Under the pieces are notes generated by a model, which had not been told where the DNA came from, did not search any database, and worked only from the letters and a program-made list of their open reading frames with translations. From an uncultured Planctomycetales bacterium (lineage in GTDB: Bacteria; Planctomycetota; Phycisphaerae; UBA1845; Fen-1342): a stretch of DNA of 64,000 nucleotides. The position numbers and the translations under genes were made by a program. This document shows positions 1-64,000 of this stretch, one piece after another. The stretch is taken from contig CAZWYT010000004.1 of the NCBI GenBank assembly GCA_964638325.1, forward strand, positions 29,308 through 93,307. The letters run 5' to 3'. Each line of letters begins with the position of its first letter. Position 1 is the stretch's first letter.

Positions 1-2
1 CT

Positions 3-1730
3 GACATCTCGGTCACGACGGCCAATGGCGATTTCCTGGCTGCATTCACCTCGCCGCTGTCGGTGCCCAAGGTCCTGCCGCCCACCGCCGCGGAAATCGC
101 CGAGAAGCCGGACGAGCAGCTCACGGTTGAGGAGACGTATCTGCGGGGTCGCAAGTACGACTTGGCGACGAATCGGGCGAAGGCCCGTGAATACTACGAA
201 AAGGCGCTCGCACAAGATCCGGGCTGCGTCCGCGCGCTGTGCGGTTTGGCGGTCCTGGCGGTTGAGGCGGGAGACTACTCCAGCGCAGTGGCGCAATTGG
301 AGCGCGCCCTCGCGCGCGATCCCAGCGACGGGCTGTCGTGGTACTTCCTGGGCGCAAGCGAGTTGAAGCTCGGCGATGAGCCCGAAGCGCTGCGCTGTGC
401 TTACCAGGCAGCCCGATGTTTCGGAACCGTCGCGCTTGGGGATGATCTGGCTGGCCGGGCCTACCTGCGATTGCACGAGCCGGACAGGGCGGTGGAAGCC
501 TTCGCGAACGCCGTGCGCGCCAATCCGCGGGACACCCAAGCGAGAGATCACCTGCTGCTCGCGAAGTACGCGCATGGCGATGCGCAGGCGTGGGACGAGG
601 CCAAGGCGAGGAGTGCTGAAGGCCCCACGGACTTGCTTCCGCGGGCGATTCTGGCCCTGCGGAACGACGACGAGCTGAATCGCTTTGTGCGCGACGTGCG
701 GGGCTTTGTCGGCGAAGTGGATTTTGAGCTGCTCGAAACGAGCCTCGTTCTGGCCGACGTCGGGTTGCACGCTGAAGCAATGCGTGTGCTTGAAGCCGTG
801 TGCGTCAACCCCGTACCGGAGGCCGAGCGGAGCCCGCTGGTGCTCTATCACCTCGCCCGCTGGGCGGCGCTGCTGGGCGACGAGGCTCGTGCAGAGGCGT
901 ACCTCGGGCAGGCGTGCGCCGCGCATAAGGACTACGACTTCGCCTCTGATCCGGACACGGCGCCCGCGCTGGAGTATGCCATCGAGAAGCACCCGGAGGA
1001 TGCGCACGCACATTTTCATCTGGGAAACCTCTGTGCCCACCTCGGCCGGCTCGACGCGGCGGCTGCGCACTGGCAGAAGGGTGCCGAACTGAATCCGTCG
1101 CTGAGCATCGCCTTCCGTAACCTTGGTCTTTACAGTCGCGTCGTGGAGAAAGACCTTCTGAGAGCCGCCGCGCTCTACCAGAAGGCCATTACCGCGCGGC
1201 CCAGCGACCAAACCCTCTATCGCGATCTGGCGGAGGTTCTCAGCGAGGACGGGCGGCGGCCCGAGGCCATCCGCGTGCTCGAGTCCATGCCGGCCGACAA
1301 GCCGCGGCGAGCCGATGCGCTGATTCTGCTCGCGCAGGCCTATCTCGACGAGAAGCGCTTCGATGACGTGATCCATCTGTTCGAGACCACGCAGTACTTC
1401 GTGGCTTGGGAAGGCCAGGCGACCACCTGGGTCATTTTCGGCAAGGCGCATGTGGAACGCGGGCAGGCCCGGCTTGAGGCCGGCGACTTCGCGGCCGCCT
1501 TGCAGGACTTCGACGCTGCGCTGACCTACCCGGAGAACCTGGGCGTCGGCCGCTCGAACAAGCCTGAGGAGGCAACGGCCCTCTATTGGCGGGGAAGAGC
1601 GCTGGAGGCACTGAGTCGGAGCGATGAGGCGCGCGCAGCCTGGAGACAGGGCGCCGCGGGTAGCGAAGGCTCGCCGCAACAGAATGAGTACCGGCAGCGA
1701 TGCAAGGATGCCCTTCACCAGAGCGGCTGA
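3..1730 (+). CDS. TPR repeat-containing protein; 5' partial (open frame continues to window edge, first in-window start codon GTG at 63)
   Basis: 555-aa ORF with repeated 34-aa TPR-like units (AxxYYEKALAxDP..., LERALARDP, WQKGAELNP). Frame is open from nt 3 with no upstream stop, so the gene probably begins before the window. Confidence 0.6.
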   Translation, partial: DISVTTANGDFLAAFTSPLSVPKVLPPTAAEIAEKPDEQLTVEETYLRGRKYDLATNRAKAREYYEKALAQDPGCVRALCGLAVLAVEAGDYSSAVAQLERALARDPSDGLSWYFLGASELKLGDEPEALRCAYQAARCFGTVALGDDLAGRAYLRLHEPDRAVEAFANAVRANPRDTQARDHLLLAKYAHGDAQAWDEAKARSAEGPTDLLPRAILALRNDDELNRFVRDVRGFVGEVDFELLETSLVLADVGLHAEAMRVLEAVCVNPVPEAERSPLVLYHLARWAALLGDEARAEAYLGQACAAHKDYDFASDPDTAPALEYAIEKHPEDAHAHFHLGNLCAHLGRLDAAAAHWQKGAELNPSLSIAFRNLGLYSRVVEKDLLRAAALYQKAITARPSDQTLYRDLAEVLSEDGRRPEAIRVLESMPADKPRRADALILLAQAYLDEKRFDDVIHLFETTQYFVAWEGQATTWVIFGKAHVERGQARLEAGDFAAALQDFDAALTYPENLGVGRSNKPEEATALYWRGRALEALSRSDEARAAWRQGAAGSEGSPQQNEYRQRCKDALHQSG

Positions 1731-1783
1731 ACGCGCTGGGAGCGCCGTCTGAGGCGCCGGCCGGAACCCGCCAAGGAACCGCA

Positions 1784-2062
1784 ATGGACGAGTCACCGCT
1801 GCTTTGCCATCGGTGCGCGATGGAGCTGAAACCCGGGGAAGGCGAATTCTACGTGGTCCGGATCGAAGCCCTCGCCGACCCCACACCGCCGACCATCACG
1901 GAGGCGGATCTGAAGCGCGACATCCTCGGCGAAATCGAGCACCTGCTCGAGGCGCTGCATGGCGTGTCGGAGCAGGAGGCGATGGAGCAGGTATATCGAA
2001 AGCTGACCCTGTGTCTGTGCAACGCCTGCTACCGGGATTGGATTGAGAACCCCACGCGGTGA
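1784..2062 (+). CDS. small CxxC/CxxC zinc-ribbon-like hypothetical protein
   Basis: ATG at 1784 inside ORF 1700..2062. Two Cys pairs (CHRC ... CLCNAC). Protein-like composition, unlike the Arg-rich antisense ORFs. Confidence 0.35.
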   Translation: MDESPLLCHRCAMELKPGEGEFYVVRIEALADPTPPTITEADLKRDILGEIEHLLEALHGVSEQEAMEQVYRKLTLCLCNACYRDWIENPTR

Positions 2063-2176
2063 ATGACCGTGCCGACCCTTGCGTCAGGTTTCGTGACGTG
2101 CGTGCGGCCGAGCAGAACTTGGCACGGGTTGCCCGCGGTCGCGCGAAGGATAGCGAGCTCATGAAAGAGGATTACG

Positions 2177-3427
2177 ATGCCGAGCGCAACGAGCGCCGCG
2201 TCCGCTCAAGACCCTCCCAAGTCACTCTGGCTCGCCGGTGCAGGCCTGCTTGACCCGGTGGATGGTCACGTGCTCCAGGGGCACGACGTACTCGTGTCCG
2301 ACGGGCGCATCGCGCAGGTGGCGCCCATAGCCGAGCTGAAGCCGCCGCCGGATACCGAGCGGCTCGACTTGACCGGCCTGACGCTGCTGCCCGGCCTGAC
2401 GGACCTGCATTCCCACCTGCTTTTGCATCCGTACAGCGAAGCGAGCTGGGACGACCAGATCCTGAGGGAATCGCTCGAGCTCCGCACGATTCAAGCGGTG
2501 GTCGCGGCCCGCGTCACGCTGGACGCGGGGTTCACGACACTCCGAGATCTGGGCACCGAAGGCGCGGGCTTCGCTGACGTGGCCCTGCGCGACACCATCA
2601 CGCGCGGCACCGTGCCGGGGCCACGGCTTTTCGTCGCCACACGCGCCATCGTCGCGACCGGCTGCTACGGCCCGGCGGGTTTCGATCCGCGCTGGGACGT
2701 GCCAAAAGGCGCCCAGGTCGCCGATGGCGCGGACGGGGTGCGTCGGGCAGTGCGGGAGCAAATCGCCGCCGGGGCGGACTGGGTCAAGCTGTACGCGGAT
2801 TACCGCCGGCGCCCGGGCGATCCGGCGACGTCGACGTTCGCGCAGGACGAGCTGAACGCGGCCGTCGCGGAGGCCCGCAGCGCCGGGCGTCCAGTTGCGG
2901 TACACGCCGCCACGGACGAGGGTATTCGGCGTTCGGTCCTGGCCGGCGTGAACACGATTGAGCATGGCTACTACGTGTCCGCGGAAGTACTGGCCCAGAT
3001 GCGCGAGTGCGGCGTCGCGCTCTGCCCGACGCTGGCCGCTTCTGAAGCGCTGGCCCGCTACGAGGGTTGGACAGAGGGCCTGCCGGAGCCGCCACGGATT
3101 CAGCGGGCGCGGCAGATGTTCGCGCGGGCGCTGCAATCCGGCGTGACGATCGCTTGCGGTAGCGACGTGGGGGTGTTTGCCCATGGTGACAATGCGCGCG
3201 AGCTGGAATTGATGCGTGCGTACGGCATGACGGCGATCGACGTGCTGCGGTCGGCCACCAGCATCGCGGCGCGCATCCTTGGGCGGGAGAACGACCTGGG
3301 GCGCATTGCCGCCGCGTACATCGCCGACCTGATCGCCGTCCGCGGGGATCCGCTCCAGGACCTGGGGGTGCTGCGAAAGCCGGCTGTCGTTCTGAAAGAG
3401 GGACATATCGTCGTAGACCGGCACTGA
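2177..3427 (+). CDS. amidohydrolase family metal-dependent hydrolase (imidazolonepropionase/Xaa-Pro dipeptidase-like)
   Basis: 416 aa. Motifs LLPGLTDLHSHLL (metal-binding H-x-H), VAVHAATDEG, GSDVGVFAHGDN are typical of the amidohydrolase superfamily TIM barrel. Confidence 0.7.
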   Translation: MPSATSAASAQDPPKSLWLAGAGLLDPVDGHVLQGHDVLVSDGRIAQVAPIAELKPPPDTERLDLTGLTLLPGLTDLHSHLLLHPYSEASWDDQILRESLELRTIQAVVAARVTLDAGFTTLRDLGTEGAGFADVALRDTITRGTVPGPRLFVATRAIVATGCYGPAGFDPRWDVPKGAQVADGADGVRRAVREQIAAGADWVKLYADYRRRPGDPATSTFAQDELNAAVAEARSAGRPVAVHAATDEGIRRSVLAGVNTIEHGYYVSAEVLAQMRECGVALCPTLAASEALARYEGWTEGLPEPPRIQRARQMFARALQSGVTIACGSDVGVFAHGDNARELELMRAYGMTAIDVLRSATSIAARILGRENDLGRIAAAYIADLIAVRGDPLQDLGVLRKPAVVLKEGHIVVDRH

Positions 3428-3587
3428 GCAGTATTCCTCTTCAGGCTCAGGGCCGTTCATCCGCGTGCCGATCGCCAGCCCGCCCGCGCGATTCAGGCAC
3501 AGGCAACAGCGACGGCGTCACCGTCGCCGGGCAGAGACAGGGAACGAGCAACCGGGCGCACCCGTGGGCAGCGCTCAAGATGAGCGT

Positions 3588-4421
3588 TTACGGGGATCTT
3601 ACTGCGCCTGGCGCGCCGGATTCCTCCCTAGGCCCGAGGGCTGCGCGGAGCTGCCGGCAGCTTTCCGGCCCGTGGCCGGCGTAATGGTTGTTGACGAAAA
3701 CGAGCAACCTGGTTCGCCGGGCGATTCTCCGCAACGCGCCGGCGATCCGCTGCAGGTCATCACCGCGGTCGAGAACGATCTTGCCCCAAGTCGTGGTAAT
3801 CTTCTCGATCCCCTCCCGATCGCCGATCAGCCGGACATAAGCATACGACCCGGTCGCCACATCGTGCTGCTCGATCAGCGCGTCGATCGGCGGTAACCAG
3901 GCGTGTTCCACGAGCGCGGCGGCGACGTTGTGCGCGCGCAACAGGGAGAAGTAGTCCTGGGTCAGCCAGTTCCGATTGCGAATCTCGCAGGCCAGCGGCA
4001 GCCGGGCGGCATACTGGCCGAAAAACGCCGCCAGTCGCTCGAAAAACGGCCTGGACCCTGCAAAGGCCGTGCGATTGAAGTAACCGAACTGGAGCAGCAC
4101 GGATTTGAGTTTCGCGCCGAGCAGACCGAAGGTCGGCACGAGCTCCTCCATTTCGGCCGCGCAGTCGTACAGCACCTTGTCGTGCGTGATCGCGCGGGGC
4201 ATCTTGAGGGCGAAATCGAAGTGCGCCGGCGTGCGGGCCGCCCAACCCGCCACCATCCGCGCCGTGGGCGGGCGGTAGAACGTGCTGTCCACCTCAACCA
4301 CGTTGAAGTGCTCGGAATAGCACGCCAGGTAATCCCCCGGCTCCGTCCCGCTGGGATAGAAAGGGCCGACCCAGTCGTCGTACGACCACCCCGCAGTACC
4401 GATGTTTATCCTGTCTGCCAT
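3588..4421 (-). CDS. DUF72 (UPF0759) family protein
   Basis: MADRINIGTAGWSYDDWVGPFYP...FYRPP is the characteristic N-terminus of the DUF72 family. Start chosen at internal ATG (4421) rather than ORF start 4481. Confidence 0.6.
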   Translation of the reverse strand: MADRINIGTAGWSYDDWVGPFYPSGTEPGDYLACYSEHFNVVEVDSTFYRPPTARMVAGWAARTPAHFDFALKMPRAITHDKVLYDCAAEMEELVPTFGLLGAKLKSVLLQFGYFNRTAFAGSRPFFERLAAFFGQYAARLPLACEIRNRNWLTQDYFSLLRAHNVAAALVEHAWLPPIDALIEQHDVATGSYAYVRLIGDREGIEKITTTWGKIVLDRGDDLQRIAGALRRIARRTRLLVFVNNHYAGHGPESCRQLRAALGPREESGAPGAVRSP

Positions 4422-4766
4422 AGCCGCACCAGAATGCGCGAACACAGCGACCAGGGCCGTGCCCCGGATAGGGACCAGCAAAGCTCACGCCATACCCGGC
4501 GGCCACCTACTGCAGCAGGCGGACCGGGACGACGAGCCGAAAGGCGCGGCAGCAGAGGAGGACGGCGCGCTGAATCGACAAGACGCCGAGGGGCGACGGC
4601 CTCTTTCCGCAAAAGACGTCGTCGGTGCCGAGCCTATCGTCACGATGATAGGCGCGAGTGGCCGGAGGCGGCTGTGCGGGAATGCGCTCGCGGCCCGGCG
4701 TGCGACCGACTCCACGCGTTTCGGCAGGGGGGTCGGTCCCTCGCCGGGCTTGGTGCGGAGCGGCGC

Positions 4767-7046
4767 CTACCCGCCGCCGCTGAGCAGGGCGACAAACGGG
4801 TTGATATCGCCGAACGAGCCTTGCCCGTACGTGCCGTCGCCGTTGATGTCGCCGTTCTGGGGCGGACAGCCGGGATATGCGGCCTGCCAGGCGGGAGCGT
4901 CGGAAAGAAGCAGCACGAACGGATTGATGTCGCCAAAGTCCACCGTGCCGTCGCAGTTCATATCGCCGGTGAGCGTGACGTAGAACGTCGCGACCGCGCT
5001 GCCGCCGGGCAGACCGTCGCCGCTGGGCAGCGGATCGGGGCTGTCGGGCTTGACCAGTTCGCCGTCGAGCGGCAGGCCCCCGCTGTCCACGATCGACTCG
5101 TGAACGGTGAGGGTGTACGTATCGGTGCCGAGCGCCGCCTGGGGCGTGAGGTCGGCGGCGTGGCGGACACTGTCATACGAGAACGCAAACGGCACGGCGC
5201 CGCCGCGCTGTCCGACCAGCTCAAAGTCGCCGGCGTCCGCTACAACGCCCTTGTGAAAGACGACCTCCAGGGCGGCCGGCTGCTGCGGAAGCGGCACCAC
5301 CGCGCGCGGGGCCGGGTTCATCGTGACGATTTTCGGCGGGCCCTGGACAAAGCTCACCGGGCTGGCGGCGGTCGAAAGGATCCAGGGCTTGGGGTCAAGA
5401 TTGATGCTCGTCACGGTGGGGCCTTCGACCTGGAAGAGCAGGTTCTCGATGCGGGCATCGTTCCACACGGTGTGCGTATGCGCACCCTGGGCATCGTTGG
5501 TCACGATGTCGATCGGCATCGTGAAAACCGGGTACGAAACGGATTGCGTCTGCTTAACGTACAGCTCGACATAGCGCACCCCATCGATGAGATACTGGGT
5601 CCAGCCGTACTGGTATGCGGGTGCGCCCCCGGCGTAGACCCACTCGTCGAAGAACCATTGCAGGTCGCGACCGGAGACGGTCTCGGCGACCTGCCGCAAC
5701 TGATCGGTCGTAGCGGAATTGCCCTGGTAGGCAGCGCGGTAGGCGGCAAGGGTGTCGAAGAACTCCGTGTCGCCCAGGACATGCCGGAACATGTGCAGCA
5801 CCCAGCCACCCTTCAGGTAGGAGAGGTTGTAGTCGAAGATACGGTTTACGTCGCTGATGTCATAGCAGTACACCGTGCCGCTGACATCCCAGGGCCGTCG
5901 GGACGCCATCGCGGCGTGCAGGGCGGCCTCGCTGCCGCCGGGCTCGTACTGGTACCAAAGGGCTTCGCAGTACGTGGCGAAGCCCTCGTTAAGCCAGATG
6001 TCCATCCAGGTCGCGCAGGTGACGTTGTCGCCCCACCACTGGTGGGACAGTTCGTGGACGATTCCATCTTCCCAATCGAAGTAGCCGCCAATGCTCGTGA
6101 GCGTCTGGTGCTCCATGCCGCCGCCCCAGCCGAACTCGAGCATGCCGTACTTCTCCTGGACAAACGGGTAGAGGCCAAACAAGTCGCTGAAGGTCGTCAG
6201 GGGGCCGGCGATGCTCAGCCAGAATTGCCGGTTCTGGGTGGAGTCGTCCTCGGGGTAGATGAAGAATTTCAGCGGCATTACGTGGCCCTGGTAGGTCCAA
6301 AGCGCGCCGAACTGGTGGAAGTTCGTGGCCCCAATAGAGTACAGATAGTCGTCGGTCTGATACGTTGTTTTCCAGCGGTAGCGCAGCTTGCCCACGCCGA
6401 TGTTGTCGGTCCCTTGCAGCGCCCCATTGGAGCCTACGACCATGGTGTTGGGTACCGTGAACCACAGGTCCGCGGTGGTCTTGTCCTCGAGATCATCCTT
6501 GGCCGGCCACCAGGTGTAGGCGAACCACGGCTCGCTCAGGGTGTACACCTCCCGTGCCCCATTGCGGATACGGAACGTGATCCCGCCCAATCCGCCGCTC
6601 TGCGGCTGGCCGTTGTAGGCCACGTACAACTCGAACTGCTCGCCGGTGTTGTAAGGACGGTCGAGTGTGACCTGCACGGCGGGATAATCTACGCGGACCC
6701 AGTCGACCGGCGCTCCACCGACCTGCACGTCGGTGATGGTGAAGGTCGTGTCCAGGCGGAAGTGGAAGAGCGTCAGGTTATCGACCAGGCTCTGCACGGT
6801 CATCGTGTTCGACCCGCCGATCCAGGCCGTGACCGGGTTGATCTCGATGTCGAGCTGGTAGTGCAGCACGTCGGTGTCGGTGCTGAAGTCGTCCACGGGC
6901 GGTCCCGCATCACGGCCCTGGGCGCGCAGGATCGCCGCCACTTGGGCCTTGGCACGTGCGCAGCCCCTCGGTTGGACGGGGAGTTGCTGGGCCACGAGAA
7001 CGACCGGTGCTGCGGCCAGGACAATCAGAACCAGCAGGTTACGCAT
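4767..7046 (-). CDS. secreted M1-family zinc aminopeptidase (aminopeptidase N-like) with C-terminal tandem dockerin-like repeat
   Basis: Signal peptide MRNLLVLIVLAAAPVVLVAQ. HELSHQWWGDNVTCATWMDIWLNEGFATY is the HEXXH-(18)-E gluzincin motif of M1 peptidases. C-terminus DMNCDGTVDFGDINPFVLLLS...DINGDGT...FGDINPFVALLSGGG*. Confidence 0.8.
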   Translation of the reverse strand: MRNLLVLIVLAAAPVVLVAQQLPVQPRGCARAKAQVAAILRAQGRDAGPPVDDFSTDTDVLHYQLDIEINPVTAWIGGSNTMTVQSLVDNLTLFHFRLDTTFTITDVQVGGAPVDWVRVDYPAVQVTLDRPYNTGEQFELYVAYNGQPQSGGLGGITFRIRNGAREVYTLSEPWFAYTWWPAKDDLEDKTTADLWFTVPNTMVVGSNGALQGTDNIGVGKLRYRWKTTYQTDDYLYSIGATNFHQFGALWTYQGHVMPLKFFIYPEDDSTQNRQFWLSIAGPLTTFSDLFGLYPFVQEKYGMLEFGWGGGMEHQTLTSIGGYFDWEDGIVHELSHQWWGDNVTCATWMDIWLNEGFATYCEALWYQYEPGGSEAALHAAMASRRPWDVSGTVYCYDISDVNRIFDYNLSYLKGGWVLHMFRHVLGDTEFFDTLAAYRAAYQGNSATTDQLRQVAETVSGRDLQWFFDEWVYAGGAPAYQYGWTQYLIDGVRYVELYVKQTQSVSYPVFTMPIDIVTNDAQGAHTHTVWNDARIENLLFQVEGPTVTSINLDPKPWILSTAASPVSFVQGPPKIVTMNPAPRAVVPLPQQPAALEVVFHKGVVADAGDFELVGQRGGAVPFAFSYDSVRHAADLTPQAALGTDTYTLTVHESIVDSGGLPLDGELVKPDSPDPLPSGDGLPGGSAVATFYVTLTGDMNCDGTVDFGDINPFVLLLSDAPAWQAAYPGCPPQNGDINGDGTYGQGSFGDINPFVALLSGGG

Positions 7047-7382
7047 GAGAGACTCCTCTTTCACCTTCCAAACCAGCCTACCCAATCATACGCCTCCGTT
7101 TCAAGCCGAAATGGGACGATGACCCGAAAAGCCCGTCGGCGGCCCACGCCGCGCCGGGATGGCGGCGGTCTCCCGCGCCCCCATCGGGCCGCGACGCGCG
7201 CCGGCAGACGCTGTCGCTACGGCTGCACGCTGCGCTCTGGCCGCAGCGCTGGATGGTGGCCCCCCTTGGCATCACCGGACAGGGGCAACGCGGCCCTTGG
7301 GCGATGCGCCGCGGCGCGGTATACTTTACAGTGATGTCTGGGATGGCTTTAGCGGCGCGGGGGTGATCGAGCGACGGCCTAG

Positions 7383-10300
7383 GTGCGCTCACCAGGAGCA
7401 TGTGTGATGGGACACGGGTTCAGGTCCGCCCTGTTGGTCGGTGCGCTGCTCGCCGCCGGCGTCGCGCGCGGCGACCGCCTCATTGTGGCGACCACGGGGA
7501 ATGAGGATTTTGCCGGCATTCAGGGATTCTGCGATTGCCTGGCTGGGCCGGATGTGTCGGTCTCGCCCACCTGCCAAGATCGCTATGACCAGGACGTCGA
7601 TGGGGACGTCGACCTGATCGACCTGGCCCTATGGCAAGCCGGGTACGCCGGCATGGACGTGGTGGAGGCGCAGCTCGCCGGCAACGCGCTCACCGTGTAC
7701 CCGTTCTTCGAGTATGTCACGGCGTTCAACGTTAACGCGCCCGTCAAGGTGGGGCTGGATCCGACGCGGTACCCGGAGCTGGTGGGCGTGACGGCCGATC
7801 TGTACGTGGTCGCGGACAAGACCGAGGAGCAGTGGAACGCGGATCCGACGTTGACCGACGTGCGTGTCGACGGGCCGCAGGTCGTGACGTTCGGCGGCAC
7901 GACGATTCAGCAGAACACGTTCCAGGTCGCGGAGGCCAACGAGCTTGACGCGGACGCCGGCACCGGGCTCGGCGTCGGCTATGACGTCGTGATCGACGCG
8001 AACCGCAATGCCTTGTTGGACGACGGCGACTACATCGACGGCTATCGCCAAGTCGCGGGCTTCTACGTGGTGGCGGACACGGTCGCGCTGGGACCGCTCG
8101 TAACGACCGCGATCCAGTACAGCGGCGGCTCCTGGCTGGGCCAGAGGACGTGGTATCCCACCGACATTGCCGCGCTGGGGCAGTTGCCGCTGGTCGTCAT
8201 CAGCCACGGCAACGGCCACAATTACACCTGGTACGACTACCTGCAGCAGCATCTGGCCTCGTATGGCTACATCGTGATGAGCCATGAGAACAATACGGGA
8301 CCGGGGATCGAGACGGCCTCGACGACGACCCTGACCAACACCGACTACTTCCTCGGTCACCTGGCCACGATCGGCAACGGGGTATTCAACGGCCACGTCG
8401 ACGTGCACAAGATCATGTGGATCGGCCACAGCCGCGGGGGGGAGGGGGTCGTCCGCGCCTACGACCGCCTCTACGACGGTTACACGCCGGCGAATTACAC
8501 GCTGGATGACGTGATCCTCGTCAGCAGCATCGCGCCAACAGACTTCCTCGGCCCGGAGCAGAGCAACCCGCACCAGGTGGACTATCACCTGATCTATGGG
8601 GCGGCGGACGGGGACGTGGGCGGCTACCCGGACAACGACATTGCCGACTCGTTCAACGTCTACGAGCGGGCCCAGGGTTTTCGCCAGTCCACGTACGTGC
8701 ACGGGGCCGATCACAACGACTTCAATTGCTGCGGCGACGATGACTTTAGCGGCCCGCCGGGCACGGCCATCGGCCGGCCGGAGGCGCAGCGCGTCGCGAA
8801 GGCCGTGTACCTCGCGCTGGTGAAGCACTACGTCGAGGGCAACGTGCCGGCGAAGGATTTCCTGTGGCGGCAATACGAGGACCTCCGGCCGATCGGTGTC
8901 GCGGCCATGGATACCGTTGACCTGGAGTACAAGGAAGGCACGGGCAGCTTCTTCGTCGACGATTTTCAGACGCAGAGCGCGCTGGGGATCAGCAGTTCGG
9001 GCGGGGCGGTCATGTACAGCGTGCAGAACCCGTACGAAGGGTTGATGAACGACACGGACGGGAGTTTTGCCTGGTCCGCGTCGGATCCGATGAACGGCAT
9101 GACCCGCGCGCGCACCAACGACACGACCAAAGGGCTCGTATTCGACTGGACGTTCCTCGGCGCGCGGTTTCTGGAGTTTGAGGTCGTGCCGGCGGCGCGC
9201 GACGTGTCCAGCTACGAGTACCTCTCGTTCCGCGCCTGCCAGCAGACGCGCCACCCCGAGACGACCAGCGAGCTCGGAGACCTGACGTTCACGGTGAGCC
9301 TACGGGATGCGGACGGCACCTTAAGCTCGATCAACATCGGCGCCTACGGCGGCGGCCTCGAGGAGCCGTATCAGCGGACCGGGTATGGGACCGGGGCCGG
9401 CTGGCAGAATGAGTTCGAGACGATCCGCGTCCGGCTCGGCGATTTCCTACGGAATGGTGCGGCACTGGATTTGACGAACATCGTCGCGGTGCGGTTTAGC
9501 TTCGGGGGCGGGGCCGGCTCATCGCGCGGGCGAATCGGGTTTGACGATCTGCAATTCAGCAAGGATCCGAATCCGGGCGGGCTGACCATCCGACCGATCA
9601 GCGTTCCAGACCATATCCCGCCAGGCCAACCGACGCCTGTCCAAGTCAAGATCCGCGGACGAAGCGAGACCTATGTGCCGGACACGGGCCGGCTCCATTT
9701 CCGCTACGACGACGGCGCGTACAACACCGTGCCGCTGGTACCGGTCGGGCAGGACGTGTACGCCGCGATTCTGCCGGCGCCCGCGTGTAGTGACCAGCCG
9801 CAGTTCTACTTCACTGCCGAAGGCAGCGAGAGCGGACTGATCGCGGACCCGCCGGCTGCCCCGGCGAGCGTGTACCTGGTTGCCGTGGGCGAGTGGGTGA
9901 GCTTCTTCGAGCAGTTGATGAACGCCGACCCCGGCTGGGCCATCTCGGGCGGATTGTGGGCCTTCGGACAGCCGACGGGCGGCGGCGGGCAGCACGGCGG
10001 CCCCGACCCGACCAGCGGCTGCACCGGCCCCAGCGTGTACGGATACAACCTGAACGGCGACTACGAGCCGAACATGCCGGAACGCCATCTGACGACGCCC
10101 GCCATCGATTGCACAGGTCTCACGGGCGTGCGGCTGTCCTTCTGGCGGTGGCTCGGCGTCGAGCAACCGGCGTATGACCACGCGCGGCTGCGGATCAGCA
10201 CGGACGGCAGCACGTGGACGATGGTCTGGGAGAATGGAAGCGAGGTCGCGGACACGGCCTGGACGTTCCAGGCGTTCGATATCTCAAGCATTGCCGACGA

Positions 10301-10415
10301 CCAGCCCACCGTCTACGTGCGCTGGACCATGGGAACGACCGACGAATCCTGGGAATACTGTGGCTGGAACATCGATGACGTACATCTGTCGATGTTTGAG
10401 TGCAACGAAGACTAA
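7383..10415 (+). CDS. secreted alpha/beta-hydrolase (lipase/PAF-acetylhydrolase-like) with N-terminal CLAGP/acidic-repeat module and C-terminal MAM/lectin-like domain
   Basis: Signal peptide. GHSRGGEG nucleophile elbow (GxSxG) preceded by HGNGHNYTWY. N-terminus CDCLAGPDVSVSPTC...DVDGDVDLIDLALWQAGYAG. C-terminal ~170 aa rich in W/G (TDGSTWTMVWENG...) resembles MAM-type domains. Alternative start at 7407. Confidence 0.6.
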   Translation: MRSPGACVMGHGFRSALLVGALLAAGVARGDRLIVATTGNEDFAGIQGFCDCLAGPDVSVSPTCQDRYDQDVDGDVDLIDLALWQAGYAGMDVVEAQLAGNALTVYPFFEYVTAFNVNAPVKVGLDPTRYPELVGVTADLYVVADKTEEQWNADPTLTDVRVDGPQVVTFGGTTIQQNTFQVAEANELDADAGTGLGVGYDVVIDANRNALLDDGDYIDGYRQVAGFYVVADTVALGPLVTTAIQYSGGSWLGQRTWYPTDIAALGQLPLVVISHGNGHNYTWYDYLQQHLASYGYIVMSHENNTGPGIETASTTTLTNTDYFLGHLATIGNGVFNGHVDVHKIMWIGHSRGGEGVVRAYDRLYDGYTPANYTLDDVILVSSIAPTDFLGPEQSNPHQVDYHLIYGAADGDVGGYPDNDIADSFNVYERAQGFRQSTYVHGADHNDFNCCGDDDFSGPPGTAIGRPEAQRVAKAVYLALVKHYVEGNVPAKDFLWRQYEDLRPIGVAAMDTVDLEYKEGTGSFFVDDFQTQSALGISSSGGAVMYSVQNPYEGLMNDTDGSFAWSASDPMNGMTRARTNDTTKGLVFDWTFLGARFLEFEVVPAARDVSSYEYLSFRACQQTRHPETTSELGDLTFTVSLRDADGTLSSINIGAYGGGLEEPYQRTGYGTGAGWQNEFETIRVRLGDFLRNGAALDLTNIVAVRFSFGGGAGSSRGRIGFDDLQFSKDPNPGGLTIRPISVPDHIPPGQPTPVQVKIRGRSETYVPDTGRLHFRYDDGAYNTVPLVPVGQDVYAAILPAPACSDQPQFYFTAEGSESGLIADPPAAPASVYLVAVGEWVSFFEQLMNADPGWAISGGLWAFGQPTGGGGQHGGPDPTSGCTGPSVYGYNLNGDYEPNMPERHLTTPAIDCTGLTGVRLSFWRWLGVEQPAYDHARLRISTDGSTWTMVWENGSEVADTAWTFQAFDISSIADDQPTVYVRWTMGTTDESWEYCGWNIDDVHLSMFECNED

Positions 10416-10443
10416 CCCTCTACGCGTGAAAGGTCGGCACGAT

Positions 10444-11067
10444 ATGAGAAACACGATCCTGACAGCCTTGACGCCCCTGTGCTTGATGACCAGTACGTTG
10501 CTGGCCGAACCGCCGCCGATGCCGCCGACGCCCGCATCCATCCAGGACATCGTGTACGCACGGCCGTTCGCGCTCGAGAAGGGCTACGAGTACGCCTGGC
10601 GCAAGGAGCGGCCTACGGTCACCGAGGGCTACATCCTGGTGCTCAGGGTAGACCCGGCGCTCGTGTACCCGCGGCAGACGGCGGAGCCAGTGCTGTATGT
10701 CGGCGACACGACCGCCCAGCACGTGAACGTCGGCTACGCCTCCGGGCATCTGGTGGTCATTGTGCCCGGCAACCTCGCGGACTTCGACCTGAAGAAGACG
10801 CTGATTTGGTTCGGAACGCCGGAGCTGCCGGAACGCTGCACGGCGAAGATCATCGCGGAGGAGCGTGAGAAGGCGGTAAAGGCCGGGCTCCGGCCGCCGG
10901 CGGAGGCCAAGATCGACGCCGCCCGCGCCAAGGGCGGCGAGCGCTTGAGCGTGAAGGACGAAAACGAGCTGCTGCGGCAAGTCGCGCCGCTCATCAAGCA
11001 GTACGCGCCGGACGAGACCGAGCGGGCGGACAACCTGCTCACGCCGCGGGTGGAGGAGAAGAAGTAG
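10444..11067 (+). CDS. hypothetical secreted protein
   Basis: ATG at 10444 gives signal-peptide-like N-terminus MRNTILTALTPLCLMTSTLLA. Lys/Glu-rich C-terminus. Normal codon and amino-acid composition. Confidence 0.45.
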   Translation: MRNTILTALTPLCLMTSTLLAEPPPMPPTPASIQDIVYARPFALEKGYEYAWRKERPTVTEGYILVLRVDPALVYPRQTAEPVLYVGDTTAQHVNVGYASGHLVVIVPGNLADFDLKKTLIWFGTPELPERCTAKIIAEEREKAVKAGLRPPAEAKIDAARAKGGERLSVKDENELLRQVAPLIKQYAPDETERADNLLTPRVEEKK

Positions 11068-11343
11068 GGCGCGCCGTGTGCCCGTCAAGAACGGGGTGGC
11101 CCCCCGAAGACTCCGTCGTCGTCGCGACGCAACGACTTGTGGCGATCGTTGTTTCGATGATCGGGACGTACGGCGGCCCCACACTGAAACCGAATTGAGG
11201 GCGAAGCGATGAGCGACGGAGTCGGCGTGCGCCTGTGCCTCCCCGCCGTTGCTCGTACGCGTGCAGCGCGCCGGAACCGTCAGGCGTCTCCTGACGTCCC
11301 CGGATGAGGTCTTCGGCCAGGGCACGCGTCCGGCCAGTTCACC

Positions 11344-13611
11344 CTATCCGCGACCGCCCCGCCTGGGACGATCTCCGCCGGGGCGTTTCGCGCCAGATGA
11401 CGGAATCCGAGTCAGGACGACCACCGACCGCGGACCGACCTCGTAGGTGGGGAAGTCGGCCAACGGCTCAGCGCCGGGCTCGGCGAAGTCCTCCGGGCTG
11501 GGGCGGCCGGTGTCGACGACGCGCCGCCATTGACCGCGGCAACCCTCCCGGATAGCGAATCGCAGCGGCTCCCAAAACGCGTTGATCATGACGTACAGGT
11601 CGCCTTCGCCGAAACGCGCCCCGTGCAGGCAGTAGGCCAGGCTGCGCGACTCAGGGCGTAGGTCGGGCGGGCCGGCGACGCCATACCAGCGCACGTCATC
11701 CCGCCAATATCGGTTACGGGCGAGCGCGCGGCAGGCCTTGCGCAGCGCGATCATGCGCTGGAAGAAGCGGAAGACGTCCCGGTTTTCTTCCCGCCTGTCC
11801 CAGTCGAGCCATGTCGTCTCGTTGTCCTGGTTGTAGGGATTGTTGTTGCCTTGCTGCGTGTGCAGGAACTCGTCGCCAGCACAGAACATCGGCGTGCCGT
11901 TCGCCAGCATGAGCAGGCAGAAGAAGTTCTTGACCTGGCGGCGGCGGAGCGCCAGCACTTCGGCGGGGGCGCCAGAGTCACCTTCCCAGCCGCAGTTCCA
12001 GCTCAGGTTGTGGTCCGTGCCGTCGCGCCCGCCGTGGCCATTCGCTTCGTTGCGCTTGTGGCTGTACGCGACGAGGTCGTACAGGCAAAACCCGTCATGC
12101 GCCGTGATGAAGTTGACGCTCTGATAGGGTCGGTACGCGTCGCCCGGGCCGTCGGGGAACAGGTCGGCGCTGCCATACAGACGGCTCATGAGCGCAGCAA
12201 CCTTGCCCGGGTCGCCCCGGACAAAGGCCCGCAGGTCATTGCGAAACTGGCCGTTCCACTGCCGCCAACCCAGGCCCGGGAAGCTCCGCCCCAGCAGAGA
12301 GGTGCTGATGTCCCAGGCTTCGGCCACCAGGCGCACGTCGCACCGCCCGGCCAGCGCGCTGATCTCGCTGATCAGCGGCGATTCGTCGGTGTCCAGGTTT
12401 CCGCGGCGGTCCCGGGCGAAGACGGAGGCGAGGTCGAAGCGGAAGCCGTCCACGTGCAGGTCGTCAGCCCAGTGCCGCAGGCTGTGCAGCACGAGCGCCC
12501 GCACAACCGGGTGCGCGCAGCGCGTCGTGTTGCCGCAGCCGCTGTCGTTGCGGTTGCGCCCGGTGTCCATGTCGAGCAGGTAGTAGTTGCGGTTGTCGAT
12601 GCCGCGGAAGGAGTAGGTTGGCCCGTCGTCGCCGCCCTCGCACGTGTGGTTGTACACGACGTCCAGCCAGACCTCGATGCCCGCCGCATGGAACGCCTGC
12701 ACCATCGCGCGGAACTCCTGCACCACATCCTGGACGGCGTAGCCCTGGTGGGGCGCGAAGAAGTTCAGCGTCATGTAGCCCCAGTAGTTCCCTTCCTGCG
12801 GATCGAACTGCTGCACCGGCAACAGTTCCACGACGGTGATGCCGAGTTCGTGCAAATAGGGAATCTTGTCGACCAGGCCGAGGAAGGTGCCCCGTCTCGC
12901 CGCCGCCACGCCGGAGTTGCCCCTCGCCGTAAAGCCCTTTACGTGCAGCTCGTAGACGATCGCATCGTGCGTGTGGCGCGGGGGCGGAGGGCCGACCGGC
13001 GCGGCGGGTGCCGGCTCCGGCCCCGGTAGCACGCCAAGGGGGGCCTGGCCGTCGTTCGGGCCGGGGCGGCTGGCTGCGGCGCGCGAGAAGTCCGGCGGGA
13101 AGAAGACCGCACAGGCGAAGGGATCGAGCAGAACCTTGTGCGAATCGAAGCGCTGGCCGGCCGGCGGATCCCAGGGTCCCGCCACGTGATACGCGTAGTA
13201 CTTGGCGCGCGGCGCCGCCGCGCGCGCAACGAAACAGTGCCAAATACGGCCGGTCTTGTGCTGAAGCGGGTCGAGCCGGAGCTGATGCACGGGTCGCACG
13301 ACATCGTCCCCGGCGTACAGCAGCAGGGTCACGCTCGTGGCATGCCGTGAATACAGCGCGAAGTTCCAGGACTGCTCCGAGTCCACCCAGGTCACGCCCA
13401 GGGGGGCCGGGCTGCCGTCGGCACGCTCCCACTCGTCGATCGTGCCCAGGCAGCCCAACCGGGCCTGGTCCTGCGGCGTGAGCGCGTGGGGCGGGCGCGG
13501 CGCGGTGGCTTCCCGCCCGGCCAGCTCGGCATGCGCGGTCGGCCGCCGTGCCGTCGTCCAGCGCCGGTCGCTACGGTGCGCGTCTCTACTGCGGCGGTTC
13601 TGGCGAGGCAT
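11344..13611 (-). CDS. glgX: glycogen debranching enzyme GlgX (GH13 isoamylase-type)
   Basis: GH13 motifs: DVVYNHT, GFRFDLASV (catalytic Asp), EAWD (catalytic Glu), FITAHDGF, plus N-terminal CBM48-like region PLGVTWVDSEQSWNFALYSRHATSVTLLLY. Start uncertain (13611 or 13680). Confidence 0.8.
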   Translation of the reverse strand: MPRQNRRSRDAHRSDRRWTTARRPTAHAELAGREATAPRPPHALTPQDQARLGCLGTIDEWERADGSPAPLGVTWVDSEQSWNFALYSRHATSVTLLLYAGDDVVRPVHQLRLDPLQHKTGRIWHCFVARAAAPRAKYYAYHVAGPWDPPAGQRFDSHKVLLDPFACAVFFPPDFSRAAASRPGPNDGQAPLGVLPGPEPAPAAPVGPPPPRHTHDAIVYELHVKGFTARGNSGVAAARRGTFLGLVDKIPYLHELGITVVELLPVQQFDPQEGNYWGYMTLNFFAPHQGYAVQDVVQEFRAMVQAFHAAGIEVWLDVVYNHTCEGGDDGPTYSFRGIDNRNYYLLDMDTGRNRNDSGCGNTTRCAHPVVRALVLHSLRHWADDLHVDGFRFDLASVFARDRRGNLDTDESPLISEISALAGRCDVRLVAEAWDISTSLLGRSFPGLGWRQWNGQFRNDLRAFVRGDPGKVAALMSRLYGSADLFPDGPGDAYRPYQSVNFITAHDGFCLYDLVAYSHKRNEANGHGGRDGTDHNLSWNCGWEGDSGAPAEVLALRRRQVKNFFCLLMLANGTPMFCAGDEFLHTQQGNNNPYNQDNETTWLDWDRREENRDVFRFFQRMIALRKACRALARNRYWRDDVRWYGVAGPPDLRPESRSLAYCLHGARFGEGDLYVMINAFWEPLRFAIREGCRGQWRRVVDTGRPSPEDFAEPGAEPLADFPTYEVGPRSVVVLTRIPSSGAKRPGGDRPRRGGRG

Positions 13612-13689
13612 ACAGTCTCCCTGGACGGACGGGCGAGGTCTCGTGCCGACGCAGGCGCTCAGGCCCGCGGCGGCGGACAACCCGGCGAA

Positions 13690-13884
13690 TCATGCCCTGA
13701 ACAGCGTGGTCTCGGCAACCCGCAGGTCGCCCACCGCTTGCTTTATATGCTCGGCGATGGCGACTTCGGCCCGCGTGAAGTACGGGCGCGGGTCGTAGGC
13801 CTTTTTGGTGCCGACGTCGCCGTCCAGGCGCAGAACGCTATCGTAGCTGCGGAACACGTGGTCCGCGATCGCGCGGGTTGTCAC
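13690..13884 (-). CDS. possible small hypothetical protein (GTG start)
   Basis: C-terminal 64 aa of ORF 13690..14163 have balanced composition (VTTRAIADHVFRSYDSVLRLDGDVGTKKAYDPRPYFTRAEVAIAEHIKQAVGDLRVAETTLFRA). Upstream part is low-complexity. Weak call. Confidence 0.2.
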   Translation of the reverse strand: MTTRAIADHVFRSYDSVLRLDGDVGTKKAYDPRPYFTRAEVAIAEHIKQAVGDLRVAETTLFRA

Positions 13885-14221
13885 CCGCCCGGACGAGCAA
13901 GGGGGCAAGCCACGTGGCGTAGCACGTGATCTTTGGTCGCCTCCTTTCTGATGTCTCCCATTCGACCCCGTCGTCCCTCCTGCTCGGTGACAGCGCGACG
14001 TCCAGCCGTTCAGGCTGAACGTCGTTCTTGTTGCCGCCGCCTGACCAACTCCGGCCAGGCCCCGAGGCTGAGGCACGCCGCCACCCAGTTTTGTCCCCCT
14101 CAGCATGGAGCTCGCGCAAAGGCGCAGAGACGCGAAGAAGACGCCAGAAATGAACGCTCGCACTCCCGTGCCGCCCGGCGAGCCCCCGGGGATCCTGTTG
14201 GCATCGTCGCTGCCGCGTGGC

Positions 14222-15457
14222 TCAGCGCGGCACGGGCTGGCCGTCCGTCAAGCGGTCCACGCCCTCCACCGCGACTTCCTGTCCGTCGACCAGGCCGGAC
14301 ACCACCTCGACCGAGTCGCGCTCACGCGCACCCAGCAGGACGGGTACCGCGATGAACCGGCCCGCGCGGGCGACGAAGACCCGCGCGCCGCCTCCGTCGG
14401 CGTTCCGGAGAACGGCCGAGCACGGTATCCACAGCCCGGCGCCTGGGGACGTCGCCGCCTGCGGCTCAGCGGCAAGGAACTGAACCTGCGCAGCGCCCTC
14501 GATCCGCAGGTACTCGTCCGGCTTTTCAATGCGCACTTTTACCTGGACCGTCGCTTTCGCGTAATTCGCACCGGGGTCGAGCCACAACACGTGGCCGCGG
14601 TAGCGCCGGTCCTTGCTCGAGTCGGGCACCACGACACACGGCATGCCCGCCTGCAGGCGACCCACGTCGAGCTCGTTGACGTCCACCTCCACGCGGAGCT
14701 TGCTCATGTCCGCGATGGAGCCGACCTGCGAGTTGGCCATCGCCCCGCGCCCGCCCTCCGCCGCCACGAAGTCGCCCACCTCGACGCTGCGTTCCAGCAT
14801 GACGCCGGCGATGGGCGCCTCGACCTGGCAGTCGCTCAGCACCTTGTCGGCGTAGGCCAACTCGGCCTCGGAAGCGGCGACGAGCGCCTGCGTTTCCGCA
14901 CACGCGCGGCGGGCCTCGGCGAGCTCGATTTCCGACGCCTGGCCAATCTTCGACAGGCCTTGCACGCGGGCGAAGTTAACCTTCTGATACTCGAGATTCG
15001 CCTTCGCCTTGGCGAGGTTGGCGGTTGCCGCGTCGCGGCGGGCGCGCGGAAGCACGTCTTCGATGCGCGCCAGAATCTGCCCGCGCTCCACGCGGTCACC
15101 CTGCTCGAAGAGCAGCGCGACGACCTGGCCGGACACCTTCGTCGCCACCTCGACGCGGTGGTCGGAGACGATCTTGCCGGTGGCGGTTAGCGTGGGGGTC
15201 GCATCGGTGACGTGCTGCGCCTGGACCTTGACCAGCCGCACGGGCGCCGGCTGCGTGGTGGCGGGCTTCAGCATGGGCAGCCGCGCACCGAACTTGTCCC
15301 ACGCGATGTACCCGGCCAGCCCGAGCAGGAGCAGGAGCAGGAACACGACGGTCGCGGAGCGCCCTAGACGGGCACCTGCTCGCGTTGCCCCCGGCCGCTG
15401 CTCGCGCGGGATGCTGAGGCTGCGGAGTTGATCCCGAAGCTGGGGTCCGTTCTGCAT
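14222..15457 (-). CDS. efflux transporter periplasmic adaptor subunit (HlyD/MacA family)
   Basis: N-terminal TM helix, coiled-coil region (ANLAKAKANLEYQKVNFARVQ...AEARRACAETQALVAASEAELAYADKVL), barrel-sandwich and beta-barrel motifs typical of MFP adaptors. Confidence 0.75.
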   Translation of the reverse strand: MQNGPQLRDQLRSLSIPREQRPGATRAGARLGRSATVVFLLLLLLGLAGYIAWDKFGARLPMLKPATTQPAPVRLVKVQAQHVTDATPTLTATGKIVSDHRVEVATKVSGQVVALLFEQGDRVERGQILARIEDVLPRARRDAATANLAKAKANLEYQKVNFARVQGLSKIGQASEIELAEARRACAETQALVAASEAELAYADKVLSDCQVEAPIAGVMLERSVEVGDFVAAEGGRGAMANSQVGSIADMSKLRVEVDVNELDVGRLQAGMPCVVVPDSSKDRRYRGHVLWLDPGANYAKATVQVKVRIEKPDEYLRIEGAAQVQFLAAEPQAATSPGAGLWIPCSAVLRNADGGGARVFVARAGRFIAVPVLLGARERDSVEVVSGLVDGQEVAVEGVDRLTDGQPVPR

Positions 15458-15777
15458 GATACCCCAATTGTAACCGCCGCATGGACTGGCCAGTAGAACC
15501 CGGCCCGCGCGTGCTGGCGCGCCGCGGTCTCACCCGGACGGAAGGGTTCTGAGCGGCGCTCAGCCCTTTCGAACCGCTGGGAGGATGTTGATCCGCGCGG
15601 CGCGGGCGCCGGACGGCGCGGGCCCCGGCCACGCCGACCAGAGTCGTCACTCCTGGGGCCGAGGCCACGATTCCCGGTGCGAGGGAGTCCCTTGTTCCCT
15701 GTTTACGGACCGCCCCTTCCTGGTGTCCATGCCGCTCGGCCCGCACTCGGCGTCCATCACTCACCCTTCCCGCAGGA

Positions 15778-16959
15778 CTACTCTTGTCGCAAAGCGCTGA
15801 TCATCCGGACCCGCGCCGCCCGCCAGGCCGGCATGAGTGCCCCGCACGCCCCGACCAGCGCCACCACGCCCAGCGCTGCGGCGACGATGGGCGGCGTCAG
15901 GCGGATATCGAACGCCAGCGTCGTGAAGCTCGTCGTGCCGTACATATCCTTTGTATGCCCCACGAACTCGAGCCACATGCCGCACGCCAGGCACCCGACG
16001 ACTCCGCCGAGCAGCGCCAGCAGCACCGCCTCCAGCACGAACCCGAACAGGATCTGGCCGCGCTTGAAGCCGATCGTACGCAGCATCGCGATCTCGCGCG
16101 TGCGGCCGGCAACCGCCGCGAACATCGTGTTGGCGATTGCGAACACTGCCGCCAGTGCCATGACCGCGACCAGCGCCGCCACAATGAGCAGGTACACGCG
16201 AATGCGGGCGGACTGCTTGTCCCAGTAGTCGCGTTCGGTCTGAGCCGTCATCTCGATGGCCGGGCCGGCGATCTCTTGCACCACGGCCGGCGCGTCGGCC
16301 CCGTCGCGCAACCGCAGCGCCGCGGAGGAGTACATCGTGCGGTTGTACGCGTTCATCAGCGACGGCAGGTAGGCCCAGATCTCACTTTCCAGCGGCCCAC
16401 CAGCGGCGCTGAAGTAGCCCACCACCTTGTAGCCGCGGTTGCTGCCGTAGCCGAGGCTGATCAGGTCGCCGAGCTGCAGACCGCCGAACTGTTGGGCCGT
16501 GCGGAGGCCGACGATGACCTCCTGCCCACCGGTCGAGAACACCGGTCCGAGCGGCTTCACCGTCCGGTGCACGTCAAACGCCCGCAGCGTGACCCCGCGC
16601 ACCGCAACGTTCGCCTGCGTGCGGCCGCCGTCGCGAAGCCGCGGCAGCGAGACCTGCACGATCATCTCGGGGCTCAGCAGGGCGTCGCCGCCCGGCGCGC
16701 GGGCCAGGTCGGTGAGCTGGTTGAGCTTGTTGTAGTCTGCGACGGGCAGCGCGCTGGTCGTCTCGGACGTCGCCCCCCGGCGGATGACGATCAGCTTGCG
16801 GTCGTCACTCGCGACCGAGAGCGAGCTCTCCAGGGCGGCAGCGAAGCCGAGCATCCATGACAGCGTGCCGACCACTGCGGCAATCACCAGCACGGTGAGC
16901 GTGGTCGTCGTCCTGCGAACGAGCAGGCTGCGCCAGTGATACGACAGCGGCAAGGCCAT
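15778..16959 (-). CDS. ABC transporter permease, FtsX/MacB family
   Basis: N-terminal TM, large periplasmic domain, then C-terminal 3-TM FtsX domain (RTREIAMLRTIGFKRGQIL...). 393 aa. Confidence 0.75.
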   Translation of the reverse strand: MALPLSYHWRSLLVRRTTTTLTVLVIAAVVGTLSWMLGFAAALESSLSVASDDRKLIVIRRGATSETTSALPVADYNKLNQLTDLARAPGGDALLSPEMIVQVSLPRLRDGGRTQANVAVRGVTLRAFDVHRTVKPLGPVFSTGGQEVIVGLRTAQQFGGLQLGDLISLGYGSNRGYKVVGYFSAAGGPLESEIWAYLPSLMNAYNRTMYSSAALRLRDGADAPAVVQEIAGPAIEMTAQTERDYWDKQSARIRVYLLIVAALVAVMALAAVFAIANTMFAAVAGRTREIAMLRTIGFKRGQILFGFVLEAVLLALLGGVVGCLACGMWLEFVGHTKDMYGTTSFTTLAFDIRLTPPIVAAALGVVALVGACGALMPAWRAARVRMISALRQE

Positions 16960-17030
16960 CCGCGGCTCTCAGCTTTCACCTTTCGCGACGCCCGGCCGTC
17001 CTCGTCCGCACGTGGACGCGCGACCGCTTT

Positions 17031-18200
17031 CTACGCCACCCGGCGCAGCGCGTCCGCGGTTCGCAGCCGCAGCCCCTGGTACGCCGGCCAGAACCCGGCC
17101 ACGATCCCGACGCCCAGCCCGATGGCGAGCGATCCGCCCGCCGCCACCCAGGACAACTGCGGCGAGCTGAAGGATCCCAGCGTCATGTACTTCCGCGGCG
17201 TCAGCACCAACGCCGCGCAGACCGGCATGATCCCCAGCAATGACCCGAGCAGCGCCAGCAGCACGCTCTCCGACAGGACGATGGTGAACACGCGCCACGC
17301 CTGGAAACCGATCGCCTTGAACACCGCCAGCTCGCCGATGCGTTCCCGGAAGCTCATCATCATCGTGTTGCCCGCCACGAGGGCAATGATGAACACCACG
17401 ACGATCGCCATCGTGCGGGCCAGGCTGGGGATGTCGCCGACCGCCTGGATGAAACCGGCGATCAACGCGTTCTCGTCCTCGCTTTTGGTCTCGTTCGGGC
17501 TGTTTGCGAATTGCGTGTCGATTTCGGTCTGCAGCGCGCGCAGCGCCGCAGCGCTGTGGCACTTGACCCAGAAGATGTTGCAGCCGGTGCCGGTCGCGCC
17601 GGCAGCCTCCAGTGAATCGACCAGGTAGTCCCGGCGGAAGTAGAACATGTTCGGCGGGGAGGAGTTCGGGATGATCTTGACGATCTGGAATTCGAGCCGC
17701 TCGTAGGGCGGGATCGTGCTCTCCAGCTCGATGCGCTGCCCGGTCCGCCACCCGTATTGCATCGCCACGCCGTCCCCGACCACCGCCGCCCGGCGGTCGC
17801 GCTGCCACTGGGCGATGTCGTCCGCGCTCATTTGGGCGTCGGCGTACACAATCGGGAACGTGTCGGCGTCGGAAGCGAGGCTCGTCAGCGTGTTCTGCGT
17901 CCCCGGGACGCGCCCGCCGAACCAGCGCATGCCGCACACGGCGACGAGCCGCTGGCGCTGCGGGTCGAGCTCCTCGATTTTCCGCCGCAGGCCGTCGGGC
18001 AGCGAGCTGGTGAGCGAGACCTTGTGCCGCACGCCGAGACGGAGTTGCTTCTCGTTCTTCTCCGCGGTGCGGGCCAGTCCGACGACCAGCGAAAGGGCGA
18101 GCACAAAAATGCCCATCGGCAGCGCGAACGCGACCAAGGTGAGCCCGGTCCGGAGCCGGTTGCGTCTCAGGTTTTGCAGCAGGACGTAGGAGCGCGTCAC
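17031..18200 (-). CDS. ABC transporter permease, FtsX/MacB family (GTG start)
   Basis: The 737-aa ORF 17031..19244 is a read-through artefact. The permease proper begins at GTG 18200 (VTRSYVLLQNLRRNRLRTGLTLVAFAL...) and ends with the FtsX domain (FRERIGELAVFKAIGFQAWRV...). 389 aa by codon count. Confidence 0.7.
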   Translation of the reverse strand: MTRSYVLLQNLRRNRLRTGLTLVAFALPMGIFVLALSLVVGLARTAEKNEKQLRLGVRHKVSLTSSLPDGLRRKIEELDPQRQRLVAVCGMRWFGGRVPGTQNTLTSLASDADTFPIVYADAQMSADDIAQWQRDRRAAVVGDGVAMQYGWRTGQRIELESTIPPYERLEFQIVKIIPNSSPPNMFYFRRDYLVDSLEAAGATGTGCNIFWVKCHSAAALRALQTEIDTQFANSPNETKSEDENALIAGFIQAVGDIPSLARTMAIVVVFIIALVAGNTMMMSFRERIGELAVFKAIGFQAWRVFTIVLSESVLLALLGSLLGIMPVCAALVLTPRKYMTLGSFSSPQLSWVAAGGSLAIGLGVGIVAGFWPAYQGLRLRTADALRRVA

Positions 18201-18223
18201 ACGTGGACTCCGCTTGCGGCGCC

Positions 18224-18940
18224 TCAGCCGCGGGGCGTCGGGGCCATGGGCCGGTTGGTTTCCTCGCGATCGAGCACGCCCTTGTCCAGGTGCAGCACAC
18301 GCCGGCCGTGGGCCGCCGCCCGCGGGTCGTGCGTGACCATTACGATCGTCTTCCCGAACTCGGTGTTCAGCAGCGCCAGCAGTTGCAGGATCTCCTCGGA
18401 GGTCTTCGCGTCCAGGTCGCCGGTCGGCTCGTCGGCCAGGATCACGTCTGGGTCGGTGACGATCGCGCGGGCGATGGCGACGCGCTGCTCCTCCCCGCCG
18501 GAAAGCTGGCTCGGCCGATGGTCCATTCGGTCGGTCAGCCCGACGATCCGCAGCGCGGTCTGGACGCGGCGGCGGCGCTCCCGGCCTGGCATACGGAACA
18601 ACAGCAGCGGCAGCTCGATGTTCTGCGCTGCGGTCAGCACCGGCACCAGGTGGTACATCTGGAAGATAAAGCCGACGTGCCGGCTGCGCCAGGCGGTCAG
18701 CGCGCCTTCGCTCATGCGTTCGAGCTGCGCCTCGCCGACGCGGACCGCGCCGGAGGTCGGCGAGTCCAGCCCGCCGACCACGTGCAGCAGCGTGGACTTG
18801 CCGGAGCCGCTGGGGCCCATGATCGCAAGGAACGAGCCGGCGCCGATCGTCAGCGTCAGGCCGTCCAGGGCCGGAATGTCGATGCGACCCTTGCGATAAT
18901 GCTTGTGTACCTCGACCAGCTCGATGTCGGCTGCGCTCAT
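18224..18940 (-). CDS. ABC transporter ATP-binding protein (MacB/LolD-type)
   Basis: Walker A GPSGSGKST, Q-loop, signature LSGGEEQRVAIARA, Walker B VILADEPTGDLD, H-loop VTHD. Start at ATG 18940 (MSAADIELVEVHK). Confidence 0.85.
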   Translation of the reverse strand: MSAADIELVEVHKHYRKGRIDIPALDGLTLTIGAGSFLAIMGPSGSGKSTLLHVVGGLDSPTSGAVRVGEAQLERMSEGALTAWRSRHVGFIFQMYHLVPVLTAAQNIELPLLLFRMPGRERRRRVQTALRIVGLTDRMDHRPSQLSGGEEQRVAIARAIVTDPDVILADEPTGDLDAKTSEEILQLLALLNTEFGKTIVMVTHDPRAAAHGRRVLHLDKGVLDREETNRPMAPTPRG

Positions 18941-19461
18941 GCTCCGCTCCGGCTTGGCGTCCGGCACCCGAGAGAAATCGGCCGCACGCGATGGGGGGAT
19001 TATAGGGTCGGCAGCCGGCGGAGCCTATGGCGGCTGTGCGCGGGTACCTGGTCCGCTTTGCGGACGGCGCGGCGCTGGGGTGCGAGGAGGAACGCGCTGC
19101 TCGGCGTGGGCTGGAGGTGCTGCCGAGACGCCTCGGTCGCTTCGCCGGCACTGGGTGGTGAGGCGCAAGACCGCCAGCAGCACCGTACCCTGACATAGAA
19201 ATCGCGGGGGCACTACGCGTGTTACAGGTGCACCGGAAACGCACCAGCCATGCGCAGCTTTTTCCGCACGGTCCGCCGCTTGTGGAAAAAGTCGATCGGC
19301 CGCCGCTCTCAGCGTGAACGCGTTACCTGGGAGTCGTGCGAGCGGATGCTAGAGCCCTACCCGCTTCCCCGCCCGGTCGTGGTCCATTCGGTCTACCGTC
19401 GGTTGCCGACCCCGGCATAAGGAGCCGCTTGTGGGAATCCCGCTCGTGCGGACGGGTGGCG

Positions 19462-19487
19462 GACCCGGGTGAAAAACCACCCGGGTC
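19462..19487. promoter_or_regulatory. perfect 10-bp inverted repeat hairpin (GACCCGGGTG-AAAAAC-CACCCGGGTC) followed ~16 bp later by a TATAAT-like hexamer
   Basis: Read directly in the 600-bp intergenic region upstream of ORF 19554. Either an operator/terminator or a promoter-associated element. Confidence 0.3.
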
Positions 19488-19553
19488 TAGCCGCGAGCCA
19501 CATATAATCGACTAGTCCGCCCGCGGGCCGCTGGGCGAGTTACGGAGAATAGC

Positions 19554-19892
19554 GTGCGCATCGCTCGAAAAACGCAGTTCGCGGTGTGGTGCGCGTTGCT
19601 CGGCGTGCCGTTGCTGGCCGCCCTGCTCTGGCTGGCCAGCGGACGCGAAACACTGACCAAATCCGGCAAAGCCGTGGAGTTTACCGTCCGCGACGAACTT
19701 TTCGGCGACACTCTGGTGGAGCGGCGACTGGTGCCCGGGCCTGTGCTGGGCTACTACGTTGGGCTGGACGTTGTCGCCGTTACTGCGCTCGCCACGCTCG
19801 TCAGCGGCTTCATCTGGCGGCGCGTGACCTCCCATAGTCAACAGCGTGAACCCCCGCGCGAGGTAGGCACGAATGACACCTCGAGAGTCTAA
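19554..19892 (+). CDS. hypothetical small membrane protein
   Basis: 112 aa with two hydrophobic segments (FAVWCALLGVPLLAALLWLA; YVGLDVVAVTALATLVSGFIW). Preceded by hairpin and TATAAT-like box. Confidence 0.3.
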   Translation: MRIARKTQFAVWCALLGVPLLAALLWLASGRETLTKSGKAVEFTVRDELFGDTLVERRLVPGPVLGYYVGLDVVAVTALATLVSGFIWRRVTSHSQQREPPREVGTNDTSRV

Positions 19893-20431
19893 ACCGCGTT
19901 TCAAGTCGCCTGTTGGAAGCCGCGGCCCCGGACTCGTTCTGGCGTTGCTGCTGAGCGTGACGCTGACGCTGCACATGTCGAAGACGATTTCCGGCGGCCA
20001 GACGCTCCGCCTGCAACGCTTGGCTGCGGACTGGGGGGAGGGCACCTCGCATGCGCCCGGCGAGGAGGGCGGCGGAGACTGACGCGGGCAGCCATAATGT
20101 CGTGGTCAGCGATCCCTGCGGTTCCGTCACGAGCATGTCGGCGATGCTGACGGTGCAAGCGCCGCCGCCCGCGCCGCAGGACTGTGGCGCCATGCTCTGT
20201 GCGCCCGGCGTTGTCCCGTTCCTGCCGCTTACGCTGGGGGGTGTTGGCTGGCTCGAAGTGCGTCACCGCCGCAAGCTTTGCTCGGCGTCGTGACATGATA
20301 CGGAGGAGTTTGCTGTTGAGCCGACGGGGGAGCCAGAGGACACGATGTCGGCGATGGTGGACAAGAAGGTGGTCGTTGCGGAATAATGCGCGGCGGTGGA
20401 TGATGTTCGGGCTTCGTCGCAGGAGACCCAC

Positions 20432-21187
20432 ATGGCACTGGGAAAACGCAGCCTCGGGATGAGCCTGGCCGGGCTGGTGGTGCTGCTTGCCGGCCGGCCG
20501 GCACCCGTCGGTGCACAGACGGCGCTGGAGGTCAAGGCGACCGGCAAGAAGACGTTCTACGTCGACGGCCGGGCCGGCAACAACCAGGTCACCGTGCTGA
20601 GCCAGTCGACGCTCGAGGATTTCACCTGCGTTTGCGACAAGGTCATGGGCAAGGGCGAGGTCGACCCCAAGAACATCGAGTCGCTCAGGGGCCGGTTCTC
20701 GCTCCGCGTGGAGGACATCAAAACCGGCATCGACCTGCGCGATCATCACTTGCGCAGCCCGGACTGGCTCGACGCCGCGAAGTACCCCGAAGTCGTGATG
20801 GAGTTCACGGGCATCGAGGACGCCAAGAAGACGGCCCCGAACGAGGCCTCCCTGCTCCTGATCGGCACCTGTGCCGTGAAGGGCAAAACCAACGCGGTGA
20901 AGATCCCGACCACCCTGAGCTTCCTCGACGAGTCGCCCGTCACGATGAAACGCGTCAAAGGCGACTTGCTGCGGGTGCGCTCAGAGTTCAAGCTGAAACT
21001 CTCGGATTATGGCGTGACCGGCCCGCCGGGTTCCGACACGATCGGCCTCAAGGTAGCCGATACGCTCGAGATCAAGGTGACGGTGTTCGGTTCGACCGAG
21101 GCGCCGCCAGCCGCGCTCGAGCCCGACAAGGACGCGCCGGCGACCCAGCCGGTGAAGCCGCCGCCGCCCAAGAAACCGTCGGGCTGA
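20432..21187 (+). CDS. YceI-like periplasmic protein with Pro/Lys-rich C-terminal tail
   Basis: Signal peptide, then YceI-like lipid/polyisoprenoid-binding domain features (DGRAGNNQVTV...LRDHHLRSPDWLDAAKYPEVVMEFTG...IPTTLSFLD). Start at ATG 20432. Confidence 0.65.
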   Translation: MALGKRSLGMSLAGLVVLLAGRPAPVGAQTALEVKATGKKTFYVDGRAGNNQVTVLSQSTLEDFTCVCDKVMGKGEVDPKNIESLRGRFSLRVEDIKTGIDLRDHHLRSPDWLDAAKYPEVVMEFTGIEDAKKTAPNEASLLLIGTCAVKGKTNAVKIPTTLSFLDESPVTMKRVKGDLLRVRSEFKLKLSDYGVTGPPGSDTIGLKVADTLEIKVTVFGSTEAPPAALEPDKDAPATQPVKPPPPKKPSG

Positions 21188-21362
21188 CAAAGGGCCGCCG
21201 AGAGCGCCGAGGTATCGGGGCGCATGGGCTTGCGATTCCAACATCGGTCGCGAGGGACGCTGCGACGATTGGGTGTTCTTTCACAGCCTCCGGCGGAGGC
21301 CGAACCGCTGGTGCTTTCTGCGCTCCGGGCGTCCTTTGCGACGCGATCTTGAGGCGGCCGAG

Positions 21363-22760
21363 ATGAGCGGCTGGACGATACGCGCACAGTGGGTCGCCCT
21401 GGTGGGGGCGGTGTGGCTGGCCGGCGGCTGCGCCACGAATCCGGCGGGACCCAAAGTGGAGTTCCCGCCCGCGCCGCAGTTCCCGCCGGACCATCCATAC
21501 ACGCTCGACGAGCTCATTCAGCTTTCGATTCACCGCAACGCCGGCCTGGATGTAGCCCGCCACGAGGCAGAAGCCGCCCAGGGGCTGGTGGACCAGGTCA
21601 AGGCGCTGTGGCTGCCCTCGGTGCGGTACGACTTCGCCGCCACCGCGTACGACAACGACCTGAATTACAAGGTCCGCGCGTTGCATCTTGCCACCATTAA
21701 CGTGCCGCTCACCGGCTCGTTCAACATCATCAATTCGCTGAACCTGTCGCAGATCGTCGCCACCGGCGGCAAGCGCACCAGCGGGCTCAAGCAGGCCAAG
21801 ATGTACGCCGCGATCAAGCGACTCGAGGTGCAGCGTCAGCAGGACGCGGTCGCGCAGGACGTCACGACCTACTATCAGTTGGTCTGCCTGACCAGCGAGA
21901 TCGACGCGGTTCTGGACGACACGGTGCGGCGGATTCGCGTCTTCCGGCAGGTGGCGGAGAACCTGAACCAGCGCGGCTCGCTGCGGGCCAGCGACCTTGA
22001 TTACCTGCAGGCCGACTACTTCGTGTCGCAGCTCGACCAGTTCCGCCTGGCGCTCCAGACCGGCCGGCACCAGGCCTACACGGCCCTGAAGCAGACGGTC
22101 GGCGTCGGGCGTGACGAGCGGATGTTGCTCAAGTCGGTCGAACTGCCGCCGGCCGTCACGATGCCGGAATTGGTGAGCGCGTATGCCTCGATCGTGAAGG
22201 GCTTTCTCGGCCGGCCCGAAACGCATGAGGTCGATTTGTTCGCCCGGCTGCGGGCCGAGCAGGTCAATTTCGCCAAGGCCCAGTACGCGCCGAACGTGGC
22301 GTTCACGTTCGAGGCGATCAACACGCAGGGCGCGCACAACACGATTCTGAACGCTCTCGACGGCCTGATCGCCGGTTTCATCGTCGACGTGCCGATCTAC
22401 GATCCGGCGCGCCGCGGGAAGCTGCGCGAAGCGCTGGGCCTCGAGCAGGCCGCCCTTGCATTCCAGCGACAGGTCGAGGAGCTGATCACGCTGGAGATCG
22501 AGGTCACCGCGGTCGAAGGCCAGCGCGCCCTGGTGACCGTGTTTCAGGCCGAACGAGCCGAGCGCGTCGCCGCGGCTCATTACGAGGCCGCCCGCCAGGC
22601 CTACAGTCGTGAGTTGGTGCCGGCCTCAGCGGTCGTCACCGCGATTGCCTTCGACATGCTCGCCAAGATTCAGCATTTGCAGGCGGTGTTCGCTTACCAA
22701 AACGCCCGCGCCAAGCTGAACCGCGTGACGGCGGAACGGGAGGCGCCGTATGGCTATTAG
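21363..22760 (+). CDS. TolC-family outer membrane efflux protein
   Basis: Lipoprotein-like N-terminus (LAGGCATN), two tandem halves each with coiled-coil/beta-strand patterns typical of TolC/OprM family (LDELIQLSIHRNAGLDVARHEAEAAQGLVDQVKALWLPSV ...). Confidence 0.7.
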   Translation: MSGWTIRAQWVALVGAVWLAGGCATNPAGPKVEFPPAPQFPPDHPYTLDELIQLSIHRNAGLDVARHEAEAAQGLVDQVKALWLPSVRYDFAATAYDNDLNYKVRALHLATINVPLTGSFNIINSLNLSQIVATGGKRTSGLKQAKMYAAIKRLEVQRQQDAVAQDVTTYYQLVCLTSEIDAVLDDTVRRIRVFRQVAENLNQRGSLRASDLDYLQADYFVSQLDQFRLALQTGRHQAYTALKQTVGVGRDERMLLKSVELPPAVTMPELVSAYASIVKGFLGRPETHEVDLFARLRAEQVNFAKAQYAPNVAFTFEAINTQGAHNTILNALDGLIAGFIVDVPIYDPARRGKLREALGLEQAALAFQRQVEELITLEIEVTAVEGQRALVTVFQAERAERVAAAHYEAARQAYSRELVPASAVVTAIAFDMLAKIQHLQAVFAYQNARAKLNRVTAEREAPYGY

Positions 22761-24321
22761 GCACGACTTCGAGCCGTCCGTAATGCCAACTCGTGGCCGG
22801 CGGAGGCGCCCGATTCGCATTGTGGCACTGGCGGATGGCCGGTGCCCGCACGGGCCACTACCCCGTGCGGCGATTCGGCGGACAGCGGGGCTGTTGATAA
22901 ACGGGTACAGGCACCTCGCCAGCGCACGTTTTCGCCAGCAGCAAACGAGTCGGGCTCGGAGCCAGTCCCCGTTTTTCAACCGTCCTACAGCCCCGCAACG
23001 GTCATGGTGGGTTGCGACATTCTCAGCCATTGCGGCGCTGCTGCCAGCGAGCTGCACGACTCCGTCACCGACGACAACCACACAAACCGCTGCCGCAACC
23101 GCCGCCCCGACCAGCGCCCCAGCTTCACAGCCGACCGTCGTCTACGACACCACCCTGCCACGCCCGGTCCCGCCGCGCGACTGGCTCGAACGCCTCGCCC
23201 AGGACCGGGGGGCCGATCTCCGGCTGATCGATCGTCTGGTCGACCAGCACACCGAGCCGCCGCCATTCGAGCGCAAGTCCCTGCCACCGCGTCCACCCGA
23301 TGCGCAGATCGCCGAGGGCGTCGCACTGCTGGCGGATACGGACCCGTTCGTGCCCGAGCCGGCTCTGGAGCCGAAAGAGGCCACCATTCGCGTGGCCCTG
23401 CTGCGCTCGACCTACAAGACCCGCGAGCGCGAGGAGGTGCTCGCCGCTGCGCAGCCCTTCATCGACCTCGTGCAGCGCGAGGTGAACGTGCGCGGCGCGC
23501 CGGACCTGCTGGAGACGCCCGATGAGGCGTTTTATGCACTCACCGAAGGCAAAGACCAGATGCTCATCAGCCACGTCTTCGACTATCTGCTGATTCATAG
23601 CTGGTTCGCCGACGTACCCAACAACGGGAGCGTGCTCCTCGGCTGGGCCGAGCCCGCCCATGCCCGCACGGCCGACCTCGACCGCAACCTGCCCGGCGTC
23701 CCCGGCACCTCGCTGGAGCTGGTCGTCGCCGCGGACTCGCCGTACGAGAGCTTCGCCGACCTGCGCGGCAAGCGACTGGCCCTGGCGGCCAACGACACGT
23801 GCGGCCCCGGCACGGTCCTCACGCGCCTGCTCGCCGACGCCGGCCAGCCGAAAGACCAGCCCTTCTTCGGCCGCGTGACCTTGCGGCGGTACCCGAAGGA
23901 CGTGGTCATTGACGTCCTCAAGGGTCAGGCGGACGCCGCGTGCGTCGATCAGGGCACGATCGGGGCGGTGACGCGCTTCTACGGCGTGGGCAGCAAGCTG
24001 CGGACACTCGCCGTCTCGCCGCGCTACAACATGGACGTGCTCTACACCAGCGTGAACAACCTCGCCACGCACCGCACGGAGATCGAGCTGACGCAGCGGC
24101 AACTCAACACGCTCGGCAAGAACCCCGAGGGGCAGGAAGTCCTGTTCTTCTTCGACGAGGCCGGGTGGCATTTCTACCGCGAAGGCGACATCCTCGTGGC
24201 CCGCGCGAACTTCGCTGATTTCGTCAAGTTCCTGAACGAGACGCCGGTCGACCTGCGCCCGCTGCTCGACCCGCACGCCCCCGTCGACCGCCACACCTAC
24301 GATCGCTACGGCGACGAGTAG
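22750..24321 (+). CDS. PhnD/SsuA-like periplasmic substrate-binding protein (phosphonate/phosphite-binding fold); true start uncertain
   Basis: C-terminal ~300 aa match ABC-type phosphonate-binding protein architecture (IRVALLRSTYKTRE...GKRLALAANDTCGPGTVLTRLLADAG...ADAACVDQGT). The first ~90 aa are Arg-rich and likely an ORF-caller extension. Lipobox-like LLPASC near aa 100. Confidence 0.5.
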   Translation: MAIRHDFEPSVMPTRGRRRRPIRIVALADGRCPHGPLPRAAIRRTAGLLINGYRHLASARFRQQQTSRARSQSPFFNRPTAPQRSWWVATFSAIAALLPASCTTPSPTTTTQTAAATAAPTSAPASQPTVVYDTTLPRPVPPRDWLERLAQDRGADLRLIDRLVDQHTEPPPFERKSLPPRPPDAQIAEGVALLADTDPFVPEPALEPKEATIRVALLRSTYKTREREEVLAAAQPFIDLVQREVNVRGAPDLLETPDEAFYALTEGKDQMLISHVFDYLLIHSWFADVPNNGSVLLGWAEPAHARTADLDRNLPGVPGTSLELVVAADSPYESFADLRGKRLALAANDTCGPGTVLTRLLADAGQPKDQPFFGRVTLRRYPKDVVIDVLKGQADAACVDQGTIGAVTRFYGVGSKLRTLAVSPRYNMDVLYTSVNNLATHRTEIELTQRQLNTLGKNPEGQEVLFFFDEAGWHFYREGDILVARANFADFVKFLNETPVDLRPLLDPHAPVDRHTYDRYGDE

Positions 24322-24426
24322 TCGCGCGGCGCAAAGCCCCAGGTGCCCGCGCGGGCAAGAGCTGCCCTAAGGCCGGCATGCTTGGAGCGTCCGCTTGAGG
24401 CCATCCGTGCCCATGCCGGCGGCAGA

Positions 24427-25611
24427 TTACGCCACGCGCAGTGCGTCGACCACCGGCATCCGGCTGGCAGCGCGCGCCGGCCAGAAGCCGCCGAGCACGC
24501 CGATCGCAGCTGCGACAGCCAGCGAAAGCGCAAGGTTCGCCCCCGAGAGATCCACGCGGAAAGCAACGGAGGTGAACGTGGCCGATCCCACCAGGTCCTT
24601 GGTCCCCCGATCGAGCAGGATCACCGCGGCGCACGTGGCACAGCCGATCATCCCGCCGACGACCGCAAGGAGCAACGATTCGGTTAGAATCCCGAGCATG
24701 ATGCGCGGGGCGGAGAACCCGATCGCCCGCAGCATGCCGATCTCGTGCGTCCGGCCTGTCACCGCGGCGTGCATCGTGTTCATCGCCGCGAACACCGCCC
24801 CGGCTCCCATGATGAAGACCAGCCCGAGCGCCAGCACCTCGAGCACGCGTGCGTTCGCGCCCTGACTCGCGAAGTAGTCCGGTTCCGGCACTGCCCGCAG
24901 CGCGATGCCCGCGGAGGCGATCCGCTCATTTGCCTCCGCGAGCGCCGTCCGGTCGGCCGATTGCAGCCGCACCGTGGCACTGGAGTACGCCTTGCGCCGA
25001 TATGCGTCGGCCACGTTTGCGAAGTAGCCCCACAGCTCGCTCTCATGGACCCCGCCGGCGGCGCGAAAGATGCCGACGATCGTGAACGTGCGCTCACCGC
25101 ACTCCACTTCGGAGCCGATCGTCGCGTTTGCGAACTGCCGGGCGGCCGCCGCGCCGACGACCAGCTCGTCCGTACCGGCGTGGAACCAGCGGCCCGCGAC
25201 CCGCTCCGTGCCCCCGTGAACCGGCAGCGCCACTTCCGGATCGACACCACGCACGACCACACTCGCGGGCGCGCGCGACGGATCCCCGCGCCGCCAAACG
25301 TTGGTCTGGACGACGAACTCGGGCGACACCAGGGCTTGCCCAGCGGCGTTCCGCGCGACGTGGGGTATGCCCTCCAGCTTGTGTAGATCGTCGCGAAAAA
25401 TCACGCTGTTACTTTCCGCGGTCGCCGCCTCGGCCAGGACGATTACATTGCGCGGATCGCCGCTGCGCGCCAGCGCCCGGCGCAGCCCGTCCGCAAAGCA
25501 CTGCAGATAGCAGAACACCGCCACGACCAGGCCGACCCCCAACACCGTGAATGCGCTCCGCACGCCCCGGATACGGAGATTCTGAAGCTGGTAGCGCAGG
25601 TTCAGGATCAT
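24427..25611 (-). CDS. ABC transporter permease, FtsX/MacB family
   Basis: MILNLRYQLQNLRIRGVRSAFTVLGVGLVV... N-terminal TM, periplasmic domain, C-terminal FtsX 3-TM domain (VTGRTHEIGMLRAIGFSAPRIM...). Confidence 0.7.
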   Translation of the reverse strand: MILNLRYQLQNLRIRGVRSAFTVLGVGLVVAVFCYLQCFADGLRRALARSGDPRNVIVLAEAATAESNSVIFRDDLHKLEGIPHVARNAAGQALVSPEFVVQTNVWRRGDPSRAPASVVVRGVDPEVALPVHGGTERVAGRWFHAGTDELVVGAAAARQFANATIGSEVECGERTFTIVGIFRAAGGVHESELWGYFANVADAYRRKAYSSATVRLQSADRTALAEANERIASAGIALRAVPEPDYFASQGANARVLEVLALGLVFIMGAGAVFAAMNTMHAAVTGRTHEIGMLRAIGFSAPRIMLGILTESLLLAVVGGMIGCATCAAVILLDRGTKDLVGSATFTSVAFRVDLSGANLALSLAVAAAIGVLGGFWPARAASRMPVVDALRVA

Positions 25612-25624
25612 TGGCCCGGGTGCC

Positions 25625-26794
25625 TCATGCTTCTTCCCGCAGGGCCGTCGTCGCGGACAACCGCGCCACGCGCCGCAGCGGCACCAGCCCGGCCAGCATG
25701 CCCACGAGAACGCCGACCCCGACTGCGAGCCCCACGACGGCCGGCGACACGCTCACCAGCGGGAAATAGGGCATACTCAGCCCGGCTGCGGGCGACCCGC
25801 CGAACGCGATCAGTGCCGGGACGCAGCCGAGCAGCGCGCCGCTGAGCCCCAGCAGGGTGGATTCGCCGAGCACGAGCCAAAGAAGGCGCGCGGACGAGAA
25901 GCCCAGCGCCTTGAGGACCGCCAGCTCGCGCGTCCGCTCGCGGATGGTCATCGACATCGTGTTGCCGACTACGAGCAGAATCGACGCCACGACGACCAGC
26001 CCCGCGCTGTTCAGCATCCGCGGAATGTCGCCAAACATCTTCGTGAACTGTGCGACAAAGGACTCCTCCAGCTCCGTCCGGGTTGCGTCCGGCGACTGCG
26101 CGAAGAGCGCATCGATCGCCCCGCGCGCCGCCTCCAGGGCCGCTGGCGTGGCCGTTTTCGCCCAGAAGAAGTTGACGCCGTCATAGTAGTACGGCGGCAG
26201 CTCGGGACCGACTTTTAGCGCGTCCAGCAGGTAGTCCAGCCGCAGCACGAAGAGATTCGGGTATGCCTGTGCTGCCGTCACGCCGACGATGTGGAATTCG
26301 AGCAGCGGATACGGCGGAATGCCGGCCCGCAGCGTCACACGCTGGCCGCGCGTCCAGCCCATCCGCTGGGCCAGTCCAGCGCCCACGATGGCGGCGGTGC
26401 GCTCTGCACGCCACGCGTCCAGCTCAGCGTCGCGCAGCTCGAAGTCGGCATACACGGCGGGAAACGTCTCCGGCTGCGCCGCCAGCGACGGGAACTGTGC
26501 GCTGCCGTTCGGCACGCGTCCGCCAAACCAGCGCACCGCGCAGACCGCTTGCACGCCCGGCACGGCGGCGATCTTCGGCCCGTGCCCCAGCGGCAGCAGC
26601 TTGGTCATCGTGGTCTTCTGCTGTACAACCAGCCGGAGCTGGCTGGCCGACCGGTCCGCGACCGTCTGCATGGACACGACGACGGCCCGCAGCATCGTGA
26701 ACAGGAACAGCGACACCGCGACGGAGCCGATCGTCAGGCCGGTACGGACCTTGTTCCGCCAGAGGTTGTGCCAGATTACCGTGCGGCTGGTCAC
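25625..26794 (-). CDS. ABC transporter permease, FtsX/MacB family (GTG start overlapping PKS stop: GTGA)
   Basis: FtsX domain at C-terminus (IRERTRELAVLKALGFSSARLL...). GTG 26794..26792 overlaps the TGA 26793..26791 of the upstream type III PKS, indicating translational coupling. Confidence 0.7.
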   Translation of the reverse strand: MTSRTVIWHNLWRNKVRTGLTIGSVAVSLFLFTMLRAVVVSMQTVADRSASQLRLVVQQKTTMTKLLPLGHGPKIAAVPGVQAVCAVRWFGGRVPNGSAQFPSLAAQPETFPAVYADFELRDAELDAWRAERTAAIVGAGLAQRMGWTRGQRVTLRAGIPPYPLLEFHIVGVTAAQAYPNLFVLRLDYLLDALKVGPELPPYYYDGVNFFWAKTATPAALEAARGAIDALFAQSPDATRTELEESFVAQFTKMFGDIPRMLNSAGLVVVASILLVVGNTMSMTIRERTRELAVLKALGFSSARLLWLVLGESTLLGLSGALLGCVPALIAFGGSPAAGLSMPYFPLVSVSPAVVGLAVGVGVLVGMLAGLVPLRRVARLSATTALREEA

Positions 26795-27927
26795 GGGCGT
26801 GCGTGGTCGATGTCGAGGAGCACCATCTCGATCGTCAGCCCGGGGCCGAACGCCATCGCGACACACCGCCCCGCGGGCCGGGTCTCGAAGAGCTCCTTCA
26901 TGATAAAGAGAATCGTCGGCGAGGACATGTTGCCGTAGCGCCGCAGCACAGAACGCGACAGCGCCAGCGCATTTTCGGGCAGTTTCAGCGCCTCCTGCAC
27001 GCTGTCCAGGATCTGCGGCCCGCCGGGGTGCACGAGCCAGTGGTCAATCTCCGCGACGGAAGTCCCGTTGTCGGCCAGGCATTTCGTGACGACCCCCGGT
27101 ACGCTCTCAGCCAGGGTGTCCGGCAGGTCCTGCGACAGCTCCAGCCGCAAGCCATGATCGTCCGCAAACCAGACCATCTGCCCGGCCTTCTCGGGCACGC
27201 TCGCGCACCGGCAATCCACGACTCGCACGGCCGAGACCGTCGGAGAAAGCGTCATTGCCGCCGCCCCGTCCGCGAAGAGCACGTTCGCCGTGAGTTGGTC
27301 CAGCCTGTCGGTGTACTGGAAGTGCAGCGACGACAGCTCGCACGCGACGATCAGCGCTTCGCGCTCTGCGTCGGCCATCTGGTGCAGCAGCCGCATCGCC
27401 GCCAGCGCGCCGGAGCACCCCATGAACCCCAGATTCCACCGATCGACGCTCGGCCGCACCGCCGTCCGCGTCAAGACCGGGTGCTCCAGTCCCGGTGCCG
27501 AGGCGTGCGTGCAACTGACCGTCACCAGGGTGTCGACGCGGGCCAGCGACTCGGCCGAGAATCCGTCCAGCACCTTTCCCACCAGCGGCCCCGACACTTT
27601 CTGAAACAGCTCCGTGCGCGCCCCCATGCCCGGACCCCCGGGCTGCTCCGCGGGCGCCCGGTACAATGCTTCCGCGCCGTACGGGCCAAAGCGCGGGTCC
27701 ATCGCCGCCAGGTAACGCCGCTCAATCCCGGTCAGACGAACAATGCGTGGCAATAGTCGCGGCGTACGCGGATCGCGGCACGTGAGCTTGAACAGGTCGA
27801 CCGACTGCTGCGGGCCGAGCGAATGGTCCGGGACGGCGGTGCCGATGTTCTGAACGTAGCAGGCTGTTGTGAGACGCTTACTCAAGCGCAGACCTTTATG
27901 TCCCCGCGTGTACCCAGCTAACGACAT
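26791..27927 (-). CDS. type III polyketide synthase (chalcone/stilbene synthase superfamily; SrsA/alkylresorcinol-synthase-like)
   Basis: Catalytic triad contexts present: GFMGCSGALAAMR (Cys), WLVHPGGPQILD (His), YGNMSSPTILFIM (Asn). Length ~378 aa. Confidence 0.85.
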   Translation of the reverse strand: MSLAGYTRGHKGLRLSKRLTTACYVQNIGTAVPDHSLGPQQSVDLFKLTCRDPRTPRLLPRIVRLTGIERRYLAAMDPRFGPYGAEALYRAPAEQPGGPGMGARTELFQKVSGPLVGKVLDGFSAESLARVDTLVTVSCTHASAPGLEHPVLTRTAVRPSVDRWNLGFMGCSGALAAMRLLHQMADAEREALIVACELSSLHFQYTDRLDQLTANVLFADGAAAMTLSPTVSAVRVVDCRCASVPEKAGQMVWFADDHGLRLELSQDLPDTLAESVPGVVTKCLADNGTSVAEIDHWLVHPGGPQILDSVQEALKLPENALALSRSVLRRYGNMSSPTILFIMKELFETRPAGRCVAMAFGPGLTIEMVLLDIDHARP

Positions 27928-29002
27928 TCGCCAGCGCCGGTCGCGGCAGCACGGCCGGTCCCGCGGCGAGCCAATGGATCAGCCCGCTCCGCAGCACGCG
28001 GCTGATGCAGCGCAAACGCCGCGTCGCCGGACGATGATGGCGGCGCATGAGCAGCGTGTAGTGTCGGAGGACATCGCCAGCACGGCGGCCGGCCGAAATC
28101 GCGCGCGCTGCACACACCCCGCTGCACAACGCCTGCCCGATACCCTCGCCGGAAAACGGCTCCTCGTAACCCGCTGCGTCGCCGACCAGCAGCACATTCC
28201 GGTCGCCGAGCCGCTGCGGCGTCCACGGAAAACCGGCGGTGCCCTTCGCGCCGTACCGCTGGAGCGCCTCCTCGGAGAGCACCGACCAGACCGGCGTGTC
28301 GGGATTCAGGGTTCGCAGCCGCTGCCACGCAGTCTGTCCGCCGGACTCCGGAACCTCGGCCCCGAGCGCGACCACGCAGTGCTCCGGCGCCGGCGTCGCG
28401 AGCCCGACGTATCCGCTCCGCAACCAGTGCATTTCGACGCTGCCGAGCGTGGGCAAGCCCGGCCCCGGCGGCTGAATCCACTGCTGCGCAATCATCCGGC
28501 GTTTCTGCGGCAGACCCTCGATGCCCAGTTTGCCGGCGAGGCCGCCCAGCCCCGACGCGACGAGGATCATCTGCGCCCGAATACGCTCCGCGCCGACCCG
28601 TACCACCCAACGAACGTCTTCGCGCACGAGCTCTGCTGGTTGTCCGTAGCGCGCTGCAGCGCCTCCGGCGGCCGCTGCATCGGCCAGACGCGCGTCGAGT
28701 TCGGAGCGCAGGACCAGGCGCGTCTTGCCGCACGGGCGGCACGTCAGCCGATAAGAGCCGATGACGAAGGTGATGGTTTCGCCTGGCACGCCCGGTAGGG
28801 GCCGGCTCGTGCCCAGTAGTTCCCGCAAGCGCTTCGTCGCGCGCCCGGAAAGGCACCCGCCGCACACCTTCTGGCGAGGGAAGTGCTTTTTCTCGATCAG
28901 CAGCGCGCTCCGCCCGGCGCGCGCCAACTCGATCGCTGCGGCCGAGCCCGCTGGCCCGGCCCCGATGATCGCGACTTCCACGTCCGCCCGGGTTACCGGC
29001 AT
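27896..29002 (-). CDS. FAD-dependent oxidoreductase (geranylgeranyl-reductase/PHBH-fold flavoprotein)
   Basis: VAIIGAGPAGSAAAIELARAG Rossmann GxGxxG at N-terminus, LVGDAAGY motif. 3' end overlaps PKS start by 32 nt. Start at ATG 29002 chosen over 29107. Confidence 0.7.
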   Translation of the reverse strand: MPVTRADVEVAIIGAGPAGSAAAIELARAGRSALLIEKKHFPRQKVCGGCLSGRATKRLRELLGTSRPLPGVPGETITFVIGSYRLTCRPCGKTRLVLRSELDARLADAAAAGGAAARYGQPAELVREDVRWVVRVGAERIRAQMILVASGLGGLAGKLGIEGLPQKRRMIAQQWIQPPGPGLPTLGSVEMHWLRSGYVGLATPAPEHCVVALGAEVPESGGQTAWQRLRTLNPDTPVWSVLSEEALQRYGAKGTAGFPWTPQRLGDRNVLLVGDAAGYEEPFSGEGIGQALCSGVCAARAISAGRRAGDVLRHYTLLMRRHHRPATRRLRCISRVLRSGLIHWLAAGPAVLPRPALANVVSWVHAGT

Positions 29003-29214
29003 TGCTGCTCCTGCGGCGGTGCTGCGGATCCTACGCTCCCGGCCAATGGTTAATGTCCCGACATTATAGGCGCCTTGCATTGCGCCGGGGGCCCGCGTTT
29101 CCCGCACGTGGGCTCACGATTACTCCGGCCAAAGCCTTGGCGATCAGCCGAGACAGTTCCAGAGCAGTGGCGCAAGGTCGCCCGCCCTCAGCAAGTGAGA
29201 CTAGAATCGCAGCA

Positions 29215-29934
29215 ATGGCTTCTGTGTTTGACATCGCGCAGCGTACCCGCGAACCGGAACTCATGGACGACCCCGGCCTGGAAGAGCGCCGCCACCAGTG
29301 CGCCCTGCGCGGGCTGGCACGGATCAACCGCTGGAGCCGTAGCGCCGCGAGCCTTTGGCGTGCGCTCCGCGTCGGGCTTCGCAGGGGTACGGGCGCGGCG
29401 CGCGTGCTGGACGTGGCCACCGGCGCCGGGGACATCCCGATTGGCCTGTGGCGCTACGCGCGCCGGAGGGGGTGGCGGCTCGAGATTGACGGCTGCGATA
29501 CCAGCACGCGGGCGCTGGACTATGCGCGGGCGCAGGCAGCCGCCGGCGGTTCCCGCGTGCGGTTCTTTCAGCTCGACGTGCTGCGCGACGAGCTGCCAAC
29601 CGGTTACGACGCGGTCATCAGCTCATTGTTCCTGCACCATCTTGATGACGAACAAGCGGTGTGCGTGCTCCGCAAGATGGCTACGTCGACCCGGACCCTG
29701 GTCCTCGTCAACGACTTGCGGCGCGACTGGCTCGGGTTCGTGCTGGCGTGGTGCGGCAGCCGCACGTTGACGCGGTCGGACGTCGTCCACGTCGACGCGC
29801 CACGCTCCGTGCAGGCGGCGTTCACGTGGGCGGAGCTGCACGCGCTCGCCGAAGACGCCGGGCTCTCCGGAGCCACCGTGCGGCGTTGCTGGCCGCGCCG
29901 TCTGCTGCTCGTGTGGCGCCGTCCTTTGACGTGA
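29215..29934 (+). CDS. class I SAM-dependent methyltransferase
   Basis: Motif I VLDVATGAGDIPIGL, acidic motif II FQLDVL, motif III ISSLFLHHL. Divergently transcribed from the oxidoreductase-PKS operon. Confidence 0.7.
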   Translation: MASVFDIAQRTREPELMDDPGLEERRHQCALRGLARINRWSRSAASLWRALRVGLRRGTGAARVLDVATGAGDIPIGLWRYARRRGWRLEIDGCDTSTRALDYARAQAAAGGSRVRFFQLDVLRDELPTGYDAVISSLFLHHLDDEQAVCVLRKMATSTRTLVLVNDLRRDWLGFVLAWCGSRTLTRSDVVHVDAPRSVQAAFTWAELHALAEDAGLSGATVRRCWPRRLLLVWRRPLT

Positions 29935-30656
29935 GCCCGGCAACCCGCGCGAATCGTCGCCGCGCGTGCGACTCCCGGCGAAGCTCCGTCCACGAAGACG
30001 ACCTCCGATCACTGCTCGTCCCATTCATAGTACGTGCGCCCGAGCTTCAGTTTCCGGTGGACCACGGCGTAATGGTCGTCACCGACGAGCGCGCGCGCAA
30101 TCGGCGGGGCTTCCGACCGCGTTTCGCGGGCCGCCAACCGGTCGCCGCGGCCCCCCTGCCGCAATCGGAGGTTGTTCAGCGCCGCGGCATGATTCTGGCT
30201 GTGCTTCCCGCATGGCTCCCGCAAGTCTCAATTGCGGCGCGCCGACCGTGGTACCGTACCAATGTCTGGTGTGTGCGTCGCGGACATGCTCAACACCTCG
30301 CGTGTCCAGAGCATTCGCCACCGGGTTCTGTCACTCCGCCTCACAGGGTCGGGTCGCAAAAAGATCATGCAAACCTTGTTCCACGCGTTTCAACAAGCCG
30401 CATAGAGTGCAAGCGTTGAACTTAGGGGGGACTACAGGGGGGTCGTTGCGACCGACGACCCTCGCTTAGCCCCTCCCGGACAGTGAGGGGAGTCGTGCTG
30501 CGCCTGCCGACTCTGTCACACGCCGCCGGCGCCGGTTATGAGAATTCATCCGGATTCGAATAGGCGCCCGCCGCGGATGGGGTACTCTTTACATGGTGCA
30601 AGGGCGTGTCCGCCCGGCCAATGCAGGGGCGGGCCATCCCACCAGCGAGGTGCCAC

Positions 30657-31340
30657 ATGCTCGAAAGCAGCCTTCTGGGTCTGGTCCTGGCGGACAGCGC
30701 GGCGGTCCTGACCGCCGTTTACTGGGCCTGCCTCATCGCCGGCGGCGGGCTATTGCTGTTCTCCCTGCTGGCCGGGGGCGACCACGGGAATGTGGACGTG
30801 GATGCCCATGCGGGCTTGGATTTCCACGCCGACGGAGGCGTCGACACCCTGCACGCCGACGCCGGACATGCCGATGTCGGCCATGCGGCCCACGACCATC
30901 CGGCCGCCGGTCTGTCGACCTGGTTCTCGATTCGCTTTATGGTGTTCTTCGTCGCCGTGTTCGGCGCCGTCGGTGTCGTCCTGACGCACCTGAGCGGCGC
31001 GCCGACCGGTACGACGTTCGCGGTCGCGCTCGCCGCCGGAGCCCTGATCGGTCAGGCCGTCCACCATTTGTTCCGCGCGATCCGGCGCACGGCGGGCGAC
31101 AGCACCCCCCAACCACAGGACTACGTCAACAAGCTGGCGCGCGTGACGATCGCCATTGAGCCGCCGCAGATCGGCGAGGTCTCCTTGCAGGTGCGGCAGG
31201 GGGAGCGTTTTGTGCCCGCGACGGCGGTGGACGCGCACACGAAGTTCAACATCGGTGACGAGGTCGTCGTCGTGACGTATCGTGGTGGGATCGCGCAGGT
31301 CGTCTCAAAGGAGCAGTTCGAGCCGTCGCGCTCGGCCTAA
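30657..31340 (+). CDS. NfeD-like membrane protein (flotillin/stomatin operon partner) with His/Asp-rich insert
   Basis: N-terminal TM helices, unusual HxD-rich segment (GDHGNVDVDAHAGLDFHADGGVDTLHADAGHADVGHAAHDHP), C-terminal OB-fold-like NfeD domain (GEVSLQVRQGERFVPATAVD...IGDEVVVV). Immediately precedes flotillin. Confidence 0.6.
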   Translation: MLESSLLGLVLADSAAVLTAVYWACLIAGGGLLLFSLLAGGDHGNVDVDAHAGLDFHADGGVDTLHADAGHADVGHAAHDHPAAGLSTWFSIRFMVFFVAVFGAVGVVLTHLSGAPTGTTFAVALAAGALIGQAVHHLFRAIRRTAGDSTPQPQDYVNKLARVTIAIEPPQIGEVSLQVRQGERFVPATAVDAHTKFNIGDEVVVVTYRGGIAQVVSKEQFEPSRSA

Positions 31341-31351
31341 GGAGGATTTCC

Positions 31352-32650
31352 ATGAGCGTCGGGATCGTGCTGGGCGTCATCGGTCTGGTCGTGTTCCTCG
31401 TGGTACTGTCCACGATAGCCAAGCTCGTGGTCCGCGGGCAGCCCAACGAGATGCTGATCATCAGCGGTCGCCGGCAACGCGACGGCCTGGGCTATCGCAC
31501 GCTCATCGGCGGCTCCACCCTCGTCTGGCCCATCATCGAGCAGGTCGCCCGCCTGAGCCTGCGCAACATGCAGGTGCCGCTGGAGGTCAAGGCCCAGGCC
31601 GGCGGCGGCACGATGATGCCGGTCAACGTCAACGGCGTGGCCAACGTGAAGGTCTCTTCGGATCCGGCCGAGCGGGCCAATGCGATCGAGCGCTTCCTGG
31701 GTCAGCCGCTCGAGCAGCTCCAGCGCGTCGCCAAGGAGACGCTCGAAGGCGGGCTGCGGGCCGTGATCGGCAAGATGACACCCGAAGAGATCGTCGGCGA
31801 TCGCGACAAGTTCGTGGCGACGGTCATGCGCGAGGTGGCCGAGGACTTCCGCAAGCTGGGCCTGCTGATCGACAGCGTGGTCATTCAGAACGTGCACGAC
31901 GAGGAAGAATACCTGGTCTCGATCGCCCGCAAGGCGCGGGCCGAGGTGATCTCGGCCGCCCGCAAGGCCGAGGCCGAGCGCGCCGCCGAGGCCGTCACCA
32001 AGGAAGCCGAGGCCAACGCCACCGCGCGTAAGGCGAAAGCCGACCGCGACGCCGAGGCCAAGCTGGTCGAGGCGGCGGGGCGGCAGAAGGCCGAGCAGGC
32101 CCGCCTGGGCGCCGATAAGGCCATCGCCGAGTCGGAGACCGCGCTGCGGGTGCGCAAGGCGCAACTCGCCCGCGAGGCCGCGCTCGCCGAGGCCGAGCAG
32201 CAGAAAGCCGAGGCTTTCGTGGAGCAGGCGCGGCTGACGGCGACGGAGGTCGCGAAGGCGATCGCCGACCGTGACGTGGCGAAAGCCAAGGCCGAAGGCG
32301 ATGCGGCCACGACACTCGAGGAAGGCAAGGCCCGCGCCGGCGCAATCGAGCAGATTGGCCAGGCGATTCAACGAAACCCCGAAGCGCTCAAGGTCATGCT
32401 GGTGGAAATGATGCCCAACGTCGTGCAGGAGTTGGCCAAGGCGGTGCAGGGCGTGCACCTGGGCCACGTCACGGTTATCGACAACGGCAGCGGCCAAGCG
32501 TTGGCCGGGGCCGCCTTGAGCCGCGCGCGGATGCTCTCGGAATCCCTCGCCGCCGTCGAATCGGTGCTGGGCGTCGACCTGCGGCAACTGTCGCAGAGCA
32601 TCGCGCAGAATATGACCGGAAAACCGGTCGCGGTCGCCCAAAAGACGTAG
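31352..32650 (+). CDS. flotillin-like SPFH/band-7 protein (YqiK/FloT-type)
   Basis: N-terminal TM, SPFH domain, long Ala/Glu/Lys-rich coiled coil (EA repeats: AEAERAAEAVTKEAEANATARKAKADRDAEAKL...), C-terminal flotillin tail. Confidence 0.8.
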   Translation: MSVGIVLGVIGLVVFLVVLSTIAKLVVRGQPNEMLIISGRRQRDGLGYRTLIGGSTLVWPIIEQVARLSLRNMQVPLEVKAQAGGGTMMPVNVNGVANVKVSSDPAERANAIERFLGQPLEQLQRVAKETLEGGLRAVIGKMTPEEIVGDRDKFVATVMREVAEDFRKLGLLIDSVVIQNVHDEEEYLVSIARKARAEVISAARKAEAERAAEAVTKEAEANATARKAKADRDAEAKLVEAAGRQKAEQARLGADKAIAESETALRVRKAQLAREAALAEAEQQKAEAFVEQARLTATEVAKAIADRDVAKAKAEGDAATTLEEGKARAGAIEQIGQAIQRNPEALKVMLVEMMPNVVQELAKAVQGVHLGHVTVIDNGSGQALAGAALSRARMLSESLAAVESVLGVDLRQLSQSIAQNMTGKPVAVAQKT

Positions 32651-32724
32651 CGCCAAGGAACCCGAGCCGCGACCGTAAGCGAGCGGGTTACACGTCACCA
32701 TGCCCAAGCCGAAGGAGCGGGCGG

Positions 32725-34209
32725 CTAGACCCGCAGCGCCGGCGACCGTGCCGCTGTCTTACCGGCGCGCGTCAGTAGTGGCCGGACATGCTGGCGGAGG
32801 TAGTCGCGCGTCTGCTGCGGCGCGAGGCCGACGTAACGGCGCGCGTCGAAAATACTTGCCCACTTGATTCTCGCGAACGCCGGATCGGCCTTCAGCCGAT
32901 CGATCAGGTCGTTCGGTCCGCCCGCCCGTTTGACCTGCATCCCCGCCGCCTGGGCGTGCCGACGGATGCGCTCATGGAGCTCCTGCCGATCGCCGCCCCG
33001 CGCGACGGCTTCCATCAGGATTTCCTCGGTGCCAATGAACGGCAGCTCGGCTGCGATGTGCGCCTGGATCATGGCCGGGTAGACGACCAGGCCGTCGAAG
33101 ATGTTGTGCAGCAGAATCCCCAGCGCATCAGCAGCGAGAAACGCCTCCGGCACCACCAGCCGCTTATTACTCGAATCGTCGAGCGTGCGCTCGAAGGCCT
33201 GGGCCCCAAGCGTCATGAGCGGCGAGCTCGCCAGGCTGACCAGGTAGCGGGCCAGCCCCGTCGCCCGCTCACAGCGCATCGGGTTGCGCTTGTACGGCAT
33301 CGCCGAGCTGCCGACCTGCGACTGCTCGAACGGCTCCTCGATTTCCTTGAGCATGGCCAGCAGGCGGATGTCGTTGCAGATCTTCTGGGCAGTGGCGGCG
33401 AAGGAGGCCAGTGCCGAGACCATCTCGATGTCCACCTTTCGCGAGTACGTCTGCCCGCAAACCGGGTAGCACTCCTTGAACCCGAGCTTTCGGGCGAACG
33501 AGCCCTCCAGCCGGCGCACTTTCGTCGCACTGCCCAGCAGGTTCAGGAAGGACGCCTGCGTGCCGGTCGCCCCGCGCAGGCCGCGACACCGCAGCCCGCC
33601 GTGCACCGCCTCCAGACGCTCGAAATCCGCCACGAGGTCCGCCAGCCACAAGCAGCCTCGTTTGCCCACCGTGGTGAGCTGAGCTGGCTGCAGGTGCGTA
33701 AAGCCGAGCGTCGGCAAGTCGGCGTACTTCTCGCAGAACCGCGCCAGGACCCCGATGACGCCCTGCAAGCGCTGCTGCAGCAGCGCCAGGGCACGCCGCA
33801 TCAGTATCAGGTCGGCATTATCGACAATGTCCATGCTCGTCGCGCCAAGGTGGATGATGCCGCGCGCCGCGGGCGCCGCATCCCCAAAGGCGTGGATGTG
33901 GGCCATGACGTCGTGGCGGAACTTGCGCTCGTACTCGGCGGCGACGCGGAAGTCGATGTCCTCCACGGCGCGCTCCAGCGCGCGGACCTGCGCCGCGCGG
34001 ATCGGCAGGCCCAGCTCGCGCTCCGCCTGCGCCAGCGCCACCCAAATCCGCCGCCAGGTCGAACAACGCGACTGCGGACTCCACAGCCGGATCATGTCCG
34101 CCGACGCGTAGCGTGAGACCAACGGGTGCTCATACTCGTCCTGCGGCGGCTTACGCCGCGTGTGCTGCGGGTGGGCGCGGGCGTGCGGCTTCCGGTGGAT
34201 GGGGGGCAT
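32725..34209 (-). CDS. purB: adenylosuccinate lyase (eukaryote-like long form)
   Basis: YEHPLVSRYAS N-terminal signature, fumarate-lyase signature region GSSAMPYKRNP, 494 aa. Confidence 0.85.
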   Translation of the reverse strand: MPPIHRKPHARAHPQHTRRKPPQDEYEHPLVSRYASADMIRLWSPQSRCSTWRRIWVALAQAERELGLPIRAAQVRALERAVEDIDFRVAAEYERKFRHDVMAHIHAFGDAAPAARGIIHLGATSMDIVDNADLILMRRALALLQQRLQGVIGVLARFCEKYADLPTLGFTHLQPAQLTTVGKRGCLWLADLVADFERLEAVHGGLRCRGLRGATGTQASFLNLLGSATKVRRLEGSFARKLGFKECYPVCGQTYSRKVDIEMVSALASFAATAQKICNDIRLLAMLKEIEEPFEQSQVGSSAMPYKRNPMRCERATGLARYLVSLASSPLMTLGAQAFERTLDDSSNKRLVVPEAFLAADALGILLHNIFDGLVVYPAMIQAHIAAELPFIGTEEILMEAVARGGDRQELHERIRRHAQAAGMQVKRAGGPNDLIDRLKADPAFARIKWASIFDARRYVGLAPQQTRDYLRQHVRPLLTRAGKTAARSPALRV

Positions 34210-34215
34210 GGCCGG

Positions 34216-35406
34216 TCACTCCTCCAGCGCTTGGCGTACATCGTCTACCAGGTCGTCGGTCGATTCGAGCCCGGCGTGCAGCCGGATGATCCACGGCGGC
34301 TCGTCGGGATTGTCGGCGAAGAGGTCGCTGCTGCGCCCGCCCACTACCAGGCTCTCGTAGCCGCCCCAACTGCAACCGATGCTGAAAACGCGCAGCCGGT
34401 TCACAAACCGATGGGTCGCCTCGCGCGTCTGATCACGCAGCGCGAAGCTGAACAGGCCGCCATAGCCGCGCATCTGCCTTTGGGCGACCGCGTGTTGCGC
34501 GTACGACTCCAGCCCGGGATGGTACACACGCAGCACCGCCGCGTGTCCCGCCAGCATCCGGGCCAGCGCCAGCCCGCTGCGCTGATGCTGCTCCATCCGC
34601 AGGGCCAGCGTGCGCAACCCCCGGATGAGCAGCCACGCCGCAAAGGGGTCGATCGAGGCCCCCAGCAGCTCGGCCTCCCCGCACAGCCGCTGCCGCAGTT
34701 GCTCGTCACGTCCGACGACCACGCCGCCGAGCGTGTCGCTATGCCCGCTAATGAACTTGGTCGCGCTGTGCACGACCAGATCGACGCCCAACTCGAGCGG
34801 CTGCTGGAAGTAGGGCGAAGACCACGAATTGTCGAGGATGGTGGTGATGCGGCGCTGACGGGCCGCGGCGATGATCGGGGCCAAGTCGAGCACGTCGAAG
34901 CGCCCGGAGGTCGGGCTTTCGAGGTAGATCAGCCGCGTCTCGTCGCGCACCGCCGCCACGAAGTCCTCCGGGTTCGTGCCCCGCACGAACGTCACCTGCA
35001 CGTCGAACCGGCTCAGATACTCGGTCAAGTAGCGCCGCGCGGGCTGGTAGCAGTCCGAGACCACGACGGCGTGCGCATCCGTCGCCAGACAGAGGTTCAT
35101 CGCTGCGGTGATCGCTCCCATCCCCGACGCGAAACAGCGCGCCCAGCTCCCATGCTCCAGCCGGGCCAGTTTGGCCTCGAGGATCGCCGTCGTCGGGTTG
35201 CTCCGCCGGGTGTAGACATAGTACGGCGTGTCCGGACGATCCCGGCCCTCAAAGGCCTCCGCATCCGGGTAGACAAACGTGGAAGCCTGGTAGATCGGCG
35301 GAGCGGCGCCGCCGCCGTGAATGAGCCGGTGCTCGCCGTAGTGGGCACACAGGGTCGGGAAACCGCCGTCGTCACGCGAGTCACGAACAGGCACGCGCTG
35401 ATTCAA
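34216..35406 (-). CDS. Cys/Met-metabolism PLP-dependent enzyme (cystathionine gamma-synthase/beta-lyase or methionine gamma-lyase)
   Basis: PLP-lysine context HSATKFISGHSDTLGG, N-terminal HGG...PPIYQASTF, typical ~396 aa length. Confidence 0.8.
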   Translation of the reverse strand: MNQRVPVRDSRDDGGFPTLCAHYGEHRLIHGGGAAPPIYQASTFVYPDAEAFEGRDRPDTPYYVYTRRSNPTTAILEAKLARLEHGSWARCFASGMGAITAAMNLCLATDAHAVVVSDCYQPARRYLTEYLSRFDVQVTFVRGTNPEDFVAAVRDETRLIYLESPTSGRFDVLDLAPIIAAARQRRITTILDNSWSSPYFQQPLELGVDLVVHSATKFISGHSDTLGGVVVGRDEQLRQRLCGEAELLGASIDPFAAWLLIRGLRTLALRMEQHQRSGLALARMLAGHAAVLRVYHPGLESYAQHAVAQRQMRGYGGLFSFALRDQTREATHRFVNRLRVFSIGCSWGGYESLVVGGRSSDLFADNPDEPPWIIRLHAGLESTDDLVDDVRQALEE

Positions 35407-35499
35407 GTCCTGCTCCTTGCCACCCGGGTTCTATTGCTGCCACGCCGCGCCTGCGCCAATGCCACCATACCAGGAACTTGCTCGTTTTGCGCTCCCCGG

Positions 35500-36621
35500 T
35501 CAAGCCGGCGCGGACCGGGCCGGCCGGGCAAAGAAGTCCACGTGCGGCAACAGCTCGGCGGCGCGTTGAAACACGATCTCGTTACAGCCCTGCCACCGAC
35601 ACATCCGCGCCTGCCGCTGCGGCCACGAGGGCTCAGCCGTCAGTCGGCGATAGTCACGCCCCAGATCGCAGCGTAGCCGCTGTGCCAACGGCGGCACAGG
35701 AAAGTCCGACCCGAACAGCAGTTTCCGGTGCAACTCCTGTCGCCGCACCAACTGCCGCAGGAATCCGGTCTTCACCCAGGTCGTCAGGGCCGCGATGTCT
35801 GCATACAAGGGAGCGTCCGCAAACTCCCCCCCGAGCGCCTCTAGGAGGGCGTGGTGCGAATCGCGATCGCCGAAGGGCGAAACCGGCGTCGCGGCGTGCG
35901 GCACGATCGTGCACGGCATGTTGCCCGCGTGGCGTAGCTCGCGCAGCGCCGTCAGCAGCGGTCGGACTGAACGATGCTCCGGCCGCTGTGTCGTCAGCGT
36001 AAACTCATCGCCGCAATGCACGAGCACCGGCAAACCCAGTTCCGCGCACGTGCGCAGCACCGCGCGCGTCCGCGGGTCGGCGAGGTTGATGTTCTGATGT
36101 AGCGGAATCCACTTGAGCAGGCACGCCCCGGCGGCGAAGATCTCCTCGACGCAGGCGACCGCGTTCGGCCGATACGGATGGACCGATGCGCCGAAGAGGA
36201 ACCGCTGCGGGTGACGTCGACACAGGTCCCGCACGAAGCTGTTCGACGTATACATGTCGCTGCCCAGGTCAGCCCGCGAGTGCGGCAGCGGCGGGCACTG
36301 CCCGTCGTCAGTGCGCACCGCATCGAACGCCAACAGCACAAATCGTTCGATGGGGCCAGCGGCGTGGAGGTGCTGCTCATACTCGGCCGCCAGGCGGCGG
36401 TCCAGCTCGGCGTCGCCTCGCGGCAGTCGCAGCCACCAGCGCGCTGCACGCCAGCTCCAGCGGCGCAGCGCGCGGGGGGAGACACAGGAGTCGTATTCGG
36501 TCGGCCGTGCTGCGTGCCCGCCGTCCGTGGCCTGCGGGGGCCCCGGTTCGAAGCTGAACCGATCGGCGACCACGGCCGGCCGGCGCGTCAGCGTATAGTG
36601 GCAATGAATGTCAATGATCAT
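35500..36621 (-). CDS. amidohydrolase-2 family TIM-barrel metal-dependent hydrolase
   Basis: MIIDIHCHY N-terminal metal-binding HxH, LKWIPLHQNINLADP, VLVHCGDEF. 373 aa. Confidence 0.6.
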   Translation of the reverse strand: MIIDIHCHYTLTRRPAVVADRFSFEPGPPQATDGGHAARPTEYDSCVSPRALRRWSWRAARWWLRLPRGDAELDRRLAAEYEQHLHAAGPIERFVLLAFDAVRTDDGQCPPLPHSRADLGSDMYTSNSFVRDLCRRHPQRFLFGASVHPYRPNAVACVEEIFAAGACLLKWIPLHQNINLADPRTRAVLRTCAELGLPVLVHCGDEFTLTTQRPEHRSVRPLLTALRELRHAGNMPCTIVPHAATPVSPFGDRDSHHALLEALGGEFADAPLYADIAALTTWVKTGFLRQLVRRQELHRKLLFGSDFPVPPLAQRLRCDLGRDYRRLTAEPSWPQRQARMCRWQGCNEIVFQRAAELLPHVDFFARPARSAPA

Positions 36622-37414
36622 CGGGACGTTCGCGGTCCGCCCAGCGGGCCAGGTCGTCAGCCAGGTTCACCGGGGCTTCGTGGCTCGCACGCAAGCTGCG
36701 GTAATCCCGCCCGCCGGCACGGAAGGGCCGCCGCAACAAGAGCACTGTGATGACCAGCCCGACCGCGATCACGCCCACCGGCCAGCGCCAATCGAGCGCG
36801 CCCGTCTGGGCCGCGCGCGGCACGGAGCGATCGACGGTCGTCGGGCCGGCGGCGACCAGCAGCGCGGCCTGCTGCACCCGCTTCGACGGGCCATAGTACG
36901 CCCGGATCATCACGAAATAGCCCGTCACGGTCACGGTGGCGTTCAACGGGATGTCCGCCACGTTCTCGGTAAAAATCACCGTGCAGGCCAGCGGCTGGTC
37001 CGCGCGCGATAGCTCGAGCTGCGAGACCAGCCCAAGCTCGGGGCGGCTCTCCAGTGCGTAGGGGGCCTTGTTGCGGCCAACGACGCCCATGATCGTCACC
37101 GGCCGGCCGCGGAAATCGTTGGGCCGCTCCAGCAAGTCACGCCAGTCCGTGACCTCCACTGGCGTTTGCATGTAGCCTGGCGAGCGTGGACTCCGCTTGA
37201 CGTACTCGAGCGCCGCATAGAAGCCGGGCTGGTCGAAATCGAACGCGAAATCCCGCGCCTGGGTGAGTGCCGCACGCACGCTCTCAGGCAGCTCCCACCC
37301 CTCCGCCTGTGTGGCCGGTTCCGAGGTCTGCGCAGCGGCCGAAAACGTCCACAGGCCGACGAGCGCCGGCAGCGCAAGCCCACGGTCACTCAATAGTCGC
37401 CGTCCGCGTCCCAT
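36611..37414 (-). CDS. hypothetical exported protein (overlaps downstream amidohydrolase start by 11 nt)
   Basis: Signal-peptide-like N-terminus (LALPALVGLWTFSAAAQT), C-terminal TM segment (WPVGVIAVGLVITVLLL). No recognisable catalytic motif. Confidence 0.4.
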   Translation of the reverse strand: MGRGRRLLSDRGLALPALVGLWTFSAAAQTSEPATQAEGWELPESVRAALTQARDFAFDFDQPGFYAALEYVKRSPRSPGYMQTPVEVTDWRDLLERPNDFRGRPVTIMGVVGRNKAPYALESRPELGLVSQLELSRADQPLACTVIFTENVADIPLNATVTVTGYFVMIRAYYGPSKRVQQAALLVAAGPTTVDRSVPRAAQTGALDWRWPVGVIAVGLVITVLLLRRPFRAGGRDYRSLRASHEAPVNLADDLARWADRERPDDH

Positions 37415-37992
37415 GGGTAGCTCGGGACCGAGGTGGCCGGACCGCTCGCAGGCCCCGCCTCGTCCACCACCGGCTGCAGGTCCGACGGCGCCGGGGCCAT
37501 CCGCAACTCGCCCTCTTCCTCAAACACGAGAATGGCCACGCGGCTGTTGTCGCCACGCCGCAACGCGACCCGGCGGTGCGGCAGAAACTCGACCTGGCTG
37601 ATGACGCGGTAGGTGGGCCCAGACACCCCGGGCAACTCAGTCGGCTCGATCGACTCAATTGTCAGCGACCGCAGCGAATTGAGGATCTTCTCGAAGCGGG
37701 CCCGGCTTTCCGGGTCGGCCAGCCGCGAGACCATGCGGCGATACGCCGCGTAGTCGCCGGCCAGCGAGGTTTCCATGAAGCGCCGGAGGAAGTCAGCCAC
37801 GTTTGGGTGCGCGTCCTCCAGGCCGGCGGCAAAGGTGTACTCGGGCTTCGGCGTCAGGGGCTCGACCTGATCCTGGGCCTGAGTCGTCGGCGCACGTTGG
37901 GCGGGCGTCTTCCCGCGCTCGCAACCGGCCGACCAACCGATCAGCAGGATCGCGAGCGAGCCCAAGACCTGCCGCTGCCAGATTCGTCGCAT
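37390..37992 (-). CDS. hypothetical lipoprotein
   Basis: ATG at 37992 gives MRRIWQRQVLGSLAILLIGWSAGC (lipobox L-I-G-W-S-A-G-C). Overlaps downstream gene by 25 nt. Confidence 0.45.
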   Translation of the reverse strand: MRRIWQRQVLGSLAILLIGWSAGCERGKTPAQRAPTTQAQDQVEPLTPKPEYTFAAGLEDAHPNVADFLRRFMETSLAGDYAAYRRMVSRLADPESRARFEKILNSLRSLTIESIEPTELPGVSGPTYRVISQVEFLPHRRVALRRGDNSRVAILVFEEEGELRMAPAPSDLQPVVDEAGPASGPATSVPSYPWDADGDY

Positions 37993-38504
37993 CGTCGAGC
38001 ACTCCCTGGCGCAACGCTCGGCGCAGATGCTACCGCGGGCGGCAGGAATTGGCCAATCGCACTCCGCGTGGCTGGGACATCTGGAGGCTCCTATCATCTA
38101 ATAAGACCGCCGCAAGACAATATCTCCGGCGGCAGACGGACCAGGAGCGGGCCGCCTGGTTCGATGACCGGCGCGACATGTCGGTCGGCCATGGTGCATG
38201 TTTGCTCAGCCCGGGACCGCAGGCTAAGCGCCGCGGCGTACGGCTCCAGCAGTGATGACTGGTTCCCCAGGACTGTCGGTTTCGGCGCGGGCAGGCTCTG
38301 GTCGGGATCCGGTAGCGGCTCATTGGTTCCTGCCGGGTGCGCTCCGGAGGAGGAAGCGTTCGCGGTTCCTGGCCCATCCTGCTCAATCCGGGCCTGTCGC
38401 CGCCGAGGCGATCGGCCCGGCGCCGTTACCGGCTCTCTTCGTGGCGTGCAAAACGCGCCCTTTCTTATCCTCTTCTCCACCTGCTATGATAGGCAGACTG
38501 GCTC

Positions 38505-38579
38505 CGGGGCGTAGCTCAGTCTGGCTAGAGCGCGTGGTTTGGGTCCACGAGGTCGCAAGTTCGAGTCTTGTCGCCCCGA
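38505..38579 (+). tRNA. tRNA-Pro (anticodon TGG)
   Basis: Cloverleaf folded by hand: acceptor CGGGGCG/CGCCCCG, D-arm GCTC...GAGC, anticodon stem CGTGG/CCACG with loop TTTGGGT, T-arm GCAAG-TTCGAGT-CTTGT, discriminator A. No encoded CCA. Confidence 0.85.
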
Positions 38580-38761
38580 TTCAGAAGGTCGTTGTGAGCC
38601 CGAGGCTCACAGTGTTAATTCCGGTGCTGTCCCGGCGTGTGCCGCCAAGTTCCGCCGACGTGCAAAACCGCATCTGCCCAGAGTAGGTGGAGTTCCCTCA
38701 TGAACGCCCGTCGCGTGGCAAGCGCCTATCTTTTTCCGCAGGGTGGGCGGGCGGGCCCCTG

Positions 38762-39091
38762 CTACTCACCGCCGCGCCAGATTCGAACCGTGCTATCGCC
38801 TGAGCTCGAGATGATTCGCGAACCATCGGCGCTGATTGCGACCCCCGACAGCAGGTAGCCGTGACCGTGAAGGGCCGTGGCCTCCTCGCCGCTGGCCACG
38901 TCCCACACGCGCAACGTCCGATCGTCTCCGCCCGAGATGATGCGCGACCCGTCGGGACTGAATGCGAGGCAGCGGACCGCAGCGGCGTGCCCGCGCAGCG
39001 TGCAAACCTCAAGCCAGGAATCGCAAGCCCAGATCTTGATCGTGTTGTCGTCCGCGCCCGATGCGAGCCAACGGCCGGACGGCTTAGCCAC
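38762..39091 (-). pseudogene. orphan WD40-repeat fragment (about 2.5 blades), likely remnant of a Ser/Thr-kinase-WD40 gene
   Basis: 109-aa ORF with canonical WD40 units (GHAAAVRCLAFSPDGSRIISGGDDRTLRVWDV ... GHGYLLSGVAISADGSRIISSSGDSTVRIW) but no kinase or N-terminal domain. Resembles WD40 tail of CDS 59339..62821. Confidence 0.5.
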
Positions 39092-39436
39092 GGAACGTAC
39101 CGCGGCCTTGCCGCCTGCCTATGGTGCATGGCTATTTCGTGGCTCGTGGCAGTCAACATTCACCTGAGCCGGCTACCGGGCAGGGCACCATACGCCGTCA
39201 TAGCTTATTCTCCACGCACCTGGGAGAAAGACGAGAGCGAAGCGTTTAAGGACCTACCGTGCATGACGATCTGGACGAGCGGTTCCCAAGCAGGGACTCT
39301 GGAAGTCCGTGTATATCCCGCACTAACGCCCAAGATAGTACAGGAAGCACGAGAGCGCCTTGAGCAACTCGGATGCCAAGTAACGAAAGTTACGCTCAAG
39401 GGGCGCTGATGCACGGTATACTACACGTACTACGCG

Positions 39437-40618
39437 ATGGGTCACGTGGCGCACATTACGGTGAAGGACGTGGGCTACCCGACCTACAAAGACGTGTGCC
39501 TGCACTATGCGGACAACGAGACGCTGTGGTACGCCATGTGGCAGGAGTGGGACGAGCAGTACGGGCAGACGCATTACGACTGGCCGGCCTGCCCGGACGA
39601 GGATGACCCGAACCACCTCACGGTGCCGGACGCCTGGGAGTTCCGGTACGACAGCGGGCGGGAGCGCTACCTGGCCCGGCAGTGGGACACGCAGGGCTCC
39701 AACTATCCGCCGAACTGGACGGAGCTGGACGCGACCTGGACGGATTACCTGGGTGACGAGCCGTGGGGCGATTACGGCGTGACGCTGGATGCCAACGACA
39801 CGCCGGAGGTCACGGAACAGACGCGGTTCCTGGGCGGCCTGGGCATCCAGACCCAGGAAACTGTAGCACAGCCGCCCTCGGCTGTGTTGTTCCACGGCGA
39901 CCTCATCGGCTCGACGATGCTGCTGACGGATGGGGAGGGTGCGGTGGCCGGCTCGCCCACCAGTTATACGGCCTTCGGCGAGCAGGTGTGGCGCGACCCG
40001 AACAGCGCGGCGCACGTCGGCGGCCCGCTGCCGGCGGGCTATCCCCGCCACGCTTACGCCGGGGCGTGGGGGTACGAGTCCGGCCCGTGGGGTCAGGACC
40101 CGAACGAGGCGGCCAGCCCCGGCCCGCTGGTGCTGTATGGCGCGAATCCCGATCTTCCGCCGATCACGCTAATGCACGTGGGCGAACGCTGGTACCAGCC
40201 GGGGATCGGGCGGTTCATCCAGCGGGATCCGATTGGGCTGCGCGGCGGGCTGAACCTATACGCGTACTGCGCCAACAGGCCGGCCGCACGCGTTGACCCG
40301 TTCGGGCTCGCTGGCGCCTCTGATCCCGCGTTTGATTGGGAAATCCTCGGGGGGACGACCCTAGCCGGGGTGAATATCGGCCTCGGGTGGGGAGGAGTAG
40401 GTGCCATACCCGGGGGTATCATCGGCGCGACGACGTACGTTTCATACTGGGCGACATGGACGATTTGCGTCCGGAGTTGGGACATCGGGGCTAATCTGCG
40501 GCGCCTCAGCGAGCAGGAGGAGAAGAACCGTAAGTATCGCGAGACGCGCCCAGACGTGTTTCCGCCGATTCCGCCGAATCCTACGGACGGCCCCGTTCCT
40601 TGTGGACCGCACTACTGA
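39437..40618 (+). CDS. orphan Rhs/YD-repeat core C-terminal fragment with variable toxin tip (cassette 1)
   Basis: Contains the Rhs repeat-associated-core terminal hallmark ...RWYQPGIGRFIQRDPIGLRGGLNLYAYCANRPAARVDPFGL followed by a unique ~110-aa C-terminal domain. No YD-repeat shell upstream. Confidence 0.55.
   Translation: MGHVAHITVKDVGYPTYKDVCLHYADNETLWYAMWQEWDEQYGQTHYDWPACPDEDDPNHLTVPDAWEFRYDSGRERYLARQWDTQGSNYPPNWTELDATWTDYLGDEPWGDYGVTLDANDTPEVTEQTRFLGGLGIQTQETVAQPPSAVLFHGDLIGSTMLLTDGEGAVAGSPTSYTAFGEQVWRDPNSAAHVGGPLPAGYPRHAYAGAWGYESGPWGQDPNEAASPGPLVLYGANPDLPPITLMHVGERWYQPGIGRFIQRDPIGLRGGLNLYAYCANRPAARVDPFGLAGASDPAFDWEILGGTTLAGVNIGLGWGGVGAIPGGIIGATTYVSYWATWTICVRSWDIGANLRRLSEQEEKNRKYRETRPDVFPPIPPNPTDGPVPCGPHY
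39818..40230 (+). repeat. direct repeat copy A (~410 bp, ~90% identical to 41108..41520): conserved Rhs core-end coding segment
   Basis: Translated segments VTEQTRFLGGLG..QETVAQPPSAVLFHGDL..GSTMLLTDGEGAVAGSPTSYTAFGEQVWRDPNSAAHVGGPLPAGYPR..AYAGA.GYESGPWGQDPNEAASPGPLVL.GANPDLPPITLMHVG.RWYQPGIGRF.QRDPIG are near-identical in both cassettes. DNA read directly. Confidence 0.7.
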
Positions 40619-40718
40619 TAGCCCCCTGCTGCGGGCGGTCGCCCGCCAAAGGTGAACTCGAAAACGTCCGCATCGCTTGATTTGGTTAGTCGAGGCTGGT
40701 GACGTGGAGGGTTCTAAT

Positions 40719-41111
40719 ATGCTGCGGGAACTTCTGTGGGGCAGGATGCTTGAAGCCGATCTGCCGGGGATCGATGACCCGGGCGCACTGCAGGCAGTAC
40801 GGCAAGCGTGCCTACGTCGGTCGGCTTCCATCGGGAAGTTACTTCTCTGGGTTTGCGGTTTGGGCATCGCGGCCGGTGCACTATCAGAATGCGCAGGGCG
40901 CTTTGCGGGCGCGCCGGCATGGGGAAGCAAGCTGCTCTTCATGTGCGTGGTCGGCGCCGGGCTGGTTCCGCTGTCGCGCTGGCGACAGCGGCGCGCGAGG
41001 AGGTTGCTCCCGGACGTCCTTCGATCACTGGGACGATGCGCGCGTTGCGGGTACGATTTGCACGGGGCGGAGGTCTGCCCTGAATGTGCACAGGCGGCGA
41101 GCCGAGCGTGA
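40719..41111 (+). CDS. candidate immunity protein for cassette-1 toxin tip (small membrane protein with C-terminal CxxC...CxxC)
   Basis: Immediately downstream of cassette 1. Two TM-like segments, ends RCARCGYDLHGAEVCPECAQAA. Position is typical for Rhs immunity genes. No homology claim possible. Confidence 0.3.
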   Translation: MLRELLWGRMLEADLPGIDDPGALQAVRQACLRRSASIGKLLLWVCGLGIAAGALSECAGRFAGAPAWGSKLLFMCVVGAGLVPLSRWRQRRARRLLPDVLRSLGRCARCGYDLHGAEVCPECAQAASRA

Positions 41112-41905
41112 CCGAACAGACGCGGTTCCTGGGCGGCCTGGGCCTCCAGGGCCAGGAAACTGTAGCACAGCCGCCCTCGGCTGTGTTGTTCCACGGCGAT
41201 CTGACCGGCTCGACGATGCTGCTGACGGATGGGGAGGGTGCGGTGGCCGGCTCGCCCACCAGTTATACGGCCTTCGGCGAGCAGGTGTGGCGCGACCCGA
41301 ACAGCGCGGCCCACGTCGGCGGCCCGCTGCCGGCGGGCTATCCCCGCTACGCTTACGCCGGCGCGTACGGGTACGAGTCCGGCCCGTGGGGTCAGGACCC
41401 GAACGAAGCGGCCAGCCCCGGCCCGCTGGTGCTGCACGGCGCCAACCCCGACCTGCCGCCGATCACGCTCATGCACGTGGGCGCACGCTGGTACCAGCCG
41501 GGGATCGGGCGGTTTGTGCAGAGGGATCCGATTGGAATCGACGGCGGCGTCAACCTCTATGCATATGTGGGAAGTTGTCCGACCGCCACTGTCGACTCGG
41601 ACGGCTTGGGGGGCCAGGTGCCCGAAGGCCCTCGGATTTGGACCGGGCTACCACGCGACTGCAAAGGTTGGATTGAGCAGCCGCCACCGCCTGGGATGAG
41701 GTTCGGTTGGGATCCTGTGACCAGGACCTTCAAGTTGCTGCCGAAGACACCGGCCGTGGCCAAGGCGAGCATCTGCGTGCGCTTCTTACGACTACTGGGT
41801 ATACTTGGAAAGATGTTCGAGCCCTTTAATGTAATTTACGTAGACTGGCGACAATACGGGGGGCAGCCGCCGGAGTGGAACCCAGTGCCTCCCGTTTTGC
41901 TTTAG
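41084..41905 (+). CDS. orphan Rhs core-end fragment with different toxin tip (cassette 2; N-terminally truncated relative to cassette 1)
   Basis: Shares conserved core-end (…LYAYVGSCPTATVDSDGL) then diverges into a distinct C-terminal domain. Lacks the first ~130 aa present in cassette 1. Confidence 0.5.
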   Translation: MCTGGEPSVTEQTRFLGGLGLQGQETVAQPPSAVLFHGDLTGSTMLLTDGEGAVAGSPTSYTAFGEQVWRDPNSAAHVGGPLPAGYPRYAYAGAYGYESGPWGQDPNEAASPGPLVLHGANPDLPPITLMHVGARWYQPGIGRFVQRDPIGIDGGVNLYAYVGSCPTATVDSDGLGGQVPEGPRIWTGLPRDCKGWIEQPPPPGMRFGWDPVTRTFKLLPKTPAVAKASICVRFLRLLGILGKMFEPFNVIYVDWRQYGGQPPEWNPVPPVLL

Positions 41906-41931
41906 CGCGGGGATGCGGTGTCCTCGAGCCT

Positions 41932-42438
41932 ATGGAGGTCGCCATGATCAGATTGCTGCCACGCCGTGTATACGACCTGGATCGCCCAATACAGGAAACT
42001 GAGCTGGATCCAATGGACGAGACCTGGGTTGACGAGTTTTTCCGCCACACGCTGCAGTTCATGCTGACCGACGGTCTTTATGGCCTACACTGGTTCTACC
42101 ACGAAGCGGCAGACTGCGTCCGGTGCTGCCTGTGGAGCCCGGACCAGTCAGGGAGTGGCACGTGGCAGGAGCGCTGCCCAGTGAGCAGCACTGGCGGCCG
42201 CAAGTTGCTCCGAAAGCTGCGGCGCGATGCGCGAGTGAAGAGCCGAGATGGCAGCCGAATCTGGGGTGTAGTCTACTATAGGTGGCGTGGGCTCGTGGGG
42301 ACACTGAATCTCGATTCGCCACACGAGTGGGACGCACGCCTTTGGCGGGGCACGAAGCCATCGCCGGCCCTGTCGTATGAACTGGTATTCAACGGTCCGC
42401 CACCGGGTCCAAGCAACGGGCTCTCCTCCGCGTCATGA
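41932..42438 (+). CDS. candidate immunity protein for cassette-2 toxin tip
   Basis: ORF directly following cassette 2. Cys/Trp-rich (CVRCCLWSPDQSGSGTWQERCP). Ordinary composition. Confidence 0.3.
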   Translation: MEVAMIRLLPRRVYDLDRPIQETELDPMDETWVDEFFRHTLQFMLTDGLYGLHWFYHEAADCVRCCLWSPDQSGSGTWQERCPVSSTGGRKLLRKLRRDARVKSRDGSRIWGVVYYRWRGLVGTLNLDSPHEWDARLWRGTKPSPALSYELVFNGPPPGPSNGLSSAS

Positions 42439-42510
42439 AGACGAAGAGAACAACGCGACGGGGCCGATTCCTAACACGAGTACCACCTATACGCCGGCGG
42501 GGCGACCGGG

Positions 42511-42600
42511 CCGACGGTACACTACGCGTACCGGACCTCGGGCCACGTGGCCCACATCACGATCAAGGATGAGGGTCAGGACATCGTGAAGGACCTGGGC
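42511..42600 (+). repeat. third, truncated copy of the cassette 5' junction (GHVAHITIKDEGQD...), direct repeat of 39413..39500
   Basis: DNA 42511-42570 (ggtacactacgcgtaccggacctcgggccacgtggcccacatcacgatcaaggatgagggt) aligns with 39413-39470 (ggtatactacacgtactacgcgatgggtcacgtggcgcacattacggtgaaggacgtgggc). Brackets the cassette array. Confidence 0.55.
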
Positions 42601-42749
42601 GTTGAAAGAGGGTACAGGCACCGCCGGAAATCCGGTCGGCGCTACCGGGTGAGCCCTGGGCGGCGGAGCCAGTCCCCTTTTTCAACGCAGAAGATGGGCG
42701 TGGCGCTCGATCGGGAGCTCGCCGCGGGGCGCGCGACCGTCCACCAGTA

Positions 42750-44837
42750 TCAGCGCTTCCCTGCGGCTTCGTGCGCGCGGGCGATTACCTCCTCCTGCAC
42801 GTCGCGCGGCGCCTGCTTGTAGCGCGCAAAGTGCATGGAGAACGTGCCGCGCCCCTGCGTCACGCTGCGCAGATCGGTCGCATAGCCGAACATGTTCGCC
42901 AGCGGCACGTCGGCGCTGATGACCGTCACCGCACCACGCAACTCCGTGGCATGGATCAGGCCGCGGCGGGAACTGAGATCGCCGGCGACCGGTCCCTGCA
43001 GTGCAGTCGGCACCTCGACTTCGACCTTCATGATCGGCTCGAGAATCGCCGGTTTCGTCCGCGGATATGCGTCTTTGAACGCGTCGCGGGCCGCGATCTG
43101 AAAGGCAAGATCGGACGAGTCTACGGCGTGCGCCGTGCCGTCCTCGAGGACGACCTTCACGCGGATGACCTCGTACCCGGCCAGCGGGCCGTTCCGCCGC
43201 GCCTGCTGGAAGCCCTTGTCGCACGACGGGATGTACTCGGTGGGGATGCGCCCGCCGGTCACTTCGTTCGCGAACTCGTAGTCATTCTCGGCGTTCTCGG
43301 GCAGCGGCTCGATGCGCCCGATCACGTGGCCGTACTGGCCGGAGCCGCCGGTCTGCTTCTTGTGCTTGTAGTTGAATTCGGCGGCCTTGGTGGGCGCCTC
43401 GCGGTAGTTCACGCGCGGGGCGCCGGTCGTGACCGCGCAGCCGTACTCGCGGCGAATGCGTTCGACGTAGACTTCGAGCTGCAATTCGCCGACGCCGGAG
43501 ATGATCGTCTCCCCGCTTTCCGGGTCCGTGTGGACGTGGAAGGTCGGGTCCTCGCGCACGAAGCGCTGCAGGGCCTTGGCCAGCCGCTCGCGGTCGTTGT
43601 TCTTCACGGGCGCGACGGCCAGCGCGATGACCGGCTCCGGCGTTTGGATGTTCTCGAGCGCGTAGTTCACGCGGTCGTCGCAGAACGTGTCGCCCGAGGC
43701 GCAGTCCAAGCCGATGAACGCCACGATGTCTCCGGCGCCCGCCTCCTCCACGTCCTCGCGGTCGTTGGCGTGCATGCGGACCATGCGGCCGACGCGCGCC
43801 CCGCGGCGCAGCCGGGTGTTCCGCAGGACCCGGCCCTTGCTCAGCCGGCCCTGATAGATGCGCGTGTAGGTGAGCTGCCCGAAGCTCTCCTCGACGAGCT
43901 TGAAGGCCATGGCGACGACGGGCGCGTCCGGGTCCGCGGTGATCGCAACCTCGGCGCCGTCGTTATCGTTGTCCTTGGCGTAATAGACGCGGTCCAGCGG
44001 CGACGGCAGGAAGCGGACGATGGCATCGAGCAGAAGCTGTACGCCCTTGTTCCGGAAGGCCGAGCCCATCATGACGGGCACGATGTCGCGGCTGATCGTC
44101 AGCCGGCGAATGACCGTACGCAGCTTCTCGATCGGGACGGCCTGTCCGGCGAGCAGCCATTCCATCAACTCGTCGTCGTAGAGCGACAGCGTGTCGAGCA
44201 TGCCCTGCCGGGCGCGCTCCGCGGCCTCGCAGAGCTCCGCCGGAATCGACGCACGCCGAACCTGCTCGCCGTGGTCGCCGTCGAAATAGACGCCTTCCAT
44301 CGTCAGCAGGTCCACGACCCCGCGGTGATCGTTCTCCAGGCCGATGGGAATCTGGAGCGGCACGGCCTCGAGGCCCAGCTTCTCCTCGATCTGCTGAATC
44401 ACGCGCGCGGGGTCCGCGCCCACCCGGTCAAGCTTGTTGATGAACGCAATCCGCGGTACGCCGTAGCGCTTCATTTGGCCGTCGACGGTGAGCGATTGCG
44501 ACTGCACGCCGCCCACGCCGCAGAGCACGAGGATGGCCCCGTCGAGCACGCGCAGCGACCGTTCGACCTCGACCGTGAAGTCCACGTGCCCGGGCGTATC
44601 GATCAGGTTGATTTGGTGGTCAAGCCACGAGACCGTCGTCGCGGCCGACGTGATGGTGATGCCGCGCTCGCGTTCCAGCTCCATGTGGTCCATGACTGCG
44701 CCGCGCTCGCCGTCGTGGACCTCGCCCATGCGGTGGATACGCCCCGTGTAGTAGAGGATGCGCTCGGACAAGGTCGTCTTGCCCGAGTCGATGTGGGCCG
44801 AGATGCCGATGTTGCGAATGCACCTGATCGCGTTCAT
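42750..44837 (-). CDS. fusA: translation elongation factor G (stand-alone copy, possibly EF-G2-type)
   Basis: G1 [10 protein letters not shown]3 DTPGHVDF, G4 NKLD, full five-domain length 695 aa. Not adjacent to rpsL/rpsG/tuf in this window. Confidence 0.85.
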
Positions 44838-45682
44838 GTACTGCGTTCCACCGATCTAGCTGCTTCTTCCTCTGTAGCTCACGAATGCGCTCGTTGGCGC
44901 CGGCTACCCGCCGGCTCCGGCACCGTGACGGCTCCGCGTCCGCGGCAGCGTTCCTCATTCGCCCCACTGTGTCAGCACCGATACCGCGGTCGCGGTCTAA
45001 CCCGAATCACCTCAGTGCTCGGGAACCCCCGCCATCCACGCCTGGGTGGCGCTGCTTTCTGCAACCGGCCCGACGAGTTGGTGTTATTATAGCGGTTCGT
45101 GTTTCGTGAATCAAGGTCATTCGGCGCGCAAACGTAGTCGCGGAGGAGTGTTAGCGGGCACGTGGCACCCCCGTCCGGACCCCGGCGAGCGTGAATAAGG
45201 TGCCGGGCTCTTGCTTCGGGTCGTGACGCACAGGCGTCGTTCAGGTTGCGGGTCGAAGATGCGGGGTGCGGGGAGGCCTTGCTGGGGGCCGGCGATCTGA
45301 ACGCGGATCAGGCGTCTCCCGGCCGCTTGTCGTATCCGGACACCCCCCGACGGTGTGGGATCCGGGCAGGTTTTTGGAAGTGGTGACGCTTGAATGCGTG
45401 CTGGAGTGCCGACCGTCGCGCGGTCTCGTTTGGAAGCCGCCGCGCGTTGTGTTATCCTATGGGCATCTTGTTCGCAAGATGGGCAAGCGCTGGGACGTGG
45501 GGCATGGCCGACGCATGTGACGGTCGGGTCCGACCTGCTCAGCGAAGGACACGAACTGGTTTGGCCGGGCCGGCGGAGGCTGGTTACGGCCGATGGTTGC
45601 GCGGGTGAGCCCTGGGGCAGCCGCGCGGGCCCAGCGCGGGCAAGCCTCGGAGGCACCTGTGCACTGGAGAGCAGAGGGCAAC

Positions 45683-47242
45683 ATGCGAGCATCATCCAAG
45701 TTAGCGATCTTCGTTGCGCTACTCGCGGCAGGACCCGTCGCGCGCGCGGACTTCAACCGCGATGGCGACGGCCATCGCGGTACCCTGCAAGAGCTCGCAG
45801 CGTGCCTGGCGGGTCCCGAAGTCCCGGTCGGGCCCGCGTGCCTCGTGGCCTTCGACCGCGACGATGACCTCGACGTCGACTTAACTGACGCCGCGGCGTT
45901 TCAAATGGACTATACCGGCCCCATCCCCTTCGGCGCGTGCTGTTTCGACGACCTCTCCTGCCAGATGCTCACCGAGACCGACTGCCAGGCCGCCGGCGGC
46001 GGAGGCGAGTGGCTCGGGGCCGACACCGAGTGCGGCGAGTGCGTCACCGTCCACATCCAATCCGTAGCCTATGGCGGCAGCGGCGCCTATACGGTCAAGG
46101 TCGATTGCCCCTACCCTCCGTGCAGCAGCTATGGCAGCCCACAGTGGCTCGATGCCAACTACGACGGCGACGCCGAGGACCCCGGCGACCACGACTATCC
46201 CGTCGCCTACGTGCGCGGCGCGTCGGTCTCCCTCTCCAACGTCAAGTTCTACGTGGAGCCCAGCGGCTTGAACGCCAACAACGTGCCGGTTCGCGGGGTC
46301 GGCCCGGACGGCCTCATCTTCGAGGGCACCGGCAATCTCTCCGGCAGCTTCCTGACCGTTCCCGGCTCGCTGCCGTCAAGCGTGCCGCTACCCAACACGG
46401 TTCGCTACTACGCGAGCTTCGCGATTGACTGGGAGGTCGCGGTCGACGGCGAGAACTTCTACCCGGCGGGCACCAGCAGCAACCGCCTCTGCGTCACCTA
46501 TGCCGCGCCGCTCGGCGACCGCCTGGAAAGCTACTTCTATATCAGCACGCAAGCGGCCCACGGCCTGAGCGGCGAGCAGGACATCGTCGATGCCGTCTGG
46601 GCCGAGTTCGCGGATCGCGAGGTCTACAACGCCCACGGCGAGCGGCTCGCCTACTACCGGGACGTCCTGTGCGCCGCGGACTGTACGTACTACTCGGCCA
46701 GCGAGCTGGTCTACTTTACGACTTCGCAATGCGGCGGCTGGGCCGACCTGATGATCCAATGTCTGCGGACCCAGGGCCTGGGCGGGGCGCAGTTCATCAC
46801 CATCGAGCCGCGCGGATACCCGACGCTGCCGCTCGATTGCGACTCCCCAGCCTGGCCGGCGGCTGGCTTCGTCGTGAAGAACTACAACTTCCTGCCAGGC
46901 TTCCCGACACCGTGCCCGGCCTATCCCTACGGTTTCAATGATCCGTGTGATTACTACAACCCTTGGCCGCAGCCGACGTGCATCGACGCCCCCGGGCTGC
47001 CGGGCCAGGACAACCCGAACCCGGCCAGTTGGTTTGCCCGGCATTTCATCGTGAAGATCAATCTGAAGTACTACGACCCGTCGTACGGGGCCGGCCCGTT
47101 TACCGGCACTCAGGAGGAGGCCAACCAGGCCTGGGAGCTGGGCGCTATCGCCGGATACTTCGGGGTCGCCCAGCCGTCGCCCGCGCGCCTCGGAGTGCGC
47201 AAGGACCAGGGCCTCATTCGCGAGACCTACTTCGACCAATAG
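45683..47242 (+). CDS. secreted Cys-rich hypothetical protein with N-terminal CLAGP/acidic DVDL module
   Basis: Signal peptide MRASSKLAIFVALLAAGPVARA. N-terminal DFNRDGDGHRGTLQELAACLAGPEVPVGPACLVAFDRDDDLDVDLTDAAAFQMDYTGP parallels N-terminus of CDS 7383..10415. Many Cys pairs downstream. Confidence 0.5.
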   Translation: MRASSKLAIFVALLAAGPVARADFNRDGDGHRGTLQELAACLAGPEVPVGPACLVAFDRDDDLDVDLTDAAAFQMDYTGPIPFGACCFDDLSCQMLTETDCQAAGGGGEWLGADTECGECVTVHIQSVAYGGSGAYTVKVDCPYPPCSSYGSPQWLDANYDGDAEDPGDHDYPVAYVRGASVSLSNVKFYVEPSGLNANNVPVRGVGPDGLIFEGTGNLSGSFLTVPGSLPSSVPLPNTVRYYASFAIDWEVAVDGENFYPAGTSSNRLCVTYAAPLGDRLESYFYISTQAAHGLSGEQDIVDAVWAEFADREVYNAHGERLAYYRDVLCAADCTYYSASELVYFTTSQCGGWADLMIQCLRTQGLGGAQFITIEPRGYPTLPLDCDSPAWPAAGFVVKNYNFLPGFPTPCPAYPYGFNDPCDYYNPWPQPTCIDAPGLPGQDNPNPASWFARHFIVKINLKYYDPSYGAGPFTGTQEEANQAWELGAIAGYFGVAQPSPARLGVRKDQGLIRETYFDQ

Positions 47243-47253
47243 GAGTCGCTCCA

Positions 47254-48048
47254 ATGCCGATGAACTGCTATTTCACCTGTGCCATAGGGCTGGCCCTCGC
47301 GCTGACCATGCGGGCCGCACCGGCCTATGCGAGCGATCCTGCCGAGGCCGTGGCCCGCGTGCGTGCCGTCCCGCGCCACAATCAGTGGACCCTCGTCGAC
47401 CCTGAGCAGCGAACGCTCCTGACGAACATCATCCAGATGCCCGCCGCACAGCGCGACCAGCTCCTCCGCAGTGACGACGCTCGGCTTCGCGGCATTGGGA
47501 TTTTCATCGCCGAGCAGCAGGGCGACCTCGCCACGCTCCTGTCGCTTTCCCACCTCGTGGCCGACAATACGCCCACGGTGCCGTTTGCCGTGCCCCTGGC
47601 GCAGCCCGGCGACTATCGCGTCCGCGACCAGACCGTGGCGGCCTACCTGACTACGGTCTATCTCGAATGGTTCGGCGTCGACGTGGACAAGTCGCAGGAG
47701 CGCTTCGACGACCTGCTCGGCCGAGTGAAGGACCAGCCGCAGGACCTCGTGCAGCCATGGATCGTTCGTCTACGCCGCGCGCAGCCGGACGCCCAGGCCG
47801 TCGCGAAGCTCAAGGAACGTGTGGCGGAGTTGCCCGAGGGGGTGCGCTGGGCCGTGATCACCCTCGGGTACAGCAACAGCCTGTACACGAAGGCGGAAGC
47901 CCGCGCGCTGCTGGCAACGCTTTCCGACAAGACCCGGGAGGCGCTGCGCACGCACGCGACGCTGCCGCCCAATGAACCGCTGTTCCGCAGCGGCATGTCC
48001 TTCCGCGACGCGGCCCTGCGTCAGTACGAAGAGCTCGTGAACCCCTGA
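47254..48048 (+). CDS. hypothetical secreted protein
   Basis: 264 aa, signal peptide MPMNCYFTCAIGLALALTMRAAPAYA. Starts 12 nt after previous gene (operon-like). Confidence 0.45.
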   Translation: MPMNCYFTCAIGLALALTMRAAPAYASDPAEAVARVRAVPRHNQWTLVDPEQRTLLTNIIQMPAAQRDQLLRSDDARLRGIGIFIAEQQGDLATLLSLSHLVADNTPTVPFAVPLAQPGDYRVRDQTVAAYLTTVYLEWFGVDVDKSQERFDDLLGRVKDQPQDLVQPWIVRLRRAQPDAQAVAKLKERVAELPEGVRWAVITLGYSNSLYTKAEARALLATLSDKTREALRTHATLPPNEPLFRSGMSFRDAALRQYEELVNP

Positions 48049-48437
48049 GCTGGTGTGCCCAGAGCGAAACACCTGGAAAGCCGCGCCGTGCTGTTCTACG
48101 TCGCGCCGGGCCGCGCTACCGGCACCGGCGGCCGCCTCGTGTGGGTCGCGTAACCTACACCCCCCTCCCGCGTCGTGAGGGCGGGCGAGCACACTTCGGC
48201 GCAGAGCCGGTCTCGGCGCAGGACACGCGGGCGCGAAGTTCACGACTCCCGGCTGGGACACTCGCGGGACGGCTCACAACCACCTTCCCAGCAAACGGGT
48301 CGACCGCGTTTCCGGACGGTGCACGAGCACTGCAACTAGGTGGCCACTCACTGAAGAAGCGGATAAAGAGGTCGCCACCACGTGCCGACTGAGCAACTCA
48401 GTGGCCAACTTCCGAGGCCGCGTGTCGCACGGCGACA

Positions 48438-50225
48438 TCATCCGCCACCGCTCAGCAGCGCGACGAACGGGTTGATGTCGCCGAACGACACGGTGCCGTC
48501 GCCGTTGATGTCGGCGTTCAGGATCTCGCAGTCGGGAAACGCCGCCAAGTAGCCGGCCGGACTGCTGAGCGCGAGCACGAACGGGTTGATGTCCCCGAAA
48601 TCGATCGTCCCATCACAGTTCAAGTCGCCGGGCGGGCTCCACGTGAACGTGTCAATCTGCGCCAGGCTGTTGGTCGCGTCGTAGCCGGCGTTCAGAATGT
48701 ACGTCATGGAGTGGTCCAGGTAGGTGCGGAACGCGCTGTTCGGATCGTCGGGGTCGGCGCTGGGGTAGGGCCACGGCGGTGAGTAGCCGTTCGCCAGGAA
48801 CGCGGGGATGAGAATGTTCTTCACCGCCCAGATGTCGGTGGCGACGGGGTCCAGGCTCGCGATCAGCTCGTCCCGCCGGGTGGCGCCGGCATACGTCGTC
48901 CACGGGCCGTCGTACGGATTGGCGTTGATCCAGACGCAATCGAGGATGTTGAGGTTGGCCGGGCGGATCTCGCCCAGCAGCGCGCCGAGAATGCCGCGCG
49001 CGATGGCGCTATGGGAATTCGTGTTCAGCTCCCCGGTGACGACGCCCATGTAATGCTTCACGCAGGCCGTCGCGCCGTACGACGCATGGTGCGATTTCAG
49101 CACCGGCACGTTGATGAACTTGAGGTGCTCCAGGTCATACGTTCCGCGCAGCGGGCTCCACAGGCCGTATTTCAAGCTGATGTAGGTGCCGTAGCTGGTC
49201 CGGAACTTCGGGTACGAGATCCGGCCCTGGAGCTGCGGGTCGTACGGGTAGACGACGTAGCCGTTCTGCAGATTCCCCGCGGAGTACTCGGTGACACTGG
49301 TGGTGCGGATGCTCGTCCAGTCGAAGTGCGTGACGGGGTAGCCCTGCGACTGGAACCCTATGACCACGTCGTGCGGCGAGAGCGAGTGGTCCTGCGCGTT
49401 GTTGGCGGCCCGGTCGAAGTTCTCGACCGAGTTGAACTGGGCGTTCTCGCACACGACGACCTGCCCGGTGAAGGTGTCGGGATGATCGACGATACAACGG
49501 ATCAGGCCGCGCAGGAGGTCCGTGTTCGTGCCGCCGCGCTCGGGCCACTGATAGTTGATCTTGACGACCACCACGTCGTCGGCGGCGATGATTCCGTCGG
49601 GGCCCGCCAGTAGCGACTCATCAGGCGAGCGATAGAACTTCAGCCCGTTGCGGCCCATGAGCTTGAGGAGATCATCCAGGCCCACAAAGCGGTCGCCGAC
49701 CGGGTTCTGGGGGCAGTCCGTCACGTGGTAGAGCTGGGCGCGGTAGTCGCGCGGGGCGGCCCGCATGGGCAGGGGGGCCGCGCTGGCCCGGGTCAGATAG
49801 CCCCACGTGCCGAGCGTAGCAAAGAGCCCGAGTGCGGCGATGGCAACACCGACCGGCGTGCGCAGCACGGCCAGCGTCCGGCGCCAGGCCGCGATCACGG
49901 CGGCCACAAGCAGCCCGCCGAACGCCAGGGACGCGGTCGAAACGGCGGCCTGCTGACATGGGTAGGTGAGCCGGCTGGGTTTGGTGCCACTGCGGAGCAG
50001 CAGCCAGGCGAGCGCGAAAATCCCGCTGAGCAGCAGGTTGATGCGCAGCCAGCGCTGCAGGAAGCCCGCCGGCGGCTGGTGATGGGAATGCTGCCCTCGG
50101 TCAAGGCGGACGCTGTGCGGGCGCGGGTGGAAGTTCATGATCGCTCGTCTCCCCGTGGGTCGAATGACTCCACCAGTACACGGGCCCTCCGCGGTCGGGG
50201 TATTCCGGTTAAACCTACCGGCCAT
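48438..50225 (-). CDS. membrane-anchored DUF362-like protein with C-terminal tandem dockerin-like repeat
   Basis: N-terminal TM helices, central region resembling DUF362 (VVVKINYQWPERGGTNTDLL...VVVCENAQF...ILDCVWINANP...LDPVATDIWAVKNIL), C-terminus DLNCDGTIDFGDINPFVLALSSPAGYLAAFPDCEILNADINGDGTVSFGDINPFVALLSGGG*. Alternative start 50138. Confidence 0.55.
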   Translation of the reverse strand: MAGRFNRNTPTAEGPCTGGVIRPTGRRAIMNFHPRPHSVRLDRGQHSHHQPPAGFLQRWLRINLLLSGIFALAWLLLRSGTKPSRLTYPCQQAAVSTASLAFGGLLVAAVIAAWRRTLAVLRTPVGVAIAALGLFATLGTWGYLTRASAAPLPMRAAPRDYRAQLYHVTDCPQNPVGDRFVGLDDLLKLMGRNGLKFYRSPDESLLAGPDGIIAADDVVVVKINYQWPERGGTNTDLLRGLIRCIVDHPDTFTGQVVVCENAQFNSVENFDRAANNAQDHSLSPHDVVIGFQSQGYPVTHFDWTSIRTTSVTEYSAGNLQNGYVVYPYDPQLQGRISYPKFRTSYGTYISLKYGLWSPLRGTYDLEHLKFINVPVLKSHHASYGATACVKHYMGVVTGELNTNSHSAIARGILGALLGEIRPANLNILDCVWINANPYDGPWTTYAGATRRDELIASLDPVATDIWAVKNILIPAFLANGYSPPWPYPSADPDDPNSAFRTYLDHSMTYILNAGYDATNSLAQIDTFTWSPPGDLNCDGTIDFGDINPFVLALSSPAGYLAAFPDCEILNADINGDGTVSFGDINPFVALLSGGG

Positions 50226-50335
50226 TCTAGGAGGATGACCGCTTCGGCCACAAGCAAAAAAACCGGTCGCCTGTCGTGTCGCGTGATCGACAAACTCCCC
50301 TCTGTTCCCAGCCGGGAGAGGGGGGCCATGGGTCG

Positions 50336-51655
50336 TTACCCGCCGGTCAGCAGCGCCACAAACGGGTTGATGTCGCCGAAGTTCAACGTGCCGTCTTCAT
50401 TGATATCGCCGTCCATGATGTCGCAGTCTGGGAACGTGGCCTCATATGCGCTCGGGTTGGACAACGCCAGCACGAACGGGTTGATGTCGGCGAAGTTGAC
50501 GGCGCCGTCGCAGTTCAGGTCGCCGTAGGCCGGCGTCAGGCGGCAGGCGCGCCACTGGCCGTTGAGCACGCCGCAGCCGGCGATCTGGCCGCGATCGTTG
50601 ATGTCCAACGCCTGCGTAAGGTACCAGCCTGCGCCGCCGACGAGCGCGTCGTTCAGGACCGTCATGACGCCCCGGCGCCAGACGAACGCCAGCGCGGTAG
50701 AGTCATCAAACTGCAACGTCCATGGCGGGTTGTACATGTAGCCGCAGCCGACCACGGTTTCGCTGTTGTTGAGCCGGTAGGCCCGGCTGTAGGGTTTCCC
50801 GGGCGGGGTACCGAGATCGATGGCCTGGTTCCCGTCGTGGAAAAAGGCCCGGCTGCAACCCTCTCCCCCTGGGGGAGTCCAGACCCCGACGTATTGGTTG
50901 AAATCATTGATATCGGCAGTCCCGGTCGGATCGCCGAGACCCTCCAGTTGCCGTACGTCGTCGGGGTAGTTGGGGTCGTTGGGGTCCCAGCCCCATGCGC
51001 ACGCCACCGACACGGGAATTTCGAGTGAACACCCGACGATGACGCCCGACTGATTGATGCCATAGGCGTGCGCTTCGGGCCACGGCGGCAGTGGGTCAAG
51101 CAGCCGTAACGTCCATTGGCCGTTGAGCTTGTCCCACCGAGGGGCTTGCCCATCGTAGTTGCCAGTGCGCCGGCACGCCGCCCCCACGATGATCCCGTCG
51201 TCGTTGACGGCCAAGGCGCCGCTGGTGTCGCGGTCTGCCGGGGGCGGCAATTGTTCCAGGTGCGGCTGCGGATCGCGCTCCCAGACGAACGGCACCCACC
51301 GCCATCCGCCGCTGTAGATCTTCGCCTCGCCCACGATCTTCGTGCCATCGTTCGACGCGCCGTGGGGCCATGCGTCATACCAGCCGGCGAGTGTGCCGAG
51401 GTCCTCGGCCACACCGTTGGGATCCATAGGATCCCAGCGCGTCGCGTGCCCCACATAGTTGCTGTTGTCCGACGTGCCGGCCACCACACCGGCGGTGTCG
51501 ATCGTGCTGCCGAAGCTGCGTGGGTACGGCGACAGCGGCGGCAGCTCCTCGATCCAGTAGCGTTGCGCCAGGGCCGGTGCGACGGCGGCCAGGGCGACGA
51601 GCGCAGCGATCGCCAACCGACCGATACTCAATGAGTTGTGATTCGTGGGGTTCAT
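50336..51655 (-). CDS. secreted HAF-repeat protein with C-terminal tandem dockerin-like repeat
   Basis: Signal peptide (IGRLAIAALVALAAVAPALAQ). At least 6 HAF-type repeats (AHAYGINQSGVIVGCS, AYRLNNSETVVGCG, ALDINDRGQIAGCG, ALAVNDDGIIVGAA ...). C-terminus DLNCDGAVNFADINPFVLALSNPSAYEATFPDCDIMDGDINEDGTLNFGDINPFVALLTGG*. ORF 50336..52708 is a read-through artefact. Confidence 0.6.
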   Translation of the reverse strand: MNPTNHNSLSIGRLAIAALVALAAVAPALAQRYWIEELPPLSPYPRSFGSTIDTAGVVAGTSDNSNYVGHATRWDPMDPNGVAEDLGTLAGWYDAWPHGASNDGTKIVGEAKIYSGGWRWVPFVWERDPQPHLEQLPPPADRDTSGALAVNDDGIIVGAACRRTGNYDGQAPRWDKLNGQWTLRLLDPLPPWPEAHAYGINQSGVIVGCSLEIPVSVACAWGWDPNDPNYPDDVRQLEGLGDPTGTADINDFNQYVGVWTPPGGEGCSRAFFHDGNQAIDLGTPPGKPYSRAYRLNNSETVVGCGYMYNPPWTLQFDDSTALAFVWRRGVMTVLNDALVGGAGWYLTQALDINDRGQIAGCGVLNGQWRACRLTPAYGDLNCDGAVNFADINPFVLALSNPSAYEATFPDCDIMDGDINEDGTLNFGDINPFVALLTGG

Positions 51656-51802
51656 GGGCAGCCTCCGTTTCTGAGCCACGAGTTTCATCTGGACGTTTCG
51701 CTTCGAAAGCGAGATACTGATATCTGCGTCCAAACTTCTATTCGCTGTTTTCCTGGCGGACCGACTCACGAACTTCGCCTTTTTTTTCGATGACGGGCCA
51801 AA

Positions 51803-52390
51803 ATGGCGACGACCGAACCGAAGCACGTCACCTCGCTGCTGAACGCTGCACGGACGGGAGACGGCGCAGCGGCAGGGGAGCTGTTGCCGCTGATCTATGG
51901 TGAGTTGCGTCGCTTGGCGGCCAGGCAGATGGGCAGGCTGCCCGGCGGGGGCCGGGACGACACGCTCCAGCCCACGGCGCTTGTGCACGAGGCCTACCTG
52001 CGGCTGGTCGGCGGCGACGACGTTCCCTGGCCCGATCGCAGACAGTTCCACGCCGCCGCCGCCGTGACGATGCGCGAGATCCTCGTCGAACGGGCGCGGC
52101 GGAAGTATCGCGCCAAACACGGCGGAGGGCGCAAGCCCGTCGGATTGGGGGCCGTGGCCGAGGTGGTGGACAAGACCCAGCGCGCGCCGATCGACATCCT
52201 GGCCCTGGACGAGGCCCTGACACACCTGGCAGCGCGGCATCCGCGCTGCGTTGAGATTGTCATGTTGCGATACTTCGCCGGTCTGTCGGCCGAGGATACG
52301 GCGCGGGCGCTGGAGCTTTCGCGCGCGACCGTCCAGCGCGAGTGGACGCTGGCCAAAGTCACGCTTTTTGAGGAACTGAGGGGGGACTAG
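51803..52390 (+). CDS. ECF-type RNA polymerase sigma factor (kinase-associated TIGR02999-like subgroup)
   Basis: Region 2 (LVHEAYLRL), region 4 HTH (EIVMLRYFAGLSAEDTARALELSRATVQREW). N-terminal AARTGDGAAAGELLPLIYGELRRLAARQM typical of the sigma subgroup that pairs with Ser/Thr kinases. Followed 77 bp later by a kinase. Confidence 0.8.
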   Translation: MATTEPKHVTSLLNAARTGDGAAAGELLPLIYGELRRLAARQMGRLPGGGRDDTLQPTALVHEAYLRLVGGDDVPWPDRRQFHAAAAVTMREILVERARRKYRAKHGGGRKPVGLGAVAEVVDKTQRAPIDILALDEALTHLAARHPRCVEIVMLRYFAGLSAEDTARALELSRATVQREWTLAKVTLFEELRGD

Positions 52391-52466
52391 GACACGCGCA
52401 GCGCGACGGTGCGCCATGCTTGCAGCGCTCGCCCGGCCCTGCCGAAGGTCCTCCGGAGGGCAGAGC

Positions 52467-55400
52467 ATGGCTGAGATCGATCCGGAGCGCTGGGTGCAGG
52501 TGTACCTGGCCGCGCTGGAGCAGGAACCGGCGGCCCGCGCCGCGCTGCTCGACCGCGAGTGCGCCGGCGACGCGGCCCTGCGGGCGCGCGTCGAGCGCTT
52601 GCTGGCGCGCGGCGCGGAGCTCGAACAGTTCCTGGAAAAACCCGCGACCCTGGCCGCGCCCGAACCCGATGGCGCTGACGCGGCCAGCGCCGATCGCCTC
52701 GTGGGCACCCGCGTGGGCCGCTACCGCGTGCGGCGCGTGATCGGCGTGGGCGGCATGGGCGTGGTCTACGAGGCCGAGCAACACTCACCGCACCGGACCG
52801 TCGCGCTCAAGCTGCTGCGGCCCGGCTGGGTGTCCCAGTCGCTGCTGCGGCGCTTCGAGCACGAGGAAGAGGTGCTCGGCCGCCTGCACCATCCGGGCAT
52901 CGCGCAGATCTACGAGGCCGGAATCCACCGGTTGGAAACCGGTGCCACAGTTCCCTTCTTCGCGATGGAACTGGTCCACGGCCGGCCACTGACGGAGTAC
53001 GCCGAACAGGCCAGGCTGGGTACGCGGCAACGGCTGGAGCTGTTCGCGCGCATCTGCGACGCGGTGCAGCACGCCCACCAGCACGGCGTCATTCACCGCG
53101 ACCTCAAGCCGGGGAATATCCTCGTGGAGGAGGAAGGGATCGAGGGAGCAAGGGATCAAGGCAGCGAGGTCCACCCGGGCCGAATCGAACGTCATCCCGA
53201 TCGATTCCCCGAGCCATTGATTCGCAGCTCTCTTTCGGTGCAGCCGAAGATTCTCGACTTCGGAGTCGCCCGTGTCACCGACGGCGACATTGCCCTGACG
53301 ACCATGCGGACCGACGTCGGCCAGCTCATCGGCACGATCGCTTACATGAGCCCCGAACAGGCTCGCGGCAACAGCCGGGAACTGGACACGCGCTCGGATG
53401 TCTACGCCCTGGGCGTCATCCTGTACGAGCTGCTTACCGGCCGGCTGCCGCACGATGTGACGCACAAGCCGATTCCGGAGGCCGTGCGGGTCATCACCCA
53501 GGACGATCCAACGCCGATCAGCTCCGTCGTCGATGCGGCCGGACGGCCACTCCGCCACCTTCGTGGCGACATCGAGACGATCGTGGCGCGGGCACTGGAG
53601 AAGGACAAAGGCCGACGCTATGCATCCACGGCGGAGTTGGCCGCCGACATCCGCCGCTACCTGGCGGATGAGCCGATTGTCGCTCGTCCGACCAGCACGT
53701 TCTACCAGTTGCGCAAGTTCGCCCGCCGCAATCGGGGACTGGTGGGCGGGGTGGTCGCGGCGTTTGTCGTGCTGGTGGCGGGGCTGACGGGTTCGCTCAT
53801 CTCCTGGCGAAACGCGGTCTACGAGCGAAACCGCGCCCAGAGGGCCGAGCAGGTAGCGCGGGAGGCTCAAGCTGTTGCGGTCGCGGAGCGCGAGGAAGCC
53901 CAACGGCAGCGGGATAGAGCACGAGAGACAGGCAAGGGAGGACGCATTGAAGTTCTGCGGCGTCTTTACGGTGGTCTGCCGGGGCCCCAGGTTGAGCCCG
54001 CCTGGTTCATCGCCAGTGCGGACCTGGACGCCGAGGGGGACGCGGACCTGGTGGTGGCGAACACCTACAGCGATCGAGTATCCGTGCTGCTCAACCGAGG
54101 CAGCGGATCTTTCGCGGCCCCCGTCGCCTACGCGGTTGGGGACGAACCTCTGTCCGTCGCGATCGGGGATCTTGATGGCAATGGGTACGCCGATCTGGCC
54201 GTGGCGAACGCGAACGATGACAACGTCTCGGTCCTGCTGAACCACGGGGACGGCACGTTCGCCACCCAGTGCACGTACACGGCGGGCTACTATTCTTGCT
54301 CGGTTGCGATCGGCGATGTGAACCGGGACGAGCACGCGGACCTGGTGCTGGCAAACGCCAACACCAGCAACGTATCGATCCTGCTGAACCGTGGTGACGG
54401 CACATTTGCGGATCAGGTGACGTGCCTTGCAGGCGCGGCGCCCTGCTACGTCGCGCTCGCGGACCTGGACGGCGACGGGGATCTTGATTTGGCCGTGGCG
54501 AACGAAAGCGGGAACGATGTGTCGATCCTGCTCAACCACGGAGATGGGACCTTCGCGGCGCACGTGACGTACCCCGTCGGACAAGGGCCACGGTCGATCG
54601 CGCTCCACGATCTGAACGGCGATGGGCATCCCGACATGGTCACGGCCAATCCGAGCAGCAACACCGTCTCCATCCTGCTCAACCGCGGCAACGGTGCGTT
54701 CGCGGGTCAAGTGGTCCACGCGGTTGGCGATCGACCCAGGTCTGTCGCGCTGGGGGACCTGGACGGCGACGGGGATGCCGACCTGACCGTGGTACACTGG
54801 ATGAGCGACGACGCCTGGATCTTTTTGAACCGCGGGGACGGCGGGTTTGGGCCCGCGGTTTCCTATTACGCCGGCGACGGGCCCTGGTCGCTCGCGCTCG
54901 CCGACCTCGACGGCGACGGGCACATCGACCTCGCCGTGGCGAACACGCTGGGAGACAAGGCCATCCTCCTGAACCGGGGGGACGGCCGGTTTGCGGCGCC
55001 GATTACGCACGCCGTCGGGGATGAGCCCGGCGCTGTCGCGATCGCGGACCTCGATGGCGACGGAAACGCGGACTTGGTGGCGGTGAACGGGCACAGCGAT
55101 GACGTATCCGTCCTGCTAAGCCGGGGGGGCGGCTCATTCGCGCCGCAGGTAAGGTACGCGGTCGGCGACTCGCCGCGCTCCGTCGTGATTGGTGATCTGG
55201 ATGGCAACGGCAGTCCCGATCTGGCCGCGACACACCACTTCGACCGCGACGTCTCGATCCTGCTGAACCGCGGCGACGGCACGTTCGCCGGCCAAGCCGC
55301 CTGCCACATCGGTGCGGGCAGTGCCGCCGCGGCGGGTGACCTGGACGGCGATGGGCATGTTGACCTGGCCGTGACCAGCAGCGACGACGTCAAGGTACTG

Positions 55401-56018
55401 CTGAACCGCGGTAACGGCACCTTTGCTGCCCCGGTTCGCTACAGCACCGGGGAGGGTGCCGGGTCCGTGGCGATCCAGGACCTCAATGGCGACGGACACG
55501 CGGACCTGGCCATGGCGCTCGATGGCGATGGCAGCGTATCGGTGTTCATGAACCAGGGCGACGGCACGTTCGTGCTGCAGGGAGTGTACCCCGTCGGCTA
55601 CGGGGCATACGCGGTCGCTGCGGGGGACCTGGACGGCGACGGAGCTGCCGACCTGACCGTGGCCATGCGTTGGGACGACCGCATTCTGATCTTCCTGAAC
55701 AACGGCGACGGCACGTTCGCGGCGCCCACCGCCCACGCGGTTGGGCGCGGACCCGTATCGGTGGCGATCGGTGATCTGGATGCTGATGGACACGCCGACA
55801 TTGCCGTAGCAAACCCGGGCAGCGAAAACGTCTCCATTCTGCTGAGCCACGGGGACGGCACGTTCGCGACGCAATCCGCGTTGTCGGCCGGGGGCAGCCC
55901 TTGGTCGGTCGCCATCGGCGATCTGGATCGAGACGGGATCCCAGACCTGGCCCTCGCGATTAGCGGCAGCAACACTATCTCGGTCTTGCTGAGTTCGGCG
56001 CGCCCCACAGCACGTTAA
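52467..56018 (+). CDS. Ser/Thr protein kinase with TM segment and C-terminal FG-GAP/VCBS-type beta-propeller repeats
   Basis: GVGGMGVVYEA (Gly-rich loop), VALK, HRDLKPGNILV, DFGVAR, AYMSPEQ, TM helix (LVGGVVAAFVVLVAGL), then ~28 tandem repeats of DLDGDG.ADL.VAN....VS.LLN.GDGTFA. Confidence 0.8.
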   Translation: MAEIDPERWVQVYLAALEQEPAARAALLDRECAGDAALRARVERLLARGAELEQFLEKPATLAAPEPDGADAASADRLVGTRVGRYRVRRVIGVGGMGVVYEAEQHSPHRTVALKLLRPGWVSQSLLRRFEHEEEVLGRLHHPGIAQIYEAGIHRLETGATVPFFAMELVHGRPLTEYAEQARLGTRQRLELFARICDAVQHAHQHGVIHRDLKPGNILVEEEGIEGARDQGSEVHPGRIERHPDRFPEPLIRSSLSVQPKILDFGVARVTDGDIALTTMRTDVGQLIGTIAYMSPEQARGNSRELDTRSDVYALGVILYELLTGRLPHDVTHKPIPEAVRVITQDDPTPISSVVDAAGRPLRHLRGDIETIVARALEKDKGRRYASTAELAADIRRYLADEPIVARPTSTFYQLRKFARRNRGLVGGVVAAFVVLVAGLTGSLISWRNAVYERNRAQRAEQVAREAQAVAVAEREEAQRQRDRARETGKGGRIEVLRRLYGGLPGPQVEPAWFIASADLDAEGDADLVVANTYSDRVSVLLNRGSGSFAAPVAYAVGDEPLSVAIGDLDGNGYADLAVANANDDNVSVLLNHGDGTFATQCTYTAGYYSCSVAIGDVNRDEHADLVLANANTSNVSILLNRGDGTFADQVTCLAGAAPCYVALADLDGDGDLDLAVANESGNDVSILLNHGDGTFAAHVTYPVGQGPRSIALHDLNGDGHPDMVTANPSSNTVSILLNRGNGAFAGQVVHAVGDRPRSVALGDLDGDGDADLTVVHWMSDDAWIFLNRGDGGFGPAVSYYAGDGPWSLALADLDGDGHIDLAVANTLGDKAILLNRGDGRFAAPITHAVGDEPGAVAIADLDGDGNADLVAVNGHSDDVSVLLSRGGGSFAPQVRYAVGDSPRSVVIGDLDGNGSPDLAATHHFDRDVSILLNRGDGTFAGQAACHIGAGSAAAAGDLDGDGHVDLAVTSSDDVKVLLNRGNGTFAAPVRYSTGEGAGSVAIQDLNGDGHADLAMALDGDGSVSVFMNQGDGTFVLQGVYPVGYGAYAVAAGDLDGDGAADLTVAMRWDDRILIFLNNGDGTFAAPTAHAVGRGPVSVAIGDLDADGHADIAVANPGSENVSILLSHGDGTFATQSALSAGGSPWSVAIGDLDRDGIPDLALAISGSNTISVLLSSARPTAR

Positions 56019-56294
56019 GACCCACAACGATGCGCTGCCGCGCGGACATCCGCTTGCACCACGGCCGATGCCTGCTGGCGCTGGGCCGCCATGCCGACAC
56101 CGGGCGCGCGCTGCTTGAAAGCGACCGCCTCCTGGAGTCATCCGCGAACCCCGACGAAACGGCGCGGCAGTCCCTGACGGAAGCGATGATCAAGCTCTAC
56201 GATGCGTGGGATAGGCCCGATCAGGCCGCCGCGTGGCGCGCGAAGCTGCCCGCTACGCAGCCCGCCGAAACTCAGCCCTGACTGAGCCTGCGCA

Positions 56295-58478
56295 TCATCC
56301 GCCCGTCAGCAGCGCGACGAAGGGGTTGATGTCGCCGAAATTCACGCCGCCGTCGGCGTTGATGTCGGCGTTTAGGATGTCGCAATCCGGGAACGTGCTC
56401 GCGTATGCGGTCGGGTCGGCCAGCGCCAGCACAAACGGGTTGATGTCGCCGAAGTCGACCGCGCCGTCGCAGTTCAGGTCGCCGGGGAGCGCGACGATTT
56501 CGACGTGCGTCACGCGCAGCGCAGAATAGTCCCCCAGGCCGTGCTCGGGGTTCGCCCCGCGTACGCAGTAATAGTAGTCGCCCGCGATTCGTCCCGTGAT
56601 ATCGAACGAGGTCTCCGTGATGTCGCTGCCCAGCGTGACGATGTTCGCCCACGAGGCGACCGGGTGGATGTCATCCACGTAGAACCCCTGACCCACCGTG
56701 CTCGCGTCGCTCGTGTACCGGAACCGCAGGTAAATCGACTGGCCCGTGTACGGCGCCAGCGAGTGCGTCCTCTGCACCCAGGTGCCGCTCTGGCCCGTAA
56801 ACGCAGCGAGCAGGTCGTACTCGCGGCCGTCCGTGGACACCTCCACGAACGCCATGTCCCGCCGAAGCTGCAAGTCGTACCACACCCAGAAGCTGAGCGA
56901 GTCGCCCGCCACGACCGGCAGCGGAGCCGCGGTGGTCATGGCCGCGATCTGTCCATTGCCCGTCGGCGATGCGAAGCTGTGCGTGCCCGAGTGATAGCGG
57001 GCCGTCGTGATGGTCATGCCCTGCATGACCCACGCAGCGCTGCCCGATTCGGCCCCATCGGTCGACGCCGTCAACCCCGTCAGCTCCTGGAGCGCATAGT
57101 GGTCCGCCCCGGCGTCCGGATTCTGCTGCTGCCAGGAGACCGTGTAGTTGCCGTCAGCGTCGACCGCCGGCGTGGTCAGGAGCGGCGGCAAAACGTAGGG
57201 CGTCGTCTGACTGAGCACATTCGGCGCCTGCTGCAAGACGTACAGGGCGCCGAGCCAGTTCGCGTCCAGAATAGGCTGCAACTGGGACTCGGTCGGATGA
57301 AAGCTGTTCCCCATCTCGATCGTATAGGGCAGGGTGTTTTGCCCAAACTCATAGTAGCCGTACCCGTACACCCAGTCGATTGTCTCGCCGACGGTCGCAT
57401 AGTCGAGCGCCGACTGCATGGGCGTGTAGGTGCCGGTCCCGCCGTGCGTGATCTCTGTGGCCAGGCTCTGGCCGACGGAAACCAGTAGGGCATTGTCCGG
57501 CGTGGTTGCGGCGCTGTAGCCCCACGGCCAGAGCACGAGTCGGCCGTACGTGTGGTACGTGAGCGCGATCGCGACCCTGTTGACCTCAAAGAGGCCCTGG
57601 ATCGCCTGCGTCTCCAGCTCGGAAAACGGCGCCAGACCGCAGTAGGCTTCCTGCGCGGGATCATGCGTAGTCAAGCCGGCCCCAACTGAGCCCCAGGCCC
57701 CGCCCTTGTCGCCGTTGACCGAGCCGTCGTAATTGCGGTTCAAGTCAACGCCGACCGTGCCGAACTGGGGGAAGACGTGCCGGTTCTTGCGCCAGTCGTG
57801 CCCCTGATCATGGCAGTAAACATAGCCGTCCGGATTCATGCACGGGATGACCCAGATGCGGCGGTTATCGACCAGGTCGGCAATCGACGGGTCCGAGCCG
57901 TAGTTCGAAGTCAGCCGCGTGGCGATTTCCAGCCCCATCTCGACGCTGGGCCACTCGCGGGCGTGGTGCAACCCTAGGAACGCGACGCTGGGCTCACCCT
58001 CGTCCACCCCGGGGTTATCCGAGATCTCCAGGCACCAGATGTTGCGGCCCTCGTACGACTGGCCAAGCGAGGTGAGCTGCGTCATCGCCGGATAGCTCGC
58101 CGCCATCGTGCCGAGGATGCTCTCGACCTGCGGAAACGTGTGGTAGACGGCCCGCACTTCGCTGGCAGCCTGCTCCACGTCCTCGAGCACGACCTCAAAC
58201 GGGATGCCCGCCGCCACCAACTGCCGCCGCTCGTGGCCGGTCACCACCAGGTCGAGCGAGCGACCGGCGTCGACCGTGCCGGCCACGTCCCAGCTCGGCA
58301 GCGTCTGCTGGAGTCTGGTGCGTATGTCGGCATCGCTGACCCGCACGCGGACCAGACTCTTGGCCCCCTCCGCTACAGCCCTGTCAACGCCGTCGTCGAC
58401 AAACGACCCCGTCGTCGCCGCACTGGCAAGCCAGCCGCCAGCGGCGACTACGAAAACGAGACACAGTCGTGCGATCAT
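56295..58478 (-). CDS. secreted M14-family zinc carboxypeptidase with C-terminal tandem dockerin-like repeat
   Basis: Signal peptide MIARLCLVFVVAAGGWLASAA. Zn ligand motif LGLHHAREWPS (HxxE), NPDGYVY, RNYD. C-terminus PGDLNCDGAVDFGDINPFVLALADPTAYASTFPDCDILNADINADGGVNFGDINPFVALLTGG*. Confidence 0.75.
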   Translation of the reverse strand: MIARLCLVFVVAAGGWLASAATTGSFVDDGVDRAVAEGAKSLVRVRVSDADIRTRLQQTLPSWDVAGTVDAGRSLDLVVTGHERRQLVAAGIPFEVVLEDVEQAASEVRAVYHTFPQVESILGTMAASYPAMTQLTSLGQSYEGRNIWCLEISDNPGVDEGEPSVAFLGLHHAREWPSVEMGLEIATRLTSNYGSDPSIADLVDNRRIWVIPCMNPDGYVYCHDQGHDWRKNRHVFPQFGTVGVDLNRNYDGSVNGDKGGAWGSVGAGLTTHDPAQEAYCGLAPFSELETQAIQGLFEVNRVAIALTYHTYGRLVLWPWGYSAATTPDNALLVSVGQSLATEITHGGTGTYTPMQSALDYATVGETIDWVYGYGYYEFGQNTLPYTIEMGNSFHPTESQLQPILDANWLGALYVLQQAPNVLSQTTPYVLPPLLTTPAVDADGNYTVSWQQQNPDAGADHYALQELTGLTASTDGAESGSAAWVMQGMTITTARYHSGTHSFASPTGNGQIAAMTTAAPLPVVAGDSLSFWVWYDLQLRRDMAFVEVSTDGREYDLLAAFTGQSGTWVQRTHSLAPYTGQSIYLRFRYTSDASTVGQGFYVDDIHPVASWANIVTLGSDITETSFDITGRIAGDYYYCVRGANPEHGLGDYSALRVTHVEIVALPGDLNCDGAVDFGDINPFVLALADPTAYASTFPDCDILNADINADGGVNFGDINPFVALLTGG

Positions 58479-58829
58479 TGCTTCCCTCCTCCCGCTAGGG
58501 ACACGGATAAGAACAAAACCGCCTCGCGGATAGCCACCTCGCTCGTGCGCTGTAAGTCGAGATTTCCCATTTACCGAGCCTCTCACAACCACTTTACGCA
58601 AAACGGTCGCTCGACTGCAAGCGAGTGTCGGCGGTCCGGCCTGGAAGCCTTGGTTCTCAGCGGCTGAGCCCGTGAATCTCACTTGGTCGGCGCCTGGAAA
58701 CGAGGGTTCCGCCGCCTCGCCTCTCGGCGCCAGCTACACCGCACACATCGTGGCCCGTGGCGAGGAACGCAGCGCCCGGGAGCGTGTCCCCGGCTATCGC
58801 GCGGGGCCTGTCAGCGGCGGTGGGCCGTG

Positions 58830-59240
58830 TGGCTGACGCACCTTCGGCACTACCCCGCGCACGAGGTTGCTACGCGGCTCGGGGTTTCCACTGCGGCCGT
58901 GTGGCGTTGGCTGAGCCAGTACAATCGCCAAGGTCCCACGGGACTGGCCCGAAAAGGGCGTGGGGGACGGCGCTGGGCCTTCCTGACATGGGATCAGGAG
59001 CGGGAGCTCGTGACCGGGCTGCAGAAGGAGGCCGGGCGAGGCCGGTGCTCACGGCGAAACAGGTTCACGGCCGCGTCCGCCAGGCGGTCGGGAGGAAGGT
59101 CTCGCTGGATTACGTCTACCAGCTCCTGCACCGCCATGGTTGGCGCAAGCTGGGTCCCCGGCCGTGGCACGTGCAAGCCGACCCGCAGGCCCAAGCCGAG
59201 TTCGAAAAAAACTCCGGGAACTCGTGGCGGAAGCGTTGAA
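58830..59240 (+). mobile_element. IS630/Tc1-mariner-family transposase remnant (N-terminal HTH region only, frameshifted, no DDE domain)
   Basis: Two frames encode consecutive HTH pieces: EVATRLGVSTAAVWRWLSQYNRQGPTGLARKGRGGRRWAFLTWDQERELV (frame 58683) and LTAKQVHGRVRQAVGRKVSLDYVYQLLHRHGWRKL (frame 58757). No catalytic domain follows before the next gene at 59339. Confidence 0.45.
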
Positions 59241-59338
59241 AGACGTGCCCCGCGATCGGCCGCGCCGCTGGCGGTTTCAGGACGAAGGCGCTTCGGCCGG
59301 ATCAACGATACGCGGCGCTGCCCCTCAAGCTCGTGGAC

Positions 59339-62300
59339 CTACGGACCTTCGTTGGGCGGGCTGCGAAACCGCGCGATCTGCTCCGCGTAGCGGCGTACGT
59401 CTGCTTCCAAGGTTGCGTTTGTGGCCAGGGCTGTCAGCACACGCCCAGCCGTCGCCGGCTCGGTGAACAATTGGTCAAGCAACTGCTCGGCGGCAACGCG
59501 GGCGCGGCGCTGCGCGAGGACGGCCGCGTCCGGCCCGGTCGTTTCCCACAGGCGGATGCACTTCTCGCCGGTGGCGAGCCATTGACCGTCCCGGCTGAAA
59601 GCGACGCAGAAGGGGTAGTCTTGGTGCGCACGGAGCACCAGCACGGTTTCGGTGCTGGCTGCATCCCACAGTCGCAGCGTGTGGTCGTAGGAAACCGAGG
59701 CGAGCCGCGTGCCGTCCGGGCTGAACGTCACGTTGGCCACGACGTCGGTGTGCCCCCGAAGCGTCGCGATTTCACGCTCCTGCCCCACGTCCCACAACTT
59801 CAGCGTGCCGTCGCGCGAGGCCGACACCAGTTGCTGTCCGTCCGGCCGATAGGCTACGCTCAGCACTTCTCCGGCATGCGCCGCGCGCGCGGTCGTGGGC
59901 TCGCCCGTCCGCACATTCCAGAACTCTACGCTCCCGGTGGTTGCCCCGGAGGCGAGTTGCTCGCCGTCGGGGCGAAATGCCAATGCCGTTAGGGCTTGGC
60001 GGGCGCTGCTCAGGGTGCGCACTTCCGATCGCGTCCCCAGATCCCACAGCTTGATCGTGCCGTCTTCTGATGCCGTGGCCAGGGTGCGGCCATCTGGGGA
60101 GAAAGCGGCGGCGGTGATGCCCCGTTCGTGCGCGACAAACGACCCGCGTGCCTCGCCGGTTTCCGCCCCCCAGAGTCGAACCGTCCGATCGTGCGAAGCG
60201 GAGGCGATCAACGCGCCATCCGGGCCATAAGCCACGGCGGAGACGGCGGACTTGTGACCGTGAAGCGCAAGCAACCCGGCGCCGGAGGACACGTCCCAGA
60301 CGCGTACCACGGCGTCCTCGCCGCCGCTGACGAGGCGTTTGGCGTCGGGCGAGATGGCGAGCGTCCAGATCCCGCGGCTATCGTGACCACGCAGCCGCGT
60401 GAAATCCCGACGAAGCCGGGGGTCCCACAGCCGCACGGTTTGGTCGTCGGAGCCGGTCACGAGACGTGTCCCGTCGGGCGAGAACGCAGGCGCCCAGACG
60501 ATCCCCTCATGCCCCACGAACACAGCCAGTTCGATGGCGGCGCGAACATCCCATAGGCGGAGGGTGCCATCCTCGGAGGTGGACGCCAGCACGGTCCCGT
60601 CCGGGCCGTACGCCAAGCCGCGCACTCGGGCGGTGTGACCCGCCAGACTCTCCCGCAGTTCCGCAGATCGGGCATCCCAGAGCCGGACGACGCCATCGTG
60701 CGAACCGGTCGCCAGCGTGCTTCCATCGGGCGCGAATACGACCGGCCAGGAATGCACGAAGTCCCAGTCGCGCGTGTTCGGGGCCACGGCGATCTCGAGC
60801 TGTTGCTCGCCGCCCGGCAGCGCCCAGACCCGCACGCGGTTGTCGCGGCAACTCGTCGCCAGGCGCCGGCCATCCGGACTGAACGCGGCGGAGTAGACCC
60901 AATTCGGGTGTTTCAGCGACACCAACTGTTGTCCTGTGTTCGCGCTCCACAGCGCGGCGTGGCTATCAACCGAAGCAGTTGCCAGCGACGCGCCATCGGG
61001 GCTGAAGTGCACGTCGTTCACGGGTGCGCGATGGGCCTTTAGCGTTTGCAGCAGTCCGCCGCGCTGTGCGTCCCAGATGAATACGAGCCCGTTCGTCGCG
61101 CCCGCCGCCAGCAGTCTGCCATCCGCGCTTCGGGCGAGGCTTCCGAATTCGGCACCGTCGGCGCGCAGCGTCTCCCGGCAAGTGCCGTCGGCGACGTCCC
61201 AGTAGCGGATCGTTCCGTCATGCGACGCCGAGAACACTGTCGCACCGTCGGCGCTGAACGCCACGCCCCAAACGCGGCCCGTGTGCCCGTGGAAGGTCAT
61301 CAAACTCGCATCGAGCTCGGCGACGAGATACCGCCATTCCCAGTTGCGCAGATGAACCGGCGCCAGCTCGAGCTGTTGCCGCGCCGTGCGGACATCCTTG
61401 GCCTCCAGAGCGGACTGGGCGGCGGCAATGTTGGCCACATAGGCGCGGAACTCGGCCACGGCCCCGCGCTGCTCAGCCAGAGCTTCGGCCTGAAACGCGC
61501 GGTTTCGATCGGCCTCGGCGGCACGGCGCTGGGCCGTTGCCTGGACGTAGCCGCGCCACGTGCCAATCAATCCCAGTGTCAGCGCTGCAAAGGCCGTCAG
61601 TACACCGGCGACGAGCGGCCGGTTGCGGCGCGCGAACTTGCGCAACTGGTAGAACGTCGTCGCCGGCCGGGCCAGGATCGGCTGATCCGCCAGATACCGC
61701 CGGATATCCTCGGCGAGCCCCGACGCGGACTGATAGCGCCGGTTCTTGTCCTTCTCCAGCGCCTTGGCAACGATCGTGGCCAGATCGCCACGGAAGACAC
61801 GGTTAATGGTGCCCAGCGACGGCGGCTCTTCTTCCGTGATCGTGCGGGCGGCCTGTGGAATCGTCTTGGTCGACACGTCAAACGGAACGCGGCCCGCGAG
61901 CAGCTCGTAGCCAATGACGCCCAGCGCGTACACATCCGACCGTGTGTCGAGCTGTCGCGGATCGCCCGAGATTTGCTCGGGGCTCATGTACGCGAGCGTC
62001 CCGATGAGCTGTCCGGGCAGGGTCTCGGGCACCGTCGCGCGCAGGTCGGCGTCGGTGGCCCGGGCCACGCCGAAGTCGAGAATCTTGGGTTGCCCGCTGG
62101 CGTCGACGAGGATGTTGGCCGGCTTGAGATCCCGGTGAATGACCCCCTTCTGGTGGGCGTGCTGGACGGCGTCGCAGACGTTGGCGAGCAGCTCCAGTCG
62201 CTGGCGAATATCAAGGTGCCTGGCCTCGACGTATTCCGTGAGCGGCCGGCCGAGGATGAGCTCCATCGCAAAGAACGGCTGTGGGCCGAATCCGGCCTCC

Positions 62301-62821
62301 GCGGTCCCAGCCTCGAAGACCTGCGCGATGCCGGGGTGTTGGAGCAAGCCCAGCACCTGTCCCTCGTGCGCGAAACGCCGCAGCAGGTCGCGCGATTGGA
62401 GGCCGGGGCGGATGACTTTGAGCGCGACGGTCCGACGGGGGTTTTCCTGCTCCGCGCGGTAGACGACGCCCATGCCGCCCTGGCCGATGACTTCGAGAAC
62501 GCGATACTGGCCAATTCGCGGCGGGTGCGGCACAGGTTGGGCCGCGTCCGCGGCGCTGGCCTGCGAATGTTGACTCGGCGCGCCCCCTTCGACACGCGCC
62601 GCGAGGGATTCGGGCCTGTGCACCGCGAACGACTCGCCCAGCGCGGGCGTTTGCAGGAACGTATCGGCCAACGCGTCATTGGCGAGCAAGGATTCGACTT
62701 CCGCCCGCAGGCCGTCGTCGCCCCCGCATGTGCGTCCCAGGAACTCACCCCTTCGCTCCGGCGGCGTTTCTCGGGCCGCCAGGAAAACCTCGCGCACGCG
62801 CTCGTATTGCTCAGGCGTCAT
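59339..62821 (-). CDS. Ser/Thr protein kinase with TM segment, coiled-coil linker and C-terminal WD40 beta-propeller (~14 repeats)
   Basis: GQGGMGVVYRA, VALK, HRDLKPANILV, DFGVARA, AYMSPEQ. TM (LVAGVLTAFAALTLGLIGTW). Repeated GH..V..VAFSPDG..LAS.S.D.T.RLWD units. ATG 62821 overlaps sigma-factor stop (ATGA). Confidence 0.8.
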   Translation of the reverse strand: MTPEQYERVREVFLAARETPPERRGEFLGRTCGGDDGLRAEVESLLANDALADTFLQTPALGESFAVHRPESLAARVEGGAPSQHSQASAADAAQPVPHPPRIGQYRVLEVIGQGGMGVVYRAEQENPRRTVALKVIRPGLQSRDLLRRFAHEGQVLGLLQHPGIAQVFEAGTAEAGFGPQPFFAMELILGRPLTEYVEARHLDIRQRLELLANVCDAVQHAHQKGVIHRDLKPANILVDASGQPKILDFGVARATDADLRATVPETLPGQLIGTLAYMSPEQISGDPRQLDTRSDVYALGVIGYELLAGRVPFDVSTKTIPQAARTITEEEPPSLGTINRVFRGDLATIVAKALEKDKNRRYQSASGLAEDIRRYLADQPILARPATTFYQLRKFARRNRPLVAGVLTAFAALTLGLIGTWRGYVQATAQRRAAEADRNRAFQAEALAEQRGAVAEFRAYVANIAAAQSALEAKDVRTARQQLELAPVHLRNWEWRYLVAELDASLMTFHGHTGRVWGVAFSADGATVFSASHDGTIRYWDVADGTCRETLRADGAEFGSLARSADGRLLAAGATNGLVFIWDAQRGGLLQTLKAHRAPVNDVHFSPDGASLATASVDSHAALWSANTGQQLVSLKHPNWVYSAAFSPDGRRLATSCRDNRVRVWALPGGEQQLEIAVAPNTRDWDFVHSWPVVFAPDGSTLATGSHDGVVRLWDARSAELRESLAGHTARVRGLAYGPDGTVLASTSEDGTLRLWDVRAAIELAVFVGHEGIVWAPAFSPDGTRLVTGSDDQTVRLWDPRLRRDFTRLRGHDSRGIWTLAISPDAKRLVSGGEDAVVRVWDVSSGAGLLALHGHKSAVSAVAYGPDGALIASASHDRTVRLWGAETGEARGSFVAHERGITAAAFSPDGRTLATASEDGTIKLWDLGTRSEVRTLSSARQALTALAFRPDGEQLASGATTGSVEFWNVRTGEPTTARAAHAGEVLSVAYRPDGQQLVSASRDGTLKLWDVGQEREIATLRGHTDVVANVTFSPDGTRLASVSYDHTLRLWDAASTETVLVLRAHQDYPFCVAFSRDGQWLATGEKCIRLWETTGPDAAVLAQRRARVAAEQLLDQLFTEPATAGRVLTALATNATLEADVRRYAEQIARFRSPPNEGP

Positions 62822-63390
62822 GGGCCAGCATCTTCCCGCAACTCGCGGCGGAGCCACGCGCGGGCCATGCTCCAGTCCCCGTCCACAGTGCGCGGCGAGA
62901 CCTTGAGAAACTCGGCGACCTCCTTGAGGCCGAGGCCGCCGAAGAAGCGCAGCTCGACAATCTGGGCCTGGCGCGGGTGGAGTTGGGCGAGCTTCTCCAG
63001 AGCCTCATCGACGGCCAGCAGGTCCAGGTCACGTTCCTGGGGAGCAACGATGTCCTCATCCAGCCGCACCCGCTCCCGGTCGCCGCCGCGCTTGGCTCTT
63101 TGGTGACCGCGGGCGTGATCCACCAGGATTCGCCGGATGGCCTGGGCGGCCACCGCAAAGAAATGGGCCCGGTTCTGCCACTCGACTTCCTCTTGCTTGA
63201 TGAGCCGCACATAGGCTTCGTGCACGAGCGCGGTAGCTTGGAGGGTCAGATCGGGCCGTTCACGCTGGAGGTAGCTCTCGGCCAGCGCGCGCAATTCGTC
63301 GTAAACCAAGGGCAACAGCCGGTTTACGGCCGATTCGTCGCCCGCGCTGGCACGTTTCAGGATGCTGGTTACATCCGTACGCTTCGACAT
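62818..63390 (-). CDS. ECF-type RNA polymerase sigma factor (kinase-associated subgroup), translationally coupled to downstream kinase
   Basis: LKRASAGDESAVNRLLPLVYDELRALAESYL, LVHEAYVRL, HTH QIVELRFFGGLGLKEVAEFLKVSPRTVDGDW. Start at ATG 63390. Confidence 0.75.
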   Translation of the reverse strand: MSKRTDVTSILKRASAGDESAVNRLLPLVYDELRALAESYLQRERPDLTLQATALVHEAYVRLIKQEEVEWQNRAHFFAVAAQAIRRILVDHARGHQRAKRGGDRERVRLDEDIVAPQERDLDLLAVDEALEKLAQLHPRQAQIVELRFFGGLGLKEVAEFLKVSPRTVDGDWSMARAWLRRELREDAGP

Positions 63391-63537
63391 CTCGCGACCC
63401 GAAAAACGCGGAATTCCGTTGCGATCTTCCGCTCTTATTGTCGCGTCTCTGGGTAGATGGAACAAGGCAAATCCGAGTCACAAGGCGCGCGCTGCGCGGA
63501 GGAGCGCACCGCGGGCCGGTTTATCGGGAGTACAGCC

Positions 63538-64000
63538 ATGAAGCGCGCATCTTGGGTCCTCTATGGCACGGTCATCATCGCCCTGCTTGCGGCAGGCACA
63601 ACGCTCGCTCAGACGCCGGCGGGTACGGCGTTCACGTACCAGGGCCAGCTCAAGGAAAACGGCGTACCGGTCAACACAACGACCGGTTCGATCCGTGTTG
63701 CCCTGTACGACGCTGAAACGAGCGGCAACCAGATCGGCGAAAGCGTCGGGCTGGAGAACGTCACGATCAACAACGGTCTGTTCACGATCCCCCTGGACTT
63801 CGGCACCGGGGCCTTCGGCGGCGAAGCCCGCTGGCTTCAGATCGCCGTGTGGAAATCGGGCACCGGCTGGGTCACGCTCACGCCGCGGCAGAAGGTCACG
63901 CCGGCGCCGCAGGCGCAATTCGCTCAGAACTCAGCCGACCTCGCGTGGCCCGTTGTGGCATCGTACGACGGTGGGCCCGAGGTAAGCAACATGCTCGCGC
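63538..64000 (+). CDS. hypothetical secreted protein, 3' partial
   Basis: ATG 63538 gives MKRASWVLYGTVIIALLAAGTTLAQT signal peptide. Open to end of window. Not in the ORF table because no stop is reached. Confidence 0.4.
   Translation, partial: MKRASWVLYGTVIIALLAAGTTLAQTPAGTAFTYQGQLKENGVPVNTTTGSIRVALYDAETSGNQIGESVGLENVTINNGLFTIPLDFGTGAFGGEARWLQIAVWKSGTGWVTLTPRQKVTPAPQAQFAQNSADLAWPVVASYDGGPEVSNMLA

Follow-up and report, generated by a model that had tools for sequence, protein, structure and literature searches.

Why should four proteins with different N-terminal domains, all encoded within one window of planctomycete DNA (the whole stretch of 64,000 nucleotides that was analysed), end in the same short module, and what might such a module do? 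The answer reached below is that all four end in a divergent dockerin overlooked by curated databases, and that this tail rather likely tethers enzymes at the cell.

Four carrier genes with a common C-terminal module

A preliminary description had placed a common tail on four minus-strand genes, and this was confirmed at the positions given in Table 1; the tail is a module of 64–68 aa with pairwise identities of 64–72%. Pfam and NCBIfam assign different N-terminal domains to the four proteins, namely Peptidase_M1 with Big_5, DUF362, HAF repeats (TIGR02913 HAF_rpt, 39.2 bits against a cut-off of 22.65), and Peptidase_M14 with an InhA-like MAM/choice-of-anchor J domain (NF038128 choice_anch_J, 34.7 bits against a cut-off of 30). 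The public protein collection contains three of the four products, with identical starts, all from a single NCBI contig of 142,056 bp. The exact 595-aa DUF362 product has no match in this collection, so the annotated start of the gene probably differs. By direct reading of the sequences, three of the four carriers have signal-peptide-like N-termini (MRNLLVLIVLAAAPVVLVAQQ in the M1 protein), and the DUF362 protein has three hydrophobic segments at its N-terminus. Since the latter carrier is probably already anchored in the membrane, tethering would not be the only role of its module.

Table 1. Carrier genes, their domains and their dockerin-fold modules in the window
Feature	Position	Strand	Length	Remarks
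M1-family aminopeptidase gene	4767..7046	-	759 aa	exact product in NCBI collection
M1 gene: Peptidase_M1	~5640-6065	-		
M1 gene: Big_5 Ig-like domain	~5067-5342	-		
M1 protein: dockerin-fold module	4767..4973	-	68 aa + stop	
DUF362-domain protein gene	48438..50225	-	595 aa as read	start uncertain
DUF362 gene: DUF362 domain	~48822-49121	-		
DUF362 protein: dockerin-fold module	48438..48635	-	65 aa + stop	both loops canonical, 12-residue
HAF-repeat protein gene	50336..51655	-	439 aa	signal-peptide-like N-terminus
HAF-repeat protein: dockerin-fold module	50336..50530	-	64 aa + stop	
M14 carboxypeptidase gene	56295..58478	-	727 aa	signal-peptide-like N-terminus
M14 gene: Peptidase_M14	~57252-58124	-		
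M14 gene: InhA-like MAM / choice-of-anchor J domain	~56664-57041	-		
M14 protein: dockerin-fold module	56295..56489	-	64 aa + stop	

In all four ORFs the module follows the consensus GD(L/M)NCDGx(V/I)(D/N)F(G/A)DINPFVL(A/L)L...(Y/W)...(F/Y)P(D/G)C...DIN(G/E/A)DG...FGDINPFVALL(S/T)GG(G), and the stop codon comes directly after it. A search of the six-frame translation of the window with the family profile returned exactly these four modules (E 1e-33 to 1e-35) and no fifth copy even at E≤10, and all eight DINPF motifs of the window lie within the four tails. Within each module, two tandem segments of ∼22 residues are identical to one another at 12–15 of 22 positions, and each combines a loop with a helix, as in dockerins, where the Ca-binding loop has 12 residues with D/N at positions 1, 3, 5, 9 and 12. 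The EF-hand loop pattern fits loop 1 in all four modules and loop 2 in two of them. The second loop of the M1 module carries a 3-residue insertion (DINGDGTYGQGSFGD; its linker has W/PGCPP), and loop 2 of the M14 module has Gly at position 7, so the Ca2+ geometry of the second repeat may be non-canonical. Both canonical and expanded forms of this loop exist in the family. The ligand positions and the I-N-P-F-V starts of the helices are conserved at ≥90% (124 sequences). The linker of 17–18 residues includes another short helix, and the module has a conserved Cys pair; 304 of 311 modules possess both cysteines, and three have neither.

Fold and relation to dockerins

The suggestion that the module is dockerin-like is borne out by PDB sequence matches, by Pfam and by two high-confidence structural models. 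Dockerins were the best and most frequent matches in the PDB sequence search (5m2o_B, E 6e-4), and Dockerin_1 is the sole Pfam family that matches the module recurrently. Two AF2 models, one of them of the DUF362 module (pLDDT 91.7 for this module and 91.9 for the other), have a helix after each loop. The best 27 Foldseek matches are all dockerins, with TM-scores by target length of 0.14–0.77 (0.55–0.77 for single-domain dockerin chains); dockerins are the only structures that either model matches, and the predicted structure is thus of the dockerin fold. A canonical EF-hand pair was considered and rejected: PF13499 and its relatives gave 11.6–20.3 bits, all below cut-off, the helix ahead of loop 1 is missing in the model, and the Foldseek probability to EF-hand structures is ≤0.04 at a TM-score of ∼0.25.

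The label 'type I', which had also been suggested, did not hold. PF00404 gave 11.0–15.3 bits with three of the full-length proteins and no match with the full-length M1 protein, and 16.5–19.1 bits with the isolated modules, under its gathering threshold of 22.9 bits. The DUF362 module scored 19.1 bits with Dockerin_1 and 20.3 bits with EF-hand_1, each under cut-off. NF041540 ('GC-type dockerin domain-anchored protein') gave 17.1–19.8 bits with three modules (17.1 for the HAF module) against a cut-off of 29, and no match with the M1 module. Because every curated dockerin model stays under its cut-off, the module cannot be classified as 'type I'. Some family members do pass, i.e. proteins with several modules for PF00404 (P0139, 53.3; P0145, 32.3; P0170, 28.1; P0158, 25.0 bits) and P0159 for NF041540 (33.6 against 29 bits), and a precomputed PF00404 match exists for only four of the 120 closest homologues. 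NF041540 describes a C-terminal module of 67 profile positions, to which the window modules align over positions ∼12–65. Its passing or near-passing members differ by a shorter linker and by a ...G(x)CP ending, whose additional terminal Cys is missing from the window modules. Based on these differences and on the sub-cut-off scores, the window modules form a sister subfamily outside the NF041540 model.

Type I dockerins of clostridial and ruminococcal cellulosomes (PF00404; PDB 6kg9, 2ccl, 2vn5, 5m2o) are likewise modules of ∼60–70 aa, usually C-terminal, with two duplicated segments of an EF-hand-type loop and a helix. The strong internal symmetry of the window modules recalls dockerins with a dual binding mode, and both GDxNCDGxVD and (A/S)NPS.Y recur in the group I dockerin of R. 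flavefaciens. The helices of the window modules, however, open with an invariant I-N-P-F-V, Pro included, and they have F-G and V-(L/A) at the recognition positions, where type I dockerins usually have S-T and K/R-R. The long linker, its second short helix, the Cys pair and, in some modules, the expanded second loop are further differences.

Family size, position and cargo

The module belongs to a large uncurated subfamily, which comprises 10,945 clusters at 50% identity with E≤1e-3 (5,385 at E≤1e-10) from many samples. The closest module among the species representatives scanned is 83% identical, and the named relatives suggest a Phycisphaerae-like host for the window. Strong genome-wide enrichment of the tail was found in related genomes, with at least 52, at least 31 and at least 26 distinct carriers in three MAGs (Phycisphaerae/Planctomycetota); these counts are lower bounds from sampled flanks alone. 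Standard annotation gives the carriers the name of their catalytic domain or calls them hypothetical, and nothing more.

The module is nearly always located at the extreme C-terminus, and 85 of 117 representatives stop 2–4 residues past the last helix; in some proteins it is N-terminal, internal or in tandem. The exact stop after GG(G) that had been described holds for the four window proteins but not throughout the family: other lineages end in ...LLT(N/G/S)P or have TNP, TGP or SGS as the tail, and a tail of 10 residues is seen in one M1 orthologue. This ending is a lineage-specific habit.

Among the 25 commonest families listed for 75 carriers, the cargo includes Peptidase_S8 (nine), M14 (five), PAD_porph (four), trypsin-like (three) and C25, M28, M10 and amylase domains (two each); an M12B domain is joined to the module in P0145. 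Close orthologues with the M14-MAM arrangement (≥70% identity) keep the same module, those in other Planctomycetota have other dockerin variants, and archaeal ones have hydrophobic or TM-like C-terminal tails. The module is therefore exchangeable with other C-terminal modules among orthologues.

Sorting signals and candidate receptors

The tail had been described as distinct from PEP-CTERM, GlyGly-CTERM and T9SS signals, which agrees with its sequence, the Pfam and NCBIfam scans and the predicted fold. For PEP-CTERM (PF07589), there is no PEP motif, TM helix or basic cluster and no Pfam match, and the protein stops after ...ALL(S/T)GG(G). Compared with GlyGly-CTERM (rhombosortase) substrates, GG(G) are the final residues, followed by neither a TM helix nor a basic tail. 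T9SS C-terminal domains (Por_Secre_tail/TIGR04183-type) gave no Pfam or NCBIfam match, and the module is predicted to have an α-helical Ca-loop fold and not their β-sandwich. PEP-CTERM/exosortase and T9SS domains are functional analogues only, which occupy the same C-terminal slot on secreted hydrolases, HAF-repeat and choice-of-anchor proteins and are likewise found on many carriers per genome. It had also been proposed that the module is used in place of PEP-CTERM. Fourteen PEP-CTERM-type tails were found in carrier flanks of related MAGs, and eight of the 12 that do not belong to lamin-tail-domain (LTD) proteins were analysed with Pfam; all eight had a PEP-CTERM match, which reached the cut-off in one. 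Since PEP-CTERM proteins coexist with the module in related genomes, it is no substitute for them. A role as a processing or secretion signal found no support, and the residues before the module show no conserved motif.

Among the window proteins, neither a cohesin (PF00963) nor any other candidate receptor was found. Pfam scans of 102 related proteins gave no PF00963 match in the 75 carriers (25 commonest families listed), nine large neighbours, eight PEP-CTERM neighbours or ten proteins with internal modules. The six-frame translation of 1.37 Mb (the window and 76 loci) gave no match to a CipA-type cohesin profile; the query was confirmed as a cohesin (1aoh, 296 bits), and the profile, built from only 10 near-identical homologues, is narrow, which makes this a weak negative. 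Clustering of 830 genes from carrier flanks brought out no uncharacterised neighbour that recurs. The families that do recur are histidine kinases, ABC ATPases, HlyD and response regulators. LTD proteins occur near carriers, and a small family combining LTD with PEP-CTERM is present in the flanks of four loci only. Many genomes with dockerin-like modules are reportedly devoid of cohesin, as Peer et al. are said to have found in 2009.

Proposed mechanism and alternative explanations

We consider it rather likely that the module is a divergent dockerin by which enzymes, most of them proteolytic, are tethered to the cell in a planctosome- or cellulosome-like manner. The carriers would be exported by an N-terminal signal peptide, one of them being anchored by putative N-terminal membrane helices. 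Outside the cytoplasm, the module (∼65 residues, three predicted helices, two duplicated segments) would take up two Ca2+ and fold, with each segment providing a putative calcium loop of the EF-hand type, D1-N3-D5-x-x-x-(D/N/S)9-x-x-D12, and after it a predicted helix, I-N-P-F-V-x-x-L. The two conserved cysteines, at position 4 of loop 1 and in the P-x-C motif of the linker, are probably linked by a disulfide. The near-invariant and symmetric helix faces (F10, G11, N14, V17) may then allow non-covalent docking of the cargo to one conserved receptor, cohesin-like or of another type, whether at the cell surface or on a scaffold outside the cell, and a battery of mainly proteolytic enzymes would be held at the cell. 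NCBIfam describes choice-of-anchor J domains and HAF repeats as typical of proteins that end in a sorting or anchoring domain; given the choice-of-anchor J domain of the M14 protein, the HAF repeats and the tail swaps among orthologues, we read the module as filling the anchor slot. The lack of a cohesin in the sequences scanned, the scores under both curated dockerin cut-offs, the irregular second loops of the M1 and M14 modules and the probable membrane anchor of the DUF362 carrier speak against this mechanism. It is also possible, with a clearly lower probability, that the DINPFV/Cys-pair module serves as an address tag for lineage-wide surface display in Phycisphaerae and other Planctomycetota, with a receptor unlike any recognisable cohesin, such as a PEP-CTERM-anchored β-sandwich protein or an envelope glycan. 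If true, dozens of peptidases and other hydrolases on the cell would form a proteolytic 'planctosome' with a new class of receptor.

Three other explanations have to be weighed against tethering by a divergent dockerin. The C-terminal position in the large majority of the family, the dozens of carriers per genome and the replacement of other sorting domains in orthologues would all be expected of a C-terminal sorting signal, functionally comparable to the T9SS C-terminal domain or to PEP-CTERM/exosortase, read by a dedicated export or processing machinery and removed or modified after transport across the outer membrane, and the cargo (C25 gingipain-like, PAD_porph, M14, S8) resembles that of T9SS, for which these families are typical in Bacteroidota. 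We nevertheless regard such a signal as quite improbable. A compact helical dockerin with Ca loops, as predicted here, is a protein-binding module unlike any known secretion signal; the residues before GD vary, with no conserved cleavage motif; no sortase-like neighbour gene recurs over the 76 loci; and the N-terminal, internal and tandem copies fit a binding module and not a terminal signal. The module might also work without a dedicated protein receptor, as a Ca2+-dependent appendage that stabilises the enzyme or binds a substrate or surface (for instance polysaccharide, particles or glycans of the host cell envelope), so that enzymes would stay folded and close to their substrate. The lack of a cohesin in all sequences scanned, the Ca-binding loops as the most conserved feature and the far wider spread of dockerin-like modules than of cohesins would be in line with this. 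However, the helix positions through which classical dockerins touch their cohesin are near-invariant in both repeats over thousands of clusters and thus point to one conserved macromolecular partner, a pure stabiliser would have no need to occupy the anchor slot in choice-of-anchor and HAF proteins, and there are published reports of cohesins from Phycisphaerae (PMC6461901, PMC11557425), so we find this explanation unlikely.

Recent paralogous duplication, or a recombination or assembly artefact that left functionless tails, might be suspected from the proximity of three of the four carriers (<10 kb) and from the frequent tandem arrangement of carriers in related genomes. This idea is already refuted and retains almost no credibility. 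The DNA of the four modules has a mean column identity of 82% with many synonymous differences despite the conserved protein, so the similarity is kept at the protein level and does not stem from recent gene conversion. Moreover, the thousands of clusters come from many samples, orthologues elsewhere keep the module, and its fold is predicted with confidence.

Relation to known systems

The closest precedent to tethering by a divergent dockerin is the 'planctosome' proposed for Nemodlikiaceae (Phycisphaerae) by Andrei et al. 2019, in which dockerin-tagged Zn peptidases, among them M14 carboxypeptidase and M12B reprolysin, assemble on cohesins for the degradation of polypeptides (PMC6461901). 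In this model, still a hypothesis, cohesin and dockerin domains are detectable in two large scaffold proteins (PMC6461901). The bacterial class is the same as for the window family, M14 and M12B carriers occur in both, and LTD proteins near carriers are a further likeness; here, in contrast, no cohesin was found in the sequences scanned, the module scores below the cut-offs of the standard models, and the system is much bigger, with at least 26–52 carriers per MAG in the sampled flanks. Limihaloglobus sulfuriphilus has one Coh2-Doc1-Coh1 protein and 13 dockerin fusions (PMC11557425). For Ca. Stygibacter (Cloacimonadota), an uncultured diderm of another phylum, a cellulosome-like complex with a 3,755-aa scaffoldin carrying tandem cohesins has been proposed (PMC8542988); its signal-peptide enzymes with C-terminal dockerins, S8 and C25 (gingipain-like), match the cargo types of the window family, whereas no such scaffoldin was found here. 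Compared with cellulosomes, the hosts of the window family are diderm Planctomycetota, and the cargo consists chiefly of peptidases and not of glycoside hydrolases.

Implications

Dockerin-tagged peptidases in Planctomycetes have already been described, in the form of the planctosome hypothesis, and the module is a variation on dockerins, a known theme, and neither a new principle nor a new kind of system. Planctomycetota, and Phycisphaerae especially, are major degraders of particulate organic matter. In these bacteria, the module marks a large and readily searchable set of secreted enzymes, dozens per genome and mostly peptidases, and a dedicated profile would delimit the tagged secretome of uncultured Planctomycetota. 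The extreme conservation of the helix faces offers a concrete bait for the receptor, the hunt for which would make both the planctosome idea and the partners of non-cellulosomal dockerins directly testable.

The shared C-terminal tail

The four minus-strand reading frames reported in the preliminary description are present at the positions listed in the table, and they do end in the same tail, a module of 64–68 residues with a pairwise identity of 64–72% and 35 invariant columns. A public protein collection contains three of the four products with the start codons originally assigned, all on a single 142,056-bp NCBI contig. The window has a G+C content of 67%; searched in six frames with the family profile, it gave only these four modules (E ∼1e-34) and nothing further even at E ≤ 10. 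The DNA of the four modules contains many synonymous differences, which indicates that selection maintains the protein sequence and rules out gene conversion as the cause. Signal-peptide-like N-termini are present in three of the four proteins bearing the module (carriers). The exception is the DUF362 carrier, in which three hydrophobic segments replace a cleavable signal peptide; probably integral to the membrane, it nonetheless carries a dockerin-like module at its end. Its 595-aa reading differs from the annotated product.

The module is composed of two tandem segments that are identical at 12–15 of 22 positions; in each, I-N-P-F-V-x-x-L comes after a loop of the form D-x-N-x-D-G-x-(V/I/L)-(D/N/S)-F-G-D. 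The EF-hand loop pattern is matched by loop 1 in all four modules and by loop 2 in two. Curated models remained below threshold: Dockerin_1 (PF00404) gave 11–19 bits on modules and carriers (cut-off 22.9), the GC-type dockerin model NF041540 gave 17–20 bits (cut-off 29), and EF-hand models reached at most 20 bits. When a profile of the four modules was compared with PDB sequences, the best matches were dockerins, with the R. flavefaciens group I dockerin 5m2o_B at the top (E 6e-4), and most of the remaining matches were dockerins too. AlphaFold2 models of two modules, the canonical DUF362-type and the M1-type with a three-residue insertion in loop 2, were predicted from a family alignment of 122–124 sequences with pLDDT values of 91.7 and 91.9. 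In a Foldseek comparison with the PDB, the first 27 matches were dockerins without exception, with TM-scores (normalised to target length) of 0.14–0.77, or 0.55–0.77 for single-domain dockerin chains, and the probability for calmodulin-type EF-hands was ≤0.04. The sequence matches and the predicted fold thus agree with the original dockerin call, and the shared tail is a module of predicted dockerin fold. No dockerin type can be assigned to it, since types are told apart by the cohesin they bind.

Family size, conservation and cargo

An exhaustive search with the family profile, run over 1.84 billion cluster representatives, yielded 10,945 clusters at E ≤ 1e-3; at E ≤ 1e-10 the number was 5,385. 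The protein ends 2–4 residues past the last helix in 85 of the 117 best representatives, and in a few members there are two to four modules in tandem, or one that is N-terminal or internal. One homolog of 222 aa (P0121) has nothing but three modules in tandem behind a signal peptide, and the module is N-terminal in two RHS-repeat proteins (P0228 and one from locus L067). Some multi-module members exceed the Pfam threshold, so the family grades into Dockerin_1. A precomputed Pfam dockerin match exists for only 4 of the 120 closest homologs, the NF041540 cut-off is reached only by a short-linker ...GGATCP variant, and in NCBI annotation carriers bear the name of their catalytic domain or are called hypothetical.

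Conservation of at least 90% is observed for Ca-ligand positions 1, 3, 5, and 12, G6, F10, the I-N-P-F-V helix start, L20, and two cysteines, one at loop 1 position 4 and the other in a P-x-C motif of the linker. Of 311 modules, 304 have both cysteines and 3 lack the two together, a co-occurrence in keeping with a disulfide in a protein that is exported. The exact GG(G) terminus noted in the preliminary description holds for all four window carriers, in which the stop codon directly follows GG or GGG, but not as a family trait: ...LL(S/T/A)GG(G) is found in one MAG, ...RLLT(N/G/S)P in others, ...G(x)CP in one sub-branch, and ...ALLAGQQRPGSVPS in one M1 ortholog. Since endings vary by lineage, the terminal GG is no defining feature.

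A one-genome-per-species scan with two narrow peptide patterns gave 361 confirmed stretches, the best 80 of which all lie in six Phycisphaerae/Planctomycetota MAGs. The distinct carriers in the sampled flanks alone number 52 or more in Phycisphaerales 7-NCT_044, 31 or more in SRP278314_co1_339, and 26 or more in MAG134, with tandem arrangement being frequent. The commonest domains among 75 carriers are Peptidase_S8 (9), M14 (5), PAD_porph (4), FG-GAP (3), trypsin-like (3), and C25, M28, M10, and alpha-amylase (2 each); M12B reprolysin also occurs among module-bearing proteins.

Gene neighborhoods

A run of four adjacent genes in the close relative JGI 3300036766 (HAF-like, TPR, M1, and M14) encodes proteins that all end in the module, and it is preceded by orthologs of the window's esterase and 207-aa secreted protein. 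Neither the 207-aa protein nor the 549-aa secreted protein of the window has a Pfam match; motifs resembling the Cys-rich motif of the latter (GACC..C..C) are found in module-bearing P0125, L016, and L045. In other loci, several kinases are encoded close to carriers, and the ECF sigma factor/kinase pairs may reflect a regulatory link or merely the commonness of such pairs in Planctomycetes. HlyD and ABC ATPase families occur near carriers in 6–9 loci, probably just due to their abundance.

Features of the window and of loci around carriers (L-numbers)
Locus	Coordinates	Strand	Feature
Window	4767..7046	-	M1 aminopeptidase carrier; Big_5 Ig-like domain, C-terminal module
Window	7383-11067	+	PETase/chlorophyllase-like esterase (1010 aa) and adjoining 207-aa secreted protein (10444-11067)
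Window	14222-29107		Dense MacB-type exporter cluster: HlyD adaptor, at least 3 FtsX/MacB_PCD permeases, ABC ATPase, OEP/TolC-like protein, YceI
Window	45593-47242	+	549-aa secreted protein: signal peptide, degenerate EF-hand/dockerin-like pair (DFNRDGDGHRGTLQELAACLAGP ... FDRDDDLDVDLTDAAAFQMDYTG), then Cys-rich motif GACCFDDLSCQMLTETDCQAAGG
Window	48438..50225	-	DUF362-domain carrier; C-terminal module
Window	49800-50225	-	DUF362 carrier N-terminus, hydrophobic segments
Window	50336..51655	-	HAF-repeat carrier; TIGR02913 39.2 bits (cut-off 22.65), C-terminal module
Window	51803-56018	+	ECF sigma factor and 1200-aa Ser/Thr kinase with 13 FG-GAP repeats, between HAF and M14 carriers
Window	56295..58478	-	M14 carboxypeptidase carrier; InhA-like MAM/choice-of-anchor J, NF038128 34.7 bits (cut-off 30), C-terminal module
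Window	56490-58478		M14-MAM region with archaeal homologs
Window	59339-62857	-	Kinase-WD40 protein
L067	2-631	-	RHS-repeat protein
L077	4793-7642		ECF sigma factor and kinase pair just upstream of carriers
L078 (close relative)	284-12187		Synteny: esterase, 207-aa protein, HAF, TPR, M1, M14; last four with module
L001	6270-6899		PEP-CTERM-type tail
L029	5720-6364		PEP-CTERM-type tail
L035	7770-8486		PEP-CTERM-type tail
L071	7997-8674		PEP-CTERM-type tail
Ten further loci			PEP-CTERM-type tail

Localization and possible partners

M14-MAM orthologs that are at least 70% identical retain this module. In planctomycetal orthologs at greater distance, other dockerin variants take its place; one ends in ...PPECPF, another is a classical D-x-N-x-D-G-x-V-N-x-x-D-L-L-x-V-L-x-x-W-G, and one has a PF00404 match. 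Homologs with ∼50% identity (P0306-P0394) come from Thermoplasmatota/Euryarchaeota MAGs and contain PKD domains and hydrophobic or TM-like C-terminal tails, which suggests that the catalytic cassette moved between domains of life with its C-terminal anchor exchanged. In the NCBIfam descriptions, choice-of-anchor J and HAF repeats typify proteins that end in a sorting or anchoring domain. These tail swaps and this domain context indicate that the module serves as an interchangeable C-terminal localization module. The proposal that it is used in place of PEP-CTERM is not supported, as related MAGs have 14 PEP-CTERM-type tails at distances of up to 10 kb from carriers. The Pfam PEP-CTERM model matched all eight such neighbors scanned and reached its cut-off in one. 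A recurrent family of ∼210–240 aa, with a signal peptide, a lamin tail domain (PF00932), and PEP-CTERM, is present in only 4 of 76 loci; its members are possible surface-anchored partners.

In our preferred reading, which we consider reasonably likely, the carrier would first be exported by Sec, and the module would then bind Ca2+, fold, probably be stapled by a disulfide, and dock the enzyme non-covalently onto a conserved receptor on the cell surface or a scaffold. Positions 10, 11, 14, 17, and 18, the cohesin-contact positions of classical dockerins, are almost invariant in the module and identical in both repeats, which suggests that the partner is one conserved molecule and the interface symmetric and dual-mode. 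A cohesin–dockerin assembly is plausible; no cohesin was found among the window proteins, carriers, large neighbors, PEP-CTERM neighbors, and internal-module proteins, and a narrow CipA-type cohesin profile had no match over 1.37 Mb, both searches covering a fraction of any genome. That the module is instead a partner-less Ca-dependent appendage, stabilizing or substrate-binding, seems unlikely to us, and a secretion or processing signal more unlikely still. Meaningless paralogy of the tails has next to no credibility and is refuted by the thousands of clusters, the synonymous DNA divergence, and the retention of the module in orthologs.

Relation to known systems

This kind of system is already known from four reports: dockerin expansion through gene duplication in Planctomycetes (PMC5264255); the 'planctosome' proposal for Phycisphaerae, with cohesin/dockerin modules and M14 and M12B peptidases (PMC6461901), still a hypothesis and seldom cited; a Coh2-Doc1-Coh1 protein with 13 dockerin fusions in Limihaloglobus sulfuriphilus, an isolate of the Phycisphaerae (PMC11557425); and, in Cloacimonadota, S8 and C25 peptidases that bear dockerins, alongside a cohesin scaffoldin (PMC8542988). 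As in the 'planctosome', M14 and M12B peptidases are among the carriers described here. What is new is a distinct, very large subfamily that escapes curated models and has its own signature (I-N-P-F-V helices, a Cys pair, a long linker that contains an extra short helix, and variants with an expanded loop), together with the number of modules per genome and a cargo that is predominantly proteolytic.

What the first reader, a model, noticed from the sequence alone, without database searches (positions are those of the whole stretch)
24427..29934. Compact srs-like type III PKS cluster, translationally coupled to two ATPase-less FtsX/MacB permeases
Four minus-strand genes form one tightly packed unit: FAD oxidoreductase (29002..27896), type III PKS (27927..26791), FtsX permease (26794..25625), FtsX permease (25611..24427). 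The oxidoreductase overlaps the PKS start by 32 nt. The PKS TGA overlaps the permease GTG (GTGA). The second permease follows after 13 nt. A class I SAM methyltransferase is divergent (29215..29934), and a PhnD-like binding protein converges on the permeases. PKS plus flavoprotein plus O-methyltransferase matches the SrsABC alkylresorcinol/alkylquinone (phenolic lipid) logic, but direct coupling to MacB/LolCE-type permeases with no ATPase in the operon is unusual. These permeases normally power extraction or extrusion of lipidic cargo across the envelope. The product could therefore be an exported or outer-leaflet phenolic lipid. The only MacB-type ATPase in the window (18224..18940) sits in a separate locus that also has two permeases.
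Basis: partly seen in the sequence, partly recalled or inferred. Interest (0 to 1): 0.8.

Follow-up and report, generated by a model that had tools for sequence, protein, structure and literature searches.

The report
Phenolic-lipid synthase operon with envelope-export genes
An uncultured Phycisphaerae (Planctomycetota) bacterium has fused the known alkylresorcinol-type lipid-making gene set to a LolCE-like membrane extractor and a small set of periplasmic and outer-membrane lipid-handling genes, which points to an undescribed route for moving phenolic lipids to the cell surface.

Summary
FAD oxidoreductase, type III PKS and two MacB/LolCE-type permeases form one tight minus-strand unit, with a divergent methyltransferase. 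The one correction is the PKS start, which is most likely TTG 27885 (364 aa), so the 32-nt overlap is probably a 10-nt gap.

The biosynthetic core is the known planctomycetal/cyanobacterial MT–oxidoreductase–T3PKS alkylresorcinol cassette (hid/srs logic). The new part is the linkage.

- The PKS-stop/permease-start 4-nt overlap recurs in 8 diverged loci.
- The permease orthogroup (about 45 clusters) is almost always found directly after this PKS.
- A convergent four-gene operon is the only other recurrent neighbour (14 of 45 clade loci). It encodes a small 2-TM protein, a YceI lipocalin, an OEP lipoprotein and a lineage-specific PhnD-like lipoprotein that is a fold relative of the sterol carrier BstB.

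Lacking an ATPase in the operon is the norm, but one relative (L004) has PKS–ATPase–permease–permease. That ATPase is 63% identical to the window's only ABC ATPase, which sits in a paralogous ATPase–permease–permease–HlyD operon 5.5 kb away.

Best reading: a dedicated ATP-driven route that extracts and traffics a phenolic lipid to the outer membrane or cell exterior. The chemistry and the transport are inferred, not shown.

The parts
29215..29934 (+). Class I SAM methyltransferase (239 aa), divergent from the PKS operon
   Evidence: Pfam Methyltransf_25. NCBIfam NF004851/PRK06202 scores 224 bits, just under its cut-off of 243. The same divergent position recurs in L001, L081, L082, L092 and the P0016 contig at 54-56% identity.
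27896..29002 (-). FAD-dependent oxidoreductase (368 aa), geranylgeranyl-reductase / flavin-monooxygenase superfamily; first gene of the operon
   Evidence: Pfam FAD_binding_3 and DAO. TIGR02032 at E 4e-33, below its cut-off. Found directly upstream of the PKS at 50-61% identity in most clade loci.
26791..27885 (-). Type III polyketide synthase (364 aa; start TTG 27885 preferred over ATG 27927)
   Evidence: Chal_sti_synt_N/C. C157/H286/N319 are invariant. Homologues are 364 aa, including a 97%-identical one called from the TTG. The closest solved structures are the long-chain acyl-primed mycobacterial PKS18 and PKS11.
25625..26794 (-). FtsX_A: LolE/MacB-like type VII ABC permease (389 aa, 4 TM plus periplasmic MacB_PCD); its GTG overlaps the PKS TGA
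   Evidence: AF2 model pLDDT 87.6. Foldseek best hits are LolE, Spr0694-0695 and MacB. The orthogroup of about 45 clusters is almost always found directly after this PKS.
24427..25611 (-). FtsX_B: second, non-identical type VII ABC permease (394 aa); presumed heterodimer partner of FtsX_A
   Evidence: MacB_PCD plus FtsX. Only the C-terminal membrane (FtsX) region aligns with FtsX_A (33% identity over 116 aa, E 1e-9), but FtsX_B always follows it. PDB sequence hits are Spr0694-0695, YtrF, MacB and LolC.
22750..24321 (+). PhnD-like (PF12974) periplasmic protein, probable lipoprotein (candidate lipobox LLPAS-C102), convergent on the permeases; the true start may be TTG 22894
   Evidence: It belongs to a narrow family: 106 clusters in 5.8e9 proteins and about 19 representatives with E<1e-30 in 1.84e9. 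AF2 pLDDT 84. Fold matches are AioX, ArrX, PhnD and the sterol carrier BstB 7T1M. The gene is linked to the PKS cassette in several different arrangements.
21363..22760 (+). TolC/OEP-family outer-membrane factor with lipobox (LAGG-C); overlaps the PhnD-like ORF by 11 nt
   Evidence: Pfam OEP with 2 repeats, E 5e-23. TIGR01844 gives a weak hit. The N-terminus was read. The OEP/PhnD-like pair, with the same 11-nt overlap, recurs in L083 and the P0016 contig.
20432..21187 (+). YceI-family periplasmic lipocalin with a signal peptide (MALGKRSLGMSLAGLVVLLAG...)
   Evidence: Pfam YceI at 68.6 bits against a cut-off of 23.7. N-terminus read. Conserved next to the OEP in L005, L008, L033, L034, L083, L086-L088, L092 and the P0016 contig.
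19554..19892 (+). Small conserved 2-TM protein (112 aa, no Pfam family); first gene of the accessory operon
   Evidence: No Pfam hit. Two hydrophobic segments. tblastn finds it immediately upstream of YceI in L008, L033, L034, L083, L086 and L087.
18224..18967 (-). LolD/MacB-type ABC ATPase, the only ABC ATPase in the 64-kb window; candidate energiser in trans for FtsX_A/B
   Evidence: ABC_tran and TIGR02211 LolD at E 3e-68. No other ATPase hit in the window. It is 63% identical to the ATPase that sits between the PKS and FtsX_A in L004 and 72% to the L093 ATPase, against 46% or less to other ABC ATPases in the loci.
17031..18200 (-). FtsX_D: paralogue of FtsX_A (41% identity)
   Evidence: GC3 0.92 in this frame. 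Translation. Pairwise blastp.
15778..16959 (-). FtsX_C: paralogue of FtsX_B (39% identity)
14222..15457 (-). HlyD-family membrane-fusion protein that closes the paralogous ATPase-D-C-MFP operon
   Evidence: Pfam HlyD_D23 and HlyD_3. The L093 orthologue is 52% identical.

Best explanation
The locus combines a phenolic-lipid biosynthetic cassette with a dedicated cell-envelope trafficking module.

Proposed sequence of events:
1. The type III PKS primes on a long-chain fatty acyl thioester and adds three malonyl units to make an alkylresorcinol (or alkylpyrone).
2. The flavoprotein and the methyltransferase tailor the ring, giving a hierridin- or alkylquinone-like product. This product partitions into the cytoplasmic membrane.
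3. FtsX_A and FtsX_B form a LolCE-like heterodimeric type VII ABC permease. It is powered by a LolD-like ATPase encoded elsewhere; in this genome the likely candidate is the ATPase at 18224-18967. Like LolCDE, it uses mechanotransmission to extract the lipid from the periplasmic leaflet.
4. The YceI lipocalin and/or the PhnD-like lipoprotein carry the lipid across the wide planctomycetal periplasm.
5. The OEP lipoprotein receives it at the outer membrane or releases it outside the cell.

Shown: gene identities, domain architecture, folds, and conserved, rearrangement-resistant linkage including translational coupling. Inferred: the product structure, the direction and cargo of transport, which protein hands cargo to which, and the sharing of the ATPase.
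For: Gene identities.

Linkage:
- The same FADOR-PKS-FtsX_A-FtsX_B unit, facing PhnD-like-OEP-YceI-small ORF, occurs in L001/L085, L082, L086, L087, L088, L092 and the P0016 contig. PKS identity there is only 59-69%.
- The PKS stop/FtsX_A start 4-nt overlap is conserved in 8 loci.
- All-vs-all clustering of ORFs in 39 clade loci finds these accessory families as the only recurrent neighbours besides MT and FADOR.
- The accessory operon is linked to the cassette in three different arrangements: convergent after the permeases; convergent directly after the PKS (L005, L008, L033, L083); and co-directional upstream (L034, L003).
- In the reverse direction, 17 of 45 FtsX_A orthologues and at least 14 PhnD-like proteins sit on the same contigs as top PKS hits, judged by matching contig lengths.

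Permease type and energy source:
- The permeases are LolE/MacB-like by fold and keep the FtsX coupling-helix motif.
- L004 has PKS-ATPase-FtsX_A-FtsX_B, with the start of the ATPase gene overlapping the PKS stop codon as TGATG.
- L093 shows one ATPase gene serving two permease pairs plus an MFP.

Precedents for the carriers and the pathway:
- YceI proteins crystallise with octaprenylphenol or ubiquinone-8 bound (PMC9113575).
- Planctomycetal T3PKSs from MT-OR-PKS operons make C15/C17 alkylresorcinols. The 'S. ferox' operon also carries a lipoprotein and a lipid/isoprenoid-binding protein.
- DevCA-DevB-TolC exports polyketide-like heterocyst glycolipids (PMC5985334).
Against: - There is no experimental datum for this clade.
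- The PKS is only 36-38% identical to PKSs in Pirellulales MT-OR-PKS operons, so the product (resorcinol or pyrone, and chain length) is inferred.
- Most clade loci (about 31 of 45) have the cassette without any accessory gene nearby, and only about 9 have the permeases. Export genes are therefore either dispensable or encoded elsewhere.
- No membrane-fusion protein is conserved in the locus, so a classical MacAB-TolC duct is not supported.
- The PhnD-like fold matches oxyanion binders and sensor partners (AioX, ArrX, PtxB) at least as well as BstB, and there is no sequence-level match to any solved protein.
- One FtsX_A/B orthologue pair (L091) lacks an adjacent PKS.
- ATPase sharing rests on 63% identity and proximity in a single genome. 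The ATPase locus is not near the PKS locus in the other genomes.
Confidence: 0.55

Rival explanations
1. Self-protection or secretion pump. The permeases, a trans-encoded ATPase (possibly with the neighbouring HlyD) and the OEP form a MacAB-TolC-like efflux system. It expels a bioactive, hierridin-like phenolic lipid into the medium. YceI and the PhnD-like protein act as scavengers or chaperones. The lipid is a secreted allelochemical, not an envelope constituent.
For: - An OEP/TolC-family gene is conserved in the module.
- In this window an HlyD gene and an ATPase lie within 10 kb, and their operon is divergent from the accessory operon.
- MacB-family tripartite pumps export siderophores, glycolipids and toxins.
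- Hierridins are bioactive.
- YceI/BcnA lipocalins sequester hydrophobic antibiotics.
Against: - No MFP is conserved with the PKS-linked permeases in any other genome.
- C15-C17 alkylresorcinols are very hydrophobic and would stay membrane-bound.
- A soluble lipocalin plus a lipoprotein carrier fits a Lol- or Bst-style shuttle better than a sealed duct.
Confidence: 0.25
2. Sensing or regulation rather than transport. The PhnD-like protein is a ligand sensor of the AioX/ArrX type. The FtsX_A/B pair is a BceAB- or FtsEX-like mechanotransmitter that controls a periplasmic partner or signalling, and thereby couples phenolic-lipid synthesis to an envelope cue.
For: - The top fold matches of the PhnD-like model are the sensor-partner binding proteins AioX and ArrX.
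- Many type VII ABC systems work in sensing or enzyme activation.
- L083 has a response-regulator gene beside the MT.
Against: - No histidine kinase or regulator is conserved in the locus.
- The FtsX_A fold matches LolE and MacB with a full Porter+Sabre domain much better than BceB or FtsX.
- A sensing model does not explain the co-conserved OEP and YceI.
Confidence: 0.08
3. The neighbours are functionally unrelated: a generic orphan MacB-type permease pair and an unrelated envelope operon that happen to lie next to a T3PKS cassette.
For: - Orphan FtsX-type permeases without an adjacent ATPase are common. The ADOP family TIGR03434 is among the hits; its 'orphan' meaning is recalled from the model description.
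- Most clade loci lack the accessory genes.
- L084 has the OEP/PhnD-like pair without a PKS, and L091 has the permeases without a PKS.
Against: - The 4-nt PKS/permease overlap persists at 59-69% PKS identity.
- The permease orthogroup is found almost exclusively after this PKS.
- The accessory operon keeps its linkage through three different arrangements, while all other neighbours vary.
Confidence: 0.07

Closest known systems
Planctomycetal mtr-fdo-t3pks operon / cyanobacterial hidABC (hierridin) / Streptomyces srsABC
   Same: It shares the three enzyme types: a type III PKS with the Cys-His-Asn triad, an FAD oxidoreductase and a SAM methyltransferase. The oxidoreductase lies directly upstream of the PKS. 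The expected product is a long-chain alkylresorcinol derivative (srsABC is from my own knowledge).
   Different: - The MT is divergent here rather than first in the operon.
- The PKS is only 36-38% identical to Pirellulales operon PKSs, and the oxidoreductase only 27-31%.
- None of the published descriptions read here mention permease, ABC, export or outer-membrane genes.
- Here the PKS is translationally coupled to a permease.
LolCDE lipoprotein-release system
   Same: It is a heterodimer of two different 4-TM permeases, each with a MacB-type periplasmic domain. The ATPase is a separate LolD-like protein. LolE gives the best fold matches. The predicted action is extraction of a lipidic cargo from the outer leaflet and hand-over to a soluble periplasmic carrier.
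   Different: It is not an orthologue: TIGR02212 scores 36 and 25 bits against a cut-off of 362. The cargo is presumed to be a small phenolic lipid, not a lipoprotein. The candidate carriers are YceI and a PhnD-like protein rather than LolA/LolB. The ATPase is not in the operon.
DevBCA-HgdD(TolC) heterocyst glycolipid exporter of Anabaena
   Same: It is a MacB-family ABC system with a TolC-type outer-membrane factor, dedicated to moving a PKS/FAS-derived envelope lipid and encoded near the lipid's biosynthetic genes.
   Different: DevBCA has a single permease type, an in-operon ATPase (DevA) and an obligatory MFP (DevB). Here there are two permease types, no conserved MFP or ATPase, and additional YceI and PhnD-like components.
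BstABC sterol trafficking proteins of Methylococcus capsulatus
   Same: A PF12974 (PhnD-fold) periplasmic protein is encoded with lipid-biosynthesis genes and proposed to shuttle a hydrophobic lipid from the inner to the outer membrane. BstB (7T1M) is among the best structural matches to the PhnD-like protein.
   Different: The inner-membrane partner there is an RND/MMPL protein (BstA), not a type VII ABC permease, and the outer-membrane partner is a TatT-like protein (BstC), not an OEP. The protein here has about 110 extra N-terminal residues and a lipobox. There is no detectable sequence similarity to BstB.
YceI/BcnA bacterial lipocalins
   Same: It has a PF04264 domain and a signal peptide. 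Family members bind long-chain prenyl-phenols or quinones in a beta-barrel tunnel.
   Different: The usual genomic partner is a cytochrome b561 (LcoA). Here the upstream partner is a small 2-TM protein with no recognisable haem ligands, and the operon continues into the OEP and PhnD-like genes.

Membership tests
Type III polyketide synthase (chalcone synthase superfamily) | Chal_sti_synt_N and Chal_sti_synt_C domains above the Pfam gathering score | tested here: met
   45.4 and 89.8 bits against cut-offs of 27.
Type III polyketide synthase (chalcone synthase superfamily) | Catalytic Cys-His-Asn triad | tested here: met
   C157 (GFMGCS), H286 (VHPGG) and N319 (YGNMSS) are invariant in 34 aligned homologues.
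Alkylresorcinol synthase (ArsB/SrsA/HidC function) | Long-chain acyl starter and aldol cyclisation to a resorcinol ring | not testable with these tools
   Support is by analogy only. The closest solved structures are the long-chain acyl-primed PKS18 and PKS11. Planctomycetal enzymes from MT-OR-PKS operons make C15/C17 resorcinols, but they are only about 36-38% identical to this PKS.
hidABC-type three-gene operon | Co-directional order methyltransferase - oxidoreductase - PKS | tested here: not met
   In the window the MT is on the opposite strand. The co-directional order does occur in many sister loci such as L002, L007-L013 and L083, where the MT is only 34-41% identical to the window's.
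Type VII ABC transporter permease (MacB/LolCE type) | Four TM helices with a large periplasmic Porter+Sabre domain (MacB_PCD) between TM1 and TM2, followed by an FtsX domain | tested here: met
   Both Pfam domains score above their cut-offs in FtsX_A and FtsX_B. Hydrophobic segments fit the topology. The AF2 model matches LolE, Spr0694-0695 and MacB best.
Type VII ABC transporter (complete system) | A cognate LolD/MacB-type nucleotide-binding subunit | tested here: inconclusive
   None is present in the window's PKS operon or in 7 orthologous loci. It is present in-operon in L004. A 63%-identical ATPase lies 5.5 kb away in the window. The rest of the genome cannot be inspected.
LolC/LolE (lipoprotein release) orthologue | Score above the TIGR02212 equivalog cut-off | tested here: not met
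   36.3 and 24.7 bits against a cut-off of 362.
Cell-division FtsX | Score above the TIGR00439/NF038347 cut-offs; a short extracellular domain lacking Sabre | tested here: not met
   31 and 56 bits against a cut-off of 255, with only the C-terminal TM region aligned. FtsX structures rank 36th or lower in the fold search.
MacAB-TolC-type tripartite efflux pump | A membrane-fusion (HlyD/MacA) adaptor encoded with the permease | tested here: not met
   No MFP is present in the conserved PKS-linked module in any locus. HlyD occurs only in the paralogous D/C operon of this window.
MacAB-TolC-type tripartite efflux pump | An outer-membrane factor (OEP/TolC family) | tested here: met
   Pfam OEP at E 5e-23 with a lipobox, conserved in the module.
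PF12974 PhnD/BstB-type periplasmic binding protein | Bilobed type-2 periplasmic-binding-protein (PBP) fold and a Pfam hit above cut-off | tested here: met
PF12974 PhnD/BstB-type periplasmic binding protein | Ligand class (oxyanion or lipid) | not testable with these tools
   Model coordinates could not be inspected, and there is no sequence-level alignment to solved members.
YceI lipocalin | PF04264 domain above cut-off and secretion to the periplasm | tested here: met
   68.6 bits against a cut-off of 23.7. An N-terminal signal-like sequence is present.

The most novel reading that the evidence does not exclude
Phycisphaerae build part of their outer membrane or surface from type III PKS-derived phenolic lipids, using a previously unknown trans-envelope pathway. 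The cytosolic PKS is made stoichiometrically with a LolCE-like permease pair, and possibly docks onto it. The permease pair has given up its own ATPase gene. It hands the lipid to a YceI lipocalin and a BstB-like PhnD-fold lipoprotein, which deliver it to a TolC-family lipoprotein without any membrane-fusion adaptor. This would be the first dedicated small-lipid 'Lol-like' shuttle for polyketide lipids, and a new job for three well-known protein families.
Probability: 0.2. Interest if true: 0.8.

Novelty: new variant of a known kind. Interest (0 to 1): 0.55.

Why it matters
Alkylresorcinol-type phenolic lipids are widespread in Azotobacter cysts, Streptomyces, cyanobacteria and planctomycetes. 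Two things remain open: how they leave the cytoplasmic membrane, and what they do in planctomycetes. The 2024 planctomycete study concluded that their natural function differs from that in other producers, and it did not consider transport.

A conserved, translationally coupled link between the synthase and a LolCE-like extractor, a quinone/phenol-binding lipocalin, a BstB-like carrier and an outer-membrane factor gives a concrete, testable route and a likely destination at the envelope or surface. It would also widen the known cargo range of type VII ABC transporters, YceI proteins and PF12974 proteins. In addition it gives genome miners a signature for exported polyketide lipids.

Tried and rejected
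- Exact-sequence look-ups of the window's PKS and permease found no source contig.
- The 443-aa ORF at 16969-18300 was first taken as the second permease of the ATPase locus. It has no family hit and the wrong GC3 pattern, so it was replaced by 17031-18200.
- The sigma-70 promoter and terminator scan of 19000-30200 gave nothing above shuffled expectation, so it says nothing about internal promoters.
- Rfam and tRNA scans found no RNA element in the locus.
- I looked for shared operator-like motifs between the divergent intergenic regions and found only GC-rich chance 10-mers. The one clean palindrome (29051-29066) is not conserved in other loci.
- A profile of the PhnD-like family found no solved structure by sequence, even at E<=1.
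- The Band_7 gene and the 244-aa ORF to the right of the MT, and the 157-aa ORF to the left of HlyD, are not conserved neighbours. The flanking isoamylase, adenylosuccinate lyase and Cys/Met PLP enzyme genes are housekeeping.
- Full-text searches for T3PKS+YceI and for alkylresorcinol+FtsX returned nothing. The one alkylresorcinol+MacB paper concerns cyst germination expression.

Full report
**Observation.** The window is 64-70% G+C. The minus strand between 24427 and 29002 carries four consecutive genes, and their frames are supported by GC3 values of 0.81-0.87.
- An FAD oxidoreductase (29002..27896; Pfam FAD_binding_3/DAO, NCBIfam geranylgeranyl-reductase superfamily).
- A type III PKS (stop at 26791; Chal_sti_synt_N/C).
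- Two permeases, each with MacB_PCD and FtsX domains (26794..25625 and 25611..24427).

The PKS TGA overlaps the GTG of the first permease (GTGA), and the second permease follows after 13 nt. A class I methyltransferase is divergent (29215..29934), and a PF12974 'PhnD-like' ORF converges on the permeases.

One correction is needed. The nearest homologues are 364 aa, and a 97%-identical protein was called from the same TTG. The PKS therefore most likely starts at TTG 27885, 10 nt after the oxidoreductase stop, rather than at ATG 27927 with a 32-nt overlap.

**The PKS and the organism.** In an alignment of 34 homologues, Cys157, His286 and Asn319 are invariant within the GFMGCS, HPGG and GNMSS motifs. 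The closest solved structures are the long-chain acyl-primed mycobacterial PKS18 and PKS11. The named homologues are from Phycisphaerae and Planctomycetota metagenome-assembled genomes, so the window most likely comes from an uncultured member of Phycisphaerae.

The combination of methyltransferase, FAD oxidoreductase and type III PKS is already published for Planctomycetota. It was found for 58 of 96 PKS genes. The enzymes made C15/C17 alkylresorcinols in C. glutamicum, and the operon is related to cyanobacterial hidABC (PMC10896814). That paper and a cyanobacterial type III PKS survey mention no ABC, permease, export or outer-membrane genes. The only hint is that the 'Saltatorellus ferox' operon starts with a lipoprotein and a lipid/isoprenoid-binding protein.

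**What surrounds the four genes.** The plus strand from 19554 to 24321 carries a second operon that converges on the permeases.
- A small 2-TM protein (19554-19892; no Pfam family).
- A YceI lipocalin with a signal peptide (20432-21187).
- A TolC/OEP-family outer-membrane factor with a lipobox (21363-22760).
- The PhnD-like protein, overlapping the OEP gene by 11 nt. It is probably a lipoprotein and has a Thr/Pro-rich linker.

Further left, and divergent from the small ORF across 590 nt, lies a complete paralogous ABC system. It comprises a LolD-like ATPase (18224-18967), FtsX_D (17031-18200; the true frame sits inside a spurious 737-aa ORF), FtsX_C (15778-16959) and an HlyD adaptor (14222-15457). 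FtsX_A is 41% identical to D and FtsX_B is 39% identical to C, whereas A and B align only over their C-terminal membrane regions. Both systems therefore use a heterodimer of two distinct permease types, as LolCDE does.

**Is the linkage conserved?** I fetched 80 genome loci with a PKS profile, 6 metagenome loci with a permease profile and several contigs by exact protein look-up. I then mapped the window's proteins onto them.

- The arrangement FADOR-PKS-FtsX_A-FtsX_B facing PhnD-like-OEP-YceI-small ORF recurs in L001/L085, L082, L086, L087, L088, L092 and the P0016 contig. PKS identity in these loci is only 59-69%.
- The 4-nt PKS-stop/permease-start overlap (GTGA or ATGA) is kept in eight loci.
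- Every FtsX_A orthologue retrieved through the permease itself lies directly after a PKS wherever the contig reaches far enough.
- In the protein database the FtsX_A orthogroup is small, about 45 clusters at 52% identity or more. Identity then drops sharply to the D-type paralogues at 40-42%. Seventeen of the 45 share a contig length with a top PKS hit.
- The accessory operon is more widely distributed than the permeases, occurring in 14 of about 45 clade loci. It appears in three arrangements: convergent after the permeases; convergent directly after the PKS (L005, L008, L033, L083); and co-directional upstream of MT-FADOR-PKS (L034, L003).
- An all-against-all clustering of ORFs from 39 clade loci shows these families are the only recurrent neighbours apart from MT and FADOR.

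There are exceptions. L084 has the OEP/PhnD-like pair without a PKS. L091 has FtsX_A/B without a PKS, although only 2.2 kb upstream is available. L081 carries remnants of the module beside a transposase. The flanks of the window locus (isoamylase, Band_7, adenylosuccinate lyase and others) are not conserved.

**The missing ATPase.** Seven orthologous loci, like the window, have no ATPase in the operon. L004, however, reads PKS-ATPase-FtsX_A-FtsX_B, with the ATPase start overlapping the PKS stop as TGATG. That ATPase is 63% identical to the window's only ABC ATPase and 59% to the L093 ATPase. The window and L093 ATPases are 72% identical to each other, and unrelated ABC ATPases in the loci score 46% or less. 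L093, the orthologue of the window's D/C operon, has one ATPase gene followed by four permeases and one MFP, so one ATPase serving two permease pairs has a genomic precedent.

Both permeases keep the FtsX-domain coupling-helix motif (RER..ELAVLKA.G). The AF2 model of FtsX_A (pLDDT 87.6) matches LolE, Spr0694-0695 and MacB best, and cell-division FtsX only from rank 36. NCBIfam scores are far below the cut-offs for LolCE, MacB and FtsX. The permeases are thus a separate branch of type VII ABC permeases with LolE-like architecture. I conclude they are ordinary ATP-dependent permeases whose ATPase gene has usually moved out of the operon. In this genome the neighbouring paralogous operon is the best candidate donor. 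That last step is inference.

BstB is the periplasmic 4-methylsterol-binding protein proposed to shuttle sterols to the outer membrane in Methylococcus (PMC10942540). That is a precedent for a PhnD-fold lipid carrier encoded next to lipid-biosynthesis genes. YceI-family lipocalins crystallise with octaprenylphenol, octaprenyl phosphate or ubiquinone-8 in their barrel (PMC9113575). These ligands are chemically close to a long-chain alkylresorcinol or alkylquinone.

**Mechanism proposed.**
- *Shown:* enzyme and transporter identities, folds, and conserved linkage and coupling.
- *Inferred:* the PKS, oxidoreductase and MT make a tailored long-chain phenolic lipid. FtsX_A/B, with a trans-encoded LolD-like ATPase, extract it from the periplasmic leaflet by mechanotransmission, as LolCDE does for lipoproteins and DevCA-DevB-TolC does for heterocyst glycolipids (PMC5985334). 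YceI and/or the PhnD-like lipoprotein ferry it across the periplasm. The OEP lipoprotein receives or releases it at the outer membrane.

I put this reading at about 0.55. The main rival (0.25) uses the same parts as an efflux or secretion pump for a bioactive lipid. A sensing or regulatory role (0.08) and coincidental adjacency (0.07) are less likely. No kinase or regulator is conserved in the locus, and the linkage survives rearrangement.

**Weaknesses.**
- There is no experimental datum for this clade.
- PKS identity to characterised planctomycetal operons is only 36-38%.
- Most clade loci lack the accessory genes within 10 kb.
- No MFP is conserved in the locus.
- The PhnD-like fold is at least as close to oxyanion binders as to BstB.

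**Comparison and novelty.** The biosynthetic core is a member of a known kind (hid/srs/planctomycetal alkylresorcinol cassette), although its gene order differs. The permeases work like LolCE or MacB but fail the equivalog tests for LolC/E, MacB and FtsX. The module as a whole consists of a translationally coupled PKS-permease pair plus the small TM protein, YceI, OEP and PhnD-like operon, with no MFP and usually no ATPase. It is not described in the literature I could search. I rate it a new variant of a known kind, of moderate interest (0.55). It offers a concrete, testable answer to how bacterial phenolic lipids reach the envelope, and a possible new cargo class for three protein families. 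The chemistry and the transport remain to be demonstrated.

Noticed in passing
window 14222-18967 (-): A complete paralogous type VII ABC system (LolD-like ATPase, FtsX_D, FtsX_C, HlyD) is transcribed divergently from the accessory operon across a 590-nt intergenic region (18967-19554). With it, the window holds ATPase, MFP, OEP, carriers, two permease pairs and the PKS cassette in one 15.7-kb stretch. This adjacency was not seen in the other genomes.
   Followed up: partly
window 16969-19244: Mechanical ORF lists mislead here. The real FtsX_D gene (17031-18200) is hidden inside a 737-aa ORF that reads through the ATPase region in another frame, and a 443-aa wrong-frame ORF overlaps it. GC3 analysis resolved this.
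   Followed up: yes
window 29051-29066: A perfect 16-bp palindrome, TAATGTCCCGACATTA, lies in an AT-rich patch of the FADOR/MT divergent intergenic region. It is unique in the window (expected 0.01 by chance), which suggests an operator. The core was not found in any of the 93 fetched loci.
   Followed up: partly
window 19892-20432: A gap of about 540 nt separates the small 2-TM ORF from YceI. In L083 the gene calls show the two genes overlapping; the spacing in the other loci was not checked. The gap contains the only sigma-70-like match of the region (20358-20387). Its content was not analysed.
   Followed up: no
L093 9244-15996: The orthologue of the window's ATPase-D-C-HlyD operon carries four FtsX-type permeases (two pairs) between one ATPase gene and one MFP gene.
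   Followed up: partly
L004 11104-15862: This is the only locus with an ABC ATPase between the PKS and FtsX_A. The permeases are followed by a GT87-family membrane glycosyltransferase, and its MT and a different-type FADOR (31% identity) lie upstream on the other strand.
   Followed up: partly
L081 11100-12500; L092 9370-10004: There are signs of decay. L081 has fragments of the PhnD-like and YceI genes next to a DDE transposase directly after the PKS. L092, a long-read assembly, has the whole module but with a PKS split into 118- and 80-aa pieces, which may be sequencing frameshifts.
   Followed up: no
L091 2213-9851: FtsX_A/B orthologues (55% identity) have no PKS within the 2.2 kb available upstream. 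They are followed by a T2SSE-type secretion ATPase and two Band_7/SPFH genes.
   Followed up: no
clade loci L002-L040: Two distinct methyltransferase types and two oxidoreductase types are mixed across the clade. The MT types are about 50-56% versus 34-41% identical to the window's, and the oxidoreductase types 50-61% versus 27-32%. They occur in at least three gene orders, which suggests repeated swapping of tailoring enzymes. L020, L023 and L024 have an aldehyde dehydrogenase upstream of the PKS.
   Followed up: partly
one search hit table: Many JGI records name these type III PKS homologues 'prepilin-type processing-associated H-X9-DG protein'. This is evidently a propagated mis-annotation.
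   Followed up: no
window 5017-5111: ARAGORN calls a 95-nt tRNA-Val(GAC) here, but Rfam's tRNA model does not report it at gathering threshold. It may be a false positive or an unusual tRNA. tRNA-Pro at 38505-38579 is found by both tools.
   Followed up: no

What the first reader, a model, noticed from the sequence alone, without database searches (positions are those of the whole stretch)
38505..42600. tRNA-Pro-adjacent mini-island: WD40 fragment plus two orphan Rhs toxin-tip/immunity cassettes bounded by direct repeats
A compact island sits immediately 3' of tRNA-Pro(TGG). It holds a truncated WD40 ORF on the minus strand and two plus-strand Rhs core-end fragments. The fragments share a ~410-bp segment of ~90% identity (39818-40230 vs 41108-41520), including the DPxGL core terminus, and then diverge into unrelated C-terminal domains. 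Each is followed by a small ORF in the position of an immunity gene. The 5' junction of cassette 1 (39413-39500, GHVAHITVKD...) recurs as a truncated third copy at 42511-42600. This looks like an orphan Rhs-CT/immunity array built by homologous recombination at the conserved core end. No full-length YD-repeat Rhs shell lies upstream. Instead the array abuts a tRNA, which suggests integration or decay of a larger element. The 39323..40051 antisense ORF is an artefact.
Basis: seen in the sequence. Interest (0 to 1): 0.65.

Follow-up and report, generated by a model that had tools for sequence, protein, structure and literature searches.

The report
Stranded Rhs toxin-tip and immunity cassettes
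Between a tRNA-Pro gene and the EF-G gene of a Phycisphaerae-like bacterium sit two 5'-truncated Rhs toxin genes, each followed by an immunity gene, plus broken pieces of two more cassettes; this is an ordinary "orphan" toxin/immunity array, unusual mainly because no full-length Rhs gene lies next to it.

Summary
tRNA-Pro(TGG) lies at 38505-38579. A 109-aa WD40 fragment lies on the minus strand. Two plus-strand ORFs (39437-40618 and 41084-41905) both match the RHS repeat-associated core domain.

- **Shared core.** The two ORFs share 429 bp at 93.7% identity. Identity then falls to 56% about 25 codons before the core ends, and the C-terminal tips are unrelated.
- **Composition.** Third-position GC falls at the same point, from 0.85 to 0.68.
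- **Cassette 1.** CT1 is a glycine-rich hydrophobic tip. Imm1 has two membrane helices and a zinc ribbon. The same toxin/immunity pairing recurs downstream of a 1684-aa full-length Rhs in another metagenome.
- **Cassette 2.** CT2 and Imm2 have no detectable relatives.
- **Third junction copy.** It is real and codes one YD repeat (TVxYxY..GHVAHITxKD). It is the stub of a third cassette, not an att-type repeat.
- **tRNA.** No integrase and no second copy of the tRNA 3' end were found, so tRNA-targeted integration is unsupported.

Relatives in Phycisphaerae form classic "main rhs plus orphans" arrays. This locus is a detached fragment of such an array: a new member of a known kind, of modest interest. 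Side observations are cassette 5' ends that recur across genomes and arrays that end in a stub.

The parts
38505..38579 (+). tRNA-Pro (anticodon TGG). Left neighbour of the island, with no sign that it served as an integration site.
   Evidence: ARAGORN; Rfam RF00005 62.7 bits; no second copy of its last 16-45 nt anywhere in the window.
38762..39115 (-). 3' remnant of a WD40-repeat gene, about 2.5 blades (ORF 38762-39091, with WD-like sequence to about 39115). Its 5' part is missing, so the event that placed or trimmed the array also truncated this gene.
   Evidence: Pfam WD40 E=9e-30. The frame extension meets a stop at about 39123. Host-like GC3 of 0.79. The best paralogue is the kinase-WD40 gene at 59339-62857, 45% identity, and no matching 5' half lies on the other side of the island.
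39120..39409 (+). Left junction segment with low GC (58%) and a weak ORF tail (39131-39409) whose stop codon abuts the start of cassette 1. Inferred to be a remnant of the immunity gene of a lost upstream cassette ('cassette 0'). Unproven.
   Evidence: Composition; GC3 of 0.58; frame reading ...KVTLKGR* followed directly by CTVYYTY; no Pfam hit; no homologue in the related loci.
39413..40618 (+). Cassette 1 Rhs fragment (ORF 39437-40618, 393 aa). It holds the last YD repeats (39413-39802), the Rhs-associated core (39803-40309) and toxin tip CT1 (40310-40618). CT1 is glycine-rich and hydrophobic and ends in RPDVFPP...CGPHY.
   Evidence: TIGR03696 E=1e-16 over aa 217-291. Aligns to residues 1282-1574 of a 1684-aa full-length Rhs. 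CT1 homologues sit at the C-termini of P0006, P0009 and P0079. GC3 is 0.84-0.91 in the YD and core parts and 0.68 in CT1.
40719..41111 (+). Imm1, the candidate immunity protein for CT1. It has two hydrophobic helices, an Arg-rich linker and a C-terminal CxxCGY...CPEC zinc ribbon. Its last codons and stop lie inside the first bases of cassette 2.
   Evidence: The gene directly downstream of the CT1-like orphan P0006 in L006 is a homologue: 32% identity over 122 aa, E=8e-13. Hydropathy and motif scan. Alignment A4 shows the invariant pattern C..CGY....CPEC. No Pfam, NCBIfam or PADLOC hit.
41102..41905 (+). Cassette 2 Rhs fragment (ORF 41084-41905, 273 aa). It is more deeply truncated: core only (41102-41608), then toxin tip CT2 (41609-41905), which has no relatives.
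   Evidence: TIGR03696 E=2e-15. 93.7% nt identity to cassette 1 over 41108-41536. CT2 gave no true homologue among 1.84 billion representatives, nothing in the word-indexed search and nothing in PDB sequences. The AF2 model has pLDDT 50.
41932..42438 (+). Imm2, the candidate immunity protein for CT2. It is soluble (no hydrophobic segment) and has no detectable relatives.
   Evidence: Position directly after CT2. The only database match is itself (P0121). No PDB match. AF2 model pLDDT 38. GC3 of 0.71, like CT2 at 0.68. Hydropathy.
42514..42600 (+). Stub of a third cassette: the same YD-repeat 5' end as cassette 1 (TVHYAYRTSGHVAHITIKDEGQDIVKDLG), broken off after about 29 codons.
   Evidence: Maps to residues 1282-1303 of the full-length relative. 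Homology ends where the inverted repeat 42599-42626 / 42661-42688 begins.
42599..42688 (.). Hairpin (28-nt arms) downstream of the minus-strand EF-G gene (42750-44837). Probably the EF-G terminator, and the right edge of the island.
   Evidence: Inverted repeat I1; EF-G domains in Pfam.

Best explanation
The 3.5-kb stretch 39120-42600 is a detached piece of an Rhs 'orphan' toxin-tip/immunity array of a family common in Phycisphaerae (Planctomycetota).

In a complete locus, a full-length Rhs of about 1700 aa carries one C-terminal toxin, and its immunity gene follows. The full-length relative seen here has a signal-peptide-like N-terminus, a dockerin-like segment, DUF6531, a YD-repeat shell and the Rhs-associated core. 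Downstream lie 5'-truncated copies of the gene's end, each with a different toxin tip and its own immunity gene.

This window has only such copies. Cassette 1 keeps the last ~290 residues before its tip (equivalent to residues 1282-1574 of the full-length relative) and carries CT1. CT1 is probably a membrane-inserting glycine-zipper toxin, paired with the membrane protein Imm1. Cassette 2 keeps only the core and carries CT2 with Imm2, both without relatives. Broken ends of a cassette 0 and a cassette 3 flank them.

The truncated toxin genes lack a shell and an export signal, so they cannot be delivered as they stand. Two functions are inferred and not shown. The immunity genes would protect the cell against neighbours that deploy these toxins. 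The tips would form a reserve that homologous recombination through the 429-bp conserved core could graft onto a full-length rhs elsewhere in the genome.

The array probably reached this housekeeping locus in one of two ways. A fragment of a donor array was pasted in by illegitimate recombination, or flanking deletions removed a main rhs. Either event cut the WD40 gene on the left and cassette 3 on the right.
For: **Shown**
- Both ORFs match the Rhs-associated core.
- They align to the C-terminal part of a 1684-aa full-length Rhs, and nothing else in the window does.
- 184 homologues were found, named RHS repeat-associated by their sources where named, several from Phycisphaerae.
- Related loci show main rhs plus orphans plus small genes: L006 and RAS1. 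L004 has at least 8 core copies in one orientation.
- The two window cores are 93.7% identical in DNA over 429 bp, yet at most 70% identical in protein to any outside relative. This indicates recent duplication or gene conversion within this genome.
- Identity breaks sharply to 56% about 25 codons before the core ends. GC3 falls there from 0.84-0.91 to 0.68-0.71 through the tips and immunity genes, against 0.81-0.90 in host genes. This is a mosaic junction.
- The CT1/Imm1 pairing is conserved in L006.
- Imm1-type proteins (membrane helices plus zinc ribbon) follow Rhs tips at 7 places in 6 loci.
- There is no integrase and no tRNA repeat, and the flanks are housekeeping genes.
- The WD40 gene lacks its 5' half, and that half is not on the other side of the island. 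The event was therefore a replacement or deletion, not a simple insertion.

**From the literature**
- Orphan rhs-CT genes are displaced fragments that lack initiation and export signals.
- They can be activated by recombination with the main gene through a 522-bp, 95%-identical region (PMC3967940).
Against: - No full-length rhs sharing the core was found for this genome. The best non-self hit is 62% identical and comes from another assembly. A recombination partner is therefore assumed, not shown.
- No expression evidence exists for any gene here, and the promoter scan found nothing (it does not cover planctomycete promoters).
- The toxicity of CT1 and CT2 and the protection by Imm1 and Imm2 are untested.
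- CT1 has no significant Pfam match (Gly-zipper_Omp only E=2.1).
- CT2 and Imm2 could not be assigned any fold.
- Rhs2 has a degenerate DSDGL in place of DPxGL.
- The identity of the 'cassette 0' remnant rests on position alone.
Confidence: 0.8

Rival explanations
1. Inert debris. The cassettes are decaying leftovers of a deleted rhs locus. Neither the toxins nor the immunity genes do anything now.
For: - Both ends of the array are broken, and the WD40 neighbour is a fragment.
- No main rhs lies in the window.
- Rhs2's DPxGL motif is degenerate.
- CT2 and Imm2 have no relatives.
- No promoter-like site was found.
Against: - All four ORFs are intact: 393, 130, 273 and 168 codons in a 65% GC background.
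- The differences between the two cores are mostly synonymous, 15 against 9.
- Imm1 keeps every invariant residue of its family.
- The core GC3 is fully host-adapted.
Confidence: 0.2
2. Internally expressed toxin-antitoxin pairs. The truncated Rhs genes are translated from their own start codons and act inside the cell, held in check by the immunity proteins. This has been reported for the Salmonella orphan rhs.
For: - Rhs1 opens with ATG exactly at the cassette boundary, replacing the Thr/Ser codon of the 'TGHV' motif. The same is seen in P0065 and P0074.
- Rhs2 has an ATG 6 codons before its homology starts.
- Precedent: PMC7043789.
Against: - The boundary motif naturally contains GTG codons, so a gene caller will always find a start there.
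- There is no expression evidence.
- CT1 looks like a membrane toxin, and its benefit as an internal TA module is unclear.
- The array architecture of relatives argues for delivery-linked polymorphic toxins.
Confidence: 0.12
3. A tRNA-targeted integrative island. An element carrying the cassettes inserted site-specifically at the 3' end of tRNA-Pro.
For: - The array lies adjacent to tRNA-Pro.
- GC is lower in parts of the island.
Against: - There is no integrase or recombinase ORF in 38580-42700.
- There is no repeat of the tRNA 3' end in 64 kb.
- The host-like WD40 fragment sits between the tRNA and the array.
- Five of six related loci have no tRNA, and the sixth has two about 5 kb from its Rhs core.
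- The low GC is confined to the tips and immunity genes, not the whole island.
Confidence: 0.04

Closest known systems
Enterobacterial orphan rhs-CT/rhsI modules, e.g. Salmonella Typhimurium LT2 STM0292 (Poole et al. 2011, PMC3150448; Koskiniemi et al. 2014, PMC3967940)
   Same: - 5'-truncated gene fragments that keep part of the conserved core.
- Each has a different C-terminal toxin and a small downstream immunity gene.
- A block of several hundred bp at about 94-95% identity is available for homologous recombination: 429 bp here, 522 bp in LT2.
   Different: - There the orphans lie directly downstream of the main rhs and are T6SS-linked.
- Here no main rhs lies within 38 kb upstream or 21 kb downstream.
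- The high-identity block was shown only between the two orphans.
- The family's full-length member has a signal-peptide-like N-terminus and a dockerin-like segment, not PAAR.
Main-plus-orphan Rhs arrays of the same family in Phycisphaerae: RAS1 (GCA_007859745.1, locus L003) and metagenome scaffold L006
   Same: - The same protein family, 35-54% identity over the YD and core parts.
- The same cassette grammar.
- The same CT1 and Imm1 families in L006.
- The same Imm1-type zinc-ribbon membrane proteins.
- RAS1, like this window, ends its array in a truncated cassette stub.
   Different: Those arrays start with a long shell gene: 1684 aa in L006, and 856 aa plus a 349-aa continuation in RAS1. 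The window array is headless.
Solitary orphan cassette in assembly GCA_040961635.1 (L005, protein P0002), the closest relative of Rhs1 at 62% identity
   Same: - A headless cassette in a non-rhs context.
- The same 5' boundary (RSVYYTYWTTGHVAHITVKD).
- A hydrophobic glycine-rich tip.
- An Imm1-type immunity gene downstream.
   Different: It is a single cassette, it sits next to an IS110 transposase, and it has no tRNA and no terminal stub.
Other polymorphic-toxin orphan arrays: cdiA-CT/cdiI orphans (PMC3150448) and Neisseria MafB alternative C-terminal cassettes (PMC4287609)
   Same: The logic is the same: silent 5'-truncated toxin tips with cognate immunity genes, stored downstream and exchangeable by recombination.
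   Different: The delivery proteins and conserved pre-toxin motifs differ (VENN or MafB against the Rhs core and DPxGL). The resemblance is of mechanism only.
Glycine-zipper membrane-depolarising effectors with membrane immunity proteins, e.g. T6SS Tse4/Ssp6-type and the CdiA-CT(EC93) ionophore. Recalled from general knowledge and not tested here.
   Same: CT1 has a run of GxxxG-type repeats in a hydrophobic segment, and its partner Imm1 has two membrane helices.
   Different: There is no sequence or profile match to any such family. This is a functional lead only.

Membership tests
Rhs / YD-repeat polymorphic toxins | RHS repeat-associated core domain (TIGR03696) ending in PxxxxDPxGL | tested here: met
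   Rhs1 scores E=1e-16 over aa 217-291 and ends in VDPFGL. Rhs2 scores E=2e-15 over aa 101-175 but ends in a degenerate VDSDGL.
Rhs / YD-repeat polymorphic toxins | Long YD-repeat shell (hundreds of residues; PF05593 / PF25023) that encloses the toxin | tested here: not met
   Neither ORF has a Pfam RHS_repeat hit. Only the last ~290 residues before the tip (Rhs1) or the core alone (Rhs2) are present. No shell lies elsewhere in the window. These are fragments of Rhs genes, not complete Rhs proteins.
Rhs / YD-repeat polymorphic toxins | N-terminal delivery or export domain (PAAR, signal peptide and the like) | tested here: not met
   Rhs1 starts MGHVAHITVKD inside a YD repeat, and Rhs2 starts 6 codons before the core. 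The full-length relative has a signal-peptide-like N-terminus, a dockerin-like segment and DUF6531.
Rhs / YD-repeat polymorphic toxins | Variable C-terminal toxin followed by a cognate immunity gene | tested here: met
   The tips are unrelated beyond the core. The CT1-like tip of P0006 is followed by an Imm1 homologue in L006. For CT2/Imm2 the evidence is position only. Toxicity and immunity themselves cannot be tested with these tools.
Orphan rhs-CT/rhsI module (sense of Poole 2011 and Koskiniemi 2014) | 5'-truncated fragment that keeps part of the conserved region and lacks export signals | tested here: met
   Definition taken from PMC3967940.
Orphan rhs-CT/rhsI module (sense of Poole 2011 and Koskiniemi 2014) | Located downstream of a full-length 'main' rhs in the same locus | tested here: not met
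   No shell-coding sequence lies in the 64-kb window. Upstream are a tRNA, a WD40 fragment and housekeeping genes.
Orphan rhs-CT/rhsI module (sense of Poole 2011 and Koskiniemi 2014) | Near-identical stretch shared with a main rhs, allowing recombinational activation | not testable with these tools
   The rest of the source genome could not be retrieved. Only orphan-to-orphan identity is shown, 93.7% over 429 bp. No other protein in the 5.8-billion set exceeds 62% identity to Rhs1.
tRNA-integrated genomic island | Integrase gene, plus a direct repeat of the tRNA 3' end at the far boundary | tested here: not met
   No recombinase domain occurs in any island ORF. No second copy of the last 16-45 nt of tRNA-Pro lies in the window.
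Curated glycine-zipper or bacteriocin families (Pfam Gly-zipper_Omp, Gly-zipper_YMGG, Bacteriocin_IIc) | Significant profile match | tested here: not met
   The best E-values among six CT1-family members are 1.8-2.1. No PDB sequence match reaches significance.

The most novel reading that the evidence does not exclude
In this Phycisphaerae Rhs family the toxin-tip cassettes may behave as discrete, transferable units with a fixed 5' end. A short 5' stub left at the end of an array may serve as the right-hand homology arm. Cassettes could then be swapped in by double crossover, or inserted and excised as circles, even at loci with no main rhs.

The observations behind this reading are as follows.
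- Five cassettes from three sources start within about 5 nt of the same point (R[ST]VYYTY..GHVAHITVKD), with unrelated sequence upstream. The sources are this window (two cassettes), L004 (two) and L005 (one).
- Two of these sources, the window and L005, are headless arrays in ordinary chromosomal contexts.
- Three arrays end in a truncated stub: the window, RAS1 and L004. The stub has the same 5' boundary as an upstream cassette, and in RAS1 the repeat includes the non-coding spacer.

Shared descent of one cassette lineage, plus random truncation, explains the same facts more simply.
Probability: 0.15. Interest if true: 0.6.

Novelty: new member of a known kind. Interest (0 to 1): 0.3.

Why it matters
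Orphan Rhs arrays are well described in enterobacteria, so the finding adds no new principle. It has four modest points of value.

1. It documents the same cassette logic in Phycisphaerae (Planctomycetota). There, the one full-length relative whose N-terminus was examined (L006) looks Sec-exported and dockerin-bearing, not T6SS/PAAR-linked.
2. It yields one conserved toxin/immunity family that can be tested: the CT1 glycine-zipper tip with the Imm1 membrane zinc-ribbon protein.
3. It yields one pair, CT2 and Imm2, with no relatives among 1.8 billion representative proteins.
4. It is an array stranded away from any main rhs, with a clean 94%-to-56% mosaic junction. That makes it a convenient case for asking whether headless arrays are kept for immunity alone.

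Tried and rejected
- **Source contig.** Exact-protein look-ups for Rhs1, P0001 and EF-G found nothing on record. Cluster look-up gave no accessions. Only a 1180-bp Logan contig identical to 41377-42556 was found.
- **Genome-collection scan with Rhs1.** It returned two distant loci from one Phycisphaerae MAG, both at contig ends. The source species is apparently not among the representatives.
- **Metagenome scan with the shared core.** It was swamped by generic Rhs, many from human-gut assemblies, with at most 61% identity over short core segments and 47% for the only near-full-length match, and no close relative. This was a poor use of the single scan.
- **CT2 and Imm2.** The word-indexed searches found nothing or only the query itself. 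The exhaustive HMMER search for CT2 gave only two spurious hits to repeat proteins. PDB sequence searches were empty. Single-sequence AlphaFold models had pLDDT 50 and 38, too poor for fold search, so none was run.
- **CT1.** There was no significant Pfam or PDB match. 'Glycine-zipper membrane toxin' remains a reading of the sequence, not a classification.
- **PADLOC.** No defence-system hits.
- **Promoter and terminator scan.** No informative site in the island.
- **Rfam.** Only the tRNA was found.
- **tRNA att-site hypothesis.** Rejected.
- **Simple insertion into the WD40 gene.** Rejected, because the missing 5' half is not on the far side of the island.

Full report
**What is in the sequence**

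The region lies in a high-GC stretch (about 67%) of ordinary housekeeping genes. Upstream, on the minus strand, are an adenylosuccinate-lyase-like gene, a Cys/Met PLP enzyme and an amidohydrolase. Downstream, also on the minus strand, is EF-G at 42750-44837. tRNA-Pro(TGG) sits at 38505-38579. After it comes a 109-aa minus-strand ORF (38762-39091) made of about 2.5 WD40 blades (Pfam E=9e-30). WD-like sequence continues to about 39115 and then meets a stop. A propeller needs six or more blades, so this is the 3' remnant of a gene. Its best paralogue is the kinase-WD40 gene at 59339-62857 (45% identity).

Two plus-strand ORFs follow: 39437-40618 (Rhs1, 393 aa) and 41084-41905 (Rhs2, 273 aa). Both match the RHS repeat-associated core domain TIGR03696, E=1e-16 and 2e-15. 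Each is followed by a small ORF: Imm1 at 40719-41111 and Imm2 at 41932-42438.

**The repeats**

At a constant offset of 1299 nt, 39809-40237 and 41108-41536 are 402/429 = 93.7% identical, and 150/171 residues are identical. The codon differences are mostly synonymous, 15 against 9. Left of this block the sequences are unrelated, because cassette 2 simply begins there. Right of it, identity drops to 56% over the last 78 nt of the core, although the proteins still align: DPIGLRGGLNLYAYCANRPAARVDPFGL against DPIGIDGGVNLYAYVGSCPTATVDSDGL. After that the tips are unrelated.

Third-position GC changes at the same place. It is 0.84-0.91 in the YD and core parts, the same as host genes (0.81-0.90). 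It is 0.68-0.71 in CT1, Imm1, CT2 and Imm2. This is the mosaic signature expected if tip-plus-immunity modules of foreign origin were joined to a resident core by recombination. The two cores are far closer to each other than to any outside relative (at most 70% protein identity). They have therefore been duplicated or homogenised recently within this genome.

The antisense ORF 39323-40051 has GC1 0.85 and GC3 0.65, the mirror image of the true frame, and is an artefact.

**The third junction copy**

39413-39477 and 42514-42578 share 47/65 nt. In frame they read TVYYTYYAMGHVAHITVKDVG and TVHYAYRTSGHVAHITIKDEG. In relatives this is one conserved YD repeat (RTVRYTYYxTGHVSNITIKDE). Both copies align from residue 1282 of a 1684-aa full-length Rhs. 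The second copy ends after about 29 codons, exactly where the 28-nt-arm hairpin downstream of EF-G begins (42599). It is therefore the stub of a third cassette, not an att-like repeat bounding the island.

At the left end, a low-GC3 ORF tail (39131-39409) stops immediately before cassette 1. By position it may be the remnant of an earlier cassette's immunity gene, but nothing else supports that.

**What the family looks like elsewhere**

A search of 5.8 billion proteins gave 184 homologues. The best 120 are all 231-688 aa. Where named, their sources call them RHS repeat-associated proteins, several from Phycisphaerae. Longer members extend N-terminally into canonical YD repeats. The genomic contexts explain the short lengths.

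- **L006 (metagenome scaffold).** A 1684-aa Rhs is followed by a small gene and three orphans of 694, 592 and 714 aa, each with a small downstream gene. The 1684-aa protein has a signal-peptide-like N-terminus, a dockerin-like segment, a below-threshold match to DUF6531 (23.6 bits against a 24.1 cut-off) and RHS repeats, with no PAAR.
- **Phycisphaerae RAS1.** An interrupted shell gene is followed by two orphans with immunity genes.
- **L004 (27-kb contig).** It carries at least eight core copies in one orientation.
- **L005.** The closest relative of Rhs1 (P0002, 62% identity) is a solitary cassette between a DUF5698 gene and an IS110 transposase.

The window array is therefore an ordinary member of an orphan-rich family, but it has no head.

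**Toxins and immunity**

CT1 (102 aa) has a DPxFxW start, a hydrophobic glycine-rich stretch with four GxxxG repeats and an invariant Cys in xCV. It then has WDIG, a charged helix and RPDVFPP...CGPHY. The same tip ends P0006, P0009 and P0079.

In L006 the gene directly after P0006 is a homologue of Imm1: 32% identity over 122 aa, E=8e-13. Imm1-type proteins have two hydrophobic helices, an Arg-rich linker and an invariant C..CGY....CPEC motif. They follow Rhs tips at seven places in six loci. A membrane immunity protein beside a glycine-zipper tip suggests a membrane-targeting toxin. This is an inference, because no curated family matches.

CT2 (98 aa) and Imm2 (168 aa, soluble) have no relatives in either protein search and none among PDB sequences. 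Their single-sequence models are too poor to use (pLDDT 50 and 38). Their roles rest on position and on sharing the foreign-like composition.

**How it most likely works**

Rhs1 and Rhs2 lack the shell and any export domain, so they cannot be delivered as they stand (shown). By analogy with enterobacterial orphans, two roles are likely. The immunity genes would protect against neighbours carrying these toxins. The tips would be a reserve that recombination through the conserved core can fuse to a full-length rhs. In Salmonella a 522-bp, 95%-identical stretch does exactly this (PMC3967940).

Here only orphan-to-orphan identity is shown. A main rhs partner was not found, and the rest of the genome could not be retrieved. 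Internal, TA-like expression, as reported for the Salmonella orphan (PMC7043789), cannot be excluded. Rhs1 does open with ATG exactly at the cassette boundary.

**How it got here**

There is no integrase and no second copy of the tRNA 3' end. Five of six related loci have no tRNA, and the sixth has two about 5 kb from its Rhs core. tRNA-targeted integration is therefore unsupported.

The WD40 gene's missing 5' half is not on the far side of the island, so this was not a simple insertion. Two routes remain. A roughly 3.5-kb piece of a donor array, cut inside cassette 0 and cassette 3, replaced local DNA by illegitimate recombination. Or deletions on both sides removed a resident main rhs and the rest of cassette 3. 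I cannot tell these apart.

**Side observations**

- Five cassettes from three sources begin within about 5 nt of the same point, with unrelated sequence upstream.
- ORF starts across the family cluster there and again near WTDYLG / TEQTRYL, the start of cassette 2.
- Three arrays end in a truncated stub whose 5' boundary equals that of an upstream cassette: the window, RAS1 and L004. In RAS1 the repeat includes the non-coding spacer.
- Shared descent of one cassette lineage, plus truncation, is the simple explanation. A discrete transferable cassette with the stub as a homology arm is the more novel one. I give it about 15%.

**Verdict**

The orphan-array interpretation is supported. The 'bounded by direct repeats' and tRNA-integration parts are not. 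This is a new member of a known kind, of modest interest (0.3).

Noticed in passing
window 39413 and 42514; L004 about 9935 and 13162; L005 about 1960: Five orphan cassettes from three different sources begin within about 5 nt of the same point (R[ST]VYYTY..GHVAHITVKD), and the sequence upstream of that point is unrelated in each. Across 120 homologues, ORF starts also cluster at this motif and again near WTDYLG / TEQTRYL, where cassette 2 starts.
   Followed up: partly
window 42514-42600; L003 (RAS1) about 14186-14437; L004 13162-13446: Three arrays end in a truncated stub of a cassette whose 5' boundary is the same as that of an upstream cassette. In RAS1 the repeat also includes the non-coding spacer (SRR[LP]GFVLEAQRCAGGPE) ahead of the Rhs homology.
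   Followed up: partly
window 41037; L003 11921 and 1247(-); L004 4686; L005 3577; L006 9826 and 12628: There is a recurrent family of small proteins with two membrane helices, an Arg-rich linker and an invariant C..CGY....CPEC zinc ribbon. They sit immediately downstream of Rhs toxin tips at 7 places in 6 loci, after tips that are not all alike. No Pfam, NCBIfam or PADLOC model matches.
   Followed up: partly
window 56298-56579, 50237-50533, 48444-48683 and 4755-4988 (all minus strand): The C-terminal ends of four large minus-strand genes, among them the M14 carboxypeptidase at 56295-58682, match the dockerin-like GDxNxDGxVN segment found in three long Rhs relatives of this family (near the N-terminus of the L006 full-length protein, internal in the RAS1 1057-aa and L006 714-aa proteins), up to 59% identity and E=6e-18. 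This may be a shared surface-anchoring or sorting module in this organism.
   Followed up: no
L006 1366-6420: The one intact full-length Rhs seen for this family (1684 aa) has a signal-peptide-like N-terminus, a dockerin-like repeat and a below-threshold match to DUF6531, with no PAAR. This suggests Sec export and not T6SS delivery in these Phycisphaerae.
   Followed up: partly
L007 (Logan contig ERR3804376_288637) = window 41377-42556: A public short-read contig is 100% identical to this stretch. Its left end falls in the duplicated core, as expected. Its right end falls inside the cassette-3 stub, although the two stub copies in the window share only 9-nt exact words. That may mean another near-identical copy in that sample, possibly a main rhs, or merely low coverage.
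   Followed up: no
window 39437; proteins P0065 and P0074: The ATG that opens Rhs1 replaces the Thr/Ser codon of the conserved 'TGHV' motif. Two orphans of another sub-lineage also start MGHVSNIT at the same codon. This could be chance or selection for a start codon at the boundary.
   Followed up: no
window 41095-41111: The last codons and the stop of Imm1 lie inside the first bases of cassette 2 (GTGACC, which codes V-T of VTEQ). The Imm1 tail after its zinc ribbon was therefore probably rewritten by the junction that created cassette 2.
   Followed up: no
window 59339-62857 (minus strand): A 1172-aa protein with an N-terminal Ser/Thr kinase domain and many WD40 repeats (Pfam matched 10 stretches) is the closest paralogue of the WD40 fragment beside the tRNA.
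   Followed up: no
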